IMG/VR virus record: IMGVR_UViG_3300020446_000006
Span: 1-64,000 of that record
Source of the DNA: a virus
DNA: 64,000 nucleotides
Reading direction: 5' to 3' (one strand)
The notes below the pieces were generated by a model. That model made no database searches. It was not told the DNA's origin and saw only the letters and a program-made list of their open reading frames with translations. Within the stretch, counting starts at the first letter, position 1; the number at the start of each line of letters is the position of its first letter. Of this stretch, positions 1 to 64,000 are shown in pieces. Made by a program: the position numbers and the translations under genes.

Positions 1-2
1 GC

Positions 3-641
3 ATTTGCTCTATAATAAAATTCTTCTGAATCTGCTTGAGTAATTAGGAACTTACCTTCAGCGGTTCTAAAATCTAGTCCGGCAACGTCAATCGGTGTAC
101 CTACGACAAGATTGTGCTGATCGTTAGTCGTAACTTTAATTAAGTCTGAACCATTAACAGCTTCAATCTTTACGACATTGTTAAGTGCTGTGTCGCCGTC
201 AGCGACGTAAAATGATGGTACGTTATTTGAAAGTTCGAGTGTTTCCCATTTTGTTGGCTGCAAACCATATTCAAAGTCAGTATCGATTAGATTTTCAGGA
301 GTTGATACACGAATCTTATGTACGGGGTCGAGAAGCGCATCTGACACTTCCATTTCGTTTTCAGGATGATCTACAATAATTTGTAACTTAGAACTATCGT
401 TTAACCCTAATGCGGATAAATCTTGCTCTAATGTAATGGTTGTATGTTCTGTTTGCTGATTAAATGTGACTTCTTTATATCCTCTAGCGACATCAGCAAA
501 ATTAAAGAGTATAGTTCCTCCAGTTACGGGGTCAGCATGTGTAATTAATTGAAATTGTTCACCACGATAAAAACCTTTTATAGTAACCTTATCGCTATCT
601 ACATTCAATGAGTAATTTGTTGCGAGTAATTTTTTTGCCAT
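3..641 (-). CDS. Conserved virion structural protein of marine T4-like phages (runs off window edge; not in ORF track)
   Basis: Hand translation from ATG at 641: MAKKLLATNYSLNVDSDK...DPVHKIRVSTPENLIDTDFEYGLQPTKWE...; open to position 3. I recognise the LIDTDFEYGLQxTKWE motif from marine T4-like structural proteins. Confidence 0.7.
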   Translation of the reverse strand, partial: MAKKLLATNYSLNVDSDKVTIKGFYRGEQFQLITHADPVTGGTILFNFADVARGYKEVTFNQQTEHTTITLEQDLSALGLNDSSKLQIIVDHPENEMEVSDALLDPVHKIRVSTPENLIDTDFEYGLQPTKWETLELSNNVPSFYVADGDTALNNVVKIEAVNGSDLIKVTTNDQHNLVVGTPIDVAGLDFRTAEGKFLITQADSEEFYYRAN

Positions 642-645
642 GTTT

Positions 646-927
646 TTATCCTAATGCAATTGCGAATGCTATAGCGTTTGCTTGTGATACGCCACCACCC
701 CCACCGCCTGATAGGTTAGGTATACTAATTGTTTCACCTTGCGCACTTAAATTTTGTAAAGAAGCAAGACCAGTTACTTCAAGCTGCCCTTCAATATCCA
801 CATCGCCATCGACGTGTGCATTATTTGACATATGAATATCTCTAAATTTGAAAGCAGTATGACCAAGGTCAGCATTTGTGTGACCGGGAATTAATCCATC
901 TTCTACTCTGAACGCTGCTTTAGCCAT
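646..927 (-). CDS. Small virion or fibre-associated protein with poly-Gly linker and C-terminal AIAFAIALG
   Basis: 93 aa ORF with RBS (GGAG) and a late promoter just upstream; C-terminal AIAxAIALG is typical of small marine phage structural proteins. Confidence 0.6.
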   Translation of the reverse strand: MAKAAFRVEDGLIPGHTNADLGHTAFKFRDIHMSNNAHVDGDVDIEGQLEVTGLASLQNLSAQGETISIPNLSGGGGGGVSQANAIAFAIALG

Positions 928-946
928 GTGAACTCCTATTTAACCT

Positions 947-954
947 TATTTATA
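947..954 (-). promoter_or_regulatory. T4-type late promoter TATAAATA
   Basis: TATTTATA on + strand, about 20 nt upstream of the 927 start. Confidence 0.75.
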
Positions 955-1444
955 TCGTTTCGAGGGTGATTCTTTCTACACCAAATTTCATACCGGCAAA
1001 CCCTTGAGGATCGGCTTTTAAAGATATCGTACCACTGTTATACTCTGCATCATAAGTTACGATTGTACTAGCACCATGCAAAAGTGTTGCATAAGAAGTT
1101 AAGGTTGCAGTCGAATCATCATGTGATACTAATATCTCTTGTGTTTGATGCTGACTGTCGCCTGAAGTTTGTGCAGATACAATATACTTCGCTGTACGAA
1201 TAGATGCACCACTAAATGTATCAATGGTTGTTTCTGCAGAATCAGCAATTGTTTGTGTTCTTCTTCTGATATCTCCTCTTGCCTGAATATAATTTGAATC
1301 AATTGTCGAGAGATCTTGTCTTGCTCGAATGTAGGCAGAATCAATATGATCAGTGTTAGCAGGCGGTGCTAGTCCTGCTTTAATATCTACAGTGTCACCG
1401 TCTCGAGTCAGTATGCTTGCAAATAATCTAGCTTTTGATGGCAT
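950..1444 (-). CDS. Tail-fibre-associated structural protein
   Basis: Two DSxYIxAR motifs, then an IDTF...RTAKYIV...QEILVSHD...YATL domain common in marine T4-like fibre proteins. Confidence 0.6.
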   Translation of the reverse strand: MPSKARLFASILTRDGDTVDIKAGLAPPANTDHIDSAYIRARQDLSTIDSNYIQARGDIRRRTQTIADSAETTIDTFSGASIRTAKYIVSAQTSGDSQHQTQEILVSHDDSTATLTSYATLLHGASTIVTYDAEYNSGTISLKADPQGFAGMKFGVERITLETI

Positions 1445-1454
1445 GGTTATGTCC

Positions 1455-2024
1455 TTAACTTAGTGTTGTACCGGTAACGCTAAATGTATCGGCAATTGAT
1501 CCTGTATTCGCATTGACCGTTTTCAATTCAAAGTAACTAAATCTAAATGTTGCAGTAAATGTAATAAATTCAGTTCCAGCCGCAGTAGATTCAAATTGTA
1601 TATCTCCGAGAGATGTTGGTATAGCATCAATATATCTGAATTGATTTGTTAAATTATTATGACTTGATAATATTGAAAGAGTAATATCTGCATTTGTTGG
1701 TGGATTACGAGTCGTACCACGATTCATAAACCCTTGACCTTCCATATCTGTAACTTGATTTCTTCTTAACCAGTTATACATTTCAGAATAACTTTCCATA
1801 TTCTCATCAAGAAGAATATTACATGAAAGCTCATTGATTGTAAGTGATTCTCCTGGAAAAGGTATTGACTGCAAACGTCTTACAGGCATTTCTGCTGCTG
1901 GCATGATGAGCCCGGGATGTGTAACATTTTGACAAAAGAACTCAAGGTTAGGAAAGTTCTTTCGATCAATAATCAGTTTAAAACTGGTAGGCTGTAAATA
2001 ATTAAAGTTAGTTGTAAGACTCAT
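1455..2024 (-). CDS. gp3: Tail completion / sheath stabiliser (T4 gp3-like)
   Basis: NYLQPTSFKL...FPNLEFFCQ...ILLDENMESYSEMYNWL...DAIPTSLG...FTATFRFSYF; position downstream of gp23. Confidence 0.85.
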   Translation of the reverse strand: MSLTTNFNYLQPTSFKLIIDRKNFPNLEFFCQNVTHPGLIMPAAEMPVRRLQSIPFPGESLTINELSCNILLDENMESYSEMYNWLRRNQVTDMEGQGFMNRGTTRNPPTNADITLSILSSHNNLTNQFRYIDAIPTSLGDIQFESTAAGTEFITFTATFRFSYFELKTVNANTGSIADTFSVTGTTLS

Positions 2025-2032
2025 TTTATTTC

Positions 2033-4207
2033 CTAAGCTGAATCAAATTCGATCATACCATTAAATTGATAGTGTGGGCTGGCATAAAATCTTGTTTCAG
2101 ATGAGAAGGCATGTGTTCCATGAGATACGTAACCTATGGCTCTATGACGGCCGTAACCATACACGTTTACACCGGACCCATGTCTCCAATTTTTGGCAGT
2201 ATATTCAGCATTATCTGAGTCTTTAGTGTATACGACTAGATTGCCATAGTCATCTCCGAAGCCACCATCGGGCCCAATTTGTCCACGGCCAGCGCTTACC
2301 AATATGGTGTTACCACTAGGACTCATGCCAACGGCTCCTCCATAATACCATGCATAGTTATAAGCTCCGTTTCCATAATCGGCATTCCATTGAACACCAT
2401 TAAACCCTGCTACACCATGACAATCCTGTGGTACAAGAACTTGTGTTATACTCCAAGTATCTCCTGTTCGTTCCATAACAAAAGCCGCACCTAGACTGTA
2501 ATTACTTCCGGACCCTCTGCCATATGTATATCCAGCTCCTGCCACTACTTTTGTGCCAGCATCATTCATTGCAAGACAATGACCTAAATTAATTCCATTT
2601 ACAGCAGATGCATCAATGTAAGGAACAACAGTTGATCCATCATTATATTTTGCGCCACTCCATACACCTGGATCAACTTCTATGTTACCTATATTGGACC
2701 AAGTAAAGTCATTTGCACTATCTCGTTTATAAAAAGAAACACCACCCATTGCCTGGCTTGACCAAGAACCGGTACCTTTTCTGTTCGGTTCACCAACTGC
2801 TAGAGTTAAGGCATCTCTTGACATATCCAAAGAGGTGCCAAAATAATTATTACTTTGAGAGACAGGACTTGTAATAAGTTGTCTGTGTGTTATAGCATTT
2901 GCTTCTGTTATTTTTTTAGTTTTATCTCTTGTTACAAATTCAACCGCACCTGCTCCACTCACACCATTATCCGCATACTTATTTGACCATACAATAAAGG
3001 TAGCAGAATCATTACATGCAACTTGAGTTGCATATGTATCCCCATGCATCTGTGAGGTGTAGTAATTTGTAAGTCTGCCTCTATATTGGCTAGTAGTGGT
3101 ATGTGATCCACTTCCTGAATTATAGGTATAAGATGGAAGCTCAATATCGCTATCAGATTGTTCAAAAATTAGAGGTCCGAGACTATACCCTATAGTTCCT
3201 CCAGCATTTTGTTGGGTGTCACTATTTGTGCCACCAATAAACATATAGTAATTGCCCGGTCCTCCACCACAAGCACCACCGGCACTTAAATGCTGGTGTG
3301 TATTTCCATGATATGTACTACCATAATCACCGTCAAGACTTGTATTGAACTCTTGTTTTGGATCAACGTAACTAGCGGATGATACAGTTCCTATAACACC
3401 ATGCTCATTTCTCTTCAACATGGAAAATCCACTAGACCAGTAGCTAGAGCTTCCACTGTAGTACTCATATGCACTTCCAAAAATACCTATACCGTTTGTT
3501 CTGTCAAAATAAGTATCAAGACCCGCAGTGTACGCATATGTCAGTCCTGCAGTTCCCATGTTTCTTTCACTTACACTGTCATAAGCAGTGACAGGTGTTC
3601 CATATTGCAGCTTAAAAGTAACGGCATTAGATACAGTAGTCGCACCATCATTTACACTAAATGTGACAACACCCGTTTCAGTGGTTGCATTCGCTTCTGA
3701 TTTAGGCGTGATTGTAAATATAGACGAGTCTTGTGTTATGGTTGCCATACCATCAAAGTTTGTATCCTTACTAAAACTAAAAGTAAGTACAGCAGCCGAA
3801 TCGGCATCAGTGGCTGTAAGCCTTACCTCAGTCGTTGCTCCATTTTTGGACAACGATACAATACCTTCTGGACTTACAGATAAAGATGGAGACTGATTTT
3901 GTGGAGTAACAGGAAACCAGCCTGTACCAACTGAATAGTACAACTTATTATTCTGTTCAACATAACCAAGACTTCCCTCATTTGATGCGGCTGATGTAGG
4001 TAAATCTGATAAGAGAGTGTATGATGTTACACCACCTCCACCTCCTCCACCTGCACGTGCAGAAACATAGTCTGAATCTATAAGAGCAAGTACCGCAGCA
4101 GAATCTGTGCCACCTAAAGTTTCTACAGTAGAAGAATCGTAAAAGTTCGCTTCAATTTTAAGACCAGCTGCACCTAAGAGACTTGCGATATTTCTATTCT
4201 TGCTCAT
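2033..4207 (-). CDS. Virion protein with Ig/cadherin-like module and FG-GAP-like beta-propeller (paralogue 1)
   Basis: FGTSLDMSRDALTLAVGEP, LGHCLAMNDAGTKVVAGA and YGGAVGMSPSGNTILVSA blade repeats; N-terminal module shared with 16766-18889 and 18916-20817. Confidence 0.7.
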   Translation of the reverse strand: MSKNRNIASLLGAAGLKIEANFYDSSTVETLGGTDSAAVLALIDSDYVSARAGGGGGGGVTSYTLLSDLPTSAASNEGSLGYVEQNNKLYYSVGTGWFPVTPQNQSPSLSVSPEGIVSLSKNGATTEVRLTATDADSAAVLTFSFSKDTNFDGMATITQDSSIFTITPKSEANATTETGVVTFSVNDGATTVSNAVTFKLQYGTPVTAYDSVSERNMGTAGLTYAYTAGLDTYFDRTNGIGIFGSAYEYYSGSSSYWSSGFSMLKRNEHGVIGTVSSASYVDPKQEFNTSLDGDYGSTYHGNTHQHLSAGGACGGGPGNYYMFIGGTNSDTQQNAGGTIGYSLGPLIFEQSDSDIELPSYTYNSGSGSHTTTSQYRGRLTNYYTSQMHGDTYATQVACNDSATFIVWSNKYADNGVSGAGAVEFVTRDKTKKITEANAITHRQLITSPVSQSNNYFGTSLDMSRDALTLAVGEPNRKGTGSWSSQAMGGVSFYKRDSANDFTWSNIGNIEVDPGVWSGAKYNDGSTVVPYIDASAVNGINLGHCLAMNDAGTKVVAGAGYTYGRGSGSNYSLGAAFVMERTGDTWSITQVLVPQDCHGVAGFNGVQWNADYGNGAYNYAWYYGGAVGMSPSGNTILVSAGRGQIGPDGGFGDDYGNLVVYTKDSDNAEYTAKNWRHGSGVNVYGYGRHRAIGYVSHGTHAFSSETRFYASPHYQFNGMIEFDSA

Positions 4208-4236
4208 ATAACATTTCCTTCAAAAATACTTTACTC

Positions 4237-4244
4237 TATTTATA
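4237..4244 (-). promoter_or_regulatory. T4-type late promoter TATAAATA
   Basis: TATTTATA on +, downstream of the gp23 terminator and upstream of the 4207 start. Confidence 0.8.
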
Positions 4245-4257
4245 CAAAAATGGTGTT

Positions 4258-4284
4258 AAAAAAAGAGGCAGCCGAAGCTGCCTC
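4258..4284 (-). terminator. Rho-independent terminator after gp23
   Basis: Minus strand GAGGCAGC-TTCG-GCTGCCTC followed by T7; C(UUCG)G tetraloop typical of T4-like terminators. Confidence 0.9.
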
Positions 4285-4305
4285 CTCTTTTCAAGAAGTA
4301 TTATC

Positions 4306-5646
4306 TTATGCGCCGAGGATGTTATCCACGCGGAAGATACGGTAGTACTGGTTTGTCTTAGACGCAGCCAGACCATCACGACCGGACATATTACCTGTAT
4401 CGACGAATGGGTTTGAAACCATGCCGTAACGGGTTTTAAATCCAATCTTTGGCTGGAATGTGTCTTCACCAACCGCACGAACCATTGTTAATGGTACGTA
4501 TGGACAGTAGAACAATCCGGCATCGTATGGGTTTGTACCCTTATAGCCAACGTTAATGAAGTCTTGTGTGGCATATGGGTCGATGTACACACGCATGCGA
4601 CCATTCAGTACACCTGCGAAGGTGTTTCCTGTGTCGTCTACGTTTAGTGTTGTTGTCATTGCAGGTGCGTAGTCCAACATGCCTGAAGCTGCGAGAGCAG
4701 AAGCTACGTCTGATGAACAGACGATAAAGTTACCTTTACCTCTCCGTGTCTCTTTAGCAATTGCATTGGCTTCACGCTCGATCTGCATGATCAGACCTTT
4801 GAACTTCTCAACTGACCAACGACCATCGGCATCTGTCTGTACGTCGAAGATACCATTGATTGCTGTGTTAGTTGTGTTTGCACCAGTCTTAGCTTGTGAG
4901 TTGATTGTACGTACAACTTCACGGTTGATTTCAGCCATGATTTCTGTTGACAGAATGTTTGCAAGCTCTGTCTCAGCATCCAGACCATGAATTGCTTTCA
5001 GGTCTTGTGCCAGTTCCAGAGTGTATTCTGCTTTCAGTGCACGTGACTTGGCAGTCACAGTTGCTTTTTCAATGGTGAAGCCCATTTCAGCAAAGTCAGA
5101 TGCACCTGTTGAACCAAGTGCTTCAGCTTTTGCTGTAGCCATACCACCACCGAAGTCAGGACCTTGACGCTCGTTATCGATGCTTGAGTCATTATTTGCA
5201 TCTACCTTATCGCCAAGACCAGAAGCGTCTGAGTCTTGTGTTCCGGCTGAATCACCTGCATAGCCTGTGATTGCTTCGCCGAATAGAGCTTCGTTGCCTG
5301 CAGTTGCACCTGCACGAGTTGTCTCGTACTGTGACTTCATGGCAAAGATCAAACCTGTTGGACCAGACATTGGCTGAACGCCACAAATATCATAAGCCAT
5401 CAAGTTTGGCATTGCACGACGGACAAGAGCGATAAGAACTGGGTTCCAGTTCGCTACGTCCGCAGTTGAGTTTGCTGGGACCGCTTCATGAAGCTGAGCA
5501 GACTGCTCTTTCATTTCGCGTTCCTGGTTTTCCAGAACAGCTGCTGTTACAGCTTTCCGGTGCTGATCTTGAATAGTGCCTGCTGACTCTTCGTTCAGTA
5601 CAGGTGCCCACTTTTCAATCAGCTGATCGTAAGATACGGTATTCAT
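4306..5646 (-). CDS. gp23: Major capsid protein
   Basis: LVRRAMPNLMAYDICGVQPMSGPTGLIFAM, TAKSRALKAEYTLELAQDLKAIHGLDAE, FYCPYVPL, FQPKIGFKTRYG. Confidence 0.98.
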   Translation of the reverse strand: MNTVSYDQLIEKWAPVLNEESAGTIQDQHRKAVTAAVLENQEREMKEQSAQLHEAVPANSTADVANWNPVLIALVRRAMPNLMAYDICGVQPMSGPTGLIFAMKSQYETTRAGATAGNEALFGEAITGYAGDSAGTQDSDASGLGDKVDANNDSSIDNERQGPDFGGGMATAKAEALGSTGASDFAEMGFTIEKATVTAKSRALKAEYTLELAQDLKAIHGLDAETELANILSTEIMAEINREVVRTINSQAKTGANTTNTAINGIFDVQTDADGRWSVEKFKGLIMQIEREANAIAKETRRGKGNFIVCSSDVASALAASGMLDYAPAMTTTLNVDDTGNTFAGVLNGRMRVYIDPYATQDFINVGYKGTNPYDAGLFYCPYVPLTMVRAVGEDTFQPKIGFKTRYGMVSNPFVDTGNMSGRDGLAASKTNQYYRIFRVDNILGA

Positions 5647-5660
5647 TATTGGACTCCCAA

Positions 5661-6728
5661 TTATTTGTTAGTGCGTTTAATCGCGTTAAGGTACTGAGCC
5701 ATAGAATCAGAAGCTTCGATCACGGCTTCACCGTCATCTGATTCTTCTTCAATGTCAGCAGACTCAGTTGCTTTCTTTGTGAAGTATGATTCTTTGATTG
5801 TGGAAACTTTTTCTGCAAATGTTTCTTCATCTTCAAAATCAATATCTTCGGCAAGTTTTTTCAGCTTTTCTACCTGAGTTTCAGCAAGACCTTCTGCTGC
5901 TTCACGAATAATCGCATCGCGCTTCAGCACTTCTAATTCTTCCTGCATTTCAAGTGACTTAGCAATTGCAGTGTTATGAGCTGTTTCCAGTTCTTCAACT
6001 TCTGCGGCTAGTTCATCGACTAAGTCGACTTTAGACTCAGGTACTTCGATGTATGACTCTGTAAACAGATCTTTCAGTGAAGTCATAAACTTCTCTGCAA
6101 TTTCTGTACGTAAGCCAGTTTCGATAGCAACTTTGTTGTCTTCCATCCACTGCTCAACTACGTAGTTAAGGTAATTGTCGACCTTTTCAACGAGATCTGC
6201 TTTTGTAGATTCAACTTCTTCAGCGAGCTCTTCGTTGTATTTTGTTTCGAGACGATCAATCTCTTCAGACAGCTTTGACTTAATTGCTGCTTCAAAGATT
6301 GTTTCTGCTTTCTGCTTGAACTCATCAGACAGTGTAGCTTCCTCATTGATCAACGCATTGAGATCTTCTGAGAAATCTGCTTGATAGTCAAACTCTTCTC
6401 CTTCAGCAATTGCTTCACCGTCGAAAGTATCTGCATCTGTACTCTGCATTAGAGTTGATAGAACGCCAGATAGTTTTTCTTTCGGCATACCCTGCATTGC
6501 GCCAACGGCAGCTGACATCATACCAGCTTTTGTCTTTGGCATTGGGTCTTGCTTAGTGTTGTCACCCTTACGAGCCGGAGCTTTCTTGGTGGCTTCACCT
6601 GCGGTGTCGGTAGCTTTTACTGACTGAGCTTCTGCATTTTTCGGATCGTGTGCTTCTTCCACAACTTCGTCTGTTACTTCGTCATGGAGTTCGACATCCT
6701 GATCTTCAATTTGATTTTCATCAGTCAT
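5661..6728 (-). CDS. gp22: Prohead core scaffold protein
   Basis: Acidic coiled coil; LSDEFKQKAETIFEAA, KVDNYLNYVVEQWM; lies between gp21 and gp23. Confidence 0.93.
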   Translation of the reverse strand: MTDENQIEDQDVELHDEVTDEVVEEAHDPKNAEAQSVKATDTAGEATKKAPARKGDNTKQDPMPKTKAGMMSAAVGAMQGMPKEKLSGVLSTLMQSTDADTFDGEAIAEGEEFDYQADFSEDLNALINEEATLSDEFKQKAETIFEAAIKSKLSEEIDRLETKYNEELAEEVESTKADLVEKVDNYLNYVVEQWMEDNKVAIETGLRTEIAEKFMTSLKDLFTESYIEVPESKVDLVDELAAEVEELETAHNTAIAKSLEMQEELEVLKRDAIIREAAEGLAETQVEKLKKLAEDIDFEDEETFAEKVSTIKESYFTKKATESADIEEESDDGEAVIEASDSMAQYLNAIKRTNK

Positions 6729-6737
6729 AATTGACTC

Positions 6738-7397
6738 CTACATGTTAGATTTGAGTAACGAGAGGAAATTCTTAAACTCACGAACCTGTGTCTCATAGAG
6801 GTCGGTACGTGGAGCTTTCTTAATTTCAGTCTCCATTTGTTCAATATGTTTAGCTTCAATGATGCCGTTGTTCCATACCCACTCTACACCTTCCATAACC
6901 CCATTAACAAAAGCTGAGGGTGCAGATGGATCTTGTACGATGTCAACTGCGTTCAGGAGAAAATCATCCTTCACATACATCGCGTCACCACGTCTTTCTA
7001 AACTGCCCATACCACGAGTCGAGACGCCTAATCGAACGCCGCCATCGAGAAGACCTTTTACAATCTGTCCCATAGGAGTTTCCAATATAGTCGCCTTACC
7101 CACAACATCGTTACCTTTAAAATCTAGGCGTTCGATCTTGTGAGAAACTTTGTCTAAATTAACAGTCGGTCCTTCAGGGTGATTTAATTCACCAACAGCC
7201 CGTCCTTTGGACACTTGCTCTGTATTGTATTTGTTTAGAGCACTTTCCATGACTTCTTTCGGATATATACGACCGTTACGATTCTTTGCTTCTGCTTGCA
7301 TGAAGATACCTTCGATGGCATACTTCTTATTGCCCTTCTCGTCAGCCTCTGTTAAGACTTCAAGATTGTTCTCGGTATATTCTGCAATCAGTTTCAT
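6738..7397 (-). CDS. gp21: Prohead protease
   Basis: IEGIFMQAEAKNRNGRIYP, GELNHPEGP, GVSTRGMGS, DIVQDPSAP. Confidence 0.96.
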   Translation of the reverse strand: MKLIAEYTENNLEVLTEADEKGNKKYAIEGIFMQAEAKNRNGRIYPKEVMESALNKYNTEQVSKGRAVGELNHPEGPTVNLDKVSHKIERLDFKGNDVVGKATILETPMGQIVKGLLDGGVRLGVSTRGMGSLERRGDAMYVKDDFLLNAVDIVQDPSAPSAFVNGVMEGVEWVWNNGIIEAKHIEQMETEIKKAPRTDLYETQVREFKNFLSLLKSNM

Positions 7398-7606
7398 TTC
7401 TTTAATACCTTTATAAATTCGGTAGCGGCTTTTTCAGCCTCTGCCTTTGACTTATAAGCGTCTAAACGATCACCATCTATATAGGCCACAAACATAAGGC
7501 GGTCTTTATAAATCATGATCTGGATCCGACCTATCTTTTTGTTTAGAACAAGCTGTCCTGCGGGTCTTCTTCCAGTTAGTTCTCTTAATTGATCAAAGGT
7601 TTTCAT
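7394..7606 (-). CDS. Small basic protein in prohead-core region (gp68 position)
   Basis: 70 aa MKTFDQLRE...; coupled to gp21 by ATGA-type overlap; has its own late promoter. Confidence 0.6.
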   Translation of the reverse strand: MKTFDQLRELTGRRPAGQLVLNKKIGRIQIMIYKDRLMFVAYIDGDRLDAYKSKAEAEKAATEFIKVLKK

Positions 7607-7616
7607 TTGTTACCTT

Positions 7617-7624
7617 TATTTATA
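7617..7624 (-). promoter_or_regulatory. T4-type late promoter TATAAATA
   Basis: TATTTATA on +, upstream of the 7606 start. Confidence 0.8.
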
Positions 7625-7640
7625 CTTAAGTTACTTTCCA

Positions 7641-8021
7641 CTAAGACTCATTTTCGTCTTCTTCGTCTTCTTCATATTCTTCGATATCATCATCTAGATC
7701 TTCTTCATAATCAAATGCTTCCTCTTCTTCTTCATCGTCGGACTCAAGTTCTTCCTCTTCAGCCTCTCCTCCCGATTCAGACTCATCTTCTCCTTCAAGG
7801 TCAAGGTCGAGCTGCTCAGCACCATCCTCATCCCCCATGACGTCATCTTCATCTCCCATGGCATCTTCGACTCCATTATAAATTTGATCTGCTAATCTTA
7901 TTTTTTCTTGATCAAGAACGTCAGTCATCTTTACAGACATAATATCCATAAAAGTCTTATTCGCATCATTATAATCTTGACCAATAGCGTTATTGATCAG
8001 ATCTTTTACTGCTTCACTCAT
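7641..8021 (-). CDS. gp67: Acidic prohead core protein (gp67-like)
   Basis: Helical N-terminus plus extremely D/E-rich tail; directly after the portal gene. Confidence 0.65.
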   Translation of the reverse strand: MSEAVKDLINNAIGQDYNDANKTFMDIMSVKMTDVLDQEKIRLADQIYNGVEDAMGDEDDVMGDEDGAEQLDLDLEGEDESESGGEAEEEELESDDEEEEEAFDYEEDLDDDIEEYEEDEEDENES

Positions 8022-9577
8022 TGTTCATCTCCTGCTACAGGTTTAAGTTCAAAGCGTTGTGCTGATGGAGGTGTATCCTGTTGTTCTTCGTCAGGTTCTT
8101 CTTCACCTTCACCAGCAATATCTTTTTTCATTTGTTCAATAGTTTCGTCATCAAGCATAAGTACATTTTTCTGTACCCATTCTTTTGAGAAATATTCGCC
8201 TACGTATTGCTGTATCATATCCATAGACTGTAGTCTTTCACGAAGCATTTCTGCATCACGAAGTTCTGCAAAATGGTTGTCTTTTACATAGTCAACCGTA
8301 ATATCATTTTTCCACTCTTCCCAATCTTCTTCAGTAATAACACCCTTCATGATTAGTTGCTTCTTAAGGATGCCATAGAAGAGATGTGAGAATCTCATAC
8401 GAAGTCTGTCAATAAACTTCTGGAATTTAAGTTCATCACGATTGACTTCAGTAGATCTACCTAAGAAACCTTGTACGGCTTCTGTATCCATACGAGAGAT
8501 CGGTACGTTTAATGACCGATACATTCTCTTTTGAAAATATACAATGTCTTCGATTTGACCAAGGTTCTCGCCACCAGGTAAAGTAGTAATCTCTGTTCCT
8601 CTACCACCCTCTCTACGCGGCAGCCAAAAATCTTCGAGCAACGATTGATGTTTACGATCGTCTCGTATCTCACCAGTCTTGGCATCGTATACAAGTTTGT
8701 TACGATACTTTGCCATAATGTCTTTCATATATTGTTCTGACTTGCCGCGAGGTAAGTTGCCAACATCAATATAAAAGATACGACGCTCAGGTGCACGCGC
8801 CAAACGATAGATGACAAGCGCATCTTCCATCATGCGAAGTTGATTAATTGGTTTCAGTGCTTTATGAATGTGTGATACAATTTTTTTACGATCTTCTGTA
8901 AGAAGACCTGATGTAACATAGGAAACAGAATCGTTTGTCATCTTAATACCAGAAGTTGACTGTCCTGGTTTTTCTTGATAGATAAAGAACTCATCTGTTT
9001 TTTCTACGATTTTAGCTCCAGTAATCGGATCTTTCTTGTATTTTACTTTCTTGACCTTACGCATCTTTGCAGAGTCCATAGGACGAATCTCTTGAATGCC
9101 ATCTTTCGGTCTGTCTTCGTTTACTACAAGATGATGATATAAACGACCGTCAATATACCAACGTCGGAAGATATCATGGCCTAGTTCTTTAAAGTTCAAC
9201 ATACCATAAATGTTATCGAACTCTTCTTTAATTAATTTTTTGACTCGGTCTGGTGCTTTAACTTCGTCAAGATTCAGTTCGAGTGTTTGACTCATCTCAC
9301 TACCGGTAATTGATTCATTAACAATGTCTTCGATTGCAGCATCAACTTCAGGATGCATTGCATTACCACGATATTTCATAATCAATTGATAATTATCTTT
9401 TGAATCGTCACCGTCTAGATTCAGATATTGTCCATAATGTGTACCAGCAGCAGTTGCATAACTACCGCCTTCGTCGTCACGTGGCGGAACGACAGATGGA
9501 AGCTTTTTGTCTTCAGCATCTTTTCTGGCTCTTTTAATTTCAAAGCCAAATAGTTTTAAACCATCATTTTCTGCCAT
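8018..9577 (-). CDS. gp20: Portal protein
   Basis: HPEVDAAIEDIVNE, RRWYIDGR, NQLRMMEDALVIYRLARAPERRIFYIDVGNLP, EDFWLPRREGGRGTEITTLPGG. Confidence 0.98.
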   Translation of the reverse strand: MAENDGLKLFGFEIKRARKDAEDKKLPSVVPPRDDEGGSYATAAGTHYGQYLNLDGDDSKDNYQLIMKYRGNAMHPEVDAAIEDIVNESITGSEMSQTLELNLDEVKAPDRVKKLIKEEFDNIYGMLNFKELGHDIFRRWYIDGRLYHHLVVNEDRPKDGIQEIRPMDSAKMRKVKKVKYKKDPITGAKIVEKTDEFFIYQEKPGQSTSGIKMTNDSVSYVTSGLLTEDRKKIVSHIHKALKPINQLRMMEDALVIYRLARAPERRIFYIDVGNLPRGKSEQYMKDIMAKYRNKLVYDAKTGEIRDDRKHQSLLEDFWLPRREGGRGTEITTLPGGENLGQIEDIVYFQKRMYRSLNVPISRMDTEAVQGFLGRSTEVNRDELKFQKFIDRLRMRFSHLFYGILKKQLIMKGVITEEDWEEWKNDITVDYVKDNHFAELRDAEMLRERLQSMDMIQQYVGEYFSKEWVQKNVLMLDDETIEQMKKDIAGEGEEEPDEEQQDTPPSAQRFELKPVAGDEQ

Positions 9578-9597
9578 ATTGTTATCCTAGCTAGAGA

Positions 9598-9627
9598 AAG
9601 CTAGCCGAAGAGATTTCCGGCTAGCTT
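9598..9627 (-). terminator. Hairpin, probable terminator after gp19
   Basis: 10-bp stem AAGCTAGCCG / CGGCTAGCTT with a 10-nt loop and a pyrimidine-rich tail on the minus strand. Confidence 0.6.
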
Positions 9628-9629
9628 AC

Positions 9630-9637
9630 TATTTATT
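9630..9637 (-). promoter_or_regulatory. Late promoter variant AATAAATA upstream of gp20
   Basis: TATTTATT on +, overlapping the gp19 stop codon. Confidence 0.6.
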
Positions 9638-10164
9638 TAGGTTGTGGTGTTTGATTCCCAGTACTGGAATGCCCAAGTACAACTGAATCTTTCAATCTGA
9701 TCATTGTCTGCATATGACAGAGCGATCGGTGAAAGATCTTGTGGATATGCTCCACGAAAGTTGTATGTTTTAAGTATGTCACCACTACGATCAAGTTGTT
9801 CAACCTTAAGATCAGCTTCGTATGAAATCGGAACTGAAAGACCGGTATTTGCAGAGTGTGCATTAATACCGTTCATCCAACGCTCAATTGCATCGCGAAT
9901 CGCAAAGTCAGTATCGTTAATGATGGTTGTTGTCCATTCTGCGAATGTACGATCACCAGCCATCTTTAATACACGACCTCTGAAATTTACTGGAATCTGA
10001 CCGAAAGTCGATCCTGGTAGTTCAGCAGCTTCACAAAGGAATGATGTTAATTCAGGATCACCATTAGCGAAACCTGGATAGTTGATCGTTGCCTGAAAGA
10101 GGTTAGGGCGTGCGCCACCGCCTCTCAGCTTTGACTTAAAGTCGTCTACTCCGAGAATTGCCAT
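9637..10164 (-). CDS. gp19: Tail tube protein
   Basis: GGGARPNLF, NFRGRVLKMAGDRTFAEWTTTIINDTDF, VEQLDRSG. Confidence 0.96.
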   Translation of the reverse strand: MAILGVDDFKSKLRGGGARPNLFQATINYPGFANGDPELTSFLCEAAELPGSTFGQIPVNFRGRVLKMAGDRTFAEWTTTIINDTDFAIRDAIERWMNGINAHSANTGLSVPISYEADLKVEQLDRSGDILKTYNFRGAYPQDLSPIALSYADNDQIERFSCTWAFQYWESNTTT

Positions 10165-10178
10165 TGTTCATTACCTCC

Positions 10179-11933
10179 TTACACTGTGCCTACGACTTCT
10201 TCGAAGTCAACACCGGTACGAACAGCTACAAAGTTCAGAGTAACAAAGTTAATCGAGCGCGCTGGCTTGATAAAGATGTTAGCGATGAACTCGTTGCGAT
10301 CTACAACAGCCGGAGTATTGTTGGTTTCATCACAGACAACTCTAAAGTCTGTAATACCACGCCGACCTTGTACTTCACGAAGTACTGGTTCTACGATATT
10401 GACGAACTCAGCTCGAGTAAACTCATCGTTAAACTCGAACATTACTTGTTCAGCTGCGCGACCAATTGCTCTTTCAAGTACAAGGAACAAACGACGTACG
10501 TTAATTCGGTCAAATGCTGAAGGTCGACCAAGCTTCGTCTTATCGCCGAAGAGAAGTACACCTTGACCTGGAATGTTAGCAATCGGATTCACACTTGCTT
10601 TATACAGAGTATCTCTCTGTGATTTTGTTGGTGAGAATGCAATCGCAGTAATTCCAAGATATTGACCGCGTCGTGAACCTGCGGGTGAGAACCATGGTGC
10701 ACGATTAAGATCGGTAGCAGCCATAATTCCAGCAGTTGATGATGCAGCAGGAATATTAATAAACTGATCATTATACTTGTCGTATATCTTCAAGAAATTT
10801 CCGTCATTGACAAGATATGATGAGTTTGTGAATGTATTTGCTGTTGTTACAATGTTATTTGTCATTGTAGCAGTATTAGTTAGACCAAGAATATCTGTAC
10901 GTGCAGGTGACGCTGCAACCACACAATCTTTACGAAGTGATTGTGCTGTCGCTATCAAGTCATTTACGATAGTTGTCTGATCTGCACGAGCATTTAGTGA
11001 AGGAGAAATTAAGAAGTCAACTTCTACAATATCCTTATCTTCGTATAGATCATATCCTTGTAGATATTCAGATACACCAAGCATTCCGGAATTTACACCT
11101 TTTGCAAAGTTAAAATCTGTATCTGTATTTAGTGCAGTCATAAACGTATCGCCACTATCTATTTGTGTTGATGCTCCTGCTGCCTGATAGTCTGAGTCCC
11201 AATTAACCATCCATACGTATCCGGAACGGTTATTGATAATGTCTTTTCCATAGTTAGTTGTTCCATCTGCATTCTTTGCATCATCAGCAATTGATACAAA
11301 TGGATATGTTTCAAGTACAGCACCTTTGGTTCCTGTAAACTCTCCACCTTTATCAACAACTACCATGTGTACTTCATCATTTGCAGCATTACGATCTGCT
11401 GCATAGTCTGATGTACCTGGTGGTGCATCGAATTCATCTTTATATGACCATGCATTAAATGCAGAATCACTCGGCGGACAGATTGAAACTTGAAGTGAAT
11501 TACCTAACTCGCCTGGAAAACGAGCGATAAATGTATGTGAATCTGAATCAAGACCTGCTGTTTGTGCTTCGAAGTCTTGTGTATTCTTTACTAATTCTGT
11601 TGGTAGACTTCCATCGGAATCAGTTCCTAACTGACCACGAACTGAACGTGAATTTAGCGCGCTACCATCTACTTCTCTTGTTACAAACAGTGAACCTGAA
11701 TAACGTAAGAAATAAACAGCCGAATGGAAATCGATGGTGTTGTCTGAGTCAGGCACAGCAAAGGTATTAACAAGAGTTGCCTCATTGTCTACCAATACTC
11801 TTTCTTCGGCAGGACCCCAACGATAATTGCCAACAATTGCGCCTGTAGTCGACTGTACGTTCGGAACGCCACCAGTCAGATCTATCTCTTTGACGACAAC
11901 CGCTGGACTTGCAGACGGTGTACCTAATGCCAT
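10179..11933 (-). CDS. gp18: Tail sheath protein
   Basis: SPAVVVKEIDLT, WGP, PWFSPAG, LFGDKT...SAFDRINVRRLF, FEFNDEFTR, IKPARSINF. Confidence 0.98.
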   Translation of the reverse strand: MALGTPSASPAVVVKEIDLTGGVPNVQSTTGAIVGNYRWGPAEERVLVDNEATLVNTFAVPDSDNTIDFHSAVYFLRYSGSLFVTREVDGSALNSRSVRGQLGTDSDGSLPTELVKNTQDFEAQTAGLDSDSHTFIARFPGELGNSLQVSICPPSDSAFNAWSYKDEFDAPPGTSDYAADRNAANDEVHMVVVDKGGEFTGTKGAVLETYPFVSIADDAKNADGTTNYGKDIINNRSGYVWMVNWDSDYQAAGASTQIDSGDTFMTALNTDTDFNFAKGVNSGMLGVSEYLQGYDLYEDKDIVEVDFLISPSLNARADQTTIVNDLIATAQSLRKDCVVAASPARTDILGLTNTATMTNNIVTTANTFTNSSYLVNDGNFLKIYDKYNDQFINIPAASSTAGIMAATDLNRAPWFSPAGSRRGQYLGITAIAFSPTKSQRDTLYKASVNPIANIPGQGVLLFGDKTKLGRPSAFDRINVRRLFLVLERAIGRAAEQVMFEFNDEFTRAEFVNIVEPVLREVQGRRGITDFRVVCDETNNTPAVVDRNEFIANIFIKPARSINFVTLNFVAVRTGVDFEEVVGTV

Positions 11934-11992
11934 TTTATCTTCCTTCGATTAAAAATTATATGGTTCCATAATACGATTAGTCAACTTGCTAT

Positions 11993-12000
11993 TATTTATA
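11993..12000 (-). promoter_or_regulatory. T4-type late promoter TATAAATA
   Basis: TATTTATA on + in the gp17-gp18 intergenic region. Confidence 0.8.
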
Positions 12001-12011
12001 ACTTTGTTACT

Positions 12012-13634
12012 CTACAGATCTTCAGGTTCAAATATGAATCGTTGTGTGTCTTCTTCTCGTATTGCCCATGGATCTTGTTCTCTTTCAATCGCATTAATTG
12101 CTTCTGTACCATCATCAATAAATCCAAATGGTACCACATCATCTTCGATCTCTTTCATCTTTTGTTTAAAGAGCATGTCTTTTAAATTAATATCGGTCAT
12201 GTCAGCAAAGTACTGTGTAGATACAAAATAGCCAAACATTACAAGGTTCATCATGAGATCATCGTGATTACCATCAGATGCTTCGTATGACTGACCTCGA
12301 GCTTCAAACGTAGAAATCTCAAGAATTGTTTGTTCATCTACAATTTTAAGTTTATTATTTTCTAGAATGTCTTTGATAGCAGAACAGCCAAGTCTTTTGG
12401 ACTTGCGTGTTATCTCTATGCCGATCGCATTTGCTTTTACTGAGGACTCAACGTGGACATTTTCATATTCTAAATCGTGGTAAAGTCCATTGCAGACAAC
12501 TGACCCTTGGTCATTTGATTCAATTACAACATAAGCATCATTGTAGACTTTTGCGTACTTATATATAATGTTAGGGAAGAGTATTGGAGAAATAGTGTTG
12601 TTGCGATATACAGCAACCTGTCTAAACGGGCGAACGCTTATATCGATCAAGTTGAATGTAGAATAATCCTGGCCTCTTCCCTTGCTTACATCAACAGTCA
12701 TAATATAATCTTTTTTCTTATTGGGCTCCTCATATATTTTAAGGTGCCCACCTTCTAGAAGCTTCTTATAACGACCTGCTCTGAATCCCATTAATGTTTC
12801 TGCATTAATGAGCGTATCGCCTGTACCAAAGAATGTATTGCCAAATTCCTGGTCAAACTGTAATTGACTCGTATTTGATATAGTTTGTTTTTTCCAATCT
12901 TCGTCTCGACCAGGTACATCCCACCAATCAACTCGAAAAGATTGAAACTCATTTACATTTTGTACCGCCCCTTCCCAGATCTTATGAAATTGATTCCCGA
13001 TTCCGTTTGCCGTCGAGGTGATGATAACTTTTGTGTCTTTACCTGCTGAGACAACCGGATAGGTAGAAGTGTAGAACTCAGCTGCACGCTCAACGAAAGC
13101 AAACTCGTCAAGATAAAGAAGGTTGACAGACATACCGCGTATACTAGAGCCAGAAGTAGCAGCAGCAATGATCCGAGAATTATTGCTAAACTCAAGAGAA
13201 CCTTTGTTAAGAGCCTTTGACCCAGGCTGCAGAAAAAACGGAATATTCTCGAGCATAAGCGTAATCCTCGATAACATTTCACGCGCAGTAGCGCCTTTGT
13301 TAGCGAGTATAGCGATCGTTTTTTCAGGGTTGAAGAGCGCATACCAAAGCAAATACGCGCATGCGGATATTGATTTACCAGATTGACGACATGCGAGAAC
13401 GACATTAAATCTATTTTCCTCGAAGTGTTTAAACATTTGCTTTTGATATGGATATAAATGAAAAGGCACTAAGCCGGAATCAAGTGCAATTACTTTCACA
13501 TACTCCTCAGCAAAGTGTATAGGATTAATCATACACTTTTTATATTCTTTTAGAAGATCAGGTGTCCATTTTTGTAATACACCATCTCTTTTTACATTAG
13601 GATTTCCGAGATACGACTCGTTCTGGCTCAGCAT
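12012..13634 (-). CDS. gp17: Terminase large subunit
   Basis: YLGNPNVK, Walker A RQSGKS, Walker B LYLDEFAF, ITSTANG, nuclease VDVSKGRGQDYS and HDDLMM. Confidence 0.98.
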   Translation of the reverse strand: MLSQNESYLGNPNVKRDGVLQKWTPDLLKEYKKCMINPIHFAEEYVKVIALDSGLVPFHLYPYQKQMFKHFEENRFNVVLACRQSGKSISACAYLLWYALFNPEKTIAILANKGATAREMLSRITLMLENIPFFLQPGSKALNKGSLEFSNNSRIIAAATSGSSIRGMSVNLLYLDEFAFVERAAEFYTSTYPVVSAGKDTKVIITSTANGIGNQFHKIWEGAVQNVNEFQSFRVDWWDVPGRDEDWKKQTISNTSQLQFDQEFGNTFFGTGDTLINAETLMGFRAGRYKKLLEGGHLKIYEEPNKKKDYIMTVDVSKGRGQDYSTFNLIDISVRPFRQVAVYRNNTISPILFPNIIYKYAKVYNDAYVVIESNDQGSVVCNGLYHDLEYENVHVESSVKANAIGIEITRKSKRLGCSAIKDILENNKLKIVDEQTILEISTFEARGQSYEASDGNHDDLMMNLVMFGYFVSTQYFADMTDINLKDMLFKQKMKEIEDDVVPFGFIDDGTEAINAIEREQDPWAIREEDTQRFIFEPEDL

Positions 13635-13956
13635 CTATAACATCATCTTGTTTTAACATTTTCTGTATATCGGTAGTAGAACCAAGAAAGTAATTATTCT
13701 GCTGGTTCTCTACTTGTTTCACATCATCTTTTCTATCCATCTCTTTTTGTTTCTTATTAAGATCCATAAGTCGATCATTTACATCAGAAACATTTTTAAT
13801 CATGCCTGATAAAACTTCATAAGCTCTTGGATGCTCAGACTCGCGAGCAACCTCAATCATATTTTCGAGAGCATCTTTACCTTTTTCGATTAGCTCATAA
13901 TATGTTTCACGTGAGTAATCGTAATCACTACTTACATTATCTTTTTCGTTAGACAT
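13597..13956 (-). CDS. gp16: Terminase small subunit
   Basis: DYDYSRETYYELIEKG...ARESEHPRAYEV...FLGSTTDIQKML; ATG at 13956 preferred over the track start. Confidence 0.9.
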   Translation of the reverse strand: MSNEKDNVSSDYDYSRETYYELIEKGKDALENMIEVARESEHPRAYEVLSGMIKNVSDVNDRLMDLNKKQKEMDRKDDVKQVENQQNNYFLGSTTDIQKMLKQDDVIDAEPERVVSRKS

Positions 13957-13968
13957 ATTCAATCCTAA

Positions 13969-14763
13969 TTATATCGGCGCGTTTGCACTATCTATTGTTA
14001 TATCAAATCCAAAATCACTATCAGGCATACCGATTATAGTAGTAGGATCTGGAGTTACAATCAATCTTTCTGCTTTAATATCAGAATCACCACCTGCTCC
14101 AGTATCCATAAAGAAAAGATCAGCAACAGACTTACGAATGATATCGCTGTTTGCGATCGGACCGTAGAAGCTGACTTTCATTTCGAAAGAAAGAGTATAT
14201 ATAATCGTTCTTCTTGCTTCTTGTTGTCCTTCAAAATCGTCGCTGAATGTTAAACCTTGTATAATAATCGGAATGTCTTCTTTAAAATCCGGATAATCGT
14301 CAGGAAAAGGTTTAATCGTTAATGTGTATTGCGGATTAAAAGTCGGTATAATTTGCTCTACAATCTGCAATGCGTCGTCTTGACTCTTAGCATATACGTT
14401 TAAATCAAAATTAATATTATATGGTACAGGCGAATAAAACTTTGTTCTTTGTGCAGTCGTTTGTCCTAATGTTTTAAAGGTTGAAACTTTTGTAAGTTGC
14501 CGTGTATTGTCATACGTAAACGAAGTAATTTCAAATGACATTCTCGGTAATTTAATTGCTGTCTTTGTATCAGTATCTAAGTCAGGCTGTTGTCTGATTC
14601 TTTCAAGGTACTTCATTCTCGGTGCATAAGCTAGCGGCACTTTTAGTTGGTTTAGTACACCGCCTGCAGAGTTCTTACGAACAACATAAATGTTGTTAAA
14701 GAGTCTGCCAAATATTGAAACAGACTTTCGAATCTTCTCATGATAAAAATGTGTACCAAACAT
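13969..14763 (-). CDS. gp15: Tail sheath stabiliser / terminator
   Basis: FYHEKIRK...FGRLFNNI, KVPLAYAP, LPRMSFEI, QIVEQIIPTFNP. Confidence 0.94.
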   Translation of the reverse strand: MFGTHFYHEKIRKSVSIFGRLFNNIYVVRKNSAGGVLNQLKVPLAYAPRMKYLERIRQQPDLDTDTKTAIKLPRMSFEITSFTYDNTRQLTKVSTFKTLGQTTAQRTKFYSPVPYNINFDLNVYAKSQDDALQIVEQIIPTFNPQYTLTIKPFPDDYPDFKEDIPIIIQGLTFSDDFEGQQEARRTIIYTLSFEMKVSFYGPIANSDIIRKSVADLFFMDTGAGGDSDIKAERLIVTPDPTTIIGMPDSDFGFDITIDSANAPI

Positions 14764-15959
14764 TAGTTATTCTCCGGATCACCGAATGGATTATCTTCAC
14801 TAAAGTCAAGGAAGTCATCGACGGTAGTTGCTGAGAATATCTCATTCTGTTCGGTTTCTGATATCTTATTCAATTCTACAACGCTCTTTATTTCAAGACC
14901 AGTAATACTGTTATTAGTACTATTTATTAGTACACCATCGGCCGCGGCAAACGGAGGTAATGCTGAATCTTGTATGAATGTATGATACAATCCGTCATCA
15001 GCACCGACATGTGCAAGATAGATATGTCTAGATGAATCACCAGAAGAATCGAGTAGGATTCTTTGTATTTCACCAGACATCTTCACACCACTTGAGAATG
15101 TCTGTGTTACTGTATCGCCGACTGCAAAATCACTATCGACAGCAGATCCACCGATAAAGTTAATCGTAGGTGGTACACTATAACCATCTCCAGAGTCTGT
15201 AATCGTAATTGTACCGATTGCACCAAATGAATCAACTGTTGCCGTTGCTGCCGCGCTATCTCCAAGTACGATTGTATCACTGCTATCTGCAATAATTTGC
15301 AGAGTTGGCGGTGTTGTGTAATATCTGCCACCTTGTATTAGTGTAATTGCGCCAACATGATCACTGTCTAGAGTAATCGTAGCTGTAGCTTTCTTCGGCG
15401 CTTTTACTTCAATTACATATTGATATGTGCCAGACTGTTCGATATCTTGAATTGCAGCAATACTTGTATCGAAATCTTCTCCACTGTATTCGAAAAGGTT
15501 ACAGCGAAGTTTAAAAACCGGAAGATTTTCAATCTGATAGAATGGTTGTTCATGTTCTACATGGCCTATTTCAAACATTTTGTTTGTCAATGGTATGTAG
15601 ATCAAGTCACCTTCAACAGGTCTGTCTGCCACAATATCGTTATCAGGTCTACTAACCTGTGCTGCAAACCGAGAACGTGCAACTACGAGAGTTACTTCAT
15701 CTCGTATCTCAACACCGAACCTTGTAAATAAATCTCCTTCACCGTCAAAGCCTTCGACATTCTCAATGTACATTTCAATTTTATGAGATGTCGGAAAGCG
15801 AGATGTTGGATCTTCTCCAAGAAGAACATCTTCGCTTACAAGATCTCTTGGTAAATAATAAACGTCTTGACCATATATCTTGAGAGCCTCAATTACGAGG
15901 TTCTCATACATGTCCATTTCTGATCTGACTTTTTCTGAGAAGTAAAAGTTACGAGCCAT
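14763..15959 (-). CDS. gp14: Neck protein with inserted DS-rich beta domain
   Basis: IYGQDVYYLPR, GFDGEGDLFTRFGVEIRDE, RPVEGDLIY, FEYSGE, C-terminal DFSEDNPFG. Confidence 0.93.
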   Translation of the reverse strand: MARNFYFSEKVRSEMDMYENLVIEALKIYGQDVYYLPRDLVSEDVLLGEDPTSRFPTSHKIEMYIENVEGFDGEGDLFTRFGVEIRDEVTLVVARSRFAAQVSRPDNDIVADRPVEGDLIYIPLTNKMFEIGHVEHEQPFYQIENLPVFKLRCNLFEYSGEDFDTSIAAIQDIEQSGTYQYVIEVKAPKKATATITLDSDHVGAITLIQGGRYYTTPPTLQIIADSSDTIVLGDSAAATATVDSFGAIGTITITDSGDGYSVPPTINFIGGSAVDSDFAVGDTVTQTFSSGVKMSGEIQRILLDSSGDSSRHIYLAHVGADDGLYHTFIQDSALPPFAAADGVLINSTNNSITGLEIKSVVELNKISETEQNEIFSATTVDDFLDFSEDNPFGDPENN

Positions 15960-15963
15960 AATA

Positions 15964-16719
15964 TTATCCTATAAAGAAATCAGCTGGCATTTCAAACTCT
16001 AGTCTAATTCTTTCTCGCAACCTTTCTATTTCTGCTGTTGCATCGTCATAGATTTGACGACCGTTAAATGTGACACCACCCGGCAACTGTACACCTTCAA
16101 ACTTAATTAAGTTCATTCCCCATTGTTGTTTAATTAATGCTACAGAATATTCTTTCAGCCACATATCATTATAAATGGATGTATGAGTATCTGGATCTAT
16201 AAGTGTATAGACTTCTGCAACAACAAATTCACCGACTTTAAGATCTTCATCTGCAAAATCCCCAAAGATGTGAAGTCTGTCCTGATGCCGTGACCACTGC
16301 ACTTGAGCAGTACCGTTAAGCTTCATGTCTAGCAATGATAGATATTGTTGCATTTGTTCATAATAAGCAAGATCGCCTGCAAAATTCTGAAGATCAGCAA
16401 TATCATTTAACATCATCTGATATTTAATGTCGAAGAAGTTAAAAGATGAATTAAACGAAGATGCGATCGGAAATAGGCGTGATACTGTGAGCACATTACT
16501 TGGAATTGGTATGTACTCATTATTAATATCTGTCTGAGTAATCTGGTGTTTCAGATATGTTCGAACTGTGGCATCAGAGTGAAACTCTTGCCAATACTGA
16601 ATTGCCTCATCGATACGATCTTCAATCTGATCCTCGTCAACATTAATTTCGAGAACCGGATCTCCGAGCCGACGTAGACAATAATCAATCAGTTCTTGTC
16701 TGGTTGCTGGGTTCGCCAT
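15964..16719 (-). CDS. gp13: Neck protein
   Basis: LIDYCLRRLGDPVLEINVDEDQIEDRIDEA, KQQWGMNLIKFEGVQLPGGVTFNG. Confidence 0.95.
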   Translation of the reverse strand: MANPATRQELIDYCLRRLGDPVLEINVDEDQIEDRIDEAIQYWQEFHSDATVRTYLKHQITQTDINNEYIPIPSNVLTVSRLFPIASSFNSSFNFFDIKYQMMLNDIADLQNFAGDLAYYEQMQQYLSLLDMKLNGTAQVQWSRHQDRLHIFGDFADEDLKVGEFVVAEVYTLIDPDTHTSIYNDMWLKEYSVALIKQQWGMNLIKFEGVQLPGGVTFNGRQIYDDATAEIERLRERIRLEFEMPADFFIG

Positions 16720-16753
16720 AAAATAGTCTCCGACATGTAAAAAATCTTTTGAC

Positions 16754-16761
16754 TATTTATA
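16754..16761 (-). promoter_or_regulatory. T4-type late promoter TATAAATA
   Basis: TATTTATA on +, upstream of gp13. Confidence 0.8.
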
Positions 16762-16765
16762 TGTT

Positions 16766-18889
16766 TTAGGATCCTGAGTCGAACCAATTAAATCCATCAT
16801 TCCCGGTTTGCATGTAGTTATGAAGATTTGCTGCCGCAACAATTACGTTATTGTCCATGATAAGTGCGCCATTAAAAGATCCATTAGAACCTTCGGTACC
16901 AACGACGCCAGCAGCCGCCAATCCATTATTTACCACATCACCATGAATTATATTAGTTAATGAATATTTAGCACTGTCTAAGTTGTAAATATAAATCTGT
17001 CCCGCGCTGGCGCGTATCTCGGTACCGTCAGCAGATTCGGCTGCTGCGTAAGGAGCACCTACAATAATTGTATTTCCATCTGCAGACACGTCAAGAGAAG
17101 CACCATAGTATCTGTTTTCAACGCCCGTGCTATTCCCAGCAGAGTCTGGATATAACTCTTGAAATAGACTATATGCATCTGATCCAGTTGCTCCATCACT
17201 ATCTCTTTTCCATATCTGAACTCCACCGCAGTATACGTTATTACCAGGATTTTGGTTGTTATCTGCGTTTACTGCAAACACATTTGAGTTTGATCCTGGC
17301 GGATACATGCCTGTAGTCGGTCTTAAATGCGGCAATGACCATGCAATAATTTCGGCATCGCTGTCCATTGAAACGGTTTGTGAGTGCGTAAGACCATTGC
17401 TATTTCCAGACATAAATTTACTGGCATTAGACCCTGAATTTACAGGCCAAAGCTTTTGTTGATATTGCCACATCGAAGATCCCGAAGCAGCAATTCTTTT
17501 GTAGACATAACAGGCTCCGGTTTTTAAAGCCGTTCGAGGAACGGCTGATCCATACGTATTAGCTGTTGCTGCCATCCAATTTCCGTCTGCAGATATTGAT
17601 AGACTAGCACCAAATTTTCCATTTGCTACAACATCTGGACATTCAATAACTTGTTGAACAACTGGGTTCCATCCAGTTCCAGTTCCAGTTCTATTAAAAC
17701 AAATTAAAGCTCCCGCCTGAGCTTGATTATTTGCATACCAATAAGTATCACCTAAAGCCCAGTAATTACCTCCTGCATCAGTATCCATTTCTCCGACTTG
17801 ATCCATATCATTATTTACACATGAGGATGGAAGAGATCCAAAGACAGATGTAACGGCGTCGTTTAATTGATAATTCGTAGCGGTACTAAATGAGGTACGA
17901 TTTGGATATGCTCCTTGTATTTGTCCAATTCGTAGAGTATGACTAGGCCTATTATCAGTGGTGATTGCAAAATAATCTCCGCCTACAGCCACTGCAGCAC
18001 CACATTGCCAGCCTCCGTTACCTATAGACGGTCTATGCCATTGACTGTTCCAACTTCTAGAATTATCTTCCCAAGTTATTAGTTCAACGTTTCCATAATT
18101 AGTATAGCCTGATGCGCTTTGTGAAAATGGAGCGCCTGCAATAAATTCAATATGGCCTGGAGCTTTATTCTTTTTCAATCTATGAAATGACTGTTTGTTA
18201 GTGCCTGAACTCGCAGGTGTACCATGTAATTTATAATTGAATGTAGGACTATTCCATTGTGGTGCAAAAGAACCATCGGCATTTTGACCTGCTGTACCAA
18301 AGTTAAGATTGAGATCTCGAGCTATTGATGAAATTGCAACTCCGTCATTAACATTAAACGTCAAGGTTGCATTCGTAGTAGTAGCCGATCCTTGTGCTTT
18401 AGGTGTTACAACAAATCGTGCAGAATCATTTGCTTGTGTTAAAGCACCAGTCGCTAGTCCACTGAAATTACCATCTGAATCGACGGTAAATGTAAGTGGA
18501 TTTGTACTGTCATTTCCTGTTATAATAAATGTTGTAGTAGTAGCTCCATCTTTTGCAAGATTTACAGTTCCTTGTGGAGTTACCGCAATTGTAGGATCTT
18601 GATTTGTTAATTCATTCTTAAACCAATTTATTCCATTCGAGAAGTAAAATCGATTCTGATTTTGAGCATAGTAAATTTGTCCTTCATTATCACCTGCATT
18701 AGGAAGAACATTTGCCGCAGATATGACTTCAACACCAGGAGCTGATCGATTTGCTATATAACCTGAATCAATCAGAGCAATAATATTATCTGAATCCGTA
18801 CCTTCACCTAAAGCCAACAGCCTTAAGTTTGTAGGATTTTCTGCCTCTGTGGCACCCAGAAATCTTGCAATATCTCTACTTCTTGACAT
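16766..18889 (-). CDS. Virion beta-propeller protein (paralogue 2)
   Basis: FGASLSISADGNWMAA and YGASLDVSADGNTIIVGAP blades; shared N-terminal module. Confidence 0.7.
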   Translation of the reverse strand: MSRSRDIARFLGATEAENPTNLRLLALGEGTDSDNIIALIDSGYIANRSAPGVEVISAANVLPNAGDNEGQIYYAQNQNRFYFSNGINWFKNELTNQDPTIAVTPQGTVNLAKDGATTTTFIITGNDSTNPLTFTVDSDGNFSGLATGALTQANDSARFVVTPKAQGSATTTNATLTFNVNDGVAISSIARDLNLNFGTAGQNADGSFAPQWNSPTFNYKLHGTPASSGTNKQSFHRLKKNKAPGHIEFIAGAPFSQSASGYTNYGNVELITWEDNSRSWNSQWHRPSIGNGGWQCGAAVAVGGDYFAITTDNRPSHTLRIGQIQGAYPNRTSFSTATNYQLNDAVTSVFGSLPSSCVNNDMDQVGEMDTDAGGNYWALGDTYWYANNQAQAGALICFNRTGTGTGWNPVVQQVIECPDVVANGKFGASLSISADGNWMAATANTYGSAVPRTALKTGACYVYKRIAASGSSMWQYQQKLWPVNSGSNASKFMSGNSNGLTHSQTVSMDSDAEIIAWSLPHLRPTTGMYPPGSNSNVFAVNADNNQNPGNNVYCGGVQIWKRDSDGATGSDAYSLFQELYPDSAGNSTGVENRYYGASLDVSADGNTIIVGAPYAAAESADGTEIRASAGQIYIYNLDSAKYSLTNIIHGDVVNNGLAAAGVVGTEGSNGSFNGALIMDNNVIVAAANLHNYMQTGNDGFNWFDSGS

Positions 18890-18907
18890 CTTATATCCTT
18901 TTGACTT

Positions 18908-18915
18908 TATTTATA
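18908..18915 (-). promoter_or_regulatory. T4-type late promoter TATAAATA
   Basis: TATTTATA on + between the two propeller genes. Confidence 0.75.
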
Positions 18916-20817
18916 TTACGCTGAGTCATACAATTTATTTAGAACGCCGTTATAATACGGACTTGAAGCCACTCCAATATCTGTAATGAATTTAGCTTTA
19001 CCTATGTATCCAATTGGTACATAACCATGTGCATACGAAGTATTCTGACTGCCTTCAACCCAGTTACGAGCTAAGAACGGTCCGCTCGAAGAATCTTGAC
19101 TGTAGAACATTCCTACCCCACCGACGCCACTTCTTCCTGATGTTTTATAATTGGTATCACTAGGAGCTCCAATAAAAACTACATTGCCTTGACCGTTTAT
19201 ACAAACTGTAGTTCCAAAATACATACCTTCTGCCTTATAGTCATAGTTCTGAGAGGATGGATCACCAATGCCCTCAAACTCAACCGGATGTAAAGTCTGA
19301 AAATGATTCCATGTTGTACCCGTTCTTTTATAAATCAGTGCAGCTCCTTGTATGTAATTAGAAGTTGAATATCTACTACGAGGAAAGCCACCGATTATGA
19401 GTGTGTTACCATCATCACTTATTCCGATATCGTGTCCCCACTGTACGGGGTTTGCATCAACGCCATTCGGTACTCGATTCCAGTTACTATTATGAGCAGC
19501 AACAGCTTGAGTAGTAAAGACATTATCCCAATCACTGACTAGTGGTTGAATTGATGCCTGAATTTCAAACTCATCTGAACCTGCACTATCTCTTGTATAT
19601 ACATGAACTTTACCGTATGTTGACGCTGAAAAAGGTGAAGGACCTTCTGCATTCCTTTCACCAACAGCTAGAGTTAATCCGTCTTCTGTCATTGCCAATG
19701 CATTTCCAAATTGATTATTTGATCCTGATTGAGGAGATGGAAATTGTTGGACTTCTGTCCATGTATCTGCTCCATCGTCTCTACGATAAAAAGATACTAC
19801 TCCAGATACACCACCATTTTGGCCGTCCTGTGCCTGACCCAGAATGACAATATCTCCAGAGGAATCACATGCAAGTGGAGCTCCATATGAGTACGAGAAA
19901 TTACCGCTGGAATTTGCTGGTGTAGAAAATGCACTGCTAGCCAGACCTGTCAATGACGATCCATTAATTTTCCAAGCATATGGTTTATTGTAAGTTGTGG
20001 CAGATGTAGCTGTATAATTGGCAAAAATATAATTACGGCTACATGCCATAGCACCGTAAGCTGTTCCATAGTATTGATCTGTTCTGCCAGAAACGTCGTT
20101 GATGCTATGATAACTTCGGTATGTCCAAATACCATTAACGAGCTGATACCAGCCGAAGGCTCCATATTGTTGTGGATTATAACTATTACCGATCATCATC
20201 ACGCCAGCAGATCTACACACTGCATAATTTGTACCACACTGATTGGTATGACCTCCTGCACCTAAGTCGGTTTCTTGTATTGTTTCATAAGTTGGTCCAC
20301 CAGTACCAAAAAGAAGTCTTAGTGTTCTTTGCGAAGATGCAATCGACTGTCCATCAGAAACTCTAAAAGTCAACTGAGAAAAGTTAGTAGTGGCAGCTGC
20401 TTGACTTTTAGGAGTGATTGTAAAGACAGAGGAATCTTGTGACACTGTACCAAGACCACCGAAATTACCGTCGGATTCTACAGAGAAAGTTAATGTAGCG
20501 CCTGAATCTGCGTCAGTCGCTGTGAGTCTGACAGTTGTCGATGTAGTATCAGTTGCAAGAATAATAATACCTTCAGGAGAAACTGAAAGAGTAGGATCTT
20601 GATTTACGACTGCCATCGGAAACCATGCATCTCCGATTGACACATAAACTTTATTTGCGTCATCTACATAAGCAAGACTACCTTCAGCTCCAGAAGAAGG
20701 AGGTAAAGAAGCTAAAGTGTTGTAAACGGTGATTCCAGCACCTCCGCCTCCACCACCGCCCGTAGCAGCATCGACTGCTGAATCAACTAAACCTCGTATT
20801 GATGTAAGTGTTGCCAT
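18916..20817 (-). CDS. Virion beta-propeller protein (paralogue 3)
   Basis: FGNALAMTEDGLTLAVGE, WGHDIGISDDGNTLIIGG and FGTTVCINGQGNVVFIGAP blades; N-terminal module closely matches 2033-4207. Confidence 0.7.
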   Translation of the reverse strand: MATLTSIRGLVDSAVDAATGGGGGGGAGITVYNTLASLPPSSGAEGSLAYVDDANKVYVSIGDAWFPMAVVNQDPTLSVSPEGIIILATDTTSTTVRLTATDADSGATLTFSVESDGNFGGLGTVSQDSSVFTITPKSQAAATTNFSQLTFRVSDGQSIASSQRTLRLLFGTGGPTYETIQETDLGAGGHTNQCGTNYAVCRSAGVMMIGNSYNPQQYGAFGWYQLVNGIWTYRSYHSINDVSGRTDQYYGTAYGAMACSRNYIFANYTATSATTYNKPYAWKINGSSLTGLASSAFSTPANSSGNFSYSYGAPLACDSSGDIVILGQAQDGQNGGVSGVVSFYRRDDGADTWTEVQQFPSPQSGSNNQFGNALAMTEDGLTLAVGERNAEGPSPFSASTYGKVHVYTRDSAGSDEFEIQASIQPLVSDWDNVFTTQAVAAHNSNWNRVPNGVDANPVQWGHDIGISDDGNTLIIGGFPRSRYSTSNYIQGAALIYKRTGTTWNHFQTLHPVEFEGIGDPSSQNYDYKAEGMYFGTTVCINGQGNVVFIGAPSDTNYKTSGRSGVGGVGMFYSQDSSSGPFLARNWVEGSQNTSYAHGYVPIGYIGKAKFITDIGVASSPYYNGVLNKLYDSA

Positions 20818-20818
20818 A

Positions 20819-23800
20819 TTAGTTCTCTGTTAATATCCAACCGTTCGAGTCATTGTAATATACAAGACCGATCGCGGCTCGGTTAATGTTAATAATTAGA
20901 TCACTATCACTGCCTAAAATCTTTTGTGTACTCTGAATAGTGATATTGTTTGTAGCAGCATTGCCATATCCATCGATAATTCTTACTTCATCACCCAATG
21001 TTGCGCCAGCTTGTAGAGTTATGACTTTACCTGACGTTTTAGTATTTACTATCTTGCGATCACCTGGCACGGCGATAAACGATGATGCAGCTTCAGTCCA
21101 TGTTAATCTTTTGTTGATAGCTGAATCTGCAATAGAATCTGCGAGCGGAGTAACCACAGATATAATTTGACTTGAATCAAGACCTGCTGTGATTGTAATT
21201 GTCTTTGTACCAGAACCATTGCCGGTTGCTACGACACCGCTTCCTACAAAATCAAGAGTAGTAGCTGAAACTGTAAGAGGCGTACCTTCATTTGAAATTG
21301 TAAATCCTGCGGCTGCTCCAAGTCGAGCAGCAACATATGCCGAATCAACAAGAGTAAACATATCATTTGAATCAAGTCCAGGTAGTGGAGAATTACCTAA
21401 AAATCTTTCAACAAGTAAAACATCACCACTATCTGCCGCTTCTGTAAGAGTTACAGAACTACTGTTTGTTGCTGTAAAATCGGATGAGCTTAGTAATAAA
21501 CCGTTTAAGTAAACTGCAATTTTTCCAGGATTATATTCTAGATTTGATCCATTATTATCTGTGCCAGAAAATGCAGTTTGACCAGGAGATGCTGTAAATT
21601 CGAATTGAGTTCTTGTTATTGGCTGTTGTATTCCAGCATCAAATACAATATCTCCAAAGGCAATGAACTGTACATCGTCTCCTGCCGCTGCAGCTTCATT
21701 TAGTGTAAATGACGAACCGTTTGATGCTGTAAAATCTGTAGGAGCAAGAAGAATACCATTAACGTATACTAATTTAGAGCCTGTGTTTGAATATACAACC
21801 TCTTTACCAGTATCATCTAATCCTACAAAATTTGTTTGACCAGAATCCGCGGTAAAGTAATAAGCATTTGCTCTATCATTTGCTGCAGTAAAGACAGAAA
21901 CAATATAAACATCCGAACTAATAGATGTTGGCGTAATTGTAATTGAATTACCATTTGCTGTAGTATAATCAGTTGAGCTAAGCAGTACACCGTTTTTATG
22001 GACTTGTACTTGATTATTACCAAATGACATGCCTTGACCGGTCAGTACTGCTGATCCCGTATATCCTGTGAACTTATATTCACGGTAATTCATTCCAGCA
22101 ATATTGTTTGATACAACATTTACAATTGAAAGAAAGTCGTCAGAATCTGCAGCAAGATTAAGAGTGATTGAAGTGTTTGTTGCAACATAGTCATTTTGCT
22201 CTGAAAGTAAAATACCATTCAAGTAAACTTCAGAAATGCCGGTTGCAAGATTTAGATTCGTACCATGATCATCTGCACCTGTGAATAAAGTTTGTCCAGA
22301 GTCTGCAGTAAATTCATATGCATTTGAGAAAAGAGTTGATCTTCCGACTCTACCAGTTGTTTCAATAACTGTTAAAGAATATCCACTATCAGCTGCTTCT
22401 GCGAGAGTAATAGAACTATCGGTAGCGGTAAAGTCTGTAGTGTCTTCGAGTAGGATACCGTTTAGATAGACTTCAATATGATCAGTTGATACTGATAGAA
22501 CGTTACCAAATTTATCACTGTCAGTAAATAAGGTCTGACCTGAATCAGCTTCATATATAAATTTTGTGACAGAAAGAACACCTCTTGTAAGATCTTCTAT
22601 TTTAGTGGCGATATAACTCGAATCAATCGTTTGATTAATAATTGTTATTGTAGCTGAAGAGTCAACACCAGATGCAGGAGTAACTGCATTATGGTCAAAA
22701 ATCTGTAATATATCGTTTGAATCTGCACCGGTTGCTAATGTAAGTGTGCTGCTATCTGTTTCAGTATAGTCATCAGTTTCTACAAGAAGAATACCGTTTA
22801 AGAAGACCTGTAAATTTGCAAGATGTTTTTCATATGATAATACAGAACCATTATCGTCTGAATCAGTAAAGACTGTTTGACCTGCCGTTGCAGTATACTT
22901 GAATCCATCAAGTGCATTAGCTGCATCTCCGCCGCTACTTCCACCAGATCCACTGGCGTTAATTGTAATTGTTTTTGTCGTACCTGTTCCACTAGCTGAA
23001 ACGCCTGATCCAACAAAGTTTAAAGTAGTAGCGGCAGTAGATAAAGAAGATCCTTCATCTTGAACTATAATAGTTGATCCGCCTCCACCTCCGCCTGAAT
23101 TTGCTTCACGCAGTGCAACATAGTCAGAATCAACTGTTGCTGTGATAAGAGCTATAGTTGCGGCTGAATCGACGCCACCGCCTCCACCTGAGATATCACT
23201 AAGTAATGCTAATGTACCACTATTGTTTGGTAGATTAATAGTTCTGTCTGCAGTTGGATTAATTGCTTGTAGTTTTACTTCATATGCATTTGACGAATCA
23301 CCTTCAAACGAAATACTAGTAATGCTGTTAATATTCTGATCAAGTTCTAATGTGACATTGTTTGCCGCGATACCAGCATTGATTTGACCGGTAGTTCCTA
23401 AGAACGTTAGCGTTTCTGTTGCGGTGTTAAATGTATGTGTTCCAGTATTAGCGGCAAGACCGAAGGTGCCTCCACCTGATGGAGCTCTTGCTGCAACATA
23501 TGCACTGTCAACTACACTTTCAACACGAGCATTTGTATAATATAGGTTCGAGCCTTCGCTAAGATTAGATGTTGTAAACCCTGTTAAATTACGAGTTTGC
23601 ACAAAGATTGCATTACCCATCAATCCGTGGTTTTGACACTGATAATGCAAGACAGACGGTGTATCGTCTGTAATTTCAATTTCTACATACGAGCCAGACT
23701 GACCAGCAGATATACCACTTGTAGTTACGTTTGTCGTATACTGATCATTTTTGCCTGCATCATAATAAAAACGTATCGGATGATTAGAATTAGTGACATT

Positions 23801-25603
23801 TGATTGGTCAAAGCGATACTTATTACCTGGAACCATCTGAATAAATGGTGATTCCATGCCATTGACTGTGTACCCAAGTGAAGAACCCTGCCCTTCATAA
23901 CGATGCCCTTGAGTTTTTGAAGCAACTAAAACGGTAAATACTGTAGCATCAGAATCATGCACATACATAATTCTTTCAAGATTCTTAATACCTTCAGTAC
24001 TAATTGTTTCGTCAAAAAGATCGAGGACCTGTGAAGAATCAAGAACACTCGGCACATTTGAGAAGTTTGTGTAATTTAGATAGTAAGTTCCATCTTGTCC
24101 ATCAAGCTCATCCGCATTAACACCTAGAGCATCAATAGTTGCTTTATCAACTGTCGGTATCGAAGGTGTGCCTTGTAGATTGTTATAGTCAAGATAATGA
24201 GAAGCACTTTCACCATTCAGTGTAAATGCGTTAATGCCGCCAACCGTCTTAATATAAGCACTATCAACCGCATCACCGCTGACACGAGCATTTACATAAG
24301 CAGAGTCGACTGTCGATTCTAAAGATAACCAAGTACCCTCAAATCCTTTATTAAATACAAACTTATCGCCTGATGCTGCATATAGTAAAGTTGCATTTGC
24401 ACCTGCAATTGTAATACCCGCACCGTCTGCAGCAGCAGCGTTTGCAGCACTGTCTGCAAGAACTAAGTTCTTATCATTAAGACTTACTGTAGTTGAATTA
24501 ATGGTTGTGGTTGTACCTTCAACTTGAAGATTACCAAGAATTTGTACCGTACCAGAATCTGTGCCGACCCGAGCCGGGTCGATAATCATATTCGCAGGCC
24601 CAGCGATATAACCACCGACTGTTAGATTTGAATCAATAGTTAGACTACCGACCATTGAATCAGATTGATCGCTGCGTAAGAATTGTGTACTGTTACGTCC
24701 ATCAAGAGTATCTGCATTTACTCCTAAGGCATCTACAAATGCTTTATCAACATCTTGAGCGATTCTATTTGATACGTCGACAAGATCAAGTACAGCAGGT
24801 ACATTTTGTAGATTATTATAATCACGGTAATAACTGCCGTGCTGTCCGTCAAGCAGATCTGCATCGATACCACCTACAGTTTTAATATAATCAGAGTCTA
24901 CAATTGCTAGCACACCAGCAGAATCTACTGATCCACCACTAGTACGAGCATTAATATAAGCAGAGTCAATAATTGCAGTAACTTGTGCAGAATCCACCGT
25001 TGATACACGAGCATTCACGTATGCAGAATCGATAAGATTAATTGCATCAACACTATCAAGGAATGGAGCCTCTGCTACACGAGCAAGTACATATGCACTA
25101 TCAACTTTATCTTCAATTACATTGTTAATTGTAATTGTGACAGTATTACCAGAATCGTTAAGAGACGCGGCAATGTCTGAGTCTGTCCTTGCTTTTGTAT
25201 AATATAAGTTCGATCCTTCTGAAAGATCTGACGTTGATTTGGCAGCAAAGTCTGTACTAAAATCTGATGTGGTATAATGATCTGCTCTTGCGTTTACATA
25301 AGCAGAGTCGATTAAACCTTCGAGATATGATAAAGGAACACGAGCTTGTACGTAGGCAGAATCAACAAGATTTGTAACTTCGGCTGAATCTAATTGAGCT
25401 AGAGCAACAACTTCAACTGCAGCTGCGATCGCTTCGACACGCGCAGAATCTACGAATGCTTTGATATTATTACCGGTATCTTTATAGTAGATCTTTCCGT
25501 CTTCGAAGTTAATAGCGAGTTCGCCATACTCCAAATCACCTGCGACTGGTACCTTCCCTGCTACGGAAGATCTTTTAAGTAATACTTTTGGTGTCGTTGC
25601 CAT
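20819..25603 (-). CDS. Long modular tail fibre (DSAYVxAR, ADxLDG and NLYYT repeats, cupredoxin-like domain, six VYLNGILL modules)
   Basis: N-terminus LKRSSVAGKVP...GELAINFEDGKIYYK as in T4-like proximal fibres; many internal repeats. ATG at 25603 follows the upstream stop at 25606. Confidence 0.8.
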   Translation of the reverse strand: MATTPKVLLKRSSVAGKVPVAGDLEYGELAINFEDGKIYYKDTGNNIKAFVDSARVEAIAAAVEVVALAQLDSAEVTNLVDSAYVQARVPLSYLEGLIDSAYVNARADHYTTSDFSTDFAAKSTSDLSEGSNLYYTKARTDSDIAASLNDSGNTVTITINNVIEDKVDSAYVLARVAEAPFLDSVDAINLIDSAYVNARVSTVDSAQVTAIIDSAYINARTSGGSVDSAGVLAIVDSDYIKTVGGIDADLLDGQHGSYYRDYNNLQNVPAVLDLVDVSNRIAQDVDKAFVDALGVNADTLDGRNSTQFLRSDQSDSMVGSLTIDSNLTVGGYIAGPANMIIDPARVGTDSGTVQILGNLQVEGTTTTINSTTVSLNDKNLVLADSAANAAAADGAGITIAGANATLLYAASGDKFVFNKGFEGTWLSLESTVDSAYVNARVSGDAVDSAYIKTVGGINAFTLNGESASHYLDYNNLQGTPSIPTVDKATIDALGVNADELDGQDGTYYLNYTNFSNVPSVLDSSQVLDLFDETISTEGIKNLERIMYVHDSDATVFTVLVASKTQGHRYEGQGSSLGYTVNGMESPFIQMVPGNKYRFDQSNVTNSNHPIRFYYDAGKNDQYTTNVTTSGISAGQSGSYVEIEITDDTPSVLHYQCQNHGLMGNAIFVQTRNLTGFTTSNLSEGSNLYYTNARVESVVDSAYVAARAPSGGGTFGLAANTGTHTFNTATETLTFLGTTGQINAGIAANNVTLELDQNINSITSISFEGDSSNAYEVKLQAINPTADRTINLPNNSGTLALLSDISGGGGGVDSAATIALITATVDSDYVALREANSGGGGGGSTIIVQDEGSSLSTAATTLNFVGSGVSASGTGTTKTITINASGSGGSSGGDAANALDGFKYTATAGQTVFTDSDDNGSVLSYEKHLANLQVFLNGILLVETDDYTETDSSTLTLATGADSNDILQIFDHNAVTPASGVDSSATITIINQTIDSSYIATKIEDLTRGVLSVTKFIYEADSGQTLFTDSDKFGNVLSVSTDHIEVYLNGILLEDTTDFTATDSSITLAEAADSGYSLTVIETTGRVGRSTLFSNAYEFTADSGQTLFTGADDHGTNLNLATGISEVYLNGILLSEQNDYVATNTSITLNLAADSDDFLSIVNVVSNNIAGMNYREYKFTGYTGSAVLTGQGMSFGNNQVQVHKNGVLLSSTDYTTANGNSITITPTSISSDVYIVSVFTAANDRANAYYFTADSGQTNFVGLDDTGKEVVYSNTGSKLVYVNGILLAPTDFTASNGSSFTLNEAAAAGDDVQFIAFGDIVFDAGIQQPITRTQFEFTASPGQTAFSGTDNNGSNLEYNPGKIAVYLNGLLLSSSDFTATNSSSVTLTEAADSGDVLLVERFLGNSPLPGLDSNDMFTLVDSAYVAARLGAAAGFTISNEGTPLTVSATTLDFVGSGVVATGNGSGTKTITITAGLDSSQIISVVTPLADSIADSAINKRLTWTEAASSFIAVPGDRKIVNTKTSGKVITLQAGATLGDEVRIIDGYGNAATNNITIQSTQKILGSDSDLIININRAAIGLVYYNDSNGWILTEN

Positions 25604-25605
25604 CT

Positions 25606-27138
25606 TTAGTAAGTCCCGCAATCAATAGTTGCTATTTCTACCTGCCCTGCTGTAACTAAGAAGTCTTGAGAATCAAATGCAGCTACGCCTAAAGCAGACG
25701 AAGTGGATGCTACTCCAGCAATTGCTCCTGTTGCAGAACTATACGATATTCCGTTTGACGCAGTCAGCGCATGCTTTGCAGCGCTATCTGCTCTTGCGTC
25801 TGTATAATATAAGTTTGAACCTTCAGGTAATTGCCCAGTATTCGCATCACCTAAGTCTGAATCAAAATTGGCCTTAGAGTAAACTTGCTCAACATCAATA
25901 CTAAATCTACCTGCAGCCGAATCATATGTAAGATCTCCAGCAGCACTGAAATGAGATCTGACTTCGGTTGCACTTGGTCCTGTAAATGTAAATCTTCCGT
26001 TTGCAGAATCATATGTTAATGATCCATCTCCACCAACATCTACAACATTTAGAGCATTTCTTACTCGCTGTGTTGTGTGATATAGATTTGAACCTTCTGT
26101 AAGATCACTAGTAGTTTTCTGTGCAAAATCAGAATCAAATCCTAAATAGCGTCCACTGAATGTTGTTGTACTAATCGTGCCAGAAACATCGATGTTCGGC
26201 GCTAAGAATGTCTTATTTGCATGCCATGCATCGTTTGACGCCTTATAAAAGATATTTGCGCCGGCTCCGACTACATGAATGCCTGCAGAATCTGCAGCCG
26301 CAGGGTTTGCTGCGCCCGATGCCAATGTAATATTTTTATCGTCAACTTCAAGAGTCGTAGAATTAATTGTAGTAGTTGTACCATCAACCTGTAAATTACC
26401 TTGAATGATTAAAGTACCGGCTGTACCTGTAGGACTTGGATCAATCGTAATATCGCCGCTTGTTGAGACAATACTATTACCGTCAATTGTAATATTATCA
26501 ACTTGAAGTGATGATAGAGCAGTAACGTTCGAGTCAAGATGTATGTCGACTCTTGTGCCGGTTACTAGGTCTTGTAGCTTAGTGTGTATGTTAGTTGCAC
26601 CATATATCTGCAACTTTTCACCCATTGTAAGAACACCGGTGCCACTAGCGGTATTTCCATCGACGTCAAGAACGTTACGAGTATCTACATAATTTTTTGT
26701 AGCAGCATCTTGTGCACTTGAAGGATCTACAACATTTGATATTGTAGAAGTACTTGCATCAATTATGCCGCTTGATGGGTTTACTGTAAGATTGCCTGTA
26801 GCAGAGATCTCATTACCGTCGATACTTACATTATCTACATTTAGTATATCAATCTTACTATTTGCATCAGTAATAATTGCACTTGATGGTTTTAACTGAC
26901 CCTTAGGATGGTCCATCATGTCTGTGTAATATTTACCGCCAATTGTATGAATCGAGTTTGCAAAGCCGTTTGGCGAATCATTTCCACCTGCACCTATGAA
27001 AAGACGATCGCCACCTGCCGAATCACCGGCAGCATGAGTATAAGCAAGTTCTCCACTTTTTAATATATTATCTGATACATTAATAGTGGCTGTAGTACTA
27101 GATTGTTTAAGAATAAATTTAATATCTGTAGAAGACAT
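25606..27138 (-). CDS. Tail fibre protein
   Basis: GELAY...IGGKYYT N-terminus, QDAATKNYVD, GNLQVDGTTTTINST, EGSNLYYT repeats, C-terminal IDCGTY. Confidence 0.75.
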   Translation of the reverse strand: MSSTDIKFILKQSSTTATINVSDNILKSGELAYTHAAGDSAGGDRLFIGAGGNDSPNGFANSIHTIGGKYYTDMMDHPKGQLKPSSAIITDANSKIDILNVDNVSIDGNEISATGNLTVNPSSGIIDASTSTISNVVDPSSAQDAATKNYVDTRNVLDVDGNTASGTGVLTMGEKLQIYGATNIHTKLQDLVTGTRVDIHLDSNVTALSSLQVDNITIDGNSIVSTSGDITIDPSPTGTAGTLIIQGNLQVDGTTTTINSTTLEVDDKNITLASGAANPAAADSAGIHVVGAGANIFYKASNDAWHANKTFLAPNIDVSGTISTTTFSGRYLGFDSDFAQKTTSDLTEGSNLYHTTQRVRNALNVVDVGGDGSLTYDSANGRFTFTGPSATEVRSHFSAAGDLTYDSAAGRFSIDVEQVYSKANFDSDLGDANTGQLPEGSNLYYTDARADSAAKHALTASNGISYSSATGAIAGVASTSSALGVAAFDSQDFLVTAGQVEIATIDCGTY

Positions 27139-27356
27139 TAGAAACTACCTCCACTCAATGTAAGAGTTTGAGGAAGAGTTGTCACTTCGAATTTACCGGT
27201 ACTGATATTAAATTGTAATATACCATCATCGACTAGAGCAGATGTATCAACATCAGTCAAGTCACCAATTGCTTGTGCTTGTGCACCGGTTACCTTACGA
27301 ACCGGAGTACCAATGGTAATTTTTCGAATGTGAGTCTGTACTGGAGGTGTTGTCAT
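27138..27356 (-). CDS. Small fibre-associated protein
   Basis: 72 aa; GDLTDVD repeat unit; C-terminal GGSF; coupled to neighbours. Confidence 0.6.
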   Translation of the reverse strand: MTTPPVQTHIRKITIGTPVRKVTGAQAQAIGDLTDVDTSALVDDGILQFNISTGKFEVTTLPQTLTLSGGSF

Positions 27357-27701
27357 TTATGTCACCGATGGGCTAACGCGTATCTTTCCTTCAAGGATTC
27401 TCTCAATTACAGTTGATCCGTTTGAATCAACATAAGAGATCTCCACATCATATACATAGTTACCAACACGAAGTGCGTCTGATTGAATGTTATTCAAGGA
27501 AAGAGTTACGATACCATCAGTGGGCTGAATAGCAACGGCAAAATCTGTAGTGTCTGCTGAATCTGAATTGTAGTTCCGCTTCATTTTAGCGGCTGCAGAA
27601 TAGTTTGTAAGATCTTTAATGTTACCCGACGGGTCAACAAGTTCTAACTGCACTGCTATGTCCGACCCCTTGTCGAACGTAAATTTCTCGTATTCTGCCA
27701 T
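27357..27701 (-). CDS. BppU-N-like virion adaptor protein
   Basis: DKGSD...DLTNYSAAAKMKRNY...GNYVYDVEI...RILEGKIRVSPSVT, a pattern common in marine T4-like phages. Confidence 0.65.
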   Translation of the reverse strand: MAEYEKFTFDKGSDIAVQLELVDPSGNIKDLTNYSAAAKMKRNYNSDSADTTDFAVAIQPTDGIVTLSLNNIQSDALRVGNYVYDVEISYVDSNGSTVIERILEGKIRVSPSVT

Positions 27702-27747
27702 TTTTCCAATCTCGATACTAAGTAACTCGACATGATAATCTTACTCT

Positions 27748-27755
27748 TATTTATA
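27748..27755 (-). promoter_or_regulatory. T4-type late promoter TATAAATA driving the fibre operon
   Basis: TATTTATA on +. Confidence 0.8.
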
Positions 27756-27773
27756 CAGAAACCCGTTTGCATG

Positions 27774-27784
27774 TATAATAAATA
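27774..27784 (+). promoter_or_regulatory. Late-type promoter AATAAATA (overlapping TATAAT) driving the enzyme cassette
   Basis: TATAATAAATA about 30 nt upstream of GTG 27814 (RBS AAGGAG); the same AATAAATA variant precedes gp20. Confidence 0.6.
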
Positions 27785-27813
27785 GTAATGCATGTCAACT
27801 CAAGGAGAAAAAA

Positions 27814-28668
27814 GTGGATAGACAAACACGTATCAAAAAGATGTTTTATGGTTGGGATGATGAAATGGATATTATGCGTGATATCCAAAAATGCCAAAGA
27901 AACTGGGATTACTCTAAAGAAGTACATCATGAAATTAGAGACTATCTATTATGGACAGCGTTAAATGCGCCATCAAAACAACATGAGGCTTATTACGATG
28001 TCTATTGGTCTACTGATCGCGACGTTATACAAGAGTGTTCTCGTTATACGTGGGGATGTACACACAGCCGAAATCCTCCTTCGACATGGAGAAATGCACA
28101 AGCAAATGCAAACATGTATATGCTTTTTGTTGCAAAAGAACCGGATACAAATCAAAACTGTAATGCAGATGGTACAGAGAAATCTAATAAATCTTCAGCT
28201 CGATGGGAAAATGCATATGTAAGTATCGGTATCGCAGTTGGATTAGTACTTAGAGCTGCCGCAAAATATGGATTCGCCACTGGTTGTAATAAAAGTCATG
28301 GCGATTTAAATGGTGATAAGTTTTGGGAAAAAAAATTAGGTATCTTAGAAGAAGTCGAAGCAGGTGAAAAAAAGATAGCATACGGTATTGGTATCGGATA
28401 TCCTAATGAACATCGACCTCGTTGGGAATCTGATGATCTTGAGTTGGCTTTAGGTGCTGGAAATGGTAGCAATTTGGCAACTGATACAAATCTTACAGAA
28501 AATGAAAAAGGTAAACCATACAGACATATTAAAATTATTAATGTCGCTGAACATGCAGGTGAAACTCTCTTAGATCCATATGGTAATAAGCACGAAATTC
28601 CTGATGTAGCTGAAATTAAAATTAATACTATGCGTAAAAGAAACATTGAGGCTATAGAAATAAAATGA
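27814..28668 (+). CDS. Nitroreductase-fold protein 1
   Basis: CQRNWD...ALNAPSKQH...YVSIGIAVG...AAKYGFATG...IGIGYP, the nitroreductase FMN-binding pattern. Confidence 0.7.
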   Translation: MDRQTRIKKMFYGWDDEMDIMRDIQKCQRNWDYSKEVHHEIRDYLLWTALNAPSKQHEAYYDVYWSTDRDVIQECSRYTWGCTHSRNPPSTWRNAQANANMYMLFVAKEPDTNQNCNADGTEKSNKSSARWENAYVSIGIAVGLVLRAAAKYGFATGCNKSHGDLNGDKFWEKKLGILEEVEAGEKKIAYGIGIGYPNEHRPRWESDDLELALGAGNGSNLATDTNLTENEKGKPYRHIKIINVAEHAGETLLDPYGNKHEIPDVAEIKINTMRKRNIEAIEIK

Positions 28669-29336
28669 GTGTGTATGACATTTTAAAAAAAAGAAAATAT
28701 GTACTAGATTACGAAACGCATGCAGAAATAGATAAAGAATTAATTATAGATCTTTTACAAAAAGCATGGAAAGTCACTCCTTCGAAAAATAATTTTATGC
28801 CTTATAAGGTTCATGTAATAGGACCAGAACGTAGAAAATTAAAAGAAAGTATTTTTTTAAAAAGTTTAAAACATGAAGGTGCAGCAGACAATATAGATGT
28901 TATTGAAAGATATGAAAACCGTGGAAAATTACCTAATTATAGAAATATTCGGTCATGTTCTTATCTTTTAATTTTTACGTTAAGACAAGAAACTGATCCA
29001 AATCCATTTCAAAAATGGTTATTTGAACAGGGACATAACTATCCTGCAATGCGTAATGTGGAAGAGTGTTATGGAGATGCGTTACTAGAAATGGGAATGT
29101 TTTCAACCGCCTTTGGAGCTATGTGTTTAGAACATGATATCGACATTGCTCCTGTTGGCTGTTATCCTAAAGATTTAAAGGATTGGTGGGATGTACCGTT
29201 TATAAAATACCCGCCAATAGGTTTACTAACGGTTGGGAAGGGAAAATATTACAGACAAAATCCTGCATTTCCTGGACGCGAAAAAGATGATTGGAAACCA
29301 AACTTTAGCAAAGTGGTTAATATAGAGAATATTTAA
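28665..29336 (+). CDS. Nitroreductase-fold protein 2
   Basis: LKKRKYV...AWKVTPSKNNFMPYKV...EMGMF...CLEHDID...LTVGK. Confidence 0.75.
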   Translation: MSVYDILKKRKYVLDYETHAEIDKELIIDLLQKAWKVTPSKNNFMPYKVHVIGPERRKLKESIFLKSLKHEGAADNIDVIERYENRGKLPNYRNIRSCSYLLIFTLRQETDPNPFQKWLFEQGHNYPAMRNVEECYGDALLEMGMFSTAFGAMCLEHDIDIAPVGCYPKDLKDWWDVPFIKYPPIGLLTVGKGKYYRQNPAFPGREKDDWKPNFSKVVNIENI

Positions 29337-30059
29337 ATGAGTGTGTATGATCTTTTTCAAACTCGACATCATGTACTGGAATATGCGCCAGAACCAGTAG
29401 ATGAGAGTTTACTAAATACTCTATTATGGAAAGCATGGAAGATAACACCTTCAAAAAGCAACGCTATGCCTTACAATGTAAATGTTTTAGGTCCAAAGGA
29501 TCAAATAGAAAAAAATAAGATTTATGATCAAGTTTCAGGGAATCACAAATTCTATGATGAGGTAGGACTTGATTACAATACTAAAGATAATCCTAAACTT
29601 CAAAAAGAATACAAATTTAAAGTTAATCCATTCTATGGACATGTAAAGAATAATTCACATTTGTTAGTATTTTCTTCAAGAGTTGCAAAACCAAATGCGT
29701 TTTATAAAGATACAATCTGGCGAGAAGCCCATTTTTTTGAACAGGCTGAAGAAGATCAGGTGACTGATATAGCTGAAAGTGTGAGTGTTGAATGCGGCTT
29801 TTTCGCAACACATCTTGCAGGTTTATGTAGAGAGCAAAACATCGATGTATCTTTTACCGCCTGTTTGCCAAAGAGCATAGACAAATGGAAGGCTTTTCCG
29901 TATTTATGGTATAACTATGAAAAGCAGACAGCAAAAATACATCTTATAATGAGCATCGGTTATGCCGAAAAATATAGATATGAATGGTTAACAGAAATTA
30001 GAAGAACTAAAGACGATATAAAACCAGAATTTACTGAGGTAGTGAAATTTATTAAATGA
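29337..30059 (+). CDS. Nitroreductase-fold protein 3
   Basis: QTRHHV...AWKITPSKSNAMPYNV...ECGFF...CREQNIDVS...MSIGYA; paralogue of the previous gene. Confidence 0.75.
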   Translation: MSVYDLFQTRHHVLEYAPEPVDESLLNTLLWKAWKITPSKSNAMPYNVNVLGPKDQIEKNKIYDQVSGNHKFYDEVGLDYNTKDNPKLQKEYKFKVNPFYGHVKNNSHLLVFSSRVAKPNAFYKDTIWREAHFFEQAEEDQVTDIAESVSVECGFFATHLAGLCREQNIDVSFTACLPKSIDKWKAFPYLWYNYEKQTAKIHLIMSIGYAEKYRYEWLTEIRRTKDDIKPEFTEVVKFIK

Positions 30060-30868
30060 TAAACGTTGTATGTACGAGTAAACCATGTGATGGTTTACTG
30101 TATTATAGTTATGAATATGCATCGCTGCTTGATGCAAAACTAATTATTATACCAAATCCTAAATTTACGGAACAAGACTATCTTAATTCAATTCAACACA
30201 AGTATATTCACTGTAAGAACGTTGAATTTGATTATTATGGTGGAAATGATATTACCCTTATTATGGGTAGAAGCATGCTTACACTAGCATATCGAGATTT
30301 TAAAAATTATTCTGATGACGCAAAGATGTCATTAATAGAGTTGTTTCGAAATCCACTGATATCTGTATATTCAAATAATCATCCTAATGAATATTCACTT
30401 GCACTTGAATTTTTTAAACCATCTCAAGTAACCGATCTTTGTGATCATGAAGTTTATTCAGATGGTGTTGGTGAAAACTTTATTAAGAGAATCAATTTTG
30501 ATATTTACAAAGAGTCTGTCGAAGATGTACAGTTCGAGCATCTATTTCTTGGTACAAATAACGAGTACTATCAAGCAGCACTCGATAACATGAAACCAGA
30601 TTCTCGTATTCTAGTTTATAAATATGTAGATGAAAAGAGTCTTGTAGTTCCTGTCGATAACATACTCGGCATGTTTAATACATATGTTTATACGAAGCCA
30701 TCGTTTGATCCTGCACCAAGATTATTGCAAGAAAGTATGTACTTTTCGAAGAAAGTATGTTATAATAGAGATAAAAATATAAAAGACGGCGGCAGTGTTT
30801 ACTTCAATCGTAAGATTGAAAAGCCGTCTATTGAGGTAATACAGAATGTGGCAAAGACAATACGATAA
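30056..30868 (+). CDS. Putative GT-B-like glycosyltransferase
   Basis: C-terminal FDPAPRLLQESMYFSK resembles the GT4-type E/D-x-x-P-x-x-x-x-E-x-M donor-binding motif; weak. Confidence 0.4.
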   Translation: MINVVCTSKPCDGLLYYSYEYASLLDAKLIIIPNPKFTEQDYLNSIQHKYIHCKNVEFDYYGGNDITLIMGRSMLTLAYRDFKNYSDDAKMSLIELFRNPLISVYSNNHPNEYSLALEFFKPSQVTDLCDHEVYSDGVGENFIKRINFDIYKESVEDVQFEHLFLGTNNEYYQAALDNMKPDSRILVYKYVDEKSLVVPVDNILGMFNTYVYTKPSFDPAPRLLQESMYFSKKVCYNRDKNIKDGGSVYFNRKIEKPSIEVIQNVAKTIR

Positions 30869-31877
30869 ATATGAAGACGCATATTTACAGATATTTGAAA
30901 ATGCGTTATCACAAAATCCAGAATCGAATGTAGAATTTTTAGAAAAAAACGTAAAGAAAGTTGCACAAAGAGAGTACGCAGTTGCATGTAATTCCGCGAC
31001 AGATGCTCTTATGTTTTCACTTGTGGCAAATGACATTGGTCCGGGTGATGAAGTACTTGTTACAAATTTTTCATGGATATCGACTGCGTCATGTATCGCC
31101 ATGGCAGGAGCAACTCCTGTCTTTTGTGATATTGATTTTGATACACGACATATCTCAATTGATAGTATCAAGAGAATGCAATCACCAAAAGTAAAGGCGA
31201 TTATATACACTCACCTCTTTGGCTCAATGTCAGATACTACAGAGATTGAACAGTGGTGTAAAGAATCAAACGTGCTCTTTATTGAAGATGCTGCACAATC
31301 GATAGGTTCAAGTTATAATGGCAAAGTTGCTGGAAGTATTGGCGATTGTAGTTCATATAGTTTTAATGCAAATAAAGTCATAAGCGGAATATCAGGTGGT
31401 GGCATGTTTATGACTGATAGTAAAGAAATGGCAGAAAAAGTAAAGAAGCTTAGGAAACACGGTAAGGATGATCGTGATGGTTATATTACTCTTGGTGTCA
31501 ATTCAAAAATGTATGTGCTAAATGCTATGATGATTGATTTCAGACTTAAACAATTAGAATCTGAAAGAGAACGCAGAAAAGAAATAGCAATGATATACGA
31601 TTCTATTTTAGATCAAACACACGAACAACCAGGCTTGATTCATAACTATCATAAATACACTTACCTGACAGATAAAAGAAATCTCTTAGATTTGCAGATA
31701 CATTATGATAGACCTTTATCGGCACATCCGATGTGGCAAGGTATTCATCATAGAGCAGATGATACACCAAATGCAAGAGAGGTAAGTCAGAAAATAGTAT
31801 CATTACCGATTGATGCGTTCATGACTGATAATGAGGCAAAAGATGTCGCAACCAAAATCTATAAAACAGTTGAATGA
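30846..31877 (+). CDS. DegT/DnrJ/EryC1/StrS PLP-dependent sugar aminotransferase
   Basis: NSATDAL, IGPGDEV, GATPVFCD, IEDAAQSIG, SFNANK (PLP lysine), GGGMFMTD, VSLPI. Confidence 0.93.
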   Translation: MWQRQYDKYEDAYLQIFENALSQNPESNVEFLEKNVKKVAQREYAVACNSATDALMFSLVANDIGPGDEVLVTNFSWISTASCIAMAGATPVFCDIDFDTRHISIDSIKRMQSPKVKAIIYTHLFGSMSDTTEIEQWCKESNVLFIEDAAQSIGSSYNGKVAGSIGDCSSYSFNANKVISGISGGGMFMTDSKEMAEKVKKLRKHGKDDRDGYITLGVNSKMYVLNAMMIDFRLKQLESERERRKEIAMIYDSILDQTHEQPGLIHNYHKYTYLTDKRNLLDLQIHYDRPLSAHPMWQGIHHRADDTPNAREVSQKIVSLPIDAFMTDNEAKDVATKIYKTVE

Positions 31878-32667
31878 AGAAAATTATCTAGCTATCGATT
31901 TTTATCTATCGAAGTCATGTAATAAATCTTGTCATTACTGCACTGCATGGACACTTGAGATGCGCAATCTCGATGTCGATATGGATTTTTTAAGTCGTAC
32001 TCTAGAATATTTTTCTCCGTACAAGGCACGCATACAGTTATTAGGCGGCGAACCAGGTCTTATTAAAAACCTAGATGAAGTTGTTGCTGAGATCAAGAAG
32101 CATAAGAATCTTGTACCATCTGTTCTATCAAATTCCTTTGTTCGTAAGCGTTATCCACATATGCTCGAAGACCCAGAGATTCTATATCAAGAACACTTAG
32201 TCTTAGATTTCTATGAAGATAAGATTGAGAAGCTCGGTAACTTTGATTTCTTTGAAGAGAACGATCTGAACAATTACAATATCATTATCATGACTCCAAA
32301 CTATTTTAAGTACCGAGAGAAATATGACTTATCGATTGTAGACCATAAGAATACACAGTTTAAGGCATTCAATTCTCGCTCACCTAATTGGACAGAAACA
32401 AAGCAAGCACCTGAGTTCGATCGTCGTATGTGCGCAGCATTTCCAAAAGTACCGGTTGTTGACTTCGAGCTTCAAAAGATTCGACACTGTAGTAAGAAGG
32501 TAATTAAAGGCTCTCGTCAATATGCAGTAACAAAAGAGAATATCGATAAGATGATGAACTTTGAATTGTTTCGTTTCGAAGAGTATTGTAAGAGGTGCAC
32601 AGAAGATATTGAAAAAAGATCGCACGATCAGATACTGAGGATAATGGAAGCTGGTGCAGTCATATGA
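31843..32667 (+). CDS. Radical SAM enzyme with C-terminal Cys cluster
   Basis: CNKSCHYC (CxxxCxxC), GGEP, and C-terminal C...HC...CxxC (SPASM/twitch-like). ATG 31843 has a GAGG RBS. Confidence 0.88.
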   Translation: MSQPKSIKQLNEENYLAIDFYLSKSCNKSCHYCTAWTLEMRNLDVDMDFLSRTLEYFSPYKARIQLLGGEPGLIKNLDEVVAEIKKHKNLVPSVLSNSFVRKRYPHMLEDPEILYQEHLVLDFYEDKIEKLGNFDFFEENDLNNYNIIIMTPNYFKYREKYDLSIVDHKNTQFKAFNSRSPNWTETKQAPEFDRRMCAAFPKVPVVDFELQKIRHCSKKVIKGSRQYAVTKENIDKMMNFELFRFEEYCKRCTEDIEKRSHDQILRIMEAGAVI

Positions 32668-33407
32668 GTAAAAAGTATTTGATAGCTTCTGGTTGCAGTT
32701 GGACTGATGCAAATTTTAGTTCAGAATTTGACCGGTCAATAGATTGTAGTTGGCCTAAATGGCCAGAAATACTAGCAGGCAAATTGTGTATGAAGTCAAT
32801 CAATTTAGGCTATAGTGGTTCAGGTCAGGAAGGAATATACTCTAGAGCACTAGACAAGATTTCTTCATTTGATCCAAAAGACATTGGACTTGTTATCGTT
32901 GGATGGTCACAGTGTCAAAGAAGAGATTTTGAATATGAATTAATGCATGACAAAGACGAATCTCTTTGTTGGTCAAATGAAAGAGTCGACCCTAAGGGAG
33001 ATCTATATTATTATATTCGAAGAACTCTTAGGTATATGTACAGTCTACAACAGGTCTGTGAAAGCTTAAATATACCATATAAACAATTTCAAATGATACC
33101 TTTATTTACACATTATATCTACCAAGCACGTGAGTATGGTATTAACTTTGATCATACAATTGGACATTTACGAAAAGCTATGCCTAATAGAATAGATGCT
33201 GTTGGCTATTTGGTGGAGTCACCTTATTGGGATTTAATTAACAAAGAGAATTTTATAGGATGGCCGTTAATAGATGAGGGAAATGGATTCAATATTCAAG
33301 ATAAATTTGTAAAAAATGATTTAGATTTGACTGTATCTAAAGAAGATGTACATCCTAACGAAAAAGGTCACAGGTTAATAGCAGAAAAAATTTATGAATA
33401 TCTTTAG
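32664..33407 (+). CDS. SGNH/GDSL-like hydrolase or acyltransferase
   Basis: ASGCSWT (block I), NLGYSGSG, DVHPNEKGH (DxH). Confidence 0.75.
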   Translation: MSKKYLIASGCSWTDANFSSEFDRSIDCSWPKWPEILAGKLCMKSINLGYSGSGQEGIYSRALDKISSFDPKDIGLVIVGWSQCQRRDFEYELMHDKDESLCWSNERVDPKGDLYYYIRRTLRYMYSLQQVCESLNIPYKQFQMIPLFTHYIYQAREYGINFDHTIGHLRKAMPNRIDAVGYLVESPYWDLINKENFIGWPLIDEGNGFNIQDKFVKNDLDLTVSKEDVHPNEKGHRLIAEKIYEYL

Positions 33408-34884
33408 TATTGCACTCGGCCCACATGATCAAAATACATATGATGGCTCTTTTCATAATCAAATAGAACGATTTAGTAGAAAAAAGCACAACGTACCATG
33501 GCATCATGACGTGTATCCACATCATTCTGAATTGACAAGAATGAACCGTGATGATAACAGATACATGATGAAGTTTTATAATGAGTATTGGAAACCAGAA
33601 GATCATGAAATCTTTTGTTTTACCACAACAGTCGGTGGTATGAAGATGCTTCGAAACGGTAATCAAAACATTGATCAAGATTTTTTAGATTTTAAACCAA
33701 AAAAACTGTGGGATTATTTTCGAAAAGATAACATATACTATATCGATCATCATCAGTCGCATGCAGCATATGCCTTCTTATCTTCTTGCTTTACAGAGTC
33801 AGATATCTTATCGATTGACGGTCGAGGCTGGCATTATAACTGCGTCTTCTTTGATAAGAACGGAAACATGACAGATCTATCTGATAAGATGGGTATCGGT
33901 ATACTTTGGGATTATTTTTCGAAAGCAGTCGGGTTCGGTCCTCTTGGTGCTGGAAAGTTAATGGGTCTTGCTGCACATGGCAGTTATTCTCCTGAATTTC
34001 ATATGATTATTGATTACTATTCGAATAATAATTTTAATTTTCCTGAGTTTGATATATCGAAGTTTAAACAAGAAGACATCGCGTATACGCTACAGTATGC
34101 AACTCAAGAATTAGTTAATGAACATGTGATACCTTTACAGTCATGTGATAATATATGTGTTGCTGGTGGCGTGGCATACAATGGCTATATGAATGAAGAG
34201 TTTACAAAGTACTACAGTGGTGTACATGTACCACCTGCACCAGGAGATGAAGGACAATCACTTGGCACTTATATGCATGCCGATTATGTTCTAAATAAAA
34301 ATAAACATGTGCCGAATGTGTATGCTGGAAAAGAATATACATTCGATGAAGGTGATGAGATTACTTCTCGAGAAGTTGCAGAAGCAATCGCAAATGGTAA
34401 AATTGTCGGTTGGTTTAACGGCAAATCCGAATCAGGTAATCGAGCACTCGGCAATCGAAGTATACTTGCAGATCCTCGTAATCCGAATATCAAAGACATT
34501 ATTAACCATACGATAAAACAAAGAGAAGATTTTAGACCATTTGCTCCAGCAGTACTTGAGCATCATGCACAAACATTCTTTGACACAAATCAGCCAAGTC
34601 CTTATATGTCTCGTATCATGCCGGTAAAATCAGATAAAATACCGGGTGTAACACATCTTGATAACACTGCGAGAATACAGACCGTAAGCCGTATACAAAA
34701 TGAAAATTTCTATAGACTCATTGAAGACTTTTATCAATATACCGGCATGCCGATGTTATTGAATACGAGTTTTAATTGTAAAGAGCCGATAGTTGAAACG
34801 CCTGAAGATGCGATCAACACATTTAACAGAACTAAACTTGACATGTTGGTAATTAATGGACGTAGTGTGCGTAAAATGGGGTGA
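33394..34884 (+). CDS. O-carbamoyltransferase (NodU/CmcH/TobZ family)
   Basis: DHHQSHAAYAF, IDGRG, GKLMGLAA, AGGVAYN, GDEGQSLG, RALGNRSILADP, RPFAP, LNTSFN. Confidence 0.93.
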   Translation: MNIFSIALGPHDQNTYDGSFHNQIERFSRKKHNVPWHHDVYPHHSELTRMNRDDNRYMMKFYNEYWKPEDHEIFCFTTTVGGMKMLRNGNQNIDQDFLDFKPKKLWDYFRKDNIYYIDHHQSHAAYAFLSSCFTESDILSIDGRGWHYNCVFFDKNGNMTDLSDKMGIGILWDYFSKAVGFGPLGAGKLMGLAAHGSYSPEFHMIIDYYSNNNFNFPEFDISKFKQEDIAYTLQYATQELVNEHVIPLQSCDNICVAGGVAYNGYMNEEFTKYYSGVHVPPAPGDEGQSLGTYMHADYVLNKNKHVPNVYAGKEYTFDEGDEITSREVAEAIANGKIVGWFNGKSESGNRALGNRSILADPRNPNIKDIINHTIKQREDFRPFAPAVLEHHAQTFFDTNQPSPYMSRIMPVKSDKIPGVTHLDNTARIQTVSRIQNENFYRLIEDFYQYTGMPMLLNTSFNCKEPIVETPEDAINTFNRTKLDMLVINGRSVRKMG

Positions 34885-35530
34885 CAAGTTTAGTCACGAG
34901 CATGTCAATCGATTGTATCGAATGGTATGTAAAAACTTTCATACTGATTTTAGATTTGTATGTCATACAGATAATCCTGAAGGGATACATAATGACGTAC
35001 ACATTATACCTTTGCCAGACTATGATCTCGAAAAGTGGTGGTGGAAATTAGCGCTATTCGAAAACATTTCAGAAACTCAAATATATTTAGATTTAGATGT
35101 CATAATACAAAAAGACTTTACACATTTTCAAGATTATGTCGTAGAAGATAAATTATGTTTAGTAAAAGCATATTGGAAACCATATGTAAGTGATGTAAAG
35201 TTTGAATTCGATGTCGATATCAATTCATCTATTATGATATGGAAAGGCGATCTTCGACATATATGGAAAGATTACGATGTAGAATACTGCAAATTTAAAT
35301 ATGAAGGAATAGATAGATATCTTTACTATGACAAAGGTGAACATTTAGTGTATATACCAGAAGGTGAATTATATTCTCGTAGATATGGTTTAGATTGGGA
35401 AAACTTTAATTTATTTGGGCTCGAAGATAAATTATACAAAGACGAAGACAAAACAATCTGTATCTTTGATGGGTGGAAATTAAGATTTGGAGATGAGGCA
35501 TATGATGGATTCGAAGAATACTATAATTGA
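34856..35530 (+). CDS. GT-A glycosyltransferase-like protein
   Basis: VVCVKWGDKF...VNRLYRMV, WWKLALF, YLDLDV (DxD), INSSIMIW. Confidence 0.75.
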   Translation: MDVVCVKWGDKFSHEHVNRLYRMVCKNFHTDFRFVCHTDNPEGIHNDVHIIPLPDYDLEKWWWKLALFENISETQIYLDLDVIIQKDFTHFQDYVVEDKLCLVKAYWKPYVSDVKFEFDVDINSSIMIWKGDLRHIWKDYDVEYCKFKYEGIDRYLYYDKGEHLVYIPEGELYSRRYGLDWENFNLFGLEDKLYKDEDKTICIFDGWKLRFGDEAYDGFEEYYN

Positions 35531-36191
35531 TCCTATATATTTTAATGTCTGGTGGGAAGCAATACAAAAAGGCTATGACGCTAAGACTTTGTTGTATAGT
35601 ATAGGCCCTGATCAGTTAGAATCAAAAAACCATTTGTTTAAATTGTTAACAACACCATTGCCTGGAAAAAGAGAATACTGTCCTGCTACAGAATTATATT
35701 ACAAAAAAGATCTACATATACAGATTTATGGCGGCTGGTTTGGATATCCTTTAATTGACATGCTTGTTGATACCTTTTCAAATATATCTAGAATTACTAA
35801 TATCGATATAGACTCGAAAGCTTTAGATCTTTGTAGGAAATTTACTGTGGAAAAAAATCTAAGTGATATAGTATTTTTTAAAGAAAGAAATGTTGCTGAT
35901 ATTATTGAGACATCACATAATAAAGACAGAGACATTCGACTTGTAATTAACACATCATCTGAACATATGCCCGATTTACCTGTATTGATACAAAATAAAA
36001 CATATACAGATAATTGTGTCTTTGCGCTACAAAGTAATAATATGTTTCATGTTGTAGATCAACATATAAATTGTTCTAACAGTTTAAACGAATTTGTAGA
36101 GAAAACAGGACTGACAAAAATATTTGTTGCTGACACATATAAAATGCAGAATGGTTATGAGAGATATACTGTTATAGGAAATCATGAATAG
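35487..36191 (+). CDS. Class I SAM-dependent methyltransferase-like protein
   Basis: IYGGWFG (motif I-like), NIDID, VINTSSEHM, ALQSNN; start codon uncertain. Confidence 0.6.
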   Translation: MEMRHMMDSKNTIIDPIYFNVWWEAIQKGYDAKTLLYSIGPDQLESKNHLFKLLTTPLPGKREYCPATELYYKKDLHIQIYGGWFGYPLIDMLVDTFSNISRITNIDIDSKALDLCRKFTVEKNLSDIVFFKERNVADIIETSHNKDRDIRLVINTSSEHMPDLPVLIQNKTYTDNCVFALQSNNMFHVVDQHINCSNSLNEFVEKTGLTKIFVADTYKMQNGYERYTVIGNHE

Positions 36192-37029
36192 AACAATCAT
36201 AAGTCTTTATATTGACATACCAAAAGAAAACCTGGTATCTCATCATGAATCAAAACTGAAGTTTAACGATAACCACGCCTGGCTCGTAGATAAACAAGAA
36301 GAGTATGCAGATAAAATCGGTGTAGATTTTTCTCATTTCGAATATGAAGATGGCTATGAGGAATATCGTGATTGGTTTCAAAAAGAATATCCTGAAGTTT
36401 CTGAATATAACATAGTAAATTTCTTTAAGATCAAATTACTATATGATATGACTGAGTTATATGATGAGATTCTGTATCTTGACATTGATGTGATTCCTGT
36501 AACAAATGAAAACTTCTTTGATGTGTTTGATTTAAACAAAGGATTCGCCATACTGACAGGAACTGCAAGATCGCAAAGAGCATGGATTAATCCACTAACA
36601 GAGGCTGTAGTAGGCAGACATGGAGTAAGATCTCCTTTAGCAAAATATTGGAATACCAAATTAATGTTATCGATGGAAGGTCATAGTAGAGATTCTGAAG
36701 TATTCAATACAGGTATTATCGGCATTACTAGTAAGCAACTTAAAGAACTTGACTATTTTTCAGAATTTAGATCATTACTTGATTATATGACAGAGATACA
36801 AAACAATAGTGAGATACCCGATAACCTCAGAAAGCTGTGTGGTTACGATAACGAGACGATATGGGGCTACAAAACTTTACTTAAAAATCTTTCTTATCAG
36901 GAGCTCGGTGAGTATTGGCATGTGTTTATGGATAACCATAGCTTTGTACCAGAAAAAGCAAAGTTGGTGCACTGTGTAAATAAAGATTTTGATTATGTGA
37001 GAAACTGGTGTGAAAAGAATAATATTTAG
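36184..37029 (+). CDS. GT-A glycosyltransferase-like protein
   Basis: YDEILYLDIDVIP (DxD), VFNTGIIG, DNET, VHCVNK. Confidence 0.75.
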   Translation: MNRTIISLYIDIPKENLVSHHESKLKFNDNHAWLVDKQEEYADKIGVDFSHFEYEDGYEEYRDWFQKEYPEVSEYNIVNFFKIKLLYDMTELYDEILYLDIDVIPVTNENFFDVFDLNKGFAILTGTARSQRAWINPLTEAVVGRHGVRSPLAKYWNTKLMLSMEGHSRDSEVFNTGIIGITSKQLKELDYFSEFRSLLDYMTEIQNNSEIPDNLRKLCGYDNETIWGYKTLLKNLSYQELGEYWHVFMDNHSFVPEKAKLVHCVNKDFDYVRNWCEKNNI

Positions 37030-37606
37030 CATATGGCAAGACACAGACTGGCGTGACTATAAAGATCTGTTAGTAAACAAGCAACGAGAATACGCAGAGT
37101 TTTGTGATGCCGATTATCATTGTATCGAGTATGACAGCTTTGAGTTTAGTCGATTACAGTTCGAAAAACTTAACTGGGCAGATCATTATTTAGATTTTTA
37201 TGATGAAGTATTATATCTCGATTTAGATGTAATACCTCGAAAGAACATGTCATTCTTTGAAAAACATGATCTCAATACATTTTGTGTTCATTATACAATG
37301 AAGCCTGATTGGAAGATTAAAGCGAAAAACGATGCGCTAGGCTATCAAGGTAAGAATAAGATTGCAAATACAGGTGTTTTTGGTTTAAATCAAAATCTTA
37401 AGGGTATGCTAACAAAGGAACATAACTTCGATAACAACGAAGTTTTTGTATCATACCTAATTGAAAAGGATAAAATCCCTTGCACTGAAATTTCAGGTGC
37501 GTGGAACTTTATCCTTGATAAAAATTATCGTAAGTATAGTGAAGCTCACTATTTCTTACATGTATCTAATAAAGATTTTATTTCCTACCCGCTAGAGCGA
37601 TACTAA
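37010..37606 (+). CDS. GT-A glycosyltransferase-like protein (paralogue of previous)
   Basis: YDEVLYLDLDVIP, IANTGVFG, NNEV, LHVSNK. Confidence 0.72.
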   Translation: MKRIIFSIWQDTDWRDYKDLLVNKQREYAEFCDADYHCIEYDSFEFSRLQFEKLNWADHYLDFYDEVLYLDLDVIPRKNMSFFEKHDLNTFCVHYTMKPDWKIKAKNDALGYQGKNKIANTGVFGLNQNLKGMLTKEHNFDNNEVFVSYLIEKDKIPCTEISGAWNFILDKNYRKYSEAHYFLHVSNKDFISYPLERY

Positions 37607-38078
37607 GAGCGGCATGAGTTGCTTCCATAAAATCTTTAGACTTACGAAGTGCTGCCTTCGCATCACGATTTTCTGATTCTTTAATAATCGGTTGCTCGAA
37701 TAGTTGAAGCTTATATAAGAACAAGGCTTCTTTATCTTTTTTAGAATTAAAATCATATGTAAGAAGCGTCTTAGAGACCTCTTGCCAAAAGTCATTTGTA
37801 AATGTTTTACCGTCGTAAAGAATACCTAGATCAGTTGCAGTTTTTATAGCCATCGACTGAAATGCTTGGGTTTGTAACTTAATATTCTTATATGTTTGTT
37901 CGTGTAAATCATCTAAAGTTATAAGCTCTAGAAGTTCAGTATAATGTGGATTGTCATCTTCTGCAACAATGTGAAAAGGTATGGTTCTCATATCATCTTG
38001 GTGTTGCCACAAAGATTCGATAACTGTTCTATTATCGTCAATAAAGTATGCATTTAAAAATTTTGCGTTTTCAACCAT
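37578..38078 (-). CDS. Hypothetical protein at end of baseplate/fibre operon
   Basis: 166 aa ORF coupled to the upstream gene; converges on the enzyme cassette. Confidence 0.6.
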   Translation of the reverse strand: MVENAKFLNAYFIDDNRTVIESLWQHQDDMRTIPFHIVAEDDNPHYTELLELITLDDLHEQTYKNIKLQTQAFQSMAIKTATDLGILYDGKTFTNDFWQEVSKTLLTYDFNSKKDKEALFLYKLQLFEQPIIKESENRDAKAALRKSKDFMEATHAALSIALAGRK

Positions 38079-39019
38079 TATGTTCTCTCCACTTTTAGCG
38101 AGTATGTTGTGTCTGTGTTAATCGTGCCGCTAGGCTGAAGCTGTGAAATGTATTCGTCTGGATCTGTATCGCTCGGATCTGTTACTCGATCTGCTTGAGT
38201 CGAGCTTTCAAAAAATGTATCAATCATAACAGATCCTTTTGTTGTTCCGGAACCATTAATATTAAACCGAAGCATATAACCAGGTTCAGCATAAATGTAA
38301 TGACGAATCAATCTTTGGAAGTATGTATCAAACTCTGTAGTTGTCATATGTCTTAATCCGACAGTTCCGTCAATAATCAAAGGTGTACGATAGGTTTGTG
38401 CAAATCCTTTAATTCTTTTTAAATAATAAGTGTTGATTGTATTTGTATTTGTGAACTGTTCGCCTGCTCCGGTAAGCAAAGGATAATTGCCAAACCCAAC
38501 AGATCTTGTATCTGTATAAACAATTCCTAAGTTGTCTTGATTTGATTCAGATAGCGTTGTACTAATACGATAAGAACCTGCTGCTAATGCCACAAAATTA
38601 TTTCCAGTTACCATACCACTTACTACAGGATCGATAAATGTATCGACAACATCTTGTTCAGTCATTTCATGAACGCCATTATTGCCATCAACTCGCACAG
38701 GCTTTAGTGTATAAGCCGGCTTTGTTTCTGTAGTATCAAAGCTTTGTTGTATTTTATCATAAAATACATCATCTATAACAACAGGGTCTGTAGCTGTACC
38801 AAAGGCTGTATCACTTAAATCCGCGGATGTGCCAGTAAAATATCTTCGATCTCTCATCTGTGGTGAGATACTTCCACCTGAAGACACAACAACAAGAGAT
38901 ACAGTTGGATTAGAGTAATATAGATAACCAATCTGTCTAAGTTGTTTTTGATATTCACTAGATGTACATTCTTTAATTCTAATATTGTTATCTGATACTA
39001 GAGGTCGATAAACTGTCAT
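38078..39019 (-). CDS. Hypothetical virion protein
   Basis: 313 aa, T/S-rich, with an internal repeat (RPLVSDNN..IKEC / KPVRVDGN..VHEM / TPLIIDGT..LRHM). Confidence 0.6.
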   Translation of the reverse strand: MTVYRPLVSDNNIRIKECTSSEYQKQLRQIGYLYYSNPTVSLVVVSSGGSISPQMRDRRYFTGTSADLSDTAFGTATDPVVIDDVFYDKIQQSFDTTETKPAYTLKPVRVDGNNGVHEMTEQDVVDTFIDPVVSGMVTGNNFVALAAGSYRISTTLSESNQDNLGIVYTDTRSVGFGNYPLLTGAGEQFTNTNTINTYYLKRIKGFAQTYRTPLIIDGTVGLRHMTTTEFDTYFQRLIRHYIYAEPGYMLRFNINGSGTTKGSVMIDTFFESSTQADRVTDPSDTDPDEYISQLQPSGTINTDTTYSLKVERT

Positions 39020-39029
39020 AATAAAACCT

Positions 39030-39707
39030 TTATGCTACTGTTGGATCGTTACTCGTAGATAAAAAATATCCGTCTAATACTATAGTTCCGGTTTCATCTT
39101 TTACTGTAAATCGCTTTGCATTATCAAGTTCATATCGATCGCTATCCATAATTAATTTTGTAACTTCTAAATTTGTTATGGTTGCACTATCAATCACTGC
39201 GCTATCGATATCTGCAAACCCAGCTGTCAAACGATTTACTCTTGCCGAATCAATTGCCAAAGATGTAATTGTTGCATTTGAAATTGTGGCGCTATCAATA
39301 GTTAGAATTGCTCCTGGATCTACGCCGATACTATCGACATTAATTGTTGCAAATCTTGCACTATCTGCAGTCATCAGTCCGGTTACGTCTAGATTCCGAA
39401 TAGTCGCTGAGTCTATCGTAGCACTGTCTGCTGTGAGAGTACCAACTCGAAGTCTTTTAAAGGTTGCAGAATCTCCGTCAAATCCTGTAACTAGCAATGT
39501 GCCTGGAGGAGTACCGAATAGTTTATTGTTAATACTATCAAAACTTATAGCCAACTGATTCATAGCAGAAACTAAGTTTGAATCTGAATTTAGAAAAAAG
39601 GCAGCATCTAAATCATCAAGATCGCCCATAAAATCAGACATGAGATTTGTCTTGGCCATAAAGGTGCCAATTGCATCTACGAGATCTACGTGTATTTTTC
39701 TAGCCAT
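39030..39707 (-). CDS. Fibre/whisker-like protein with DSATI repeats
   Basis: N-terminus paralogous to the next gene; repeated (I/A)DSA(T/R)I units. Confidence 0.65.
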   Translation of the reverse strand: MARKIHVDLVDAIGTFMAKTNLMSDFMGDLDDLDAAFFLNSDSNLVSAMNQLAISFDSINNKLFGTPPGTLLVTGFDGDSATFKRLRVGTLTADSATIDSATIRNLDVTGLMTADSARFATINVDSIGVDPGAILTIDSATISNATITSLAIDSARVNRLTAGFADIDSAVIDSATITNLEVTKLIMDSDRYELDNAKRFTVKDETGTIVLDGYFLSTSNDPTVA

Positions 39708-39718
39708 TTTGTATTCCT

Positions 39719-40540
39719 TTAGATACTATCTATATCGAGTTGGATAGCCGCAAAATAATTTTCTGTACTTGTTGAATCAGTTAATAAGAAAGGCCTTGCG
39801 TGTTGAAATGTAATCGGTCCTTGAGAATCATTTAAAGTCAATCGTTTAACTCCTGTTGTACCGATTGTCGCCTTTGTAATATTAACACCTGAATCGCCAC
39901 CACTATCCGATATAAACTGACCAATAGTAATTTTACTTAATACTAATGCACTGTCAACTGTAACATCTTCACCTTTCATTGACAAATTTTTAAATCTTAT
40001 AGTACTAGTACTATCAAGAGCAGTAAGCCTTCCTATGACTCCGCTGTCTCCAACATACAAGCGAGTCATAGACATACTGTCTGGATAATTATCTAATTCT
40101 ATTACAGTTAAATTTCTAAATCTGGTACTGTCAGAGAAATAATCATGACTGATACCACCATCAGAATCACCGAACCATAAATTTGCTGCTTGCCCTTGAA
40201 AATCACCGGGACCTGGCATAGCGCTATCATAATTGTATAAAGACCTAACTGTAATTTTATCAAACTTGCCAGAGTCTGCACCGATTTTTGCTTTAAATCC
40301 AGTGATCTTTTCGGTACCATTAATTAAGCCATCAAGTATGTTTTTAAGATTATCAGCAAAGAGATTCATGCCGCTGACGAGATTTGAATCTCGATCAATT
40401 AGACCTGAATAAGGTGGATCTCCAGGATCAAATGTAGTATCAAGATCATCTAGATCTCCGATATAATCGGACATCTCGTTGACTTTTTGTCTCCATACGT
40501 CAATTGTATTTGCTAAATTGATTGTGACTTTACGTGCCAT
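39719..40540 (-). CDS. Fibre/whisker-like protein, DS-rich
   Basis: MARKVTINLANTIDVWRQKVNEM..IGDLDDLD...NLVSGMN fibre N-terminus. Confidence 0.65.
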   Translation of the reverse strand: MARKVTINLANTIDVWRQKVNEMSDYIGDLDDLDTTFDPGDPPYSGLIDRDSNLVSGMNLFADNLKNILDGLINGTEKITGFKAKIGADSGKFDKITVRSLYNYDSAMPGPGDFQGQAANLWFGDSDGGISHDYFSDSTRFRNLTVIELDNYPDSMSMTRLYVGDSGVIGRLTALDSTSTIRFKNLSMKGEDVTVDSALVLSKITIGQFISDSGGDSGVNITKATIGTTGVKRLTLNDSQGPITFQHARPFLLTDSTSTENYFAAIQLDIDSI

Positions 40541-40740
40541 TATAACTTCTCTAAGATCTGTTTCATCATATGTTTGAGCTCAGACACGTCAGTCTTTAAC
40601 TCTTGGAGTTCCGCCTGTTTTTCTTTCCATGCCTTCTTTCTGGCTCTTGCTGCTTCTATCTCTGTCGAGTTTGTATTCAATACAACACCGTCTTCATTTT
40701 TAATTAGGCCTTGATGGCCGTCAACATTTTTCCATTTCAT
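40540..40740 (-). CDS. Small conserved coiled-coil protein downstream of VrlC-like gene
   Basis: GVVLNTN...ELKTDVSELKHMMKQIL; typical position in marine T4-like phages. Confidence 0.65.
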   Translation of the reverse strand: MKWKNVDGHQGLIKNEDGVVLNTNSTEIEAARARKKAWKEKQAELQELKTDVSELKHMMKQILEKL

Positions 40741-42323
40741 TATACACTCAATGCGATCGCTCTTAAATCCTTAATAATCGGTACCTTTGCTGAATTTGTT
40801 GATGTCATTACAATTTTAAGCTGAAACTTTGTAAATGCAGGAAGCTGGCCACCCTGTCCGCCAATTAGATATTCATATTCTCTAAAGACGTTTTGATTTT
40901 CATCAGGAGGATTGTTTCCTTCTTCTGCTACATATGTCCATTGTTGTACATTAATTGCATCTGTTTCAGTCGCAACTCTCCAATACAATTTCAAACCTGC
41001 TGCTTTAGGTCTATGTGCTGTAATAAAGACTTTAAGTCCTACTGCTGAATTTGCGAGTGTTGTAACTTTAGTAATATGCTTTGCCGCAGAAGACCCGCGC
41101 TTTGCATCTTCTTCATCTACAAAACTCATTGGAACATTAAATCCACTTGTTGCAGCAGAGTCTTGATTGTCAATAATGTTATCTACTAGAGTAAGAGAAG
41201 ATCTTTGTAAATCAATCATAGGAGCAACAAACTCATTGTCTGTTGCCATTCCCATTCTCATTGTTGCAGTTTTTGCTCCTACAGCAATTTCATCTTCTGC
41301 AATGCTGTCACATGCAACTACATAGTTATGCTCTAAAGCATAGTTATTTTTGTTAAGATTGATTGATGTAAATCCTGCATCAACCTGATAAGGTGATTCG
41401 GTACCAGCAAATGACTTACCACTAGTGCCTTTATATGAAGCAAAGACATTTGTGCCGTTTGGTTTTAGTAAAGATATGTGTGGCCAAACAAGTGAGTACG
41501 GAATATTCTTTGTGCTTTCGACCAAAGATCCTCCACCAATAGCACTTGAATCTGCTGTTGAGTTTGCTTTAAATTCAAATCCACTCGCATCTATCTTTGT
41601 AATTGTATGATCACCGTTAACTGTTAAACCACCAACTGTCGCAGCACCGGTAATTGAGACTGTATCATTTACTTGCAAGCCGTGATTTATATTAGTGACT
41701 CTGACATCACTATCACCTGCAAACGTTTGAATCGGATTTGGATTTAGAAGTTTGCGTGGAACACTGGCATTATTTAAGAAAGCCGTAGCAGATCCTGGTG
41801 TAAACTTCGCTCTTATTAATTCAAATTTAAGATCTTGTTTTTGATCGGCAGAAAATGTAGCACCGTTTTGAGAGTAGAATAAAGAACCAAGATTAGGATT
41901 AATATTTACTCGAGCAGAGGCGGAACCTATAATTTGCTCATCGATCTCTGAAATATAAATCTCATATTCTGGTGTTTCTGCATATACAACAATAGCAAAA
42001 TCTGATAGACCCTTCAGATAAATAGGCTCATCGAATTCAAATGTTGTTGCAACAGTCGCATCAGCAGAAGTATTTACATCGCTATACTCGACATAGACTG
42101 TGGATCCAGGTACAATCTCCACATCAGAAGGCATGCCGTTTCTCATCGGTCTAAGGTGTAAAGAAACAGGAAGCTGTAAGTTGGCTGTTGGCGTAAATGT
42201 AGATGCAAAATAGAGATTTATTTTTGTTGCATATATACCTCGAGCCTCGTCAACATAGAAAGACTGAGCAATTGGATTTTTATTTCTCTTATAACCGAGA
42301 CTATTTAAGGACATTATAACCAC
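40740..42323 (-). CDS. VrlC-like structural protein, C-terminal half
   Basis: NPIAQSFYV, FEFDEPIYL, GSLFYSQNGATFSADQKQDLKFEL, FQLKIVM...VPIIKDLRAIAL; start may be ATG 42314. Confidence 0.8.
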   Translation of the reverse strand: MVIMSLNSLGYKRNKNPIAQSFYVDEARGIYATKINLYFASTFTPTANLQLPVSLHLRPMRNGMPSDVEIVPGSTVYVEYSDVNTSADATVATTFEFDEPIYLKGLSDFAIVVYAETPEYEIYISEIDEQIIGSASARVNINPNLGSLFYSQNGATFSADQKQDLKFELIRAKFTPGSATAFLNNASVPRKLLNPNPIQTFAGDSDVRVTNINHGLQVNDTVSITGAATVGGLTVNGDHTITKIDASGFEFKANSTADSSAIGGGSLVESTKNIPYSLVWPHISLLKPNGTNVFASYKGTSGKSFAGTESPYQVDAGFTSINLNKNNYALEHNYVVACDSIAEDEIAVGAKTATMRMGMATDNEFVAPMIDLQRSSLTLVDNIIDNQDSAATSGFNVPMSFVDEEDAKRGSSAAKHITKVTTLANSAVGLKVFITAHRPKAAGLKLYWRVATETDAINVQQWTYVAEEGNNPPDENQNVFREYEYLIGGQGGQLPAFTKFQLKIVMTSTNSAKVPIIKDLRAIALSV

Positions 42324-45300
42324 TCCTCTTTGAGTTTCATCACCATTGATTTGTATATATCATAAGCGTTCTGTGAATTTCCATTATCAATTTCAATAAT
42401 GGCTAAATCAATTTGCTCACCTATCCAATTCCAAGTTTCATGTTCCTCTGGTATTGCAGCAACAATTGCAGGAGCAATTTTATAATATTCATTAAGATCA
42501 TCTGAGTTGCGTCCACCCATAAATGTATCACGGAATTTTCTAAGTTTTGTTAGTGTTACGCCATCATCAGCCTCACCTCTACGTTCAACAATTGCAGTAG
42601 TAATGAAACAGAAACTACCACCACCGCCACCGGTGTCTGGATTATCTGGACGACTTGGAGGAGCATCTGGTGTCGAAGGTGGCCCGCCAAATTCACCGTA
42701 ATAACCAACACCATAATCATCTGACGGATTATTTGTCCAAGAACTACCGACACCATTTTGAATCGTAACACCTTGTCCGCTGTAGTTGTCATCACCTCCG
42801 TCATTATTATGAGTATAAGGTAGTGCAGTATTAATAGACGTCTTTGTACCTTCAACTTCGAGTATGCGAGTTGATAAAACATCTTGATGAACTGTATCTA
42901 AGAATCCTTGTGCAGTATAATTTGCTCGAGCAATTGTGCCAGAAACTTTTTCATCGTTAATGTTGACATCCATTAATTTAATTTCATGCACACCAGCTCT
43001 AAATCTGAAAGTATCGTTATTCGGAATTTGGAATGATATTTCAACTTTACCTGCCTGATCTGTTTCGAGTGCAGAAGATCCATCTCTATGAGCAGTTTGA
43101 TTCTTTAGACGGTTACCAAAATCTTCTGTAGTTTCAGAATATCTTTCGAATGGAGCCTCTCGAACAAAGTCTGCCATATTTTTGCCATCAAAGAATAAGA
43201 ACACAGTCGCGTTTGGTCTTAATCCATTTGCTTTAATGCTTACAACTCTAGATCTAATAAATGGTAAAAGTGCAACTTGAAGTACTCTTGATCCAATAAC
43301 CTCTTCAACGACTTCTTCTGAAATAACTTTATTAACCGTCTTAGACTCAAAATTTCTACTTGTTTTTGTAATAGTATTTGTCTTATCGCCGACTTCAAGA
43401 TCTTCAAGATCTTTTCCGCCCCAGTTCCATTCCCAACTATTCCAGTTAGCAGCAAGATTAGTAGAAAGTTTCGTTCCACCATCAATTACTGTTCTAGATG
43501 CTACGTTAGTGTCTCTCCATTCATCTGAAGCAGGAGATACCACTAGGTTTCCGTCATACACTGAAGTCGTATATGGATTAATCTCTACAGCCTTTGTCGC
43601 AAATGGCTGATTGATATAGGTTTCATCTGTGAAATTCATATAGACATTATCACCTTTACGAACCACGCCAGTAGAATTATCAGAGTCGAAGATCATACGA
43701 ATATTATCTTCACTAAAAGCAGGTCGCAATATTCCTGATGAAGGATCAATTGATGCTCTATATGAAGGATTCGAAAGATCAGCTAAAATATGAGTTGTAA
43801 AGTTATCTACAAAGAATCCTGATTTAGTACGATTTAGTCCAGCAGAATCAAGTACTTCAAAATTACTTGTTTGAAGTTCGAGCATACTTAAAGAAGCAAT
43901 CTCTTCGAGATCTTGGATTCTCCTATCTAAGAAGTTAATGTCGTCCATCGTATACCGACGATGATCGATCTTCTTTACAGATACATCATTCTCATCAAGA
44001 GTGTTTGGATTTAATCTAAAATTATAAAGCGGAAGAGTTCCACTTGGTGCATCTGGATATGCTGGATTAAATGCGTCTTGACCATTAATAATATCAAAGT
44101 TGCCTTCGCGATCTATTACAAGTTTATAAGATCTTGCAAGATAATATGTATTATCAGAAGTAATCAAATCACTAGGCTGAGGAAGATACGCAATATTCGC
44201 TTCTGTAAAATTACTTGATGCATTAATCACAGGTCTCATATCAATCGCGTCGCGTAGGTTAAGCTTTATCCCACTTGAGAATCTGTAATCCGGAATCTCA
44301 TCATAGTCAACAACACCAGTATAAGAGTTAACGGCAAAGAAGTTACCTGCACCATGTCCAAAGTGATCAAACTTTACATAAACGTTTCCTGAAGGAGCCG
44401 TTTGACCAGATTTTAGAACCATACGACCGAGACCGTAGAAGTTATCTCTTTGACCGTTATCGAGTTCAAACTTATATGACACATCGGTGCCATCAGAATC
44501 AACAAGAGTTGTTCTATGAACTCTGAAAATATCTGGAACACCGAGATTAATAAACTGTTCGCCTGTTACAGAGTTTGTTGATACAGTCGTTGTTACAGTT
44601 GCATTTGTTGTAAGTGTCTTGGCTCGTACAACAGGTGAAGATGTTGATGCGTACACATAAGCTTTAATTGGTGCGCTGGTTGGAAGTCCAGTAACTGTTG
44701 TCGTACTTGAACCGGTTGTAAGTCCACCTAAACCGCTATTGGCAAGCCGTCCGCCATTTGCATCGTCTGTAAAGAACAGCCAATCACTTGCATTATCAAG
44801 TGTGTAGTTAGTAGGCACTGAGATTGTAAAATTACCTGCACCATCTGAAGTACCTGATCTTAAAATCTGAACTTCAATCTGTTGAGGATCAACTGTTTGT
44901 GGACGATTGAAAGGTGTAGGATATATAAGCGTGTTATTTAGTGGATCACCAATAACTGTATTTGTACCTGACTGAATTGGATTGAAATAGTTATCAGAAT
45001 CTGTACCAATCGACTTCGCATCTCGGAAGTTCTGTCCTGCATTCATTGCAATATCAAAGATGTGATACCTTATGTTTGCTCCATTCTCATGTACGGCTCT
45101 AACTCGTACTTCACCAATTTTGTTTCCATCAAAGTTACGAGCATCCATAATATCTTGTGCAGCAAATGTCTTAATATCTGGACCACCAATGGCAGAGTCT
45201 GATAAGACATCAATAAAGTTTCCATAATTTACTGGAATAAATTCGCCTTCGACTTCAAGTGTTTCAGCAGGTTTTAAGATTCTAAGATCTGTTGGTGCAA

Positions 45301-46300
45301 AACGTGCTGCGCGATATCCATCAACAACTACAATACCATCACTTGCTTTTAGAAGTAGATGTGAATTTGCAGAGTCTGGATCAAATGACATTCTAAATGG
45401 TTTTACGATATAGTCACCAGAGTTTTCACGAATACGAGTCGCAACCATATCTCTTGGTATATTATACTGTAAATTTTGTTGAGCTGAAACGGCAGTAAAG
45501 ATAGCTCCCTCTTTAACCGTAGCGACATGAATAAAATTTTCTGATGCTGTTAATGCAGCTCTTGTAGTAAGTTCTAATTTGATATAATATCTGTGAGCAC
45601 CTGGAGCAGAAAGATTTGGTAGCGCACCTTGATTATCGTATAAAGACTGATCATCATCTTCTGTAAATACAGACTGAGTAATTTTAAAACCGACATCCGC
45701 ATCTGGTGCGTCATCATATTTTGAAACAATAGTTGTTTGTGATTCTGTAAATACAAAGAATCCTTGAGTGAAGTATATACTTTGACCGACAGTTGCACGA
45801 GTGCCTTTACCAATAGCTGGATTTGCCACAGTGTTTGTAATTTGTACAATACGTCCACTTCCTAGGCTTTCGCCTGCCTGGAATCTAGGTGAAGTATTTG
45901 TTATCGATGAGGAAGACGTATTTACATATCTTAAGAAGTAAGTAACAGGATCTGTAGCAGTCGCTGCAGCAATTTCAAGTACTTCCGCCTGTACACCAGA
46001 TGTAACGCCTGTTAAGACATCACCAACGTTTGCAACTGTTGATGTCGAAGTATTATCGAGCTTTACAAATTCATATCCTGTATCAATTGAAAGGCCACCT
46101 GGTTTTACAACGGCGCCTTCTTTAAAGATATTATTACCGAAGCGTTCAACCTGCTTGTTAATAATTGTCTGCATCTGTGTAAGTTCACGAGCCTGCAGAG
46201 TTCTACCTGGATTAAACAGGATTCTATAATATCCTGCACTGTCGGTAAAATCATCTTTATATCGAGTATCAAATAAGGTATCGGTATATGTAATTGCCAT
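42314..46300 (-). CDS. VrlC/DUF4815-like structural protein, N-terminal part, ending in a CFI-box-like domain
   Basis: YKDDF...YYRILFNPGRTLQARELTQMQT, APGAHR, LDNGQRDNFY, RYTMDDI, KSGFFVDNF; C-terminal CFITTA...LRKFRD...YYKIAP. Confidence 0.85.
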   Translation of the reverse strand: MAITYTDTLFDTRYKDDFTDSAGYYRILFNPGRTLQARELTQMQTIINKQVERFGNNIFKEGAVVKPGGLSIDTGYEFVKLDNTSTSTVANVGDVLTGVTSGVQAEVLEIAAATATDPVTYFLRYVNTSSSSITNTSPRFQAGESLGSGRIVQITNTVANPAIGKGTRATVGQSIYFTQGFFVFTESQTTIVSKYDDAPDADVGFKITQSVFTEDDDQSLYDNQGALPNLSAPGAHRYYIKLELTTRAALTASENFIHVATVKEGAIFTAVSAQQNLQYNIPRDMVATRIRENSGDYIVKPFRMSFDPDSANSHLLLKASDGIVVVDGYRAARFAPTDLRILKPAETLEVEGEFIPVNYGNFIDVLSDSAIGGPDIKTFAAQDIMDARNFDGNKIGEVRVRAVHENGANIRYHIFDIAMNAGQNFRDAKSIGTDSDNYFNPIQSGTNTVIGDPLNNTLIYPTPFNRPQTVDPQQIEVQILRSGTSDGAGNFTISVPTNYTLDNASDWLFFTDDANGGRLANSGLGGLTTGSSTTTVTGLPTSAPIKAYVYASTSSPVVRAKTLTTNATVTTTVSTNSVTGEQFINLGVPDIFRVHRTTLVDSDGTDVSYKFELDNGQRDNFYGLGRMVLKSGQTAPSGNVYVKFDHFGHGAGNFFAVNSYTGVVDYDEIPDYRFSSGIKLNLRDAIDMRPVINASSNFTEANIAYLPQPSDLITSDNTYYLARSYKLVIDREGNFDIINGQDAFNPAYPDAPSGTLPLYNFRLNPNTLDENDVSVKKIDHRRYTMDDINFLDRRIQDLEEIASLSMLELQTSNFEVLDSAGLNRTKSGFFVDNFTTHILADLSNPSYRASIDPSSGILRPAFSEDNIRMIFDSDNSTGVVRKGDNVYMNFTDETYINQPFATKAVEINPYTTSVYDGNLVVSPASDEWRDTNVASRTVIDGGTKLSTNLAANWNSWEWNWGGKDLEDLEVGDKTNTITKTSRNFESKTVNKVISEEVVEEVIGSRVLQVALLPFIRSRVVSIKANGLRPNATVFLFFDGKNMADFVREAPFERYSETTEDFGNRLKNQTAHRDGSSALETDQAGKVEISFQIPNNDTFRFRAGVHEIKLMDVNINDEKVSGTIARANYTAQGFLDTVHQDVLSTRILEVEGTKTSINTALPYTHNNDGGDDNYSGQGVTIQNGVGSSWTNNPSDDYGVGYYGEFGGPPSTPDAPPSRPDNPDTGGGGGSFCFITTAIVERRGEADDGVTLTKLRKFRDTFMGGRNSDDLNEYYKIAPAIVAAIPEEHETWNWIGEQIDLAIIEIDNGNSQNAYDIYKSMVMKLKEEWL

Positions 46301-46310
46301 TTTCTAGCCC

Positions 46311-47657
46311 TTAGAATTGAATAATAACTTTGATGTCTTCTGCTTGCGAAGTTGTACGTGAAACAGGCGCTCTGTTGTCTATGTATAGTAGATCTCCGGA
46401 CTGTTTATCGACTTGAGATTGTATTAAACTCGAATCGATAATGCCTTGACCGGCTCCATTGAGCTCTTCAATAACTTCACCATCTTGAAACGGAGTAAAT
46501 CCAGTTTCGTCTGTTTGGTGGTAATAAATTTCATTTGAATCAATAAAGTCGACATACGCTTGTGCGTTTGAAGTTTGACCTTCAAGTATCTTATCGACAG
46601 TAAAGTTTGTCACAATGCTTGAAAGAGTCATATGATTTAGAGCGTTACCTGTTGTATTTGTAAAGAGGTTTCCGTTTTTATCTCGTGGATTTTTCAATAG
46701 ACCAATTTGTCTAAAGTCCTGATTCACATAGAAATTACTGTCAGTTCCCTCAATCATAGTATGGAACATGACAGCAGAAGACTTAAGATCTACTCGTGGA
46801 TCAGCACCGACACCCGAATCTGAGAATGGTAAAATTGCTCGAGCTGTAGCTCCGGAGCCGCCACCTCCACTGATTGTTACAGTGGCTGTAGAGTAACCAC
46901 TACCATGTGCAAGTGTAGAACTATCTGGATCCATTTGTATACGAGTTACTTCTCCAGTTGCAGAATCAATTACTGCCGATGCCGATGCTCCTGTACCAAA
47001 TCCTCCGATTGTAACAGTTGGATTTGATGTATAATTCTGTCCGTTTGATGTTAATACGATCGAAAGAACTGCTCCACTAATTGCATGATCTTGCACTTCA
47101 GCTTGTTTTAACTCAATACCAGTTGAATTTGAGTCTGTGGCACCTTGTAATTTAACAGGAATAAAATTAGATGATTGAAATTTTTCTTGATCAGCCGCAG
47201 AAATTGTATACATAAATTTCCATACATATCCATCTGCTGTACGGAAAGAATGTATATTTGAACCAGTTGGTTCTACAGTTGATGGCTGTGCAACACCTTG
47301 TTTATTACGACCGACTTCAAGACAAACATAAACTTGATTATTATCAGTTTTTACGTAATAAGGAAGTGTTGGATATCCTTGTACACGATCGTCATACGGA
47401 GAATAAATACGACCATTTGACCAGTTATTACGTGGTGCTACAAGTGAAGACCCTTGCATTCTTTTAATTGATTGCAAACCATCTCTAAAATCTGATTGAG
47501 TTTCAGGATTATTAGTTGGAGTCGGAACAGTTTCGAAAGAATCCCACTGTTCTGATCGACCAATACCTACATAATAGTTTGCTGTTCCTAGCGAGAACTG
47601 GTCAAAGAAGTCTCGAGCAATCTGTCTTTTAAGTGTATCTGTAATTACTGCTGGCAT
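46311..47657 (-). CDS. gp8: Baseplate wedge subunit
   Basis: YYVGIGRSEQW, PRNNW, VYVCL, DGYVWKFMYTI, DFRQIGLLKNP, SGDLLYIDNR...EDIKVIIQF. Confidence 0.9.
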   Translation of the reverse strand: MPAVITDTLKRQIARDFFDQFSLGTANYYVGIGRSEQWDSFETVPTPTNNPETQSDFRDGLQSIKRMQGSSLVAPRNNWSNGRIYSPYDDRVQGYPTLPYYVKTDNNQVYVCLEVGRNKQGVAQPSTVEPTGSNIHSFRTADGYVWKFMYTISAADQEKFQSSNFIPVKLQGATDSNSTGIELKQAEVQDHAISGAVLSIVLTSNGQNYTSNPTVTIGGFGTGASASAVIDSATGEVTRIQMDPDSSTLAHGSGYSTATVTISGGGGSGATARAILPFSDSGVGADPRVDLKSSAVMFHTMIEGTDSNFYVNQDFRQIGLLKNPRDKNGNLFTNTTGNALNHMTLSSIVTNFTVDKILEGQTSNAQAYVDFIDSNEIYYHQTDETGFTPFQDGEVIEELNGAGQGIIDSSLIQSQVDKQSGDLLYIDNRAPVSRTTSQAEDIKVIIQF

Positions 47658-47670
47658 TTTCTATATCCTA

Positions 47671-48906
47671 TTAAGTACTAATTGCGGCGCCAAGCGCAAT
47701 ACGCTTGTAAGAACCTGCATCGCTATCAAAAACCGCAAGACATGGATTACCTGATGCGCCATTTGATACGAAAATTAATTTACCATGTTCACCTGTTGGA
47801 ACTGTATTAACTGTGTAATTTCGAAGATCAACTTCAACTGCACGCGCTTTTACATAATCAGAATCAACTGTAGCAGGTATATCATCGGCAGCAATCATAT
47901 CTCTCTTAATTGAGAACCATCCTTGATCATCGTATAAATTAAATCGATTTGAATCCTTATGATAAGATATTGATCCCTTACCTCTGAATTTAGACAAGTT
48001 AATGGTTGAGGTAAGACCAGCAGTATTGACTGTAGGTACTGCTAATGTTCCTGTATTATTAGTTGAATCAAATCCAAAATTAAATACGGTTTGATTTGTA
48101 ACCAGTTCACTTGTTACAATCTCATCAACAGTGGCAAGTTGAATTGTGTTACCACCAAACAGCAAGCCTCCGCCATTTGTAGAAGCATAGCTTCCTGTTC
48201 TGTCCGGACCGGTAAGAAATCCTGCACCAACAAAGAATCCGTTTGATGAATCTATAGAAACGTTATTTTCGCCTAAAGAAACCGGTTGTGAGAACGTAAA
48301 GTTTGTTCCATCAAATCCAAGTCTTTCGCCTGCAAGATGAATTGTAGTACCAGAAAGATACAGGTCTTTCCACTTAAAGTTTGAATCACCTAAGTCGTAT
48401 GTGCTATCGACAGATGGAACAATGTGGCCTGCATGTGCTGTGAGGTTTGGTGCATCAACTCTTAAATTGACATATGCAGAATCGACAATTAAAGCTACTT
48501 CGGCAGAATCAACAGAATTAGATTGAATAAGTGTAAGAGTACTGGCAGAATCAAATGCTGTACCAGTAAGCAGTGAAATATAAGTAGAATCAACAATACT
48601 TGTAATGTCAGCTGTAAGAGCGACAGTACCTGAACTATCAGGCAATACAATTAAATTATCACCAGTCGGATCGATTACACCAAGTGATGTTTCATGTGAG
48701 TCTGCTGTAACACCTTCGAATACAATGACCTTTGTTCCAAAGGCGATACCGTCTAGACCGCCTGCAGAACCAGATGCAACTTGTAATGCCGCAACATCTG
48801 TATACAGCTCGTCGAAGTTGTCATTAATTTTAATCGCACCAGTCCGGAGATCATCACCAGTTCCATCATTACCGGATGTGCCTATGTCGATAATTTGTCT
48901 TGCCAT
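47671..48906 (-). CDS. Baseplate wedge / fibre connector with gp9/gp10-type N-terminus
   Basis: IDIGTSGNDGTGDDLRTGAIKINDNFDELY is the gp9/gp10 N-terminal motif. Confidence 0.75.
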   Translation of the reverse strand: MARQIIDIGTSGNDGTGDDLRTGAIKINDNFDELYTDVAALQVASGSAGGLDGIAFGTKVIVFEGVTADSHETSLGVIDPTGDNLIVLPDSSGTVALTADITSIVDSTYISLLTGTAFDSASTLTLIQSNSVDSAEVALIVDSAYVNLRVDAPNLTAHAGHIVPSVDSTYDLGDSNFKWKDLYLSGTTIHLAGERLGFDGTNFTFSQPVSLGENNVSIDSSNGFFVGAGFLTGPDRTGSYASTNGGGLLFGGNTIQLATVDEIVTSELVTNQTVFNFGFDSTNNTGTLAVPTVNTAGLTSTINLSKFRGKGSISYHKDSNRFNLYDDQGWFSIKRDMIAADDIPATVDSDYVKARAVEVDLRNYTVNTVPTGEHGKLIFVSNGASGNPCLAVFDSDAGSYKRIALGAAIST

Positions 48907-48931
48907 ATCTTATCCTATAAAACTATAACTC

Positions 48932-48939
48932 TATTTATA
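48932..48939 (-). promoter_or_regulatory. T4-type late promoter TATAAATA
   Basis: TATTTATA on +. Confidence 0.8.
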
Positions 48940-48949
48940 ATAGAAATCA

Positions 48950-49924
48950 TCACTTTCTAAAATATACTCTTGAACTAAAGTCATCTAATGTTGATGAGAA
49001 GCGAATTGCAGATGCATTTGCTGAATCAGCAAAATCGTCAAACGATGCATAGAATCCGCCCCATTCATAAACCTTATTGTAGTATTTTTGCACATCTGCA
49101 ATCGTAAGACCAGGATAGTCATTAAGATTGCGATATATGCTATAACGATCACGCAGTGTGTCACTATCAAGACCATCGTAAAGCGGTGAAAGAGAAGGCG
49201 GTTCTGATAGTGCACCAATTACCTCACCTTCTGCATTACTCGTAAGAGTTGCTTGTGAGTGAAGAAGGCTTCTACCTGTATTTGGATCAGAAATCGATTC
49301 TGCTGTACCGATAGTTAATTGAGGCTGAGCTTCGAGTGTAACGGATGCTCCGAGAAAAAATCCAGCAGGATGTACAAAGTTTCTATAAAGTTCTTCCCAT
49401 TCAACAATTGGTAAAGGTGCTTTAATTAATGTCGAAAAGATTTGATTTATTCCACCATCTTGTAGCTTAAATCCTTCTTCTTCACCTATCGATGATTGTG
49501 ATACTCGAAACAGTTTTTCTTTCGGATATATAATTTCAATTTCTTCTTGGAAGAAAGCTCTAAAGAAACCATGTACAGAATATTCAGAACCTTTAACCCG
49601 AAAGAAATTACCGAAGTTGCGAAGTGCTTCTCTTGGATTTGTGAAGAAACTGTTTGAAACACCAAGAGCAATCTCATCAAACATAAAGTCAAGAAATTCA
49701 AGTTTTGCATCTTCAACGTCTCGAATTGTTTGTAGCTCTTGAATAATACCGCCGAAAGTATCTGCTGAATCAAGATGTTCGTAATATGCATCTAAAAAAG
49801 TTACGAGATTCGGATAATCTTCTCGAAAATGTTCTGGTAAAACTTCATCTACCAGACTCTTTCTTATATTTGTACCTATGCGACCGTAGTCGCGAGTGGT
49901 CTGTGCAAAACCTGTATGAGCCAT
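48950..49924 (-). CDS. Baseplate wedge protein (short gp7-like)
   Basis: LPEHFREDYPNLVTFLDAYYEHL, FFRVKGSEYS..FFR, FVHPAGF; follows gp6. Confidence 0.7.
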   Translation of the reverse strand: MAHTGFAQTTRDYGRIGTNIRKSLVDEVLPEHFREDYPNLVTFLDAYYEHLDSADTFGGIIQELQTIRDVEDAKLEFLDFMFDEIALGVSNSFFTNPREALRNFGNFFRVKGSEYSVHGFFRAFFQEEIEIIYPKEKLFRVSQSSIGEEEGFKLQDGGINQIFSTLIKAPLPIVEWEELYRNFVHPAGFFLGASVTLEAQPQLTIGTAESISDPNTGRSLLHSQATLTSNAEGEVIGALSEPPSLSPLYDGLDSDTLRDRYSIYRNLNDYPGLTIADVQKYYNKVYEWGGFYASFDDFADSANASAIRFSSTLDDFSSRVYFRK

Positions 49925-51762
49925 TATGTCACCACTAGAGTATTATTCTGTCTGTCAATTCTTGCTGTTGCAGATGTTTCTGTCTGATCGAGTCTTAGAA
50001 TGTAGTTACGTAAAGGACGAATCACAGAAGGATTATCAGGCGTTACAGAAACTTTAATGAATGTATCACCACCAATAAATCCTTCAGGCGCAAAGCCAAT
50101 AATATCAACTTTACCATTTACACCATCATACTGTCCTACATTATCAAGTAAAACATTACCATCAACGTCAATAATTTGCAATCGATTTGAATTAAGTTGA
50201 TTTTTGATAGATGCAACTGCTCCGTTAAATTGGAAGATTGAAGAAGATACCGAATGTACTTCATCATCTGGATTTACAATTTTCATTGGGAAAGCAAGCG
50301 CATGAGATTCTGTTACTCCTATTGTAGGAGAAAATCTTAACTGTGCTTTCACATCCATTCTGCTTGACAAGATCGCTGTATCTAAAGCATCAATCTCTGT
50401 CAAGAGATTACTGCGTCTAAATATTCTATTGAATGCGTTAAGATTTGTATTAAAATAACGATTAATAAAATTAAACACACTTATTTCGGTAGCAGCTACG
50501 GTAAAACCTGTTTCTGCAGGATCAAAGTCAAAATCAGTTTGAAGCTCTAAGAAAACATTTGTAGGTTCAACAAATTTTGTTGTCATTGAAACAACTGAAA
50601 GATTATCCGTAAAGTTTGTAACAATATTCGCCTGTACAACATCTTTAGTTGTTTGTGAAGTATTTACTGGGAAATTTAATGCAACATAGACTGCGCCATA
50701 ATCAATCGGTACATTTTGATCTCCTGACCAAACATTACAATCCGTTACTTCAGGGAAGTTACTAAGAATAATTCCCTTGTAGTCAAGCGCAGTTACAAGT
50801 CTTTGTTGTGCAGCATATGCAATAGGTGCAAGCTGACGTACACTTTCAATCGATTGTTTAAATGCGCCACCTGTCGATTCGTTTGTTGTTGCAACACTTA
50901 CTGTATAATTAATTCCATCTACATTAATATTTGATCCAGAAACAAATACGTCACCAGCGTTTGCAGCAGGTCCTGAAGAAGAAAGATAAGTTACAACAAC
51001 TTTATTGCCAGGATCTGGTTTCTTACCGAAAGATACTCCATCTCCAAAGTTTACTTCGTAGAAACCATTTGGTGCTTCACGAATTGAATATACAGTTGAA
51101 TCTTTATCGATTGTATTTGCTTCAGATAGTTTTGTATATGTAACAAAGTTAGAAGAACCTGCAGTATCAAATACTCTGACTTTTGCTGTTGACGTATCAA
51201 TAGTTGTATCAGGAATAATAAAGACCTGTCTTTCATCTGTTTCTCCAGACAAAAACGTTTTAGTCTTTTGAACTCCCTCAAAGATTGGTATGTCAGCAGA
51301 TCCAGTAGATGTTTGGAATTGATATAAACCTGAACCATTATCTCTTGCAAAAAATGTTTCAAGTGTTGTAAATGTATAGGTAATTCCATCAATCGAAGAG
51401 TTGAATGTAAATCCATTCGGCAGCTGTATTTGCGGTGGTCGACCTGCCACACCAGAAAGATTAACTGTAAGATTCACTAACGCTTTTGCTGTAGTGCGAG
51501 AACGCACCTGATATCCTAATGTTTCTGCATGCGAAACAACTGATGATCGAAGCTGAGCTGTCGGTAAGAAAGCTTCATTTAATGCAAAGTTTGCAGTTAA
51601 ACCATTAATATGCGTATTGTATGCTAACACGTCTAAAATGTTGTTTAGACCTGACGCATCAAAATCATAGTCAGCAAACTGTTGATCTGACTTAAGAAAA
51701 TTTTTCAGACCTGCTTTGATATTTTGAAAGTCAAGATCGGTTGATTTTACGGTAGTTGCCAT
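49924..51762 (-). CDS. gp6: Baseplate wedge subunit
   Basis: LDFQNIK, FADYDFDASGL, LAYNTH, AQLRSSVVSHA..LGY, FGDGVSFGK, QQRLVTALDY. Confidence 0.95.
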   Translation of the reverse strand: MATTVKSTDLDFQNIKAGLKNFLKSDQQFADYDFDASGLNNILDVLAYNTHINGLTANFALNEAFLPTAQLRSSVVSHAETLGYQVRSRTTAKALVNLTVNLSGVAGRPPQIQLPNGFTFNSSIDGITYTFTTLETFFARDNGSGLYQFQTSTGSADIPIFEGVQKTKTFLSGETDERQVFIIPDTTIDTSTAKVRVFDTAGSSNFVTYTKLSEANTIDKDSTVYSIREAPNGFYEVNFGDGVSFGKKPDPGNKVVVTYLSSSGPAANAGDVFVSGSNINVDGINYTVSVATTNESTGGAFKQSIESVRQLAPIAYAAQQRLVTALDYKGIILSNFPEVTDCNVWSGDQNVPIDYGAVYVALNFPVNTSQTTKDVVQANIVTNFTDNLSVVSMTTKFVEPTNVFLELQTDFDFDPAETGFTVAATEISVFNFINRYFNTNLNAFNRIFRRSNLLTEIDALDTAILSSRMDVKAQLRFSPTIGVTESHALAFPMKIVNPDDEVHSVSSSIFQFNGAVASIKNQLNSNRLQIIDVDGNVLLDNVGQYDGVNGKVDIIGFAPEGFIGGDTFIKVSVTPDNPSVIRPLRNYILRLDQTETSATARIDRQNNTLVVT

Positions 51763-52203
51763 TTATCTGAGCCTCGCTAATGAAACATCTACAGATACTA
51801 TTTCATTCGTATTTACAACCTGAAATTGAATTGTTGCATCAAGTGAATTACGGTCTGGTTTGAGATTTAAAGAAATAGAAAGTACTCTTGCTCTCGGTTC
51901 ATAATTCTTGATAGCATCTGCTATTAAATCTTGTATAAAGTCTGGATCATAATCTGTATCAAGTGCAAATAATGCACTGTTTAGATTTGCTCCAAAGTTC
52001 GGCTGAAAGGGTTTTTCATACCGACTTGTAAGTAATAAATTTTTTACAGACTGTTTAACGGCAGCAGCATCTACTTTCTTAAAGATATCTCCTGAAGGTC
52101 GAGCTGTAAAAGAAAGGTCAATATCAGTATATTGTCGAGCTCTTGTTGTAACAATCGAGCTAGATAAATTACCGTCTTCAATTGAAAATGCTTTAACTGC
52201 CAT
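51763..52203 (-). CDS. gp25: Baseplate wedge subunit
   Basis: YTDIDLSF, AVKQSVKNLLLT...EKPFQPNFG, IKNYEPR. Confidence 0.93.
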   Translation of the reverse strand: MAVKAFSIEDGNLSSSIVTTRARQYTDIDLSFTARPSGDIFKKVDAAAVKQSVKNLLLTSRYEKPFQPNFGANLNSALFALDTDYDPDFIQDLIADAIKNYEPRARVLSISLNLKPDRNSLDATIQFQVVNTNEIVSVDVSLARLR

Positions 52204-52220
52204 CTAAAAATCCTTTGAAC

Positions 52221-52228
52221 TATTTATA
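52221..52228 (-). promoter_or_regulatory. T4-type late promoter TATAAATA
   Basis: TATTTATA on +, overlapping the upstream stop codon. Confidence 0.75.
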
Positions 52229-54248
52229 ACAGTTCTATAAGTTCGCCGTTCGTTTGAACGTAGTTATTATAACGAGTTTCGATTTCATTTTCATATACAA
52301 CAGTCCATTGTGCTGTTACAGTTGGCATCACTAAAATAATTTGTACGTTTAATTCTCCATTCGGATTATAAGTATCGTAATCGAGTATCATCTTTTCGAA
52401 ATTATAAAAATCTTTTATATGTGTTGCAAGATCAAATGTATGCTGTATCGGTATTATACCATTACGATCTCTAAGTTCGTATACAACACACTGTCCCTTT
52501 GACATTTTATAATTTAAACTATCAACTTCGAGTTCCTCTGTAGGTGTATAGAATCCTTCGACCACTTGTAAAGAATAACGATTACGATCGTTTAAATGTT
52601 CTTGAATTGAATACATAAATTCTGCATGCAGATAAAGATTCTTTGCAATTTGTACTCGCTCTGTATCGTCTGTAATTGCATTTAATGTCTGTGGATCACC
52701 GTGTCCACCTAAGAATCTACCGACTTTAACTCCCTTTGCCAGAGCAGTTTTTGCATCAATTACACCGTCTCGTATAAATTGTGCTTCAGGATTATAAAGC
52801 TGAGAGGGCACAAGAGTAGTTACTTTTCTTAAATTATTTGTAGCTTCAATTTTTTCTGTAGGATCTGTGCCAGGAAATAATGTCTTAGGATCAACTTTAC
52901 GTGCAGAACCTTCTGAGTTTTCGATTCTACCTACCTCAAATCCGCTTGGCTTTTGATCTATATAAGATGCAGATAAAAGACCTTCTGCTTGTGCACGACC
53001 AATAAATCTTGCATTACGTGCCGTTAATGGATCACGCAACTTTGATCTGACTTCGCGTGTAGTTAGAGTTGCTTTTGATATTCCACCGTATTCTGTAGAT
53101 TTATTGATCTCATCTCGAATTACATCACCTACATCAATATCTACAATGCGATATCCGTATCCTGTTTGTGTAAGATAATCGTTCAGCCATGATGCATCAG
53201 GCCCAGGTGCAGGGAAAGATGTTCGAATGCTTGTATCAGTATCAACGTGTGTATTGGATCCTGGGTTTCCAGCCACTCCTAATGGAGCTTGACCTGCAGA
53301 GGTAGCAAAATCTGCTTGATTGGCATCATCTGCCTTACCAGTTAAATCTCCGCTAAATGTTGGTGCGGTAACACCGGCCGTAAATGTGGCCGATGTTCCG
53401 TAATAGTTTTTAGCATAATAAAACACATTATCACCGCCGATCATGCCGGTGGTAGACTGTACCACCATGTCATTCGCTGCTAAGTTTGCGTTCTTTGTCG
53501 ACATCGAAAATTCAGATTCAGATGTAATGAGTGTATCTTCACCTGCAAACTGATTGATATTTTTTTCGACTCGAGTTGTATGGTCTCCTTTTACAATAAG
53601 ATTATTATCAGTAAGGATAGTATCGGTATTTGTACCCAGTACGAAGCTTGACTTATTTTCAGTAACGCTTGTTTCATGGTTCTCTCCTACCTTTTGCTGG
53701 TAGTTACCACGTATATCTTCGCGCTTATCTCCATGCACTTTAAGATTGTAGTTTCCACCAACCTCTACGTCCATATCACCGCTTACATTAAGTTTTAAAT
53801 TTCCATGATAAAAGATTTCGCCATCACCTTGGACTATAACTTTCTGATCTCCACCAGTAATCTCAATGCGATTATAACGAGTATTGATAATGACAGTACC
53901 GTCAGGTCTCATATCAATACCTGAACCGGTAGAGTGCTTAAATAATACACGCTCGCGACCAGGTGTATCATCGTACTCTGTAACGTGTCCAGCAATTGTT
54001 TCACGAACTTGATTCAAAGGATACTCACTAGGCGGTAGATCTTTAATATTAAGATTAAGATCAGTAGTAGATCCACCGTATATCAGTTCATTCTGCTCTA
54101 GACCACGAGCAGCAAAGTTTGTAGAAGCTACATTAAGATACTTTTCTCTTGGAAAGATACCGCCGCTTAGATCTTTGTAAGGCGATTCGACATACTTTAC
54201 ATCTTGCAGAGCATCTGCTACTTGTTCATCATTACGATCATCAGCCAT
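52224..54248 (-). CDS. gp5: Baseplate central spike gp5, C-terminal part (beta-helix) with degenerate M15-like C-terminal domain
   Basis: YPLNQVRETIAGHVTEYDDTPGRER...HSTGS, followed by VxG repeats. Confidence 0.8.
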   Translation of the reverse strand: MADDRNDEQVADALQDVKYVESPYKDLSGGIFPREKYLNVASTNFAARGLEQNELIYGGSTTDLNLNIKDLPPSEYPLNQVRETIAGHVTEYDDTPGRERVLFKHSTGSGIDMRPDGTVIINTRYNRIEITGGDQKVIVQGDGEIFYHGNLKLNVSGDMDVEVGGNYNLKVHGDKREDIRGNYQQKVGENHETSVTENKSSFVLGTNTDTILTDNNLIVKGDHTTRVEKNINQFAGEDTLITSESEFSMSTKNANLAANDMVVQSTTGMIGGDNVFYYAKNYYGTSATFTAGVTAPTFSGDLTGKADDANQADFATSAGQAPLGVAGNPGSNTHVDTDTSIRTSFPAPGPDASWLNDYLTQTGYGYRIVDIDVGDVIRDEINKSTEYGGISKATLTTREVRSKLRDPLTARNARFIGRAQAEGLLSASYIDQKPSGFEVGRIENSEGSARKVDPKTLFPGTDPTEKIEATNNLRKVTTLVPSQLYNPEAQFIRDGVIDAKTALAKGVKVGRFLGGHGDPQTLNAITDDTERVQIAKNLYLHAEFMYSIQEHLNDRNRYSLQVVEGFYTPTEELEVDSLNYKMSKGQCVVYELRDRNGIIPIQHTFDLATHIKDFYNFEKMILDYDTYNPNGELNVQIILVMPTVTAQWTVVYENEIETRYNNYVQTNGELIELL

Positions 54249-56259
54249 CTTTAAATATTCCTTTTACAGAGTCGAATACTTTATTATTCTTAAGATTGTC
54301 AAGTTTAAATTGTTGTGTTGATTTAAGCAGACCATCTGATTGTGTTACGCTACGTGCAATGTTTCCAACAATACTTCCAGCGATATTGCCGATTGGTCCG
54401 CCAATTGCATTTGATATTAGGCTTTGCGATAAACCTGGTAAAGCTGAACTGAGTGAAGTTCCTGCAGCAAGCTTTGCAATTCCAATTTGTGTAGTCAGAC
54501 CACTTCCTGTTGCCAAATCAAGAGCTGCGATTGAACTCTTCTTTGTCTTAAGTAGATCAAGTGCACGCTTTTGACTGTCTTGATATTGTTGCGGTGTAAG
54601 CTGAGGTGCTGCTTCTCTGTTTTTTAATCCTGCAATTCTACTAATACTCGGTCTTGCATTAATTGTATGAGGCTTTGGTGGTAGAACAACATTTTTAGGT
54701 TTTGCGTCAACAAGATCTTTTGCAGGTGGTACCACCGCCTTTTCATTTTCTTCTGTAACAGAAGGTTTATCGAAGGAAGATGCCATAAAGTCTCTTACAT
54801 TAAAATATGGTACGTTTGAATATGTTACATGATCATGCACATCTTTGAGACCTAAGATTTCTATGCCTGGAAAATCGATTGCTACAACTTTTAAAAGCTT
54901 TTGTACAATTTTAAGTTGTTGCTGAGATATTTTATTACGCCCACTTCCAGATCCTTCAATAAAGATATGAAGTGAACCAGGGAATACATTATCTCCGACA
55001 GGTTCCTTTCCGAATTCTTTTGGTATTTCTTGATTAAACGGCGTCATAATTTTAATGTTACCAAGTCTGTTTACAAACAAATGTGCAGGAAAGACAAATG
55101 TCTTTGGATCTGCTGTAACAGCCGCCTCTCCAAACTGTTTGACAAGTTTTTTACGAAATGCAATGTGTATATCTTCTGCTTCATATTTCGTATTCAATTC
55201 TTTAGCGTGATGTCGAATGATTACATTTGTAAACTCTCTTTCCATTGCCAAGATTTCTGCTTTTAAATCACTTCGACCATATGACATTGGTAATAAGTAA
55301 GTGCCACCTTCAGCAACACCTAATTTACTTTCTCGTTCAGCGAATCCTTCAAATGCTGGGTGATCTTTACCAAATTTACCGTAATTATAACCTCTTAATT
55401 TGGTCGCAATACCTTTGTAACCATTTGTTCTTTGACCTGGTTTAATTGTATCTGGCAAGCGCTTTACAAGTTGATTTTCAAGTTTTGATTTTGCTACAGA
55501 TAAAGCAAGATTTGTAGTACCGTTACCGTTCATCAGGTTTGGAGTCGGTATTGTAGCACCTGTAAGATCTTTTACAAAGTCTGTTCCTGCTGATTTAATC
55601 GCTTTAAGTGGATCTGTAAACTTACCGACAGCAGAAGAGTTCTGTGAAGTTACTTGTGCCATAATATTTCCGAATGAGCTGCCTATAGAACCAAATGGAT
55701 TAATTGAACCAAATGGCTTTCCGACTTCTACTGAAACCTGTATCGATTTCTTTGCAACTTCAGCACCTGCTTTAGCAGCAACACCGCCGCTTAATTCAGT
55801 CTTTACTGCATTTTTTGCCTGTGAAGGTATAGGAGATGATTCAGCGATAGCAGCTTCAATTTGTCTATCATTTAATTTTACAATAGACTTAAACGCCTTT
55901 GTAATACCTTTCGGTGATGCTTGTACAATTGTTTCATTTAGTACAGCAGATTGTCCGCTTGTTCCACCAGTCACACTACTTAATTTTGCTGCCGCTGCAA
56001 CTGTTTTCGTAACGTTGCCTTGTTTAATGTTTGCACCCATAATTGCAATTGCAGGACCTTCATTCGCATTACCTTTTGTAGTGGCAGCAGTAAGTGAAGT
56101 GAATCCATCTTTTTCATTACCGACTGTAACATTAAGAGTTGAGCCTTCTGCGGCGATTCTCTCGGTAATTGAGATATCGACTTTTTCTTTTAGTTCTTTT
56201 ACAGCAACCGAACTTTTTGCTAGTGCATTGTCAAGCGCCTGTTTTGGTATAAAACTCAT
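54241..56259 (-). CDS. Baseplate-hub-associated protein with degenerate amidase_2 (T7-lysozyme-like) domain
   Basis: VIIRHH...AHLFVNRLGNI...QQQLKIVQKLL...FPGIEILGLKDV...VPYFNV follows the amidase scaffold; lies between the two gp5 halves. Confidence 0.5.
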   Translation of the reverse strand: MSFIPKQALDNALAKSSVAVKELKEKVDISITERIAAEGSTLNVTVGNEKDGFTSLTAATTKGNANEGPAIAIMGANIKQGNVTKTVAAAAKLSSVTGGTSGQSAVLNETIVQASPKGITKAFKSIVKLNDRQIEAAIAESSPIPSQAKNAVKTELSGGVAAKAGAEVAKKSIQVSVEVGKPFGSINPFGSIGSSFGNIMAQVTSQNSSAVGKFTDPLKAIKSAGTDFVKDLTGATIPTPNLMNGNGTTNLALSVAKSKLENQLVKRLPDTIKPGQRTNGYKGIATKLRGYNYGKFGKDHPAFEGFAERESKLGVAEGGTYLLPMSYGRSDLKAEILAMEREFTNVIIRHHAKELNTKYEAEDIHIAFRKKLVKQFGEAAVTADPKTFVFPAHLFVNRLGNIKIMTPFNQEIPKEFGKEPVGDNVFPGSLHIFIEGSGSGRNKISQQQLKIVQKLLKVVAIDFPGIEILGLKDVHDHVTYSNVPYFNVRDFMASSFDKPSVTEENEKAVVPPAKDLVDAKPKNVVLPPKPHTINARPSISRIAGLKNREAAPQLTPQQYQDSQKRALDLLKTKKSSIAALDLATGSGLTTQIGIAKLAAGTSLSSALPGLSQSLISNAIGGPIGNIAGSIVGNIARSVTQSDGLLKSTQQFKLDNLKNNKVFDSVKGIFKDG

Positions 56260-57125
56260 ACGAACACCTCAAAGTAATTGCGAGATTGTTTTTTTCTTTC
56301 ATCTGTAGAACCTTTTGCAGGTCTGAGATATTTTTTTTCAAATACAAGTGAAGCGTCATCAACCGTCTGTGCTGCAATTAAGTCTGCAATACCTAAAAAT
56401 TTATATTTGTACAACTCGTATTTCGTAAATTGTAATTGTGCATAAAGAGATTTGTAGTCAAGTCCATTCTTTGTAGAAAAATCAAGTAATTCTGCATATC
56501 GTGTTAATCCACCAGCAATGTTTGCTGCTCTTGGTGCATCATTCCATTGTGCAAGTCCATATGCTCGAGCGCCATCAGCCTCTACTACACTTGCATCTGG
56601 ATCGAAATCTTTATCGTTACGTAAGTTGACTCCATTCTCTACATGAAAGTTGCCTATAATCCCGCATGCCTGTTCTGCTGTAAATCCTCCACCTTCAGGA
56701 GATGTAAAGAAGTTGAACGCTTTTTCGATTCGAGTACCGCCGATCATAAATGTATTATCTGGATCTTTTGTTGCAATATCTCCTTCATTACGTATACGTC
56801 CATCTGAAGACTCAATTTTCGGTATTGAACCAATTACTAAGGGAAGTTGTGAGTTTTTGCCATCGATAAAAATACCAAACACCTGCGCTAATGGTTTAAT
56901 TCCTGTATTTGCTCCAATACCAGAACTACCGCCTTCTGTAACTGGCGCCACAACATGTGCCCATGGCAAATCCTCATGTGGTATGTCTATAGTATCATTT
57001 GAATGTATACCAAAGATACGAACCTGTACACGTCCTAATTCTTCTGGATCATTAAAAGATAAAACAGTACCAACAAACCATCTTGTTTCATCTCCATAAT
57101 ATTCTTTGTATGAATTTGGTATCAT
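56256..57125 (-). CDS. gp5: gp5 N-terminal OB fold fused to a phage_lysozyme2-type domain
   Basis: WFVGTV...DPEELGRVQVRIFGIH...LPWA...VFGIFIDG; then QACGIIGNFHVE, YGLAQW, QLQFTKYEL, YLRP. Confidence 0.85.
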   Translation of the reverse strand: MIPNSYKEYYGDETRWFVGTVLSFNDPEELGRVQVRIFGIHSNDTIDIPHEDLPWAHVVAPVTEGGSSGIGANTGIKPLAQVFGIFIDGKNSQLPLVIGSIPKIESSDGRIRNEGDIATKDPDNTFMIGGTRIEKAFNFFTSPEGGGFTAEQACGIIGNFHVENGVNLRNDKDFDPDASVVEADGARAYGLAQWNDAPRAANIAGGLTRYAELLDFSTKNGLDYKSLYAQLQFTKYELYKYKFLGIADLIAAQTVDDASLVFEKKYLRPAKGSTDERKKQSRNYFEVFV

Positions 57126-57126
57126 A

Positions 57127-58464
57127 TTAACCTACCGGATAACTATCATCATTGTAGTTTGCAATCTTACTAATTAACAAAATAGAAAAACATTTCTCAA
57201 CAGAGAAGACATGCCGCGCAGAATGTATTATATAATCGCCTGACATCTTTCTATCTATCTTTACAGATGGACCATCATCTGCAGTGCCTTTAAATATCAC
57301 TTTAATATTATTGCCAATCGAATAGTTTGATGAACCATTTAGAAACTCTCGACCTTCAACAGTAATTTCCATTGGTGCTTTTGTCAATAAATGTTTCATC
57401 GCATTTGCCACAATACTTCTTTTCGCTTCACCTCTTGTATTCTCTTCACCATACGACTTAGCGTCGTTAAAACTTCTAGTTGCAAAAACATTACTAATGT
57501 TACGTGACTCAAAGTCTGATAAAACCTTATCTTTATGTTTTAACTCAGTAGATACTAAAGGCCGTTTTTGTCTTCTATTAAATTCAATCTTATTGTAAAT
57601 ATCAAAGTGAATATCGAACTTTATTGTTTGACTTGATCCTGTCGTAACGTTATGAAAACTATGATTTGCACCGATATAACCTGCATGAATAAGACTCGAT
57701 ATATTTTCTACATTTGCAAGCTTATAGTCATGAATCTTAAATAAACGTGATCCTGTTTCAGATACTTCAACGCCTTGTGAATATGTGAATGCAGCATCTT
57801 TATTAATTACAGGCTGAGATAAAAGAGAACCAAGATCCATTAGATAATATTTGTTTACTGCAAATGTAGAATATAAAAAGAAAGGATATCCTTCTACTGT
57901 TGTCGATCTATTCTTCAACCAAGCCATGGCTTCAATCGGAGAAAGATTTGGTATAATCACTCGCATAGAGTTTTCAACATTGTCTTCTGCGTTATCGATA
58001 ATATCTTTATCCAAATATTCAGCAGCAATCTTTTGCATGATTGTTTGAGGCTGACCGGTATAAGATCGATTTACATTTGTCAACACATCACTAAAACCAA
58101 CATCCTCAATTAGATGTAGCATTAATGTTTGTACAGTTTCATTTACACGGCCGGCATCGATGACTTCGTCAACTATAAACGTTTTTGTAATAGATGGAAT
58201 TTTTTGATTGTGAGATCTTGCAATATCAACAGTAAATGTTTCACCACCTTGAAAATCAAATCTTTCATAAACACGTTGTGCGTCGTTAACTACGAGTTTA
58301 CCTGTAATATACGGTTTATCGATATGTTCATATACTTCGAAATCAGTAATTACATTTCGAATATCAAGAGGCTGAAACGCTCTACTTGAATTGAGCTCAG
58401 CTCTTATAAATTTCCAATCAGAAGAATGCTCAGCATTCAGCTGTGATATATTTACTTCAGACAT
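57127..58464 (-). CDS. Baseplate hub protein (gp27-like by position)
   Basis: FEVYEHIDKPYITGKL..D, IIPNLSPIEAMAWL, MSGDYIIHSARHVF; lies between gp53 and gp5. Confidence 0.6.
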   Translation of the reverse strand: MSEVNISQLNAEHSSDWKFIRAELNSSRAFQPLDIRNVITDFEVYEHIDKPYITGKLVVNDAQRVYERFDFQGGETFTVDIARSHNQKIPSITKTFIVDEVIDAGRVNETVQTLMLHLIEDVGFSDVLTNVNRSYTGQPQTIMQKIAAEYLDKDIIDNAEDNVENSMRVIIPNLSPIEAMAWLKNRSTTVEGYPFFLYSTFAVNKYYLMDLGSLLSQPVINKDAAFTYSQGVEVSETGSRLFKIHDYKLANVENISSLIHAGYIGANHSFHNVTTGSSQTIKFDIHFDIYNKIEFNRRQKRPLVSTELKHKDKVLSDFESRNISNVFATRSFNDAKSYGEENTRGEAKRSIVANAMKHLLTKAPMEITVEGREFLNGSSNYSIGNNIKVIFKGTADDGPSVKIDRKMSGDYIIHSARHVFSVEKCFSILLISKIANYNDDSYPVG

Positions 58465-59216
58465 TAAACAGCTCTCATGGTCTGAAAGTACGAACCAACA
58501 ACATCGTTAATTGCATCAGGTCGAATTACAGAAATACTTTTTAGTTTATCATTTTCTTCTATGTAATGATCGTATTGAGTTACTTCTGTAAGTAACGCAC
58601 CTGGTCCTACAGCAGGATCGATATCGACTTGTTCATTACTACTATTTTTATAATAGCGCGGCATATTATATTCAAAGCCTGTAGCGTTTACTGATATTGC
58701 TTGTGTAATACCCGAATATGTAGCTACTGAAGCCTGTTCACCTTGCTGAAATGGTTGAGGTGAATCAACAACAATTGTGCCAATATCGAGATTACGCTTA
58801 AGAATAATACCGTTACCGCTTGACTGTGCACCCACTGCTCTTTCACCGACCAAAAAGATTCCTGTTAAATCTGCTCTTGTTTCTATATATTGATGTGGAA
58901 AATCTCTTTTCACTTTATCATCAAGCTCATTTACAGAAAGTGGCCAACCGAATTGTCTAATATTATCATTCATCATAAAGAACGTCCAGTGATATGCAGG
59001 CGTACCATAAATCTTCTGTGACACAATATCCGGTCTATCATTTTCAAGAATATAATACTTACTATAAAAAGAAGCATTTTGTCTTATGTTATCAATAATA
59101 TCTACATAAGCACCGAGATCATGTGTAATCTCAAATATAGTATCTCCACCACCACTCTTTTCAAATTCATCGCCGAATTTATAATCGACTCTCGGGAAAT
59201 TTCGAAAGTATTCCAT
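58464..59216 (-). CDS. gp53: Baseplate wedge subunit
   Basis: YFRNFP.VDY, ENDRPDIVSQKIYG...HWTFFMMN, WPLS, EENDKLKSISVIRP. Confidence 0.9.
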   Translation of the reverse strand: MEYFRNFPRVDYKFGDEFEKSGGGDTIFEITHDLGAYVDIIDNIRQNASFYSKYYILENDRPDIVSQKIYGTPAYHWTFFMMNDNIRQFGWPLSVNELDDKVKRDFPHQYIETRADLTGIFLVGERAVGAQSSGNGIILKRNLDIGTIVVDSPQPFQQGEQASVATYSGITQAISVNATGFEYNMPRYYKNSSNEQVDIDPAVGPGALLTEVTQYDHYIEENDKLKSISVIRPDAINDVVGSYFQTMRAV

Positions 59217-59217
59217 C

Positions 59218-60498
59218 TTAGTGTCCCTTCTCGATATCTTCTCTTGTAAGAGCTCTGAACTCTTGGAATATCAAAGTCATTTGAATATGTGTAGCATTTC
59301 CGTCTGCATGAAATGCCATACTACCAGGATTATAAACAGTCTGAACATCTTTTAAGTGACAAAGAATTGGTTGAGGTATCGGCATTTCTGCATCACCCCA
59401 TCTGAATTTAATTTCAAAAAGATTTGGAAACTTATAACCAATCGGTATCGATGCTTCTTCTCGACCGAATGTCGAAGGATATAATTCTGTTCTAAAATGT
59501 CTTATGATTCTTTTAATTTGCTCTGCCTCAACTGCAGATGTTGCAACAAAGTCATATTGAAAAGTAAACATACGAATGTTAACACCGTTAAACACTGTAC
59601 GCTGATTAGGATTTATTTTTACTTGTAGACCAATTTGAGCTGCAGCTTCAATTCCTTGTGGTAACATTGTAGCCGCTCGAGAAGCAGCAAGCTGTGCAGC
59701 CTGTGGTCTCGAAGTATTAAATAAATCTGTCAAAGGTGCAAATGTATTATCAAGAGCAGCCTTTGCCGCATCCATTAATCCGCCTGCATTATTCAAAGCA
59801 GATAACACACCAGCTCCTGCAGCTCCAAGCTCAGGTGTTTGATAATCAACCATGTCATTCATATTCAAAGCCATTGGCATATAAAGACTGATTTGATTTG
59901 CACCAGGTACATATGATGTACGAATGCCGAGAAGACCTTTATCGGCCTGTGCTTCCGCTTTTTCTCTTTCTTTCTTTCTCTCAGAAAAATTAGCTGCCTC
60001 GCCACCTGCTGCAGACATGGCGTCTTCGTCATCGGCTAACCGAGCACGTGCTGCAGCTTCAGCGTCTGCAGTAGATTGTCCTTCATTTAATCCTTCACTT
60101 ATATTTTGTGAAGAGAAACGATCTCCACCATCTGATACACGTGCATTTTTTCCTTCTTGTTCTTTATTTAGAATGTCATATGCATCCATCAAAAGATTTT
60201 TTTCAAAGACTTGTTTTGCTGCAACTGCATCTACATCCCATGGATTAATTTGTTTCATTCGAAATGTCATACTGGCAAAATAGCTGTTTTGACTTATAGG
60301 ATAACGAAGTAATTCGCCTTGAGGCTCTGCAGCAACGACGTCTGCTCCTTGAGGTTTAGCAATTTGCTTTGTATTTACATCTCCTTGTTGTGTTGCATTG
60401 GTTGTATTTGGAACAACCGGATCTCCTGCACCACCGAATGGATCTAAATCAGCTTTTGCTTTAGCGGCTCTTGAACCCGCTGCTGTAGATAAGGCCAT
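59218..60498 (-). CDS. gp48: Baseplate tail-tube cap
   Basis: LRYP, ISLYMP, INPNQRTVFNGVNIRMFTFQYDF...EAEQIKRIIRHFR, LIFQE. Confidence 0.8.
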   Translation of the reverse strand: MALSTAAGSRAAKAKADLDPFGGAGDPVVPNTTNATQQGDVNTKQIAKPQGADVVAAEPQGELLRYPISQNSYFASMTFRMKQINPWDVDAVAAKQVFEKNLLMDAYDILNKEQEGKNARVSDGGDRFSSQNISEGLNEGQSTADAEAAARARLADDEDAMSAAGGEAANFSERKKEREKAEAQADKGLLGIRTSYVPGANQISLYMPMALNMNDMVDYQTPELGAAGAGVLSALNNAGGLMDAAKAALDNTFAPLTDLFNTSRPQAAQLAASRAATMLPQGIEAAAQIGLQVKINPNQRTVFNGVNIRMFTFQYDFVATSAVEAEQIKRIIRHFRTELYPSTFGREEASIPIGYKFPNLFEIKFRWGDAEMPIPQPILCHLKDVQTVYNPGSMAFHADGNATHIQMTLIFQEFRALTREDIEKGH

Positions 60499-60510
60499 AT
60501 TAAAATCCTC

Positions 60511-60518
60511 TATAAATA
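60511..60518 (+). promoter_or_regulatory. Late promoter TATAAATA for the gp4 block
   Basis: Exact consensus 30 nt upstream of ATG 60548. Confidence 0.8.
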
Positions 60519-60532
60519 AAAATTCGTAAAAC

Positions 60533-60540
60533 TATTTATA
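60533..60540 (-). promoter_or_regulatory. Late promoter TATAAATA for the gp48 baseplate operon
   Basis: TATTTATA on +; face-to-face with the 60511 promoter. Confidence 0.8.
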
Positions 60541-60547
60541 TGAAAAA

Positions 60548-61033
60548 ATGGCATATTCTGGAAGATATAAACCGAAGAATCTGAAGAAGTATAGAGGTGA
60601 TCCTGATAAGATTGTATATCGATCTTCATGGGAAAAGGCCTGCTTTGTATGGTGTGATCAGAATCCAAATATAAAAGGATGGTCATCAGAAGAAGTTGTA
60701 ATACCTTATCTTTGGGAAGTCGATAAGAAGATGCATCGATACTTTGTAGATCTCAAAATTATGTTTAACGACGGTAAAACAATCTTAGTAGAAATTAAAC
60801 CACAAAAAGAAACAGAATTACCGAAACGACCTGATAAATCAAAGAGATATATCGGTGAAGCAATGACATACGTCAAGAACATGAATAAGTGGGAAGCAGC
60901 AAATGAATATGCAAAGGATCGAGGCTGGGAGTTTCAGATATGGACAGAAGAAACTCTATATAGCATGAAGATACTGAAAAGATTGAAACCTCTGAAACCT
61001 CTGAAACCATACCGCAAAAAGAAGAAAAAGTGA
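60548..61033 (+). CDS. gp4: Head completion nuclease
   Basis: YSGRYKPKNLKKYRGDP..IVYRSSWE, WSSEE, HRYFVD, VEIKP, KWEAA. Confidence 0.93.
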   Translation: MAYSGRYKPKNLKKYRGDPDKIVYRSSWEKACFVWCDQNPNIKGWSSEEVVIPYLWEVDKKMHRYFVDLKIMFNDGKTILVEIKPQKETELPKRPDKSKRYIGEAMTYVKNMNKWEAANEYAKDRGWEFQIWTEETLYSMKILKRLKPLKPLKPYRKKKKK

Positions 61034-61041
61034 TATAAATA
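61034..61041 (+). promoter_or_regulatory. Late promoter TATAAATA upstream of gp2
   Basis: Exact consensus, 5 nt before ATG 61047 (possibly leaderless). Confidence 0.7.
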
Positions 61042-61046
61042 CTGTT

Positions 61047-61637
61047 ATGAGTAATCTATTCACAAAAATTGGCTATGATGCTTTTCGTGCTGGTATTAAT
61101 CCGCGCACACGTCAGTCGCGCGATTGGTTTCGTAAAAGAGTACAAAGTCTTCGTCGTATCAATCGAACAGAATTGTTACAATCAGATGAACTAAAACTTG
61201 TAAATAAATCGAATCCATTAATTGGTTCTATGAATATGTTTTTCTATGACCCAAAGCACAAAGAGACTTTGCCATACTACGATAGATTCCCGCTAATTAT
61301 CATTGTGGGCCCTGCTAAGGGTGGATTTATGGGTTTAAATCTACATTATTTGGCACCGATATTGCGCGCAAAGTTTCTTGATGAACTTCTGAATATTACA
61401 AATAATAAAAAATACGATGAGACTACACGCTTTCAAATATCATATAAAATGTTACAAGCGACAACGAAGATGAGATACTTTAAACCTTGTATCAAGCATT
61501 ATCTTTTTTCTCAGGTAAAGTCGCGACTTGCAAGAGTTCATGCACCTGAATGGGAGATTGCTACATTTTTACCGACAGCAGATTTTGCAAAAGCTTCTGC
61601 TACTAGTGTATATCGAGAATCAAGGAAGGCGATTTAA
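61047..61637 (+). CDS. gp2: DNA end protector
   Basis: FFYDPKHKETLPYYDRFPL, GLNLHYL, PCIKHYL. Confidence 0.93.
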   Translation: MSNLFTKIGYDAFRAGINPRTRQSRDWFRKRVQSLRRINRTELLQSDELKLVNKSNPLIGSMNMFFYDPKHKETLPYYDRFPLIIIVGPAKGGFMGLNLHYLAPILRAKFLDELLNITNNKKYDETTRFQISYKMLQATTKMRYFKPCIKHYLFSQVKSRLARVHAPEWEIATFLPTADFAKASATSVYRESRKAI

Positions 61638-62329
61638 TGTCTATCAATGACCTTAAAAGTATGGCATCAGGCAAACTTGGCTTTGCAAGAACAAATCAGT
61701 TTGCTGTACAACTTCCATCTGAATTTGCAGGTGGTAATCTTCTTTCTTCGATCACATCATTTGCTTTAACAGGACAAATGGGTGGTGGAGATCTAAATAT
61801 TCTATGCACACAAGCGTCATTGCCAGGCAAACAAGTACTAGTACAAGATCGTCGTATTGGTATGGAATATCAGAAGGTTGCAAATGGATATGCAGTTGAT
61901 GATGTATCATTAACCTTTTATGTGTTAAACGATTATGGAATTAAAGATTACTTTGATAATTGGTATGGTTCAGTTGTAATTGACGACTTTAGTGTAGCGC
62001 CATATAAAAGCGAATATGCACGTGATATTAAGATATTACAGTTAAGAAGACCGATTACGTCAAAGTCTTTTAATGTTGGACCTATAAATATTGGTGCAGA
62101 TATTGGAGGTGGTACTGCATATGCATGTCAACTTATCGATGCATTTCCAACCACAATACAAGCAATTGATTTAAGTAACGAATTAGATGGACTTGTACAA
62201 CTTACTGTACAACTTTCTTACACAAACTGGAAACCTGCATCTACAGGATTCCTTGGTGGTTTGATTGCACCAAACTTTGGAGTGAATTTGGGAAGTGGAA
62301 TTGGATCTTCCCTTGGCCGATTATTATAA
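61637..62329 (+). CDS. gp54: Baseplate tail-tube initiator (gp19-like fold)
   Basis: ARTNQFAV, LCTQASLPG, LTFY...YFDNW, DAFPTTIQAIDLS, LTVQLSY. Confidence 0.75.
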   Translation: MSINDLKSMASGKLGFARTNQFAVQLPSEFAGGNLLSSITSFALTGQMGGGDLNILCTQASLPGKQVLVQDRRIGMEYQKVANGYAVDDVSLTFYVLNDYGIKDYFDNWYGSVVIDDFSVAPYKSEYARDIKILQLRRPITSKSFNVGPINIGADIGGGTAYACQLIDAFPTTIQAIDLSNELDGLVQLTVQLSYTNWKPASTGFLGGLIAPNFGVNLGSGIGSSLGRLL

Positions 62330-62338
62330 GGAGTTATA

Positions 62339-63052
62339 ATGGCACTACCGCGATTGAATGAACAGCCACAGTATGAATTAACGATACCATCAACAGGACA
62401 GTTAGTACAATACAGGCCGTTTCTGGTAAAAGAGCAAAAAGTTTTGATTATGGCACTAGAGTCTCAAGATCAGAGACAGCAACTGAACGCAATATTAAAT
62501 TCAATTAATGCATGTGTTCAAGATGTTGATGTACATAAACTTGCAACGTTTGATGTTGAATATGTGTTTACGCAGATTCGTACAAAATCTGTAGGTGAAA
62601 CTACAAAAATTGTAATGAAATGTGCAGAATGTAGTGCAGACAAAACTGTATCTATCGATCTTGAGCAGGTAAAACTTGACGAAGAACCTAAAATAAAAAA
62701 TAAAGTTGTAAATCTAACAAAGGATATTTCTGTTGAATTAAAATATCCAACTTACAATGAGTTTTTAAGAAATACGAATGAACAGTCTTCTGCTGTCGAT
62801 ATGGTCTTTTCATTAATGGGTACATGTATCTCTGCAATTATATTAAATGAAGAAGAGAGAATTGATATTAAAGATGAAACACCAGAAGAGATTGAAAATT
62901 TTATTAACTCTTTAAACGCAGAGCAATTTGAGAAATTAAGAAACTTTGTTGATGAGATACCAAAGATTAGTTTAGATGTAGAATTTGAATGTGAAGCTTG
63001 TAATGCAAAGAACAAACGAACACTGGAGGGCTTAAACGATTTTTTTTCCTAA
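62339..63052 (+). CDS. gp26: Baseplate hub assembly protein
   Basis: MALPRL...YELTIPSTG...YRPFLVKEQK, IRTKSVGE, CxxC pairs, EGLNDFF. Confidence 0.92.
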   Translation: MALPRLNEQPQYELTIPSTGQLVQYRPFLVKEQKVLIMALESQDQRQQLNAILNSINACVQDVDVHKLATFDVEYVFTQIRTKSVGETTKIVMKCAECSADKTVSIDLEQVKLDEEPKIKNKVVNLTKDISVELKYPTYNEFLRNTNEQSSAVDMVFSLMGTCISAIILNEEERIDIKDETPEEIENFINSLNAEQFEKLRNFVDEIPKISLDVEFECEACNAKNKRTLEGLNDFFS

Positions 63053-63225
63053 ACCTTTCTCATGAGACGCTTGAGAATTTTTACCAGACTAATTACCAGT
63101 TGTTGCAAAATTTTAATTATTCTCTAGCTGATCTTGATAGTATGATACCATGGGAAAGGGAAATATATCTTGCAATGCTCGTAAATGAATTAAGGGAAAA
63201 AGAGTTAGCAGCAAATAGTAGGTAA
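63040..63225 (+). CDS. gp51: gp51-like baseplate hub assembly protein, apparently reached by -1 frameshift from gp26 (not in ORF track)
   Basis: Hand translation LSHETLENFYQTNYQLLQNFNYSLADLDSMIPWEREIYL...; frame open from 63004 to stop 63223-63225, with no ATG/GTG/TTG before TTG 63100. Confidence 0.8.
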   Translation, partial: FFFLNLSHETLENFYQTNYQLLQNFNYSLADLDSMIPWEREIYLAMLVNELREKELAANSR

Positions 63226-63229
63226 CGAT

Positions 63230-64000
63230 ATGGCTATTACAATTACACCCACTGGCAGAACTGGAATGAATGTTGGACTATCTGACATTGCTAGCATTCT
63301 ATCTGAGCAAAATCAAGTCTTAGCACAAACTGCAGTATCACAAGAAAAGTTAACTACTGCATTTAAAGATTATTTGACTATGTTAGCCGGCAATCAAATG
63401 GATGATCTACAAGACGAAAGACGTGCCGAAGCCGAATCAAGAAGTGAAGGTGGCAGAGGTATGTCCGGAATATCCAATGCTTTTAGTATGAGCGGAGTTG
63501 TAGGCGGAGTGGGTAGTTACATAGCTGGATTTGCGAAGCGTTTATTACCGGTAGCTCTCGGTCTTTTATTCGGTGATGAGTTGTTAAATGGCATAAGAGC
63601 AGCAATTAATAAGTATTTTGAAAAAGATATATCTGGCGATGTATTTGATGCAATTAAATTAGCTGTTGTAGGTGGTCTCGGTGGATTCTTATTTGGCGGA
63701 GTAAAAGGCGGATTGTATGGTATGCTATTCGGTGTGATGTTCTCGCCGATGGTAAGACAAAAAATTGCTGATGGGTTAGAAACAATTCTAGGCAGAGAAA
63801 TTGACGCAACCGATCCTGCTACATTTGTCACAGCTGGAGCAATTGCTCTTTTACTTCCTGCTGCAATTAAAGCCGCTTTACCGAGTCTACTTGGATTTTT
63901 ATTCTCTCCTACTGGTTTACTTGTTGTAGCCGCAGGATTAACAGCAACTGCTGCATTCAAATATTATACTGACGATAAGTTCAGAGCTGAGATTGATAAA
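63230..64000 (+). CDS. Probable tape measure protein (gp29-like), runs off window edge (not in ORF track)
   Basis: Open frame from ATG 63230 (MAITITPTGRTGMNVGL...) with G/A/L-rich hydrophobic helices; follows gp26-gp51. Confidence 0.6.
   Translation, partial: MAITITPTGRTGMNVGLSDIASILSEQNQVLAQTAVSQEKLTTAFKDYLTMLAGNQMDDLQDERRAEAESRSEGGRGMSGISNAFSMSGVVGGVGSYIAGFAKRLLPVALGLLFGDELLNGIRAAINKYFEKDISGDVFDAIKLAVVGGLGGFLFGGVKGGLYGMLFGVMFSPMVRQKIADGLETILGREIDATDPATFVTAGAIALLLPAAIKAALPSLLGFLFSPTGLLVVAAGLTATAAFKYYTDDKFRAEIDK

Follow-up and report, generated by a model that had tools for sequence, protein, structure and literature searches.

In tailed phages, assembly of the virion proteins takes place in the cytoplasm. 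Mycobacteriophage virions are glycosylated, and phage glycosyltransferases encoded beside structural genes decorate exposed virion proteins, a process for which we know of no defined two-residue sequon. This glycosylation is alluded to in PMC11256854. In Bacteroidota, the O-glycosylation motif D-(S/T)-(L/I/V/T/A/S/M) has an obligatory Asp before the modified Ser/Thr (PMC12871550), refuses Glu and is statistically over-represented among the proteins that it targets (PMC12871550, PMC8550257). In staphylococci, SdgA/SdgB attach sugars to SD repeats (PMC3794999). In pelagimyophages, a 'host recognition cluster', a variable island with fibres and glycosyltransferases, lies between VrlC and the neck gene (PMC7029224); the searched parts of that paper make no mention of a dipeptide bias.

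We analyzed positions 1 to 64,000 of the IMG/VR record IMGVR_UViG_3300020446_000006 (hereafter the window), which derives from an uncultured T4-like phage; the phage and its homologues come from marine metagenomes. Proteins were classed as peripheral virion, core virion or other by annotation and not by DS count. The dipeptide Asp-Ser (DS) exceeds chance two to five times in the fibres and other outer virion proteins (Table 1) of this phage and of many metagenomic relatives, a pattern that is apparently new to the literature; to our knowledge, no such dipeptide bias has been reported. The preliminary description of this DNA had proposed an order-specific DS enrichment confined to surface-exposed virion proteins, and all its hand counts of DS were reproduced by our recount. 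The peripheral virion proteins contain 152 DS vs 61.1 expected (observed/expected ratio, O/E, 2.49; z 12.6) and only 72 SD, which is at expectation (DS vs SD, p = 1e-7); the order specificity held. After composition correction the O/E stays at 2.5-4.8 and not near 1, and z is still 11-13 when residues are shuffled within blocks of 6 to 40. DS is the strongest outlier among all 400 dipeptides, and DT, ES, DD and DV are depleted. In the DS-rich set, where DS occurs 154 times (52.8 expected), ES occurs 6 times (21.3 expected) and DT 28 times (52.7 expected); DT and ES, described earlier as not similarly enriched, are in fact underrepresented.

The proposed confinement to surface proteins was correct in that no enrichment was found elsewhere. 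The O/E is 0.85 for the core virion proteins, an annotation-based class, and 0.85-0.94 as a baseline in outgroup phages. DS is lacking from gp19, gp21, gp48 and the plus-strand ORFs at 60548-63052, and occurs once each in TerL, gp6, gp53 and the 674-aa gp5 part. An O/E of 0.26 for the gp6 family is not relied on because its sequences are mostly truncated and related. The DS O/E of the non-peripheral proteins is 0.77, but with SD at a similar 0.75 this is not a DS-specific avoidance, nor is there one in the non-virion proteins. The claim needs a qualification, as some peripheral proteins show no excess, such as the VrlC-like protein 42314-46300 (7 DS vs 8.1 expected) and 38078-39019 (0 vs 2.0).

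Table 1. DS-bearing features and candidate modifier genes in the window (DS counts are given against expectation where available)
Feature	Position	Strand	Description
164-aa protein	950..1444	-	5 DS including DSAYIRAR, DSNYIQAR
Propeller-type virion protein	2033..4207	-	724 aa; 11 DS; N-terminal module DSAAVLALIDSDYVSAR; ends EFDSA
Major capsid protein loop, aa 132-154	5185..5253	-	contains all three capsid DS
Neck-protein C-terminal accessory domain, aa 198-331	14967..15368	-	part of neck protein 14763-15959
FG-GAP propeller protein	16766..18889	-	707 aa; 10 DS; N-terminal module DSDNIIALIDSGYIANR; ends WFDSGS
FG-GAP/Big_9 propeller protein	18916..20817	-	633 aa; 7 DS; ends LYDSA
Long tail fibre	20819..25621	-	1600 aa; 45 DS vs 13.4, z 9.4
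Second fibre protein	25606..27138	-	510 aa; 10 DS vs 5.3
Plus-strand island, conserved core	34856..37606	+	candidate modifier genes
phrog_1962 glycosyltransferase	34856-35530	+	island core
Methyltransferase-like gene	35487-36191	+	island core
GT8 glycosyltransferase	36184-37029	+	conserved DxD motif
198-aa protein without assignment	within 34856..37606	+	island core
Small fibre 'DSa'	39030..39707	-	225 aa; 12 DS vs 2.5; 3 SD
Small fibre 'DSb', DSa paralogue	39719..40540	-	273 aa; 14 DS vs 3.0; C-terminus DIDSI
Baseplate wedge gp8	46311..47657	-	448 aa; 8 DS vs 3.2
gp9/gp10-like baseplate or fibre-connector protein	47671..48906	-	411 aa; 13 DS vs 3.8; two DSxYVxxR modules
Baseplate wedge subunit	48950..49924	-	324 aa; 3 DS; homologues O/E 2.0

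The excess recurs in homologues from the first 74 related viral contigs examined, with an O/E of 2.3 for homologues of the second fibre protein in related loci and 3.7 for those of the gp9/gp10-like protein. HTVC008M, Syn9 and Kolga do not have it and C48C1 shows it only weakly; it is not common to all marine T4-like phages and is clade-specific. Within the major capsid, neck and sheath proteins, DS is restricted to one region: the three capsid DS share a loop (Table 1), all 9 DS of the neck protein fall in the accessory domain and none in the conserved neck domain (aa 13-177), and the 7 DS of the sheath protein lie within aa 62-260. The C-terminal DS of all three propeller proteins, pointed out previously, was confirmed. 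Judged by the shared N-terminal module and FG-GAP matches, the three look like paralogues with a common C-terminal motif, and therefore their endings were not counted as three independent events.

The sites share the motif [V/I/A/F]-D-S-[A>D>S,G,N], with V, I, A or F at -1 and Ala (4.1x) or Asp (2.3x) enriched at +1. The residue after DS is A in 55 cases, D in 27, S in 18, G in 15, N in 13, V in 2 and L in none, and it is never K, R, Y or W; DSD accounts for 27/152 sites, and DSD, DSG or DSN for 36% of the class-A sites. The motif is placed at the repeat starts of fibres, at strand-end or turn positions of gp8, and in an 18-residue junction module (9+9), DSxxVxxLIDSxYVxAR, common to at least six proteins. 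In the long fibre, about 10 copies of (V/I)DS(A/D)Y(V/I)xAR mostly have an upstream DSAxVxxLI partner, and DUF4183-like domain repeats carry DS at fixed positions (FTADSGQTLFTG, TLxxAADSGDxL). DSa consists of ~15-residue repeats, each opened by DSA. Its family comprises 169 metagenomic homologues, across which the invariant columns are those of DS(A), and the proteins differ by insertion or deletion of whole repeat units, each marked by DS(A). Asp and Ser are lost jointly in aligned homologues: DT replaces DS in 2 of ~1200 aligned cells, and ES does so in a single alignment column. The Ser codons at DS (105 TCN, 49 AGY) show the mix seen at Ser elsewhere, which places selection at the protein level, as had been argued from the use of both codon families. 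A DNA-level repeat or recombination motif was rejected, since the DS codons and ten DSAYVxAR copies differ at synonymous sites.

A confident structural model was obtained for gp8 (pLDDT 85.7). The protein matches the Pfam Phage-Gp8 family at its C-terminus and T4 gp8 by Foldseek (1n7z_A, E 3.8e-9, probability 1.0), and both this fold and its position beside gp6/gp7-10-type genes place it in the T4 gp8 family. In the model, 7/8 DS sites are in loops or turns, in agreement with the expected surface position. At D231, D245 and D373 the Asp closes a strand and the Ser opens a hairpin turn; four further DS sites are in loops, two of them immediately before helices. Of the 61 clade orthologues, 43-53 retain the DS at seven to eight columns. 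The gp8 orthologues of HTVC008M, C48C1 and Syn9 have the same fold and carry DG, NE, GS, PG, NS, SS and others in these columns, all ordinary turn residues. The DSa repeats were less accessible to modeling: the AlphaFold2 monomer from a 36-sequence alignment has a pLDDT of 56 with the repeat region unstructured, and the Atlas model is as poor. In the PDB, the DSa profile has weak matches to the tail fibre of F2-pyocin (25vf, E 0.009) and to the tail-tip fibre 7z4b (E 0.022); Pfam PF09327 scores 17.9 bits, under the cut-off of 22. These two fibres have similar short repeats, in which a hydrophobic residue is followed by a polar pair, Ala, a residue of any kind and another hydrophobic residue, but their polar pair varies (DN, TT, SN, DG), whereas DS is found here in nearly every unit and homologue. 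A PDB sequence search with the N-terminal 560 aa of the long fibre gave spurious matches only (RecA, tannase).

The gene arrangement is that of the pelagimyophage cluster (PMC7029224): gp8, a VrlC homologue, fibres with GT8 and other glycan genes, and neck genes. The VrlC homologue consists of 42314-46300 plus 40740-42323, with 30% identity to HTVC008M VrlC; between it and the neck genes come the fibres together with the GT8 gene and the phrog_1962 glycosyltransferase. HTVC008M differs from the phage here in having no DS excess. The GT8 assignment is based on PF01501 (26.7 bits; gathering threshold 24.3), and D100 and D102 of the DxD motif are invariant in 12 homologues. The two glycosyltransferases and the methyltransferase are located between fibre genes. 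By gene-order maps read by eye, this cassette is present in ~29/31 DS-rich loci reaching far enough. The same cassette occupies the same position in 37/64 scorable loci whose small fibres show no DS excess (O/E about 1.4, some about 1.0), and thus its co-occurrence with DS richness was rejected as specific support for a modification. None of the other dipeptides is enriched as a substitute or alternative sequon in these DS-poor relatives, where KI, SG and GS rank highest. A second cluster on the contig contains two GT25 genes, O-methyltransferases, a sulfotransferase and a GT8-like gene. The alternative of Asp hydroxylation, also raised in the preliminary description, found no support, as no 2OG oxygenase was detected among the contig ORFs screened against Pfam or PHROGs, a set comprising all but a few, such as those at 60548-64810.

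Our leading explanation, put forward tentatively, is that DS is a structural turn or cap element without covalent modification. What the alignments and counts above establish is the motif with its placement, conservation and clade limits; the purely conformational role is what we infer. DS would be the opening two residues of a short element [V/I/A/F]-D-S-[A/D/S/G/N], in which Asp stands at the end of a beta-strand or ahead of a helix, while Ser and the small residue begin the turn. The clade may assemble its outer virion parts largely from modules opening with this element, namely the ~15-residue DSA repeats, the junction module and the beta-sandwich domains repeated along the long fibre, and may have fixed it also at exposed turns of accessory domains and gp8. 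The dipeptide excess would then come mainly from multiplication and exchange of modules, together with a conserved stabilizing Asx/Ser-type cap or ladder. The context logo, the invariant DS(A) columns of repeats gained or lost whole, and the DS positions in the gp8 model favor this explanation, as does the 25vf/7z4b repeat slot, which reads I-D-N-A-K-I or I-S-N-A-Q-I and hence polar-polar-Ala. It also fits a cassette that is not specific to DS-rich fibres and a dipeptide that is not specifically avoided elsewhere. Because the fibre repeats were modeled poorly as monomers, the ladder or cap geometry is conjectural. Moreover, a pure conformational preference leaves the clade specificity and the spread over unrelated folds unexplained, the outgroup gp8 proteins keep the fold with other pairs, and generic caps tolerate D/N/S/T interchange, yet Asp and Ser are lost together here and hardly ever give way to DT or ES. 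This strict coupling with exclusion of Thr, the spread over unrelated folds, the restriction to outer modules and the clade-specific gains at 7-8 turn positions of orthologous gp8 instead suit the sequon first proposed for DS, and so do the cassette inside the fibre module, the second glycan cluster, and the precedents in Bacteroidota, staphylococci and mycobacteriophages. According to this less likely alternative, DS plus a small residue would be recognized by a cytoplasmic phage transferase that O-modifies Ser with a sugar or other adduct at exposed sites. It is likewise doubtful that such a coat extends over fibres, baseplate periphery, neck and capsid loop with donors from the phage glycan-synthesis clusters, and we consider it unlikely that the clade O-glycosylates or O-modifies exposed virion Ser in the cytoplasm via a DS sequon with sugars of its own clusters. 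The occurrence of the cassette in DS-poor loci and the lack of avoidance in non-virion proteins speak against it, as do the fixed DS positions without turnover and their location within long conserved structural repeats. Modifying Ser every 5-15 residues of a packed trimeric shaft seems sterically demanding, and pelagimyophage glycosyltransferases are presented as host O-chain modifiers in PMC7029224.

The precedents themselves match incompletely. The Bacteroidota pattern is paralleled here by the enrichment of DS, the depletion of ES and DSA as the most frequent tripeptide, but the Bacteroidota system accepts both Ser and Thr, prefers a hydrophobic +1 residue and does not allow Gly, whereas DT is depleted here and Gly and Asp often follow DS; a match to the D(S/T)(hydrophobic) sequon was rejected on these two grounds. 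That system is also periplasmic with exported targets, unlike cytoplasmic virion assembly. SdgA/SdgB offer a cytoplasmic parallel, O-glycosylation of Asp-flanked Ser (PMC3794999, PMC8561734), but act on long unbroken SDSDSD tracts, where the order of the two residues carries no information, whereas DS is isolated here, without long tandem Ser-Asp tracts, and the phage enzymes are GT-A types (GT8, phrog_1962, GT25) and not GT4. Mycobacteriophages are another lineage with other enzymes, and DS modification in the phage here is putative. It is improbable that DS, in many cases within DSD or DSxG, furnishes exposed turns with a series of divalent-cation sites at which Ca2+/Mg2+ rigidify fibres and outer domains. 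Ca2+ and Mg2+ are plentiful in sea water, and the invariant Asp, the enriched Asp at +1 with its DxD-like DSD sites, and the location in turns and loops of a phage from marine metagenomes would be in line with this. However, the commonest form, DSA, supplies one carboxylate only, the known Ca-binding signatures DxDxDG and GGxGxD are not matched, strict Ser over Thr, Asn or Asp is unexpected for a cation ligand, and HTVC008M, Syn9 and Kolga lack the excess in the same ionic medium. More improbable still is a docking or recognition element for another phage protein, or a host ligand contact; the equally improbable partners would be the conserved neighbors 38078-39019 and 37578-38078 or the tail-fibre assembly protein 27357-27701. 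The 313-aa and 166-aa neighbors are syntenic with DS-rich fibres in nearly all loci, and several proteins with no other relation to each other carry the 18-residue module at an N-terminal or junction position, but these neighbors are equally conserved in loci without the excess, and a two-residue contact over eight gp8 loops would be an unlikely code.

Fibres and the baseplate periphery set the host range of the most abundant ocean phages, and their chemistry is almost unstudied. Any phage genome can be screened for the order-specific dipeptide signature, which is limited to the outer virion and one clade, and the 225-aa DSa and gp8 make the choice between structure and modification directly testable by expression and mass spectrometry. 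If DS is structural, it provides a new and easily recognized repeat grammar by which marine fibre genes without a family can be annotated. If DS is modified, the virion would bear a coat affecting adsorption, stability or evasion, and many phage glycosyltransferases would be reassigned. As a sequon, it would direct the coating of a tailed phage of abundant ocean bacteria, and the glycosyltransferases of the pelagimyophage 'host recognition cluster' would gain a new function.

The window is part of a 78-kb viral contig of a marine T4-like myophage, whose structural module it carries. The major capsid protein shares 69% identity with its counterpart in Phage C48C1, 60% with that of Pelagibacter phage HTVC008M and 59% with those of the Melnitz methylophages. 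PHROG and Pfam scans named most genes of the window, among them scaffold, protease, portal, tube, sheath, both terminase subunits, gp15, two neck proteins, gp6, gp25, gp5 parts, gp53, gp48, gp8, a gp9/10-like protein and a split VrlC homologue, which shares 30% identity with VrlC of HTVC008M. The interval from VrlC to the neck genes contains a low-GC island along with fibres and three propeller proteins, an arrangement that matches the 'host recognition cluster' reported for pelagimyophages (PMC7029224). The VrlC split (~1330 aa and ~525 aa, overlapping by 10 bases here) recurs in many relatives, and others carry a single ORF of 1640-1840 aa. Two separate ORFs match the gp5 hub/lysozyme PHROG, and next to the capsid gene is a second gene resembling the tail tube (phrog_45, E 1e-29).

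Coordinates of the features discussed in the text
Feature	Coordinates	Strand
Second tail-tube-like gene	1455-2024	minus
Major capsid protein	4306-5646	minus
Regular gp19	9637-10164	
Long fibre	20819-25621	minus
510-aa fibre	25606-27138	minus
Region of the (E)GTNLYYTxARA motif	20819-27138	minus
Low-GC island	27814-37606	plus
Island head	27814-30059	plus
Island core	34856-37606	plus
313-aa protein	38078-39019	minus
225-aa small fibre	39030-39707	minus
273-aa small fibre, paralogous	39719-40540	minus
VrlC homologue (ORFs 42314-46300 and 40740-42323)	40740-46300	minus
gp8	46311-47657	minus
gp9/10-like protein	47671-48906	minus
gp5-matching ORF	52224-54248	minus
672-aa ORF without family match, between the gp5-matching ORFs	54241-56259	minus
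gp5-matching ORF	56256-57125	minus
Second glycan-related array, outside the window	contig 70.5-75.8 kb (L161:6575-11794)	minus

The Asp-Ser dipeptide (DS) is the most extreme outlier among all 400 dipeptides, and the proteins rich in it have fewer DT, ES, DD and DV than expected. The DS counts of the preliminary description were reproduced without exception, and DT and ES, which it had described as not similarly enriched, are even depleted in the DS-rich proteins. With protein classes assigned from annotation alone to avoid circularity, the 16 peripheral and fibre-module proteins contain 152 DS against 61.1 expected (observed/expected ratio [O/E] 2.49, z 12.6), compared with O/E values of 0.85 in core virion and morphogenesis proteins, 0.55 in island enzymes and 0.72 in the rest of the contig. 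The reverse order, SD, occurs only 72 times in the peripheral class (p = 1e-7). The excess over shuffled controls persisted at z 11-13 after shuffling inside blocks of 6-40 residues, and is therefore unexplained by local composition. Serines of DS are encoded 68% by TCN and 32% by AGY, like other serines, and the ten DSAYVxAR copies differ from one another at synonymous sites, which bears out the earlier proposal that selection acts on the protein. In the DS-rich proteins, 28% of Asp residues are followed by Ser. The VrlC homologue is a large outer baseplate protein, yet it has no DS excess.

DS is preceded preferentially by V, I, A or F, with D and E excluded, and followed by A (4.1x) or D (2.3x), next by S, G and N, and never by K, R, L, Y or W. 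It recurs in four contexts: ~15-residue repeats opening with DSA in the two small fibres; an 18-residue module, DSxxVxxLI-DSxYVxAR, in the long fibre, the gp9/10-like protein, two propellers and a 164-aa protein; fixed positions of repeated DUF4183-like domains in the long fibre; and single turns in globular proteins. Where core proteins have DS, the sites lie in accessory parts, namely the C-terminal extension of the neck protein (all 9), one loop of the capsid protein (3, aa 132-154), aa 62-260 of the sheath (7) and the last 40 residues of gp15 (3). Another motif of the long and 510-aa fibres, (E)GTNLYYTxARA, also occurs in fibre gp108 of Syn9 and in the Kolga (Pelagibacter siphophage) tail fibre (L006:20001-20126; L005:12001-12222), and in the studied phage DS follows it directly (SNLYYTKARTDSD, SNLYYTDARADSA). 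The 313-aa protein, always syntenic with the small fibres and without a family match, contains 0 DS, but 8 DT against 3.2 expected.

The 225-aa small fibre has 169 metagenomic homologues and none among 50,697 isolate phage records. The invariant columns of its family alignment are DS(A), and whole repeat units have been gained or lost between homologues. Among the matches listed from 74 related IMG/VR loci, DS O/E is 4.0 for homologues of this fibre, 4.9 for the 273-aa fibre, 3.7 for the gp9/10-like protein, 2.76 for gp8, 2.3 for the 510-aa fibre, 2.0 for the wedge subunit and 1.1-1.3 for VrlC. An equal enrichment in all marine T4-like fibres, which by the preliminary description would have spoken against its reading, is not seen, because the fibres of HTVC008M, Syn9 and Kolga have an O/E of ~1, the excess in C48C1 is weak and symmetric, and DSAYVxAR is absent from all four.

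The globular gp8, found in every genome compared, allows a column-wise view. The 61 clade orthologues average 8.75 DS in 7-8 columns, each kept in 43-53 sequences. At those columns HTVC008M/C48C1/Syn9 have DG/NE/DN, GS/SP/DG, PG/AN/PN, ES/VN/AG, NS/VD/NA and SS/VS/NN, and their gp8 proteins contain 3-4 DS in total. Clade members without DS at a column have both residues swapped jointly (NA, GN, NG, GL, TS), and DT never occurs in gp8; the 225-aa fibre family has 2 DT in ~1200 aligned cells. In the AlphaFold2 model of gp8 (pLDDT 85.7), which matches T4 gp8 (1n7z, E 3.8e-9), three DS Asp end a strand with Ser opening a hairpin; of the other sites, four are in loops and one is in a strand.

The conserved core of the island comprises a phrog_1962 glycosyltransferase, a methyltransferase-like gene, a GT8 with an invariant DxD and a 198-aa unknown. 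As read off gene-order maps, about 29 of the 31 DS-rich loci long enough to include this core contain it, and HTVC008M, Syn9, C48C1 and a 177-kb relative have no GT8. The island head has three ORFs of ~225-285 aa, two with weak nitroreductase-family matches under the Pfam cut-off, followed by a DegT aminotransferase, a radical SAM protein, a GDSL-like protein and a NodU/TobZ-type carbamoyltransferase. This left half resembles a pathway to a decorated amino sugar and is found in only some relatives. The second array encodes two GT25 glycosyltransferases, an FkbM-type methyltransferase, a rhamnosyl-O-methyltransferase-like protein, a sulfotransferase and a weak GT8-like protein, which together with the island brings the glycosyltransferases of the phage to at least five or six.

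The support for DS as a recognition sequon for post-translational modification, as previously suggested, is circumstantial, and three tests did not support it. A GT8-centred scan gave 80 loci of the same synteny, and in 37 of the 64 scorable ones the small-fibre DS O/E is ~1.4, in some ~1.0, with no substitute dipeptide taking over. As gp8 in these DS-poor loci still has ~2x DS, the trait is graded along phylogeny, not switched by the cassette. Non-peripheral proteins do not avoid DS specifically, since SD is equally low in them and the baseline of outgroup phages is comparable, and DS positions are fixed without turnover in the 225-aa fibre and gp8 alignments. The closest known sequon, the Bacteroidota D(S/T)(hydrophobic) motif (PMC12871550), fails on Thr usage, cellular compartment and the +1 residue, DSL occurring 0 times here and DSD, DSG and DSN being common. 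Asp hydroxylation, another earlier proposal, is unsupported, because the screened ORFs yielded no 2OG oxygenase.

We tentatively rank first a conformational role, with DS as a turn or cap element that would have risen in copy number via the fibre modules, on the basis of the DS position, its neighbours, its invariance at repeat starts and a weak kinship to fibres with polar-polar-Ala slots. Serine O-modification at DS comes second and is rather unlikely, although the clade-specific, cross-fold and strictly D+S character of the pattern is left unexplained by a structural reading. Behind these two, cation sites are improbable and a docking code slightly more so. The DS enrichment is real, strong and clade-wide, and undescribed as far as literature and database searches reach.

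Follow-up and report, generated by a model that had tools for sequence, protein, structure and literature searches.

Positions 27814-37606 of the analysed DNA (positions 1 to 64,000 of IMG/VR record IMGVR_UViG_3300020446_000006, hereafter the window), which belongs to an uncultured marine T4-like phage, carry 12 plus-strand open reading frames, c01 to c12, that overlap or abut at every junction. As the preliminary description of the locus had stated, they form an operon lying antisense amid tail-fibre and baseplate genes (Table 1), and the flanking structural genes on the minus strand encode fibre proteins, gp8-, gp9/10- and gp6-like baseplate proteins and VrlC-like proteins. The cassette has a GC content of 0.33-0.36 vs 0.38-0.41 in its flanks, and its 3′ end overlaps a convergent gene (37578-38078) by 29 nt. 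All 12 encoded proteins are soluble, with zero transmembrane segments, and no nucleotide-sugar synthesis genes were found within the cassette. Its position, with the gp14 neck gene on one side and VrlC on the other, matches the published location of the host recognition cluster, and the phage’s capsid protein shares 59-69% identity with its counterparts in HTVC008M, Mosig, Melnitz and C48C1. These sequence comparisons identify the stretch as a variant of an operon, conserved and specific to phages, that resides in the host recognition cluster of marine pelagimyophage/cyanomyophage-type T4-like myoviruses. Outside the structural region, the same contig holds a second cluster encoding two GT25s, a GT8, a sulfotransferase and an FkbM methyltransferase.

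Table 1. Coordinates of the cassette, its promoter region and the fibre-like genes discussed in the text (DS counts are observed vs expected).
Feature	Position	Strand	Evidence or remark
Tail fibre, 1600 aa	20819..25621	-	DS 45 vs 13.4; 12 DSx(Y/F)(V/I/L) copies
Fibre-assembly protein	27357-27701	-	Cassette flank
Late-promoter motif TATAAATA, leftward fibre-assembly/fibre operon	27755-27748	-	Back-to-back with AATAAATA
Cassette promoter region	27774..27784	+	TATAAT 27774-27779 overlapping AATAAATA 27777-27784
c01, FMN nitroreductase-fold protein, 284 aa	27814..28668	+	AlphaFold and Foldseek, E about 1e-9; weak Pfam PF00881 match
c02, nitroreductase-like, c03 paralogue	28665..29336	+	Family profile vs PDB
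c03, nitroreductase-like, c02 paralogue	29337..30059	+	Family profile vs PDB
c04, compact GT-B-like probable glycosyltransferase, two Rossmann-like domains	30056..30868	+	Predicted fold
c05, DegT/PseC/LegC-like PLP sugar aminotransferase	30846..31877	+	DegT E 1.7e-76; SFNANK lysine motif
c06, radical SAM enzyme	31831..32667	+	CxxxCxxC = C30/C34/C37, plus four more invariant Cys
c07, SGNH/GDSL-like hydrolase or acyltransferase	32664..33407	+	Weak GDSL matches; typical SGNH block V
c08, TobZ/NodU-type O-carbamoyltransferase	33394..34884	+	Carbam_trans_C E 9e-66; TobZ E 5e-48
c09, phage-specific DxD GT-A glycosyltransferase	34856..35530	+	PHROG glycosyltransferase match; DxD
c10, Rossmann methyltransferase/spermine-synthase-like	35487..36191	+	Weak match to spermine-synthase fold, E 0.004
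c11, GT8 family glycosyltransferase	36184..37029	+	GT8 match; DxD
c12, GT8-like, shorter c11 paralogue, 198 aa	37010..37606	+	Paralogy to c11; DxD
Two small fibre-like paralogues	39030..40540	-	Densest DS arrays: 12 vs 2.5, 14 vs 3.0
gp9/10-like baseplate-fibre connector	47671..48906	-	DS 13 vs 3.8

Profile, fold and motif evidence agrees with the enzyme families originally listed for the cassette, with c10 only weakly methyltransferase-like, and structure modelling places c01 in the nitroreductase fold. The c01 family comprises more than 670 metagenomic clusters, many of them annotated as nitroreductases, while the paralogues c02 and c03 share 31% identity and their family profile matches nitroreductases in the PDB (E 2e-5). 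The c04 model (pLDDT 89.5) matches GT1, GT4 and OGT structures with a probability of about 1 and TM-scores of 0.4-0.55; the protein is a member of the conserved cassette core and, although the homologue in Mosig bears a MoaA-like annotation, is devoid of a CxxxCxxC motif. In c06, the invariant C201, C220, C253 and C256 are probably ligands of an auxiliary Fe-S cluster. The c07 gene is accessory, being missing in the related loci G004 and G001, and the Mosig homologue of c10 carries a methyltransferase annotation. Together, these assignments support a coherent operon predicted to build and tailor a sugar.

Transcription of the cassette would most likely start at a T4-type late promoter. The motif AATAAATA lies 30 nt upstream of the GTG start of c01, back-to-back with the late motif of the fibre operon as first described. 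Within the window, TATAAATA is found 6-60 nt ahead of the starts of 11 genes, almost all of them structural. A late-type motif also precedes the island in seven informative relatives (Mosig, G001/G002, L048, G004, L017 and L018) and the mini-cassettes of L202 and L204-L206; at every informative locus it stands 13-40 nt upstream of where the island’s first gene begins (the chance of one motif in an interval of this kind is about 0.012), with TATAAATA itself 13 nt upstream of the Mosig cassette. Transcription may alternatively be early, because a sigma70-like promoter, TATACA-N16-TATAAT with a perfect -10 hexamer TATAAT, overlaps the late motif.

The same module, in shuffled order, is found beside a tail fibre in Pelagibacter phage Mosig, and in 45 of 47 IMG/VR loci c01 is accompanied by the module, in whole or in part. 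Cassette enzymes share 48-63% identity with their Mosig or G001 counterparts, whereas the figure is only 28-34% for the baseplate proteins and 33% for the G001 capsid protein. Matches to non-phage ‘genomes’ amount to three short MAG contigs, all with the same cassette and two with additional genes homologous to the phage structural genes next to it. The cassette core is phage-only, horizontally mobile and constrained.

Across the 11 fibre-like proteins, the Asp-Ser (DS) dipeptide occurs 144 times vs 48.4 expected (z 13.7), making it the top enriched dipeptide (runner-up z 4.7); a search for ES, SD or DT enrichment in the same proteins gave none, SD being at expectation and DT depleted (0.49). 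The preliminary description had envisaged modified D-S sites over the whole particle, but the enrichment is confined to fibre-like and peripheral proteins and does not extend to the core virion proteins (31 vs 33.8 expected): no excess was found in capsid, portal, tube/baseplate core or VrlC proteins, and that of the sheath is at most about 2-fold. In the gp9/10-like connector, 10 of 13 DS sites are kept in orthologues at 46-79% identity, and 11 of 13 down to 68%, and conserved DS serines use both serine codon families. Many sites lie within a repeated (V/I)DS(A/D)Y(V/I)xAR-type motif or roughly 15-residue repeats, mostly with hydrophobic residues occupying positions -1 and +4, as would suit a helix cap or a turn; a purely structural role would explain these sites equally well.

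The selectivity for DS, the conservation of the sites across both codon families, the solubility of the enzymes and the late motif are all consistent with the original proposal that the cassette’s glycosyltransferases install a cassette-built amino-sugar glycan on the serine of D-S sites in outer virion proteins. A plus-strand cassette occupies the same site in every DS-clade contig long enough to show the island, and each such island includes a c09-type GT-A (45-96% identity), the sole glycosyltransferase always there. Staphylococcal SdgA/SdgB, which glycosylate Ser within Ser-Asp repeats, offer a parallel in that the target serine adjoins an aspartate, as it does in the general O-glycosylation sequon of Bacteroidota, D-(S/T)-(A/I/L/V/M/T), which is modified in the periplasm. 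However, in the staphylococcal repeats SD and DS are enriched to the same extent, unlike in the fibres described here, and the DS motif does not match the Bacteroidota sequon, given the depletion of DT and a permitted next residue at about half of the sites. Comparison of DS frequency with cassette presence further weakens the proposal. Mosig carries the cassette with a fibre DS observed/expected ratio of 0.83 and G001 with a ratio of 1.00, and no DS-enriched ORF was found in Mosig, in G001 (a 145-kb contig) or in 47 other cassette-bearing IMG/VR loci. Conversely, five relatives (L202-L206) have DS-rich giant fibres (30-52 DS vs 11-18 expected), but their islands lack the DegT, c06, carbamoyltransferase, GT-B-like and GT8 genes altogether and contain only an unrelated radical SAM gene, a c09-like GT-A, a c10-like protein and a small unknown ORF. 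Cassette and DS trait are thus decoupled in both directions, and the coupling is not supported by the relatives. Added to the restriction to peripheral proteins and the repeat context of the sites, this makes D-S-directed glycosylation by the cassette improbable. Across the DS clade, the only constant genes are those for the c09-type GT-A and the methyltransferase-like protein, and the sites there could still be linked to that GT-A. As judged from homologues, DS enrichment is a separate trait of one lineage, under purifying selection; it would be structural or else depend on something outside the amino-sugar core.

Taking both the chemistry and the order of its steps from the enzyme families, we envisage that the GT-B-like c04 would attach a sugar to an acceptor. 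A keto-sugar supplied by c06 and/or a host dehydratase would be aminated by c05, O-carbamoylated by c08 at the expense of carbamoyl phosphate and ATP, and methylated by c10. Acylation or deacylation may fall to c07 and redox tailoring to the three flavoproteins of nitroreductase fold, while the GT-A enzymes c09, c11 and c12 would lengthen the glycan. Since all 12 proteins are soluble, an intracellular acceptor such as virion proteins is possible, and the phage’s own fibres are tentatively the likeliest candidate. We judge that such decoration would be generic rather than sequon-directed onto Asp-Ser serines. The best overall explanation, which we favour without holding it to be probable outright, is a mobile soluble sugar-tailoring operon in the host recognition cluster that would decorate the virion generically, with the DS trait separate. 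Adjacency to fibre genes may itself mean nothing, because insertions of all kinds concentrate in the host recognition cluster.

The cassette could instead remodel the host surface, altering LPS/LOS or capsule from the cytoplasmic face so as to block superinfection or progeny re-adsorption. GT8 enzymes are classical soluble transferases of the LPS/LOS core, and neither they nor GT25 enzymes, such as those of the second cluster on the contig, require a Wzx/Wzy of their own. Modification of the host O-chain has been proposed for the glycosyltransferases of the pelagimyophage host recognition cluster (PMC7029224), and LPS gene clusters are reported in cyanomyoviruses (PMC3037559, PMC12801897). Yet the late-type promoter is conserved, membrane, flippase and ligase components are all missing from the cassette, and a phage-only module that moves among very different phage lineages, presumably with different hosts, favours an acceptor travelling with the phage. 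We regard remodelling of the host surface as unlikely, if the most serious competitor to virion decoration.

Late synthesis of a soluble small-molecule product, aminoglycoside- or nucleoside-like, or modification of another cytoplasmic target is doubtful to much the same degree as D-S-directed glycosylation, if not slightly more so. The combination of DegT enzyme, small radical SAM enzyme with extra cysteines, TobZ-type carbamoyltransferase, GT-B protein and methyltransferase resembles aminoglycoside tailoring (BtrN-type, DegT-type, TobZ), TobZ being the closest solved relative of c08, and genes for antibiotic synthesis have been a subject of speculation for one cyanomyovirus (PMC12801897). 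Furthermore, the module adjoins a cluster with Asp/Arg hydroxylase, aminotransferase and TauD dioxygenase genes in Mosig, and one with Asp/Arg hydroxylase, aminotransferase, class IV aminotransferase, B12-radical SAM and methyltransferase genes in G001. The cassette nevertheless lacks a scaffold- or cyclitol-forming enzyme (e.g. 2-deoxy-scyllo-inosose synthase), an export gene and a self-resistance gene; the BtrN match is weak (E 0.075) and N-terminal only, and the nitroreductase-fold trio is without counterpart in aminoglycoside tailoring.

Glycosyltransferases, PLP enzymes and radical SAM enzymes also take part in known base hypermodifications, and soluble, late-expressed enzymes would be compatible with hydroxymethylated bases being glycosylated and/or carbamoylated, the mom gene of phage Mu being late as well. 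A phage enzyme of the TobZ/NodU family indeed produces 5-carbamoyloxymethylcytosine (Yang et al. 2021, PMC8670742). That system, however, is accompanied by a ThyA-like dCMP hydroxymethylase and by deaminases, all of them missing here and in Mosig, and in that study the carbamoyltransferases flanked by glycosyltransferases, as c08 is, are those of unmodified contigs (PMC8670742). PF00303 (ThyA/dCMP hydroxymethylase) was absent from the complete Mosig genome, the phage’s own contig, G001, G002 and G003, and no C5 DNA methylase was found in the complete Mosig genome or the other contigs; a Tet/JBP search gave no match but yielded none in control genomes either. DNA hypermodification is accordingly very improbable, in line with the preference for protein over DNA substrates in the preliminary description, whose interpretation overall is partly supported.

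Virus-encoded glycosylation of virions with rare amino sugars is known from the fibril glycosylation clusters of giant viruses of the Megavirinae (PMC10117803, PMC8456856), and glycosylation of mycobacteriophage capsids and tails is a further precedent (Freeman 2023, as cited in PMC12801897). In these systems, sugar aminotransferases, glycosyltransferases and methyltransferases are likewise encoded by the virus at or near structural genes, and the sugars are rare, bacterial-like amino sugars that differ by clade. Glycans are demonstrated on those virions, whereas a glycan of the present system is predicted; the enzymes are not orthologous, and those systems have no carbamoyltransferase, radical SAM or nitroreductase set described. 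Closer at hand, Mosig EXVC030M (MT647606, Mosig_00082-00094) matches all 12 proteins in a cassette region that adjoins a tail fibre (25-63% identity; c12 matches only Mosig’s c11 homologue), but with another gene order, extra radical SAM genes and fibres that are not DS-enriched. Finally, the hypervariable host recognition cluster of pelagimyophages and cyanomyophages, running from the gp14 neck gene to VrlC (Zaragoza-Solas 2020, PMC7029224), comes from the same phage group and likewise combines tail fibres with GT8 glycosyltransferases and radical SAM cassettes, although the published island is given in outline only, with host O-chain modification as its proposed role. Beyond that outline, the present analysis contributes the make-up of a 12-gene cassette, fold assignments for two previously unknown proteins, a late-type motif conserved among relatives, a mobile core confined to phages, and fibre DS enrichment peculiar to one lineage.

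The parent sequence is a 78-kb IMG/VR viral contig of ~47% estimated completeness, the first 64 kb of which make up the window, and PHROG and Pfam matches reveal in the latter a T4-type structural block comprising the major head protein, sheath, gp6-, gp8- and gp9/10-like baseplate proteins, a gp14-type neck protein, VrlC-like proteins and tail fibres. The capsid protein shares 59-69% identity with its counterparts in Phage C48C1, Pelagibacter phages HTVC008M and Mosig, and Methylophilales phage Melnitz, all members of the Kyanoviridae. The T4-like phages that infect SAR11 and related marine bacteria rank with the most abundant oceanic viruses, and their fibre islands decide host range. Between the gp14 and VrlC genes, which is the position of the host recognition cluster (HRC) of pelagimyophages, lies a cassette of 12 ORFs (c01-c12) whose every junction overlaps or abuts, which runs antisense to a fibre-assembly gene on one side and to fibre-like genes on the other, and whose GC content is 0.33-0.36 vs 0.38-0.41 in the flanks. 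Tail fibres, a GT8 glycosyltransferase and a radical SAM cassette are found together in the window, and across relatives the content of the island ranges from 4 to more than 13 genes. At its distal end, c12 overlaps a convergent gene; no terminator was found between the two, and the sole nearby hairpin falls within c12 itself.

Positions of the features and late-type motifs discussed in the text
Feature	Position	Strand	Match, motif or remark
gp14-type neck protein	14763-15959		PF11649 (residues 13-177)
Fibre-assembly gene	27357-27701		
Cassette c01-c12	27814-37606	+	
Hairpin within c12	37424-37444		
Overlap of c12 and convergent gene	37578-37606		29 nt
Convergent gene	37578-38078	-	
Fibre-like genes	from 37578		
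VrlC-like proteins	40740-46300		phrog_358; two overlapping ORFs (1328 and 527 aa), split identically in relatives G004, G007 and L201-L206
Second glycan cluster, parent contig outside window	70575-75794 (L104:10575-15794)	-	
Sister contig G007	L191:1-8319		
Four-gene island, example from L202-L206	L203:7898-10378		
Partner cluster, Mosig	L002:554-6807		
Partner cluster, related contig G001	L043:1800-9950		
Late-type motif, Mosig	13 nt upstream of island		TATAAATA
Late-type motif, G001/G002	40 nt upstream of island		TATAAATA
Late-type motif, L048	26 nt upstream of island		TATAAATA
Late-type motif, G004	28 nt upstream of island		CATAAATA
Late-type motif, L017 and L018	upstream of island		CTAAATA
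Late-type motif, mini-cassettes of L202, L204-L206	upstream		TATAAATA

The preliminary description had reported such a cassette among the fibre genes, and its 12 ORFs and position are confirmed here, together with all of the assigned enzyme families, which withstood profile, fold and motif checks. Single-sequence and profile searches of the PDB with c01, c04 and c11 yielded nothing usable, so that folds were needed instead. AlphaFold and Foldseek assign c01 a nitroreductase fold (model pLDDT 68), with matches at E ~1e-9 to iodotyrosine deiodinase and NADH oxidases, and the family profile of the paralogues c02 and c03 matches PDB nitroreductases (E 2e-5). Among the matches listed (P0001-P0120), most metagenomic c01 homologues are 415-427 aa long vs 284 aa here, the difference being ~120-140 extra residues missing from this phage’s c01. 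The unusually small c04 (270 aa) is modelled with a compact GT-B-like fold (pLDDT 89.5) and retrieves 31 PDB matches at E<=1e-3, mostly GT1/GT4/OGT enzymes with TM 0.3-0.55; the two Rossmann-like domains predicted by the model correspond to a GT-B fold. A radical SAM identity for c04, suggested by the MoaA-like annotation of its Mosig homologue, was ruled out as the protein has no CxxxCxxC motif and its fold is GT-B-like. The DegT aminotransferase c05 (PF01041, E 1.7e-76 over residues 26-338) bears an SFNANK motif with the PLP-binding lysine and has PseC and LegC as best NCBIfam matches, both under the equivalog cut-offs, while the radical SAM protein c06 displays a C30-x3-C34-x2-C37 motif and four further cysteines (seven in all) invariant across 15 homologues, and matches BtrN weakly and N-terminally only (E 0.075). 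Its four additional cysteines may ligate an auxiliary 4Fe-4S cluster of the kind found in BtrN/twitch-type radical SAM dehydrogenases. Further downstream, c07 is SGNH-like, and c08 is a TobZ/NodU carbamoyltransferase (PF02543, E 1.8e-17; PF16861, E 9e-66; TobZ, E 5e-48) with the Kae1-like N-terminal and YrdC-like C-terminal layout of TobZ/NodU O-carbamoyltransferases. Finally, c09 is a phage-specific DxD GT-A protein, c10 is weakly methyltransferase-like, c11 is a GT8 enzyme (PF01501, 26.7 bits vs a 24.3 cut-off) with D100-I-D102 as its DxD motif, and c12 is a shorter paralogue of c11 (E 1e-9).

GenBank phages gave no megablast match to the cassette. All 12 proteins have counterparts at 25-63% identity in a Mosig cassette beside a tail fibre, where c12 matches only the c11 homologue. 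A search with c01 recovered 47 IMG/VR loci, in 45 of which it is accompanied, in shuffled order, by other cassette genes from the set c02/c03, c04, c05, c06, c08 and c10, and often c09 and c11; a c01 homologue is also present on a 374-kb contig. Core enzymes are 48-63% identical between this phage and Mosig or G001, whereas baseplate proteins are only 28-34% identical, and G001 is a quite different phage (capsid protein at just 33% identity) whose cassette holds c01, c04, c05, c06, c08 and c10 without any GT-A. In the sister contig G007, where structural genes are 95-96% identical, c06, c08, c09, c11 and c12 are conserved at 93-97% and c04, c07 and c10 at 68-81%, while the DegT gene c05 is replaced by a 48% allele and an additional ~0.9 kb separates c04 from c05, a pattern that points to recombination inside the operon. 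A search of 185,579 species genomes gave only three hits, all of them short MAG contigs with the same cassette (L193, L194 and L195, filed under Candidatus Pelagibacter, Rhodobiaceae and Gammaproteobacteria, respectively), and two of the three (L194 and L195) also bear homologues of the phage structural genes that flank it here; these are phage contigs mis-binned with bacteria. Together, the higher identity of the core enzymes relative to the baseplate, the G001 and G007 patterns and the phage origin of the MAG hits mark the module as phage-specific, mobile and internally mosaic. In Mosig and G001 the module stands back-to-back with a second enzyme cluster, absent from the window, that encodes Asp/Arg beta-hydroxylases and aminotransferases in both phages, complemented by a TauD dioxygenase, an FMN reductase and an acetyltransferase in Mosig and by a class IV aminotransferase, a B12-radical SAM protein, a SAM methyltransferase and an IMPDH-like gene in G001.

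As to the timing of expression, the T4 late-promoter motif TATAAATA is found 6-60 nt upstream of 11 gene starts in the window, nearly all structural, and a variant with one mismatch, AATAAATA, lies 30 nt upstream of the cassette start, back-to-back with a leftward TATAAATA. A sigma70-like promoter, whose -10 hexamer is a perfect TATAAT and whose -35 element matches at 4/6 positions, overlaps AATAAATA, so that the promoter motif by itself is not enough to settle when the cassette is expressed. A late-type motif precedes the island at every locus where the true island start is visible (Table), and the chance of encountering one in a 45-nt window is ~0.012 at the loci’s own background rate, and conserved late-type transcription of the island is therefore a reasonable inference.

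The preliminary description had further proposed that the cassette builds a tailored amino-sugar glycan and installs it on the serines of Asp-Ser (DS) sites over the whole particle. The underlying enrichment is confirmed, and it is stronger than anticipated: the 11 fibre-like or peripheral proteins contain 144 DS dipeptides vs 48.4 expected (observed/expected ratio, O/E, 2.97; z 13.7, with the next dipeptide at z 4.7), with DT (0.49) and ES (0.32) depleted and SD at expectation, and four proteins are significantly enriched individually. Its extension to the whole particle is overstated, however, as DS stands at 0.92 in the 12 core virion proteins. Of the 13 DS sites in the gp9/10-like protein, 10 are kept in its orthologues at 46-79% identity (11 down to 68%), even though just 18% of residues are invariant over all five aligned sequences, and the DS serines are drawn from both codon families, indicating that selection acts on the protein. 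All nine DS sites of the gp14-type neck protein reside in its C-terminal extension (residues ~198-331). Many sites fall within a (V/I)DS(A/D)Y(V/I)xAR-type motif or repeats of ~15 residues, with hydrophobic residues at -1 and +4, which would be compatible with a helix-cap or turn role. No relatives emerged when the PDB was queried with the DS repeats of the long fibre or when related loci were sought with positions 39719-40540; tblastn with the repeat segment matched a tail fibre of the Pelagibacter siphophage Kolga, which was set aside as a control because it has neither DS enrichment nor motif copies nor a cassette. The DS excess is a genuine lineage-specific feature of one phage clade, three-fold and site-conserved. 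It differs from the general O-glycosylation sequon of Bacteroidota, D-(S/T)-(A/I/L/V/M/T) on exported proteins, in that DT is depleted (0.49) where DS is enriched (2.97); at the residue following 134 DS sites, 46 Ala and 8 Thr are among the top six residues, and the long fibre holds 21 matches to the three-residue sequon, with DS or DT, vs 45 DS. Virion proteins, moreover, fold in the cytoplasm.

Comparison across relatives, the check put forward for this proposal, separates the two features in both directions. On the one hand, the cassette occurs without DS enrichment: O/E is 0.83 in Mosig and 1.00 in G001, with no protein in either at p<1e-3, and none of the 47 c01-bearing loci, 45 of them with other cassette genes, has a DS-enriched ORF. 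The cassette-free phages HTVC008M, Melnitz, C48C1 and Syn9 lie at 0.85-0.95. On the other hand, DS enrichment marks a single clade, composed of this phage, G007, G006, L108, G004/G005/L197, L116 and L202-L206, in which G004, with structural proteins just 44-58% identical, carries the cassette at the same site without c01 and c07, and L202-L206 encode a giant fibre with 30-52 DS vs 11-18 expected beside an island of only four genes (a small ORF, a different radical SAM protein, a c09-like GT-A at 45-47% and a c10-like gene), where no DegT, c06, carbamoyltransferase, GT-B-like protein or GT8 was found. DS-rich fibres thus exist without the amino-sugar core, and a tailored amino sugar on DS serines is unsupported. 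No DS-clade island seen lacks a c09-type GT-A or c10; as these phages form one clade, this co-occurrence represents a single evolutionary event and provides no independent evidence. We consider DS-directed modification improbable, and the same low likelihood attaches to a narrower version in which, within this one clade, conserved fibre DS serines would be O-modification sites served by the c09-type GT-A, with variable amino-sugar, carbamoyl and GT8 genes diversifying the glycan between strains. If true, the latter would amount to a sequon-directed, strain-variable glycan coat on host-recognition fibres.

What, then, would the cassette modify? Three features favour an acceptor carried along with the phage: a late motif, a distribution confined to phages, and transfer among phage lineages presumably with different hosts. 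Decoration of virion proteins is our leading but tentative reading. Modification of the host surface appears possible but rather unlikely: soluble GT8/GT25-type tailoring of the LPS core would fit, and the authors who described the HRC read the island as a means of host O-chain modification (PMC7029224). Gtr-type O-antigen modification (GtrA flippase, GtrB, and a serotype-specific glycosyltransferase or Oac) is excluded, since no transmembrane segment was detected in c01-c12 (maximum Kyte-Doolittle 19-residue mean <=1.45 for all 12) and the cassette hence lacks a membrane protein. The parent contig also encodes, near the gp32 gene and outside the structural block, a second glycan cluster of two GT25s, an FkbM-type methyltransferase, a sulfotransferase and a GT8, which may make a stronger candidate for modifying host LPS/LOS. 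A soluble product or some other target has only a slim chance of being correct.

DNA is a very unlikely acceptor. A phage TobZ-family enzyme does carbamoylate 5hmC, but only beside a ThyA-like hydroxymethylase, and on unmodified contigs TobZ-family genes are flanked by glycosyltransferases (PMC8670742). The ThyA-like dCMP hydroxymethylase partner of that system (PF00303) is absent from the parent contig, the complete Mosig genome, G001, G002 and G003, with control genomes positive, and no C5-methylase gene was found in the complete Mosig genome or the other contigs; a Tet/JBP family search constitutes weak evidence, as control genomes gave no match either. No DegT, nitroreductase or GT8 entries occur in the MetaGPA supplementary tables.

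Of the preliminary interpretation, the sugar-tailoring operon with a late-type motif and the dismissal of DNA as substrate, the latter supported by the missing PF00303 and C5-methylase genes, remain in place, while the coupling to DS sites fails the comparison, a negative result for the Asp-Ser sequon idea that this case adds. A conserved, mobile and apparently late-transcribed module inside the fibre island would be a good candidate to represent the first virion glycosylation system among T4-like phages and, as Mosig is cultured, the acceptor question is directly testable. Judged by gene content and position, the cassette belongs to a kind of island already outlined, namely the hypervariable HRC of pelagimyophages and cyanomyophages with its fibres, GT8 glycosyltransferases and radical SAM cassettes (PMC7029224). 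Virion glycosylation, our preferred reading, has precedents in the fibrils of giant viruses, which carry clade-specific rare amino sugars (PMC10117803, PMC8456856), and in the glycosylated virions of mycobacteriophages, as cited in PMC12801897.
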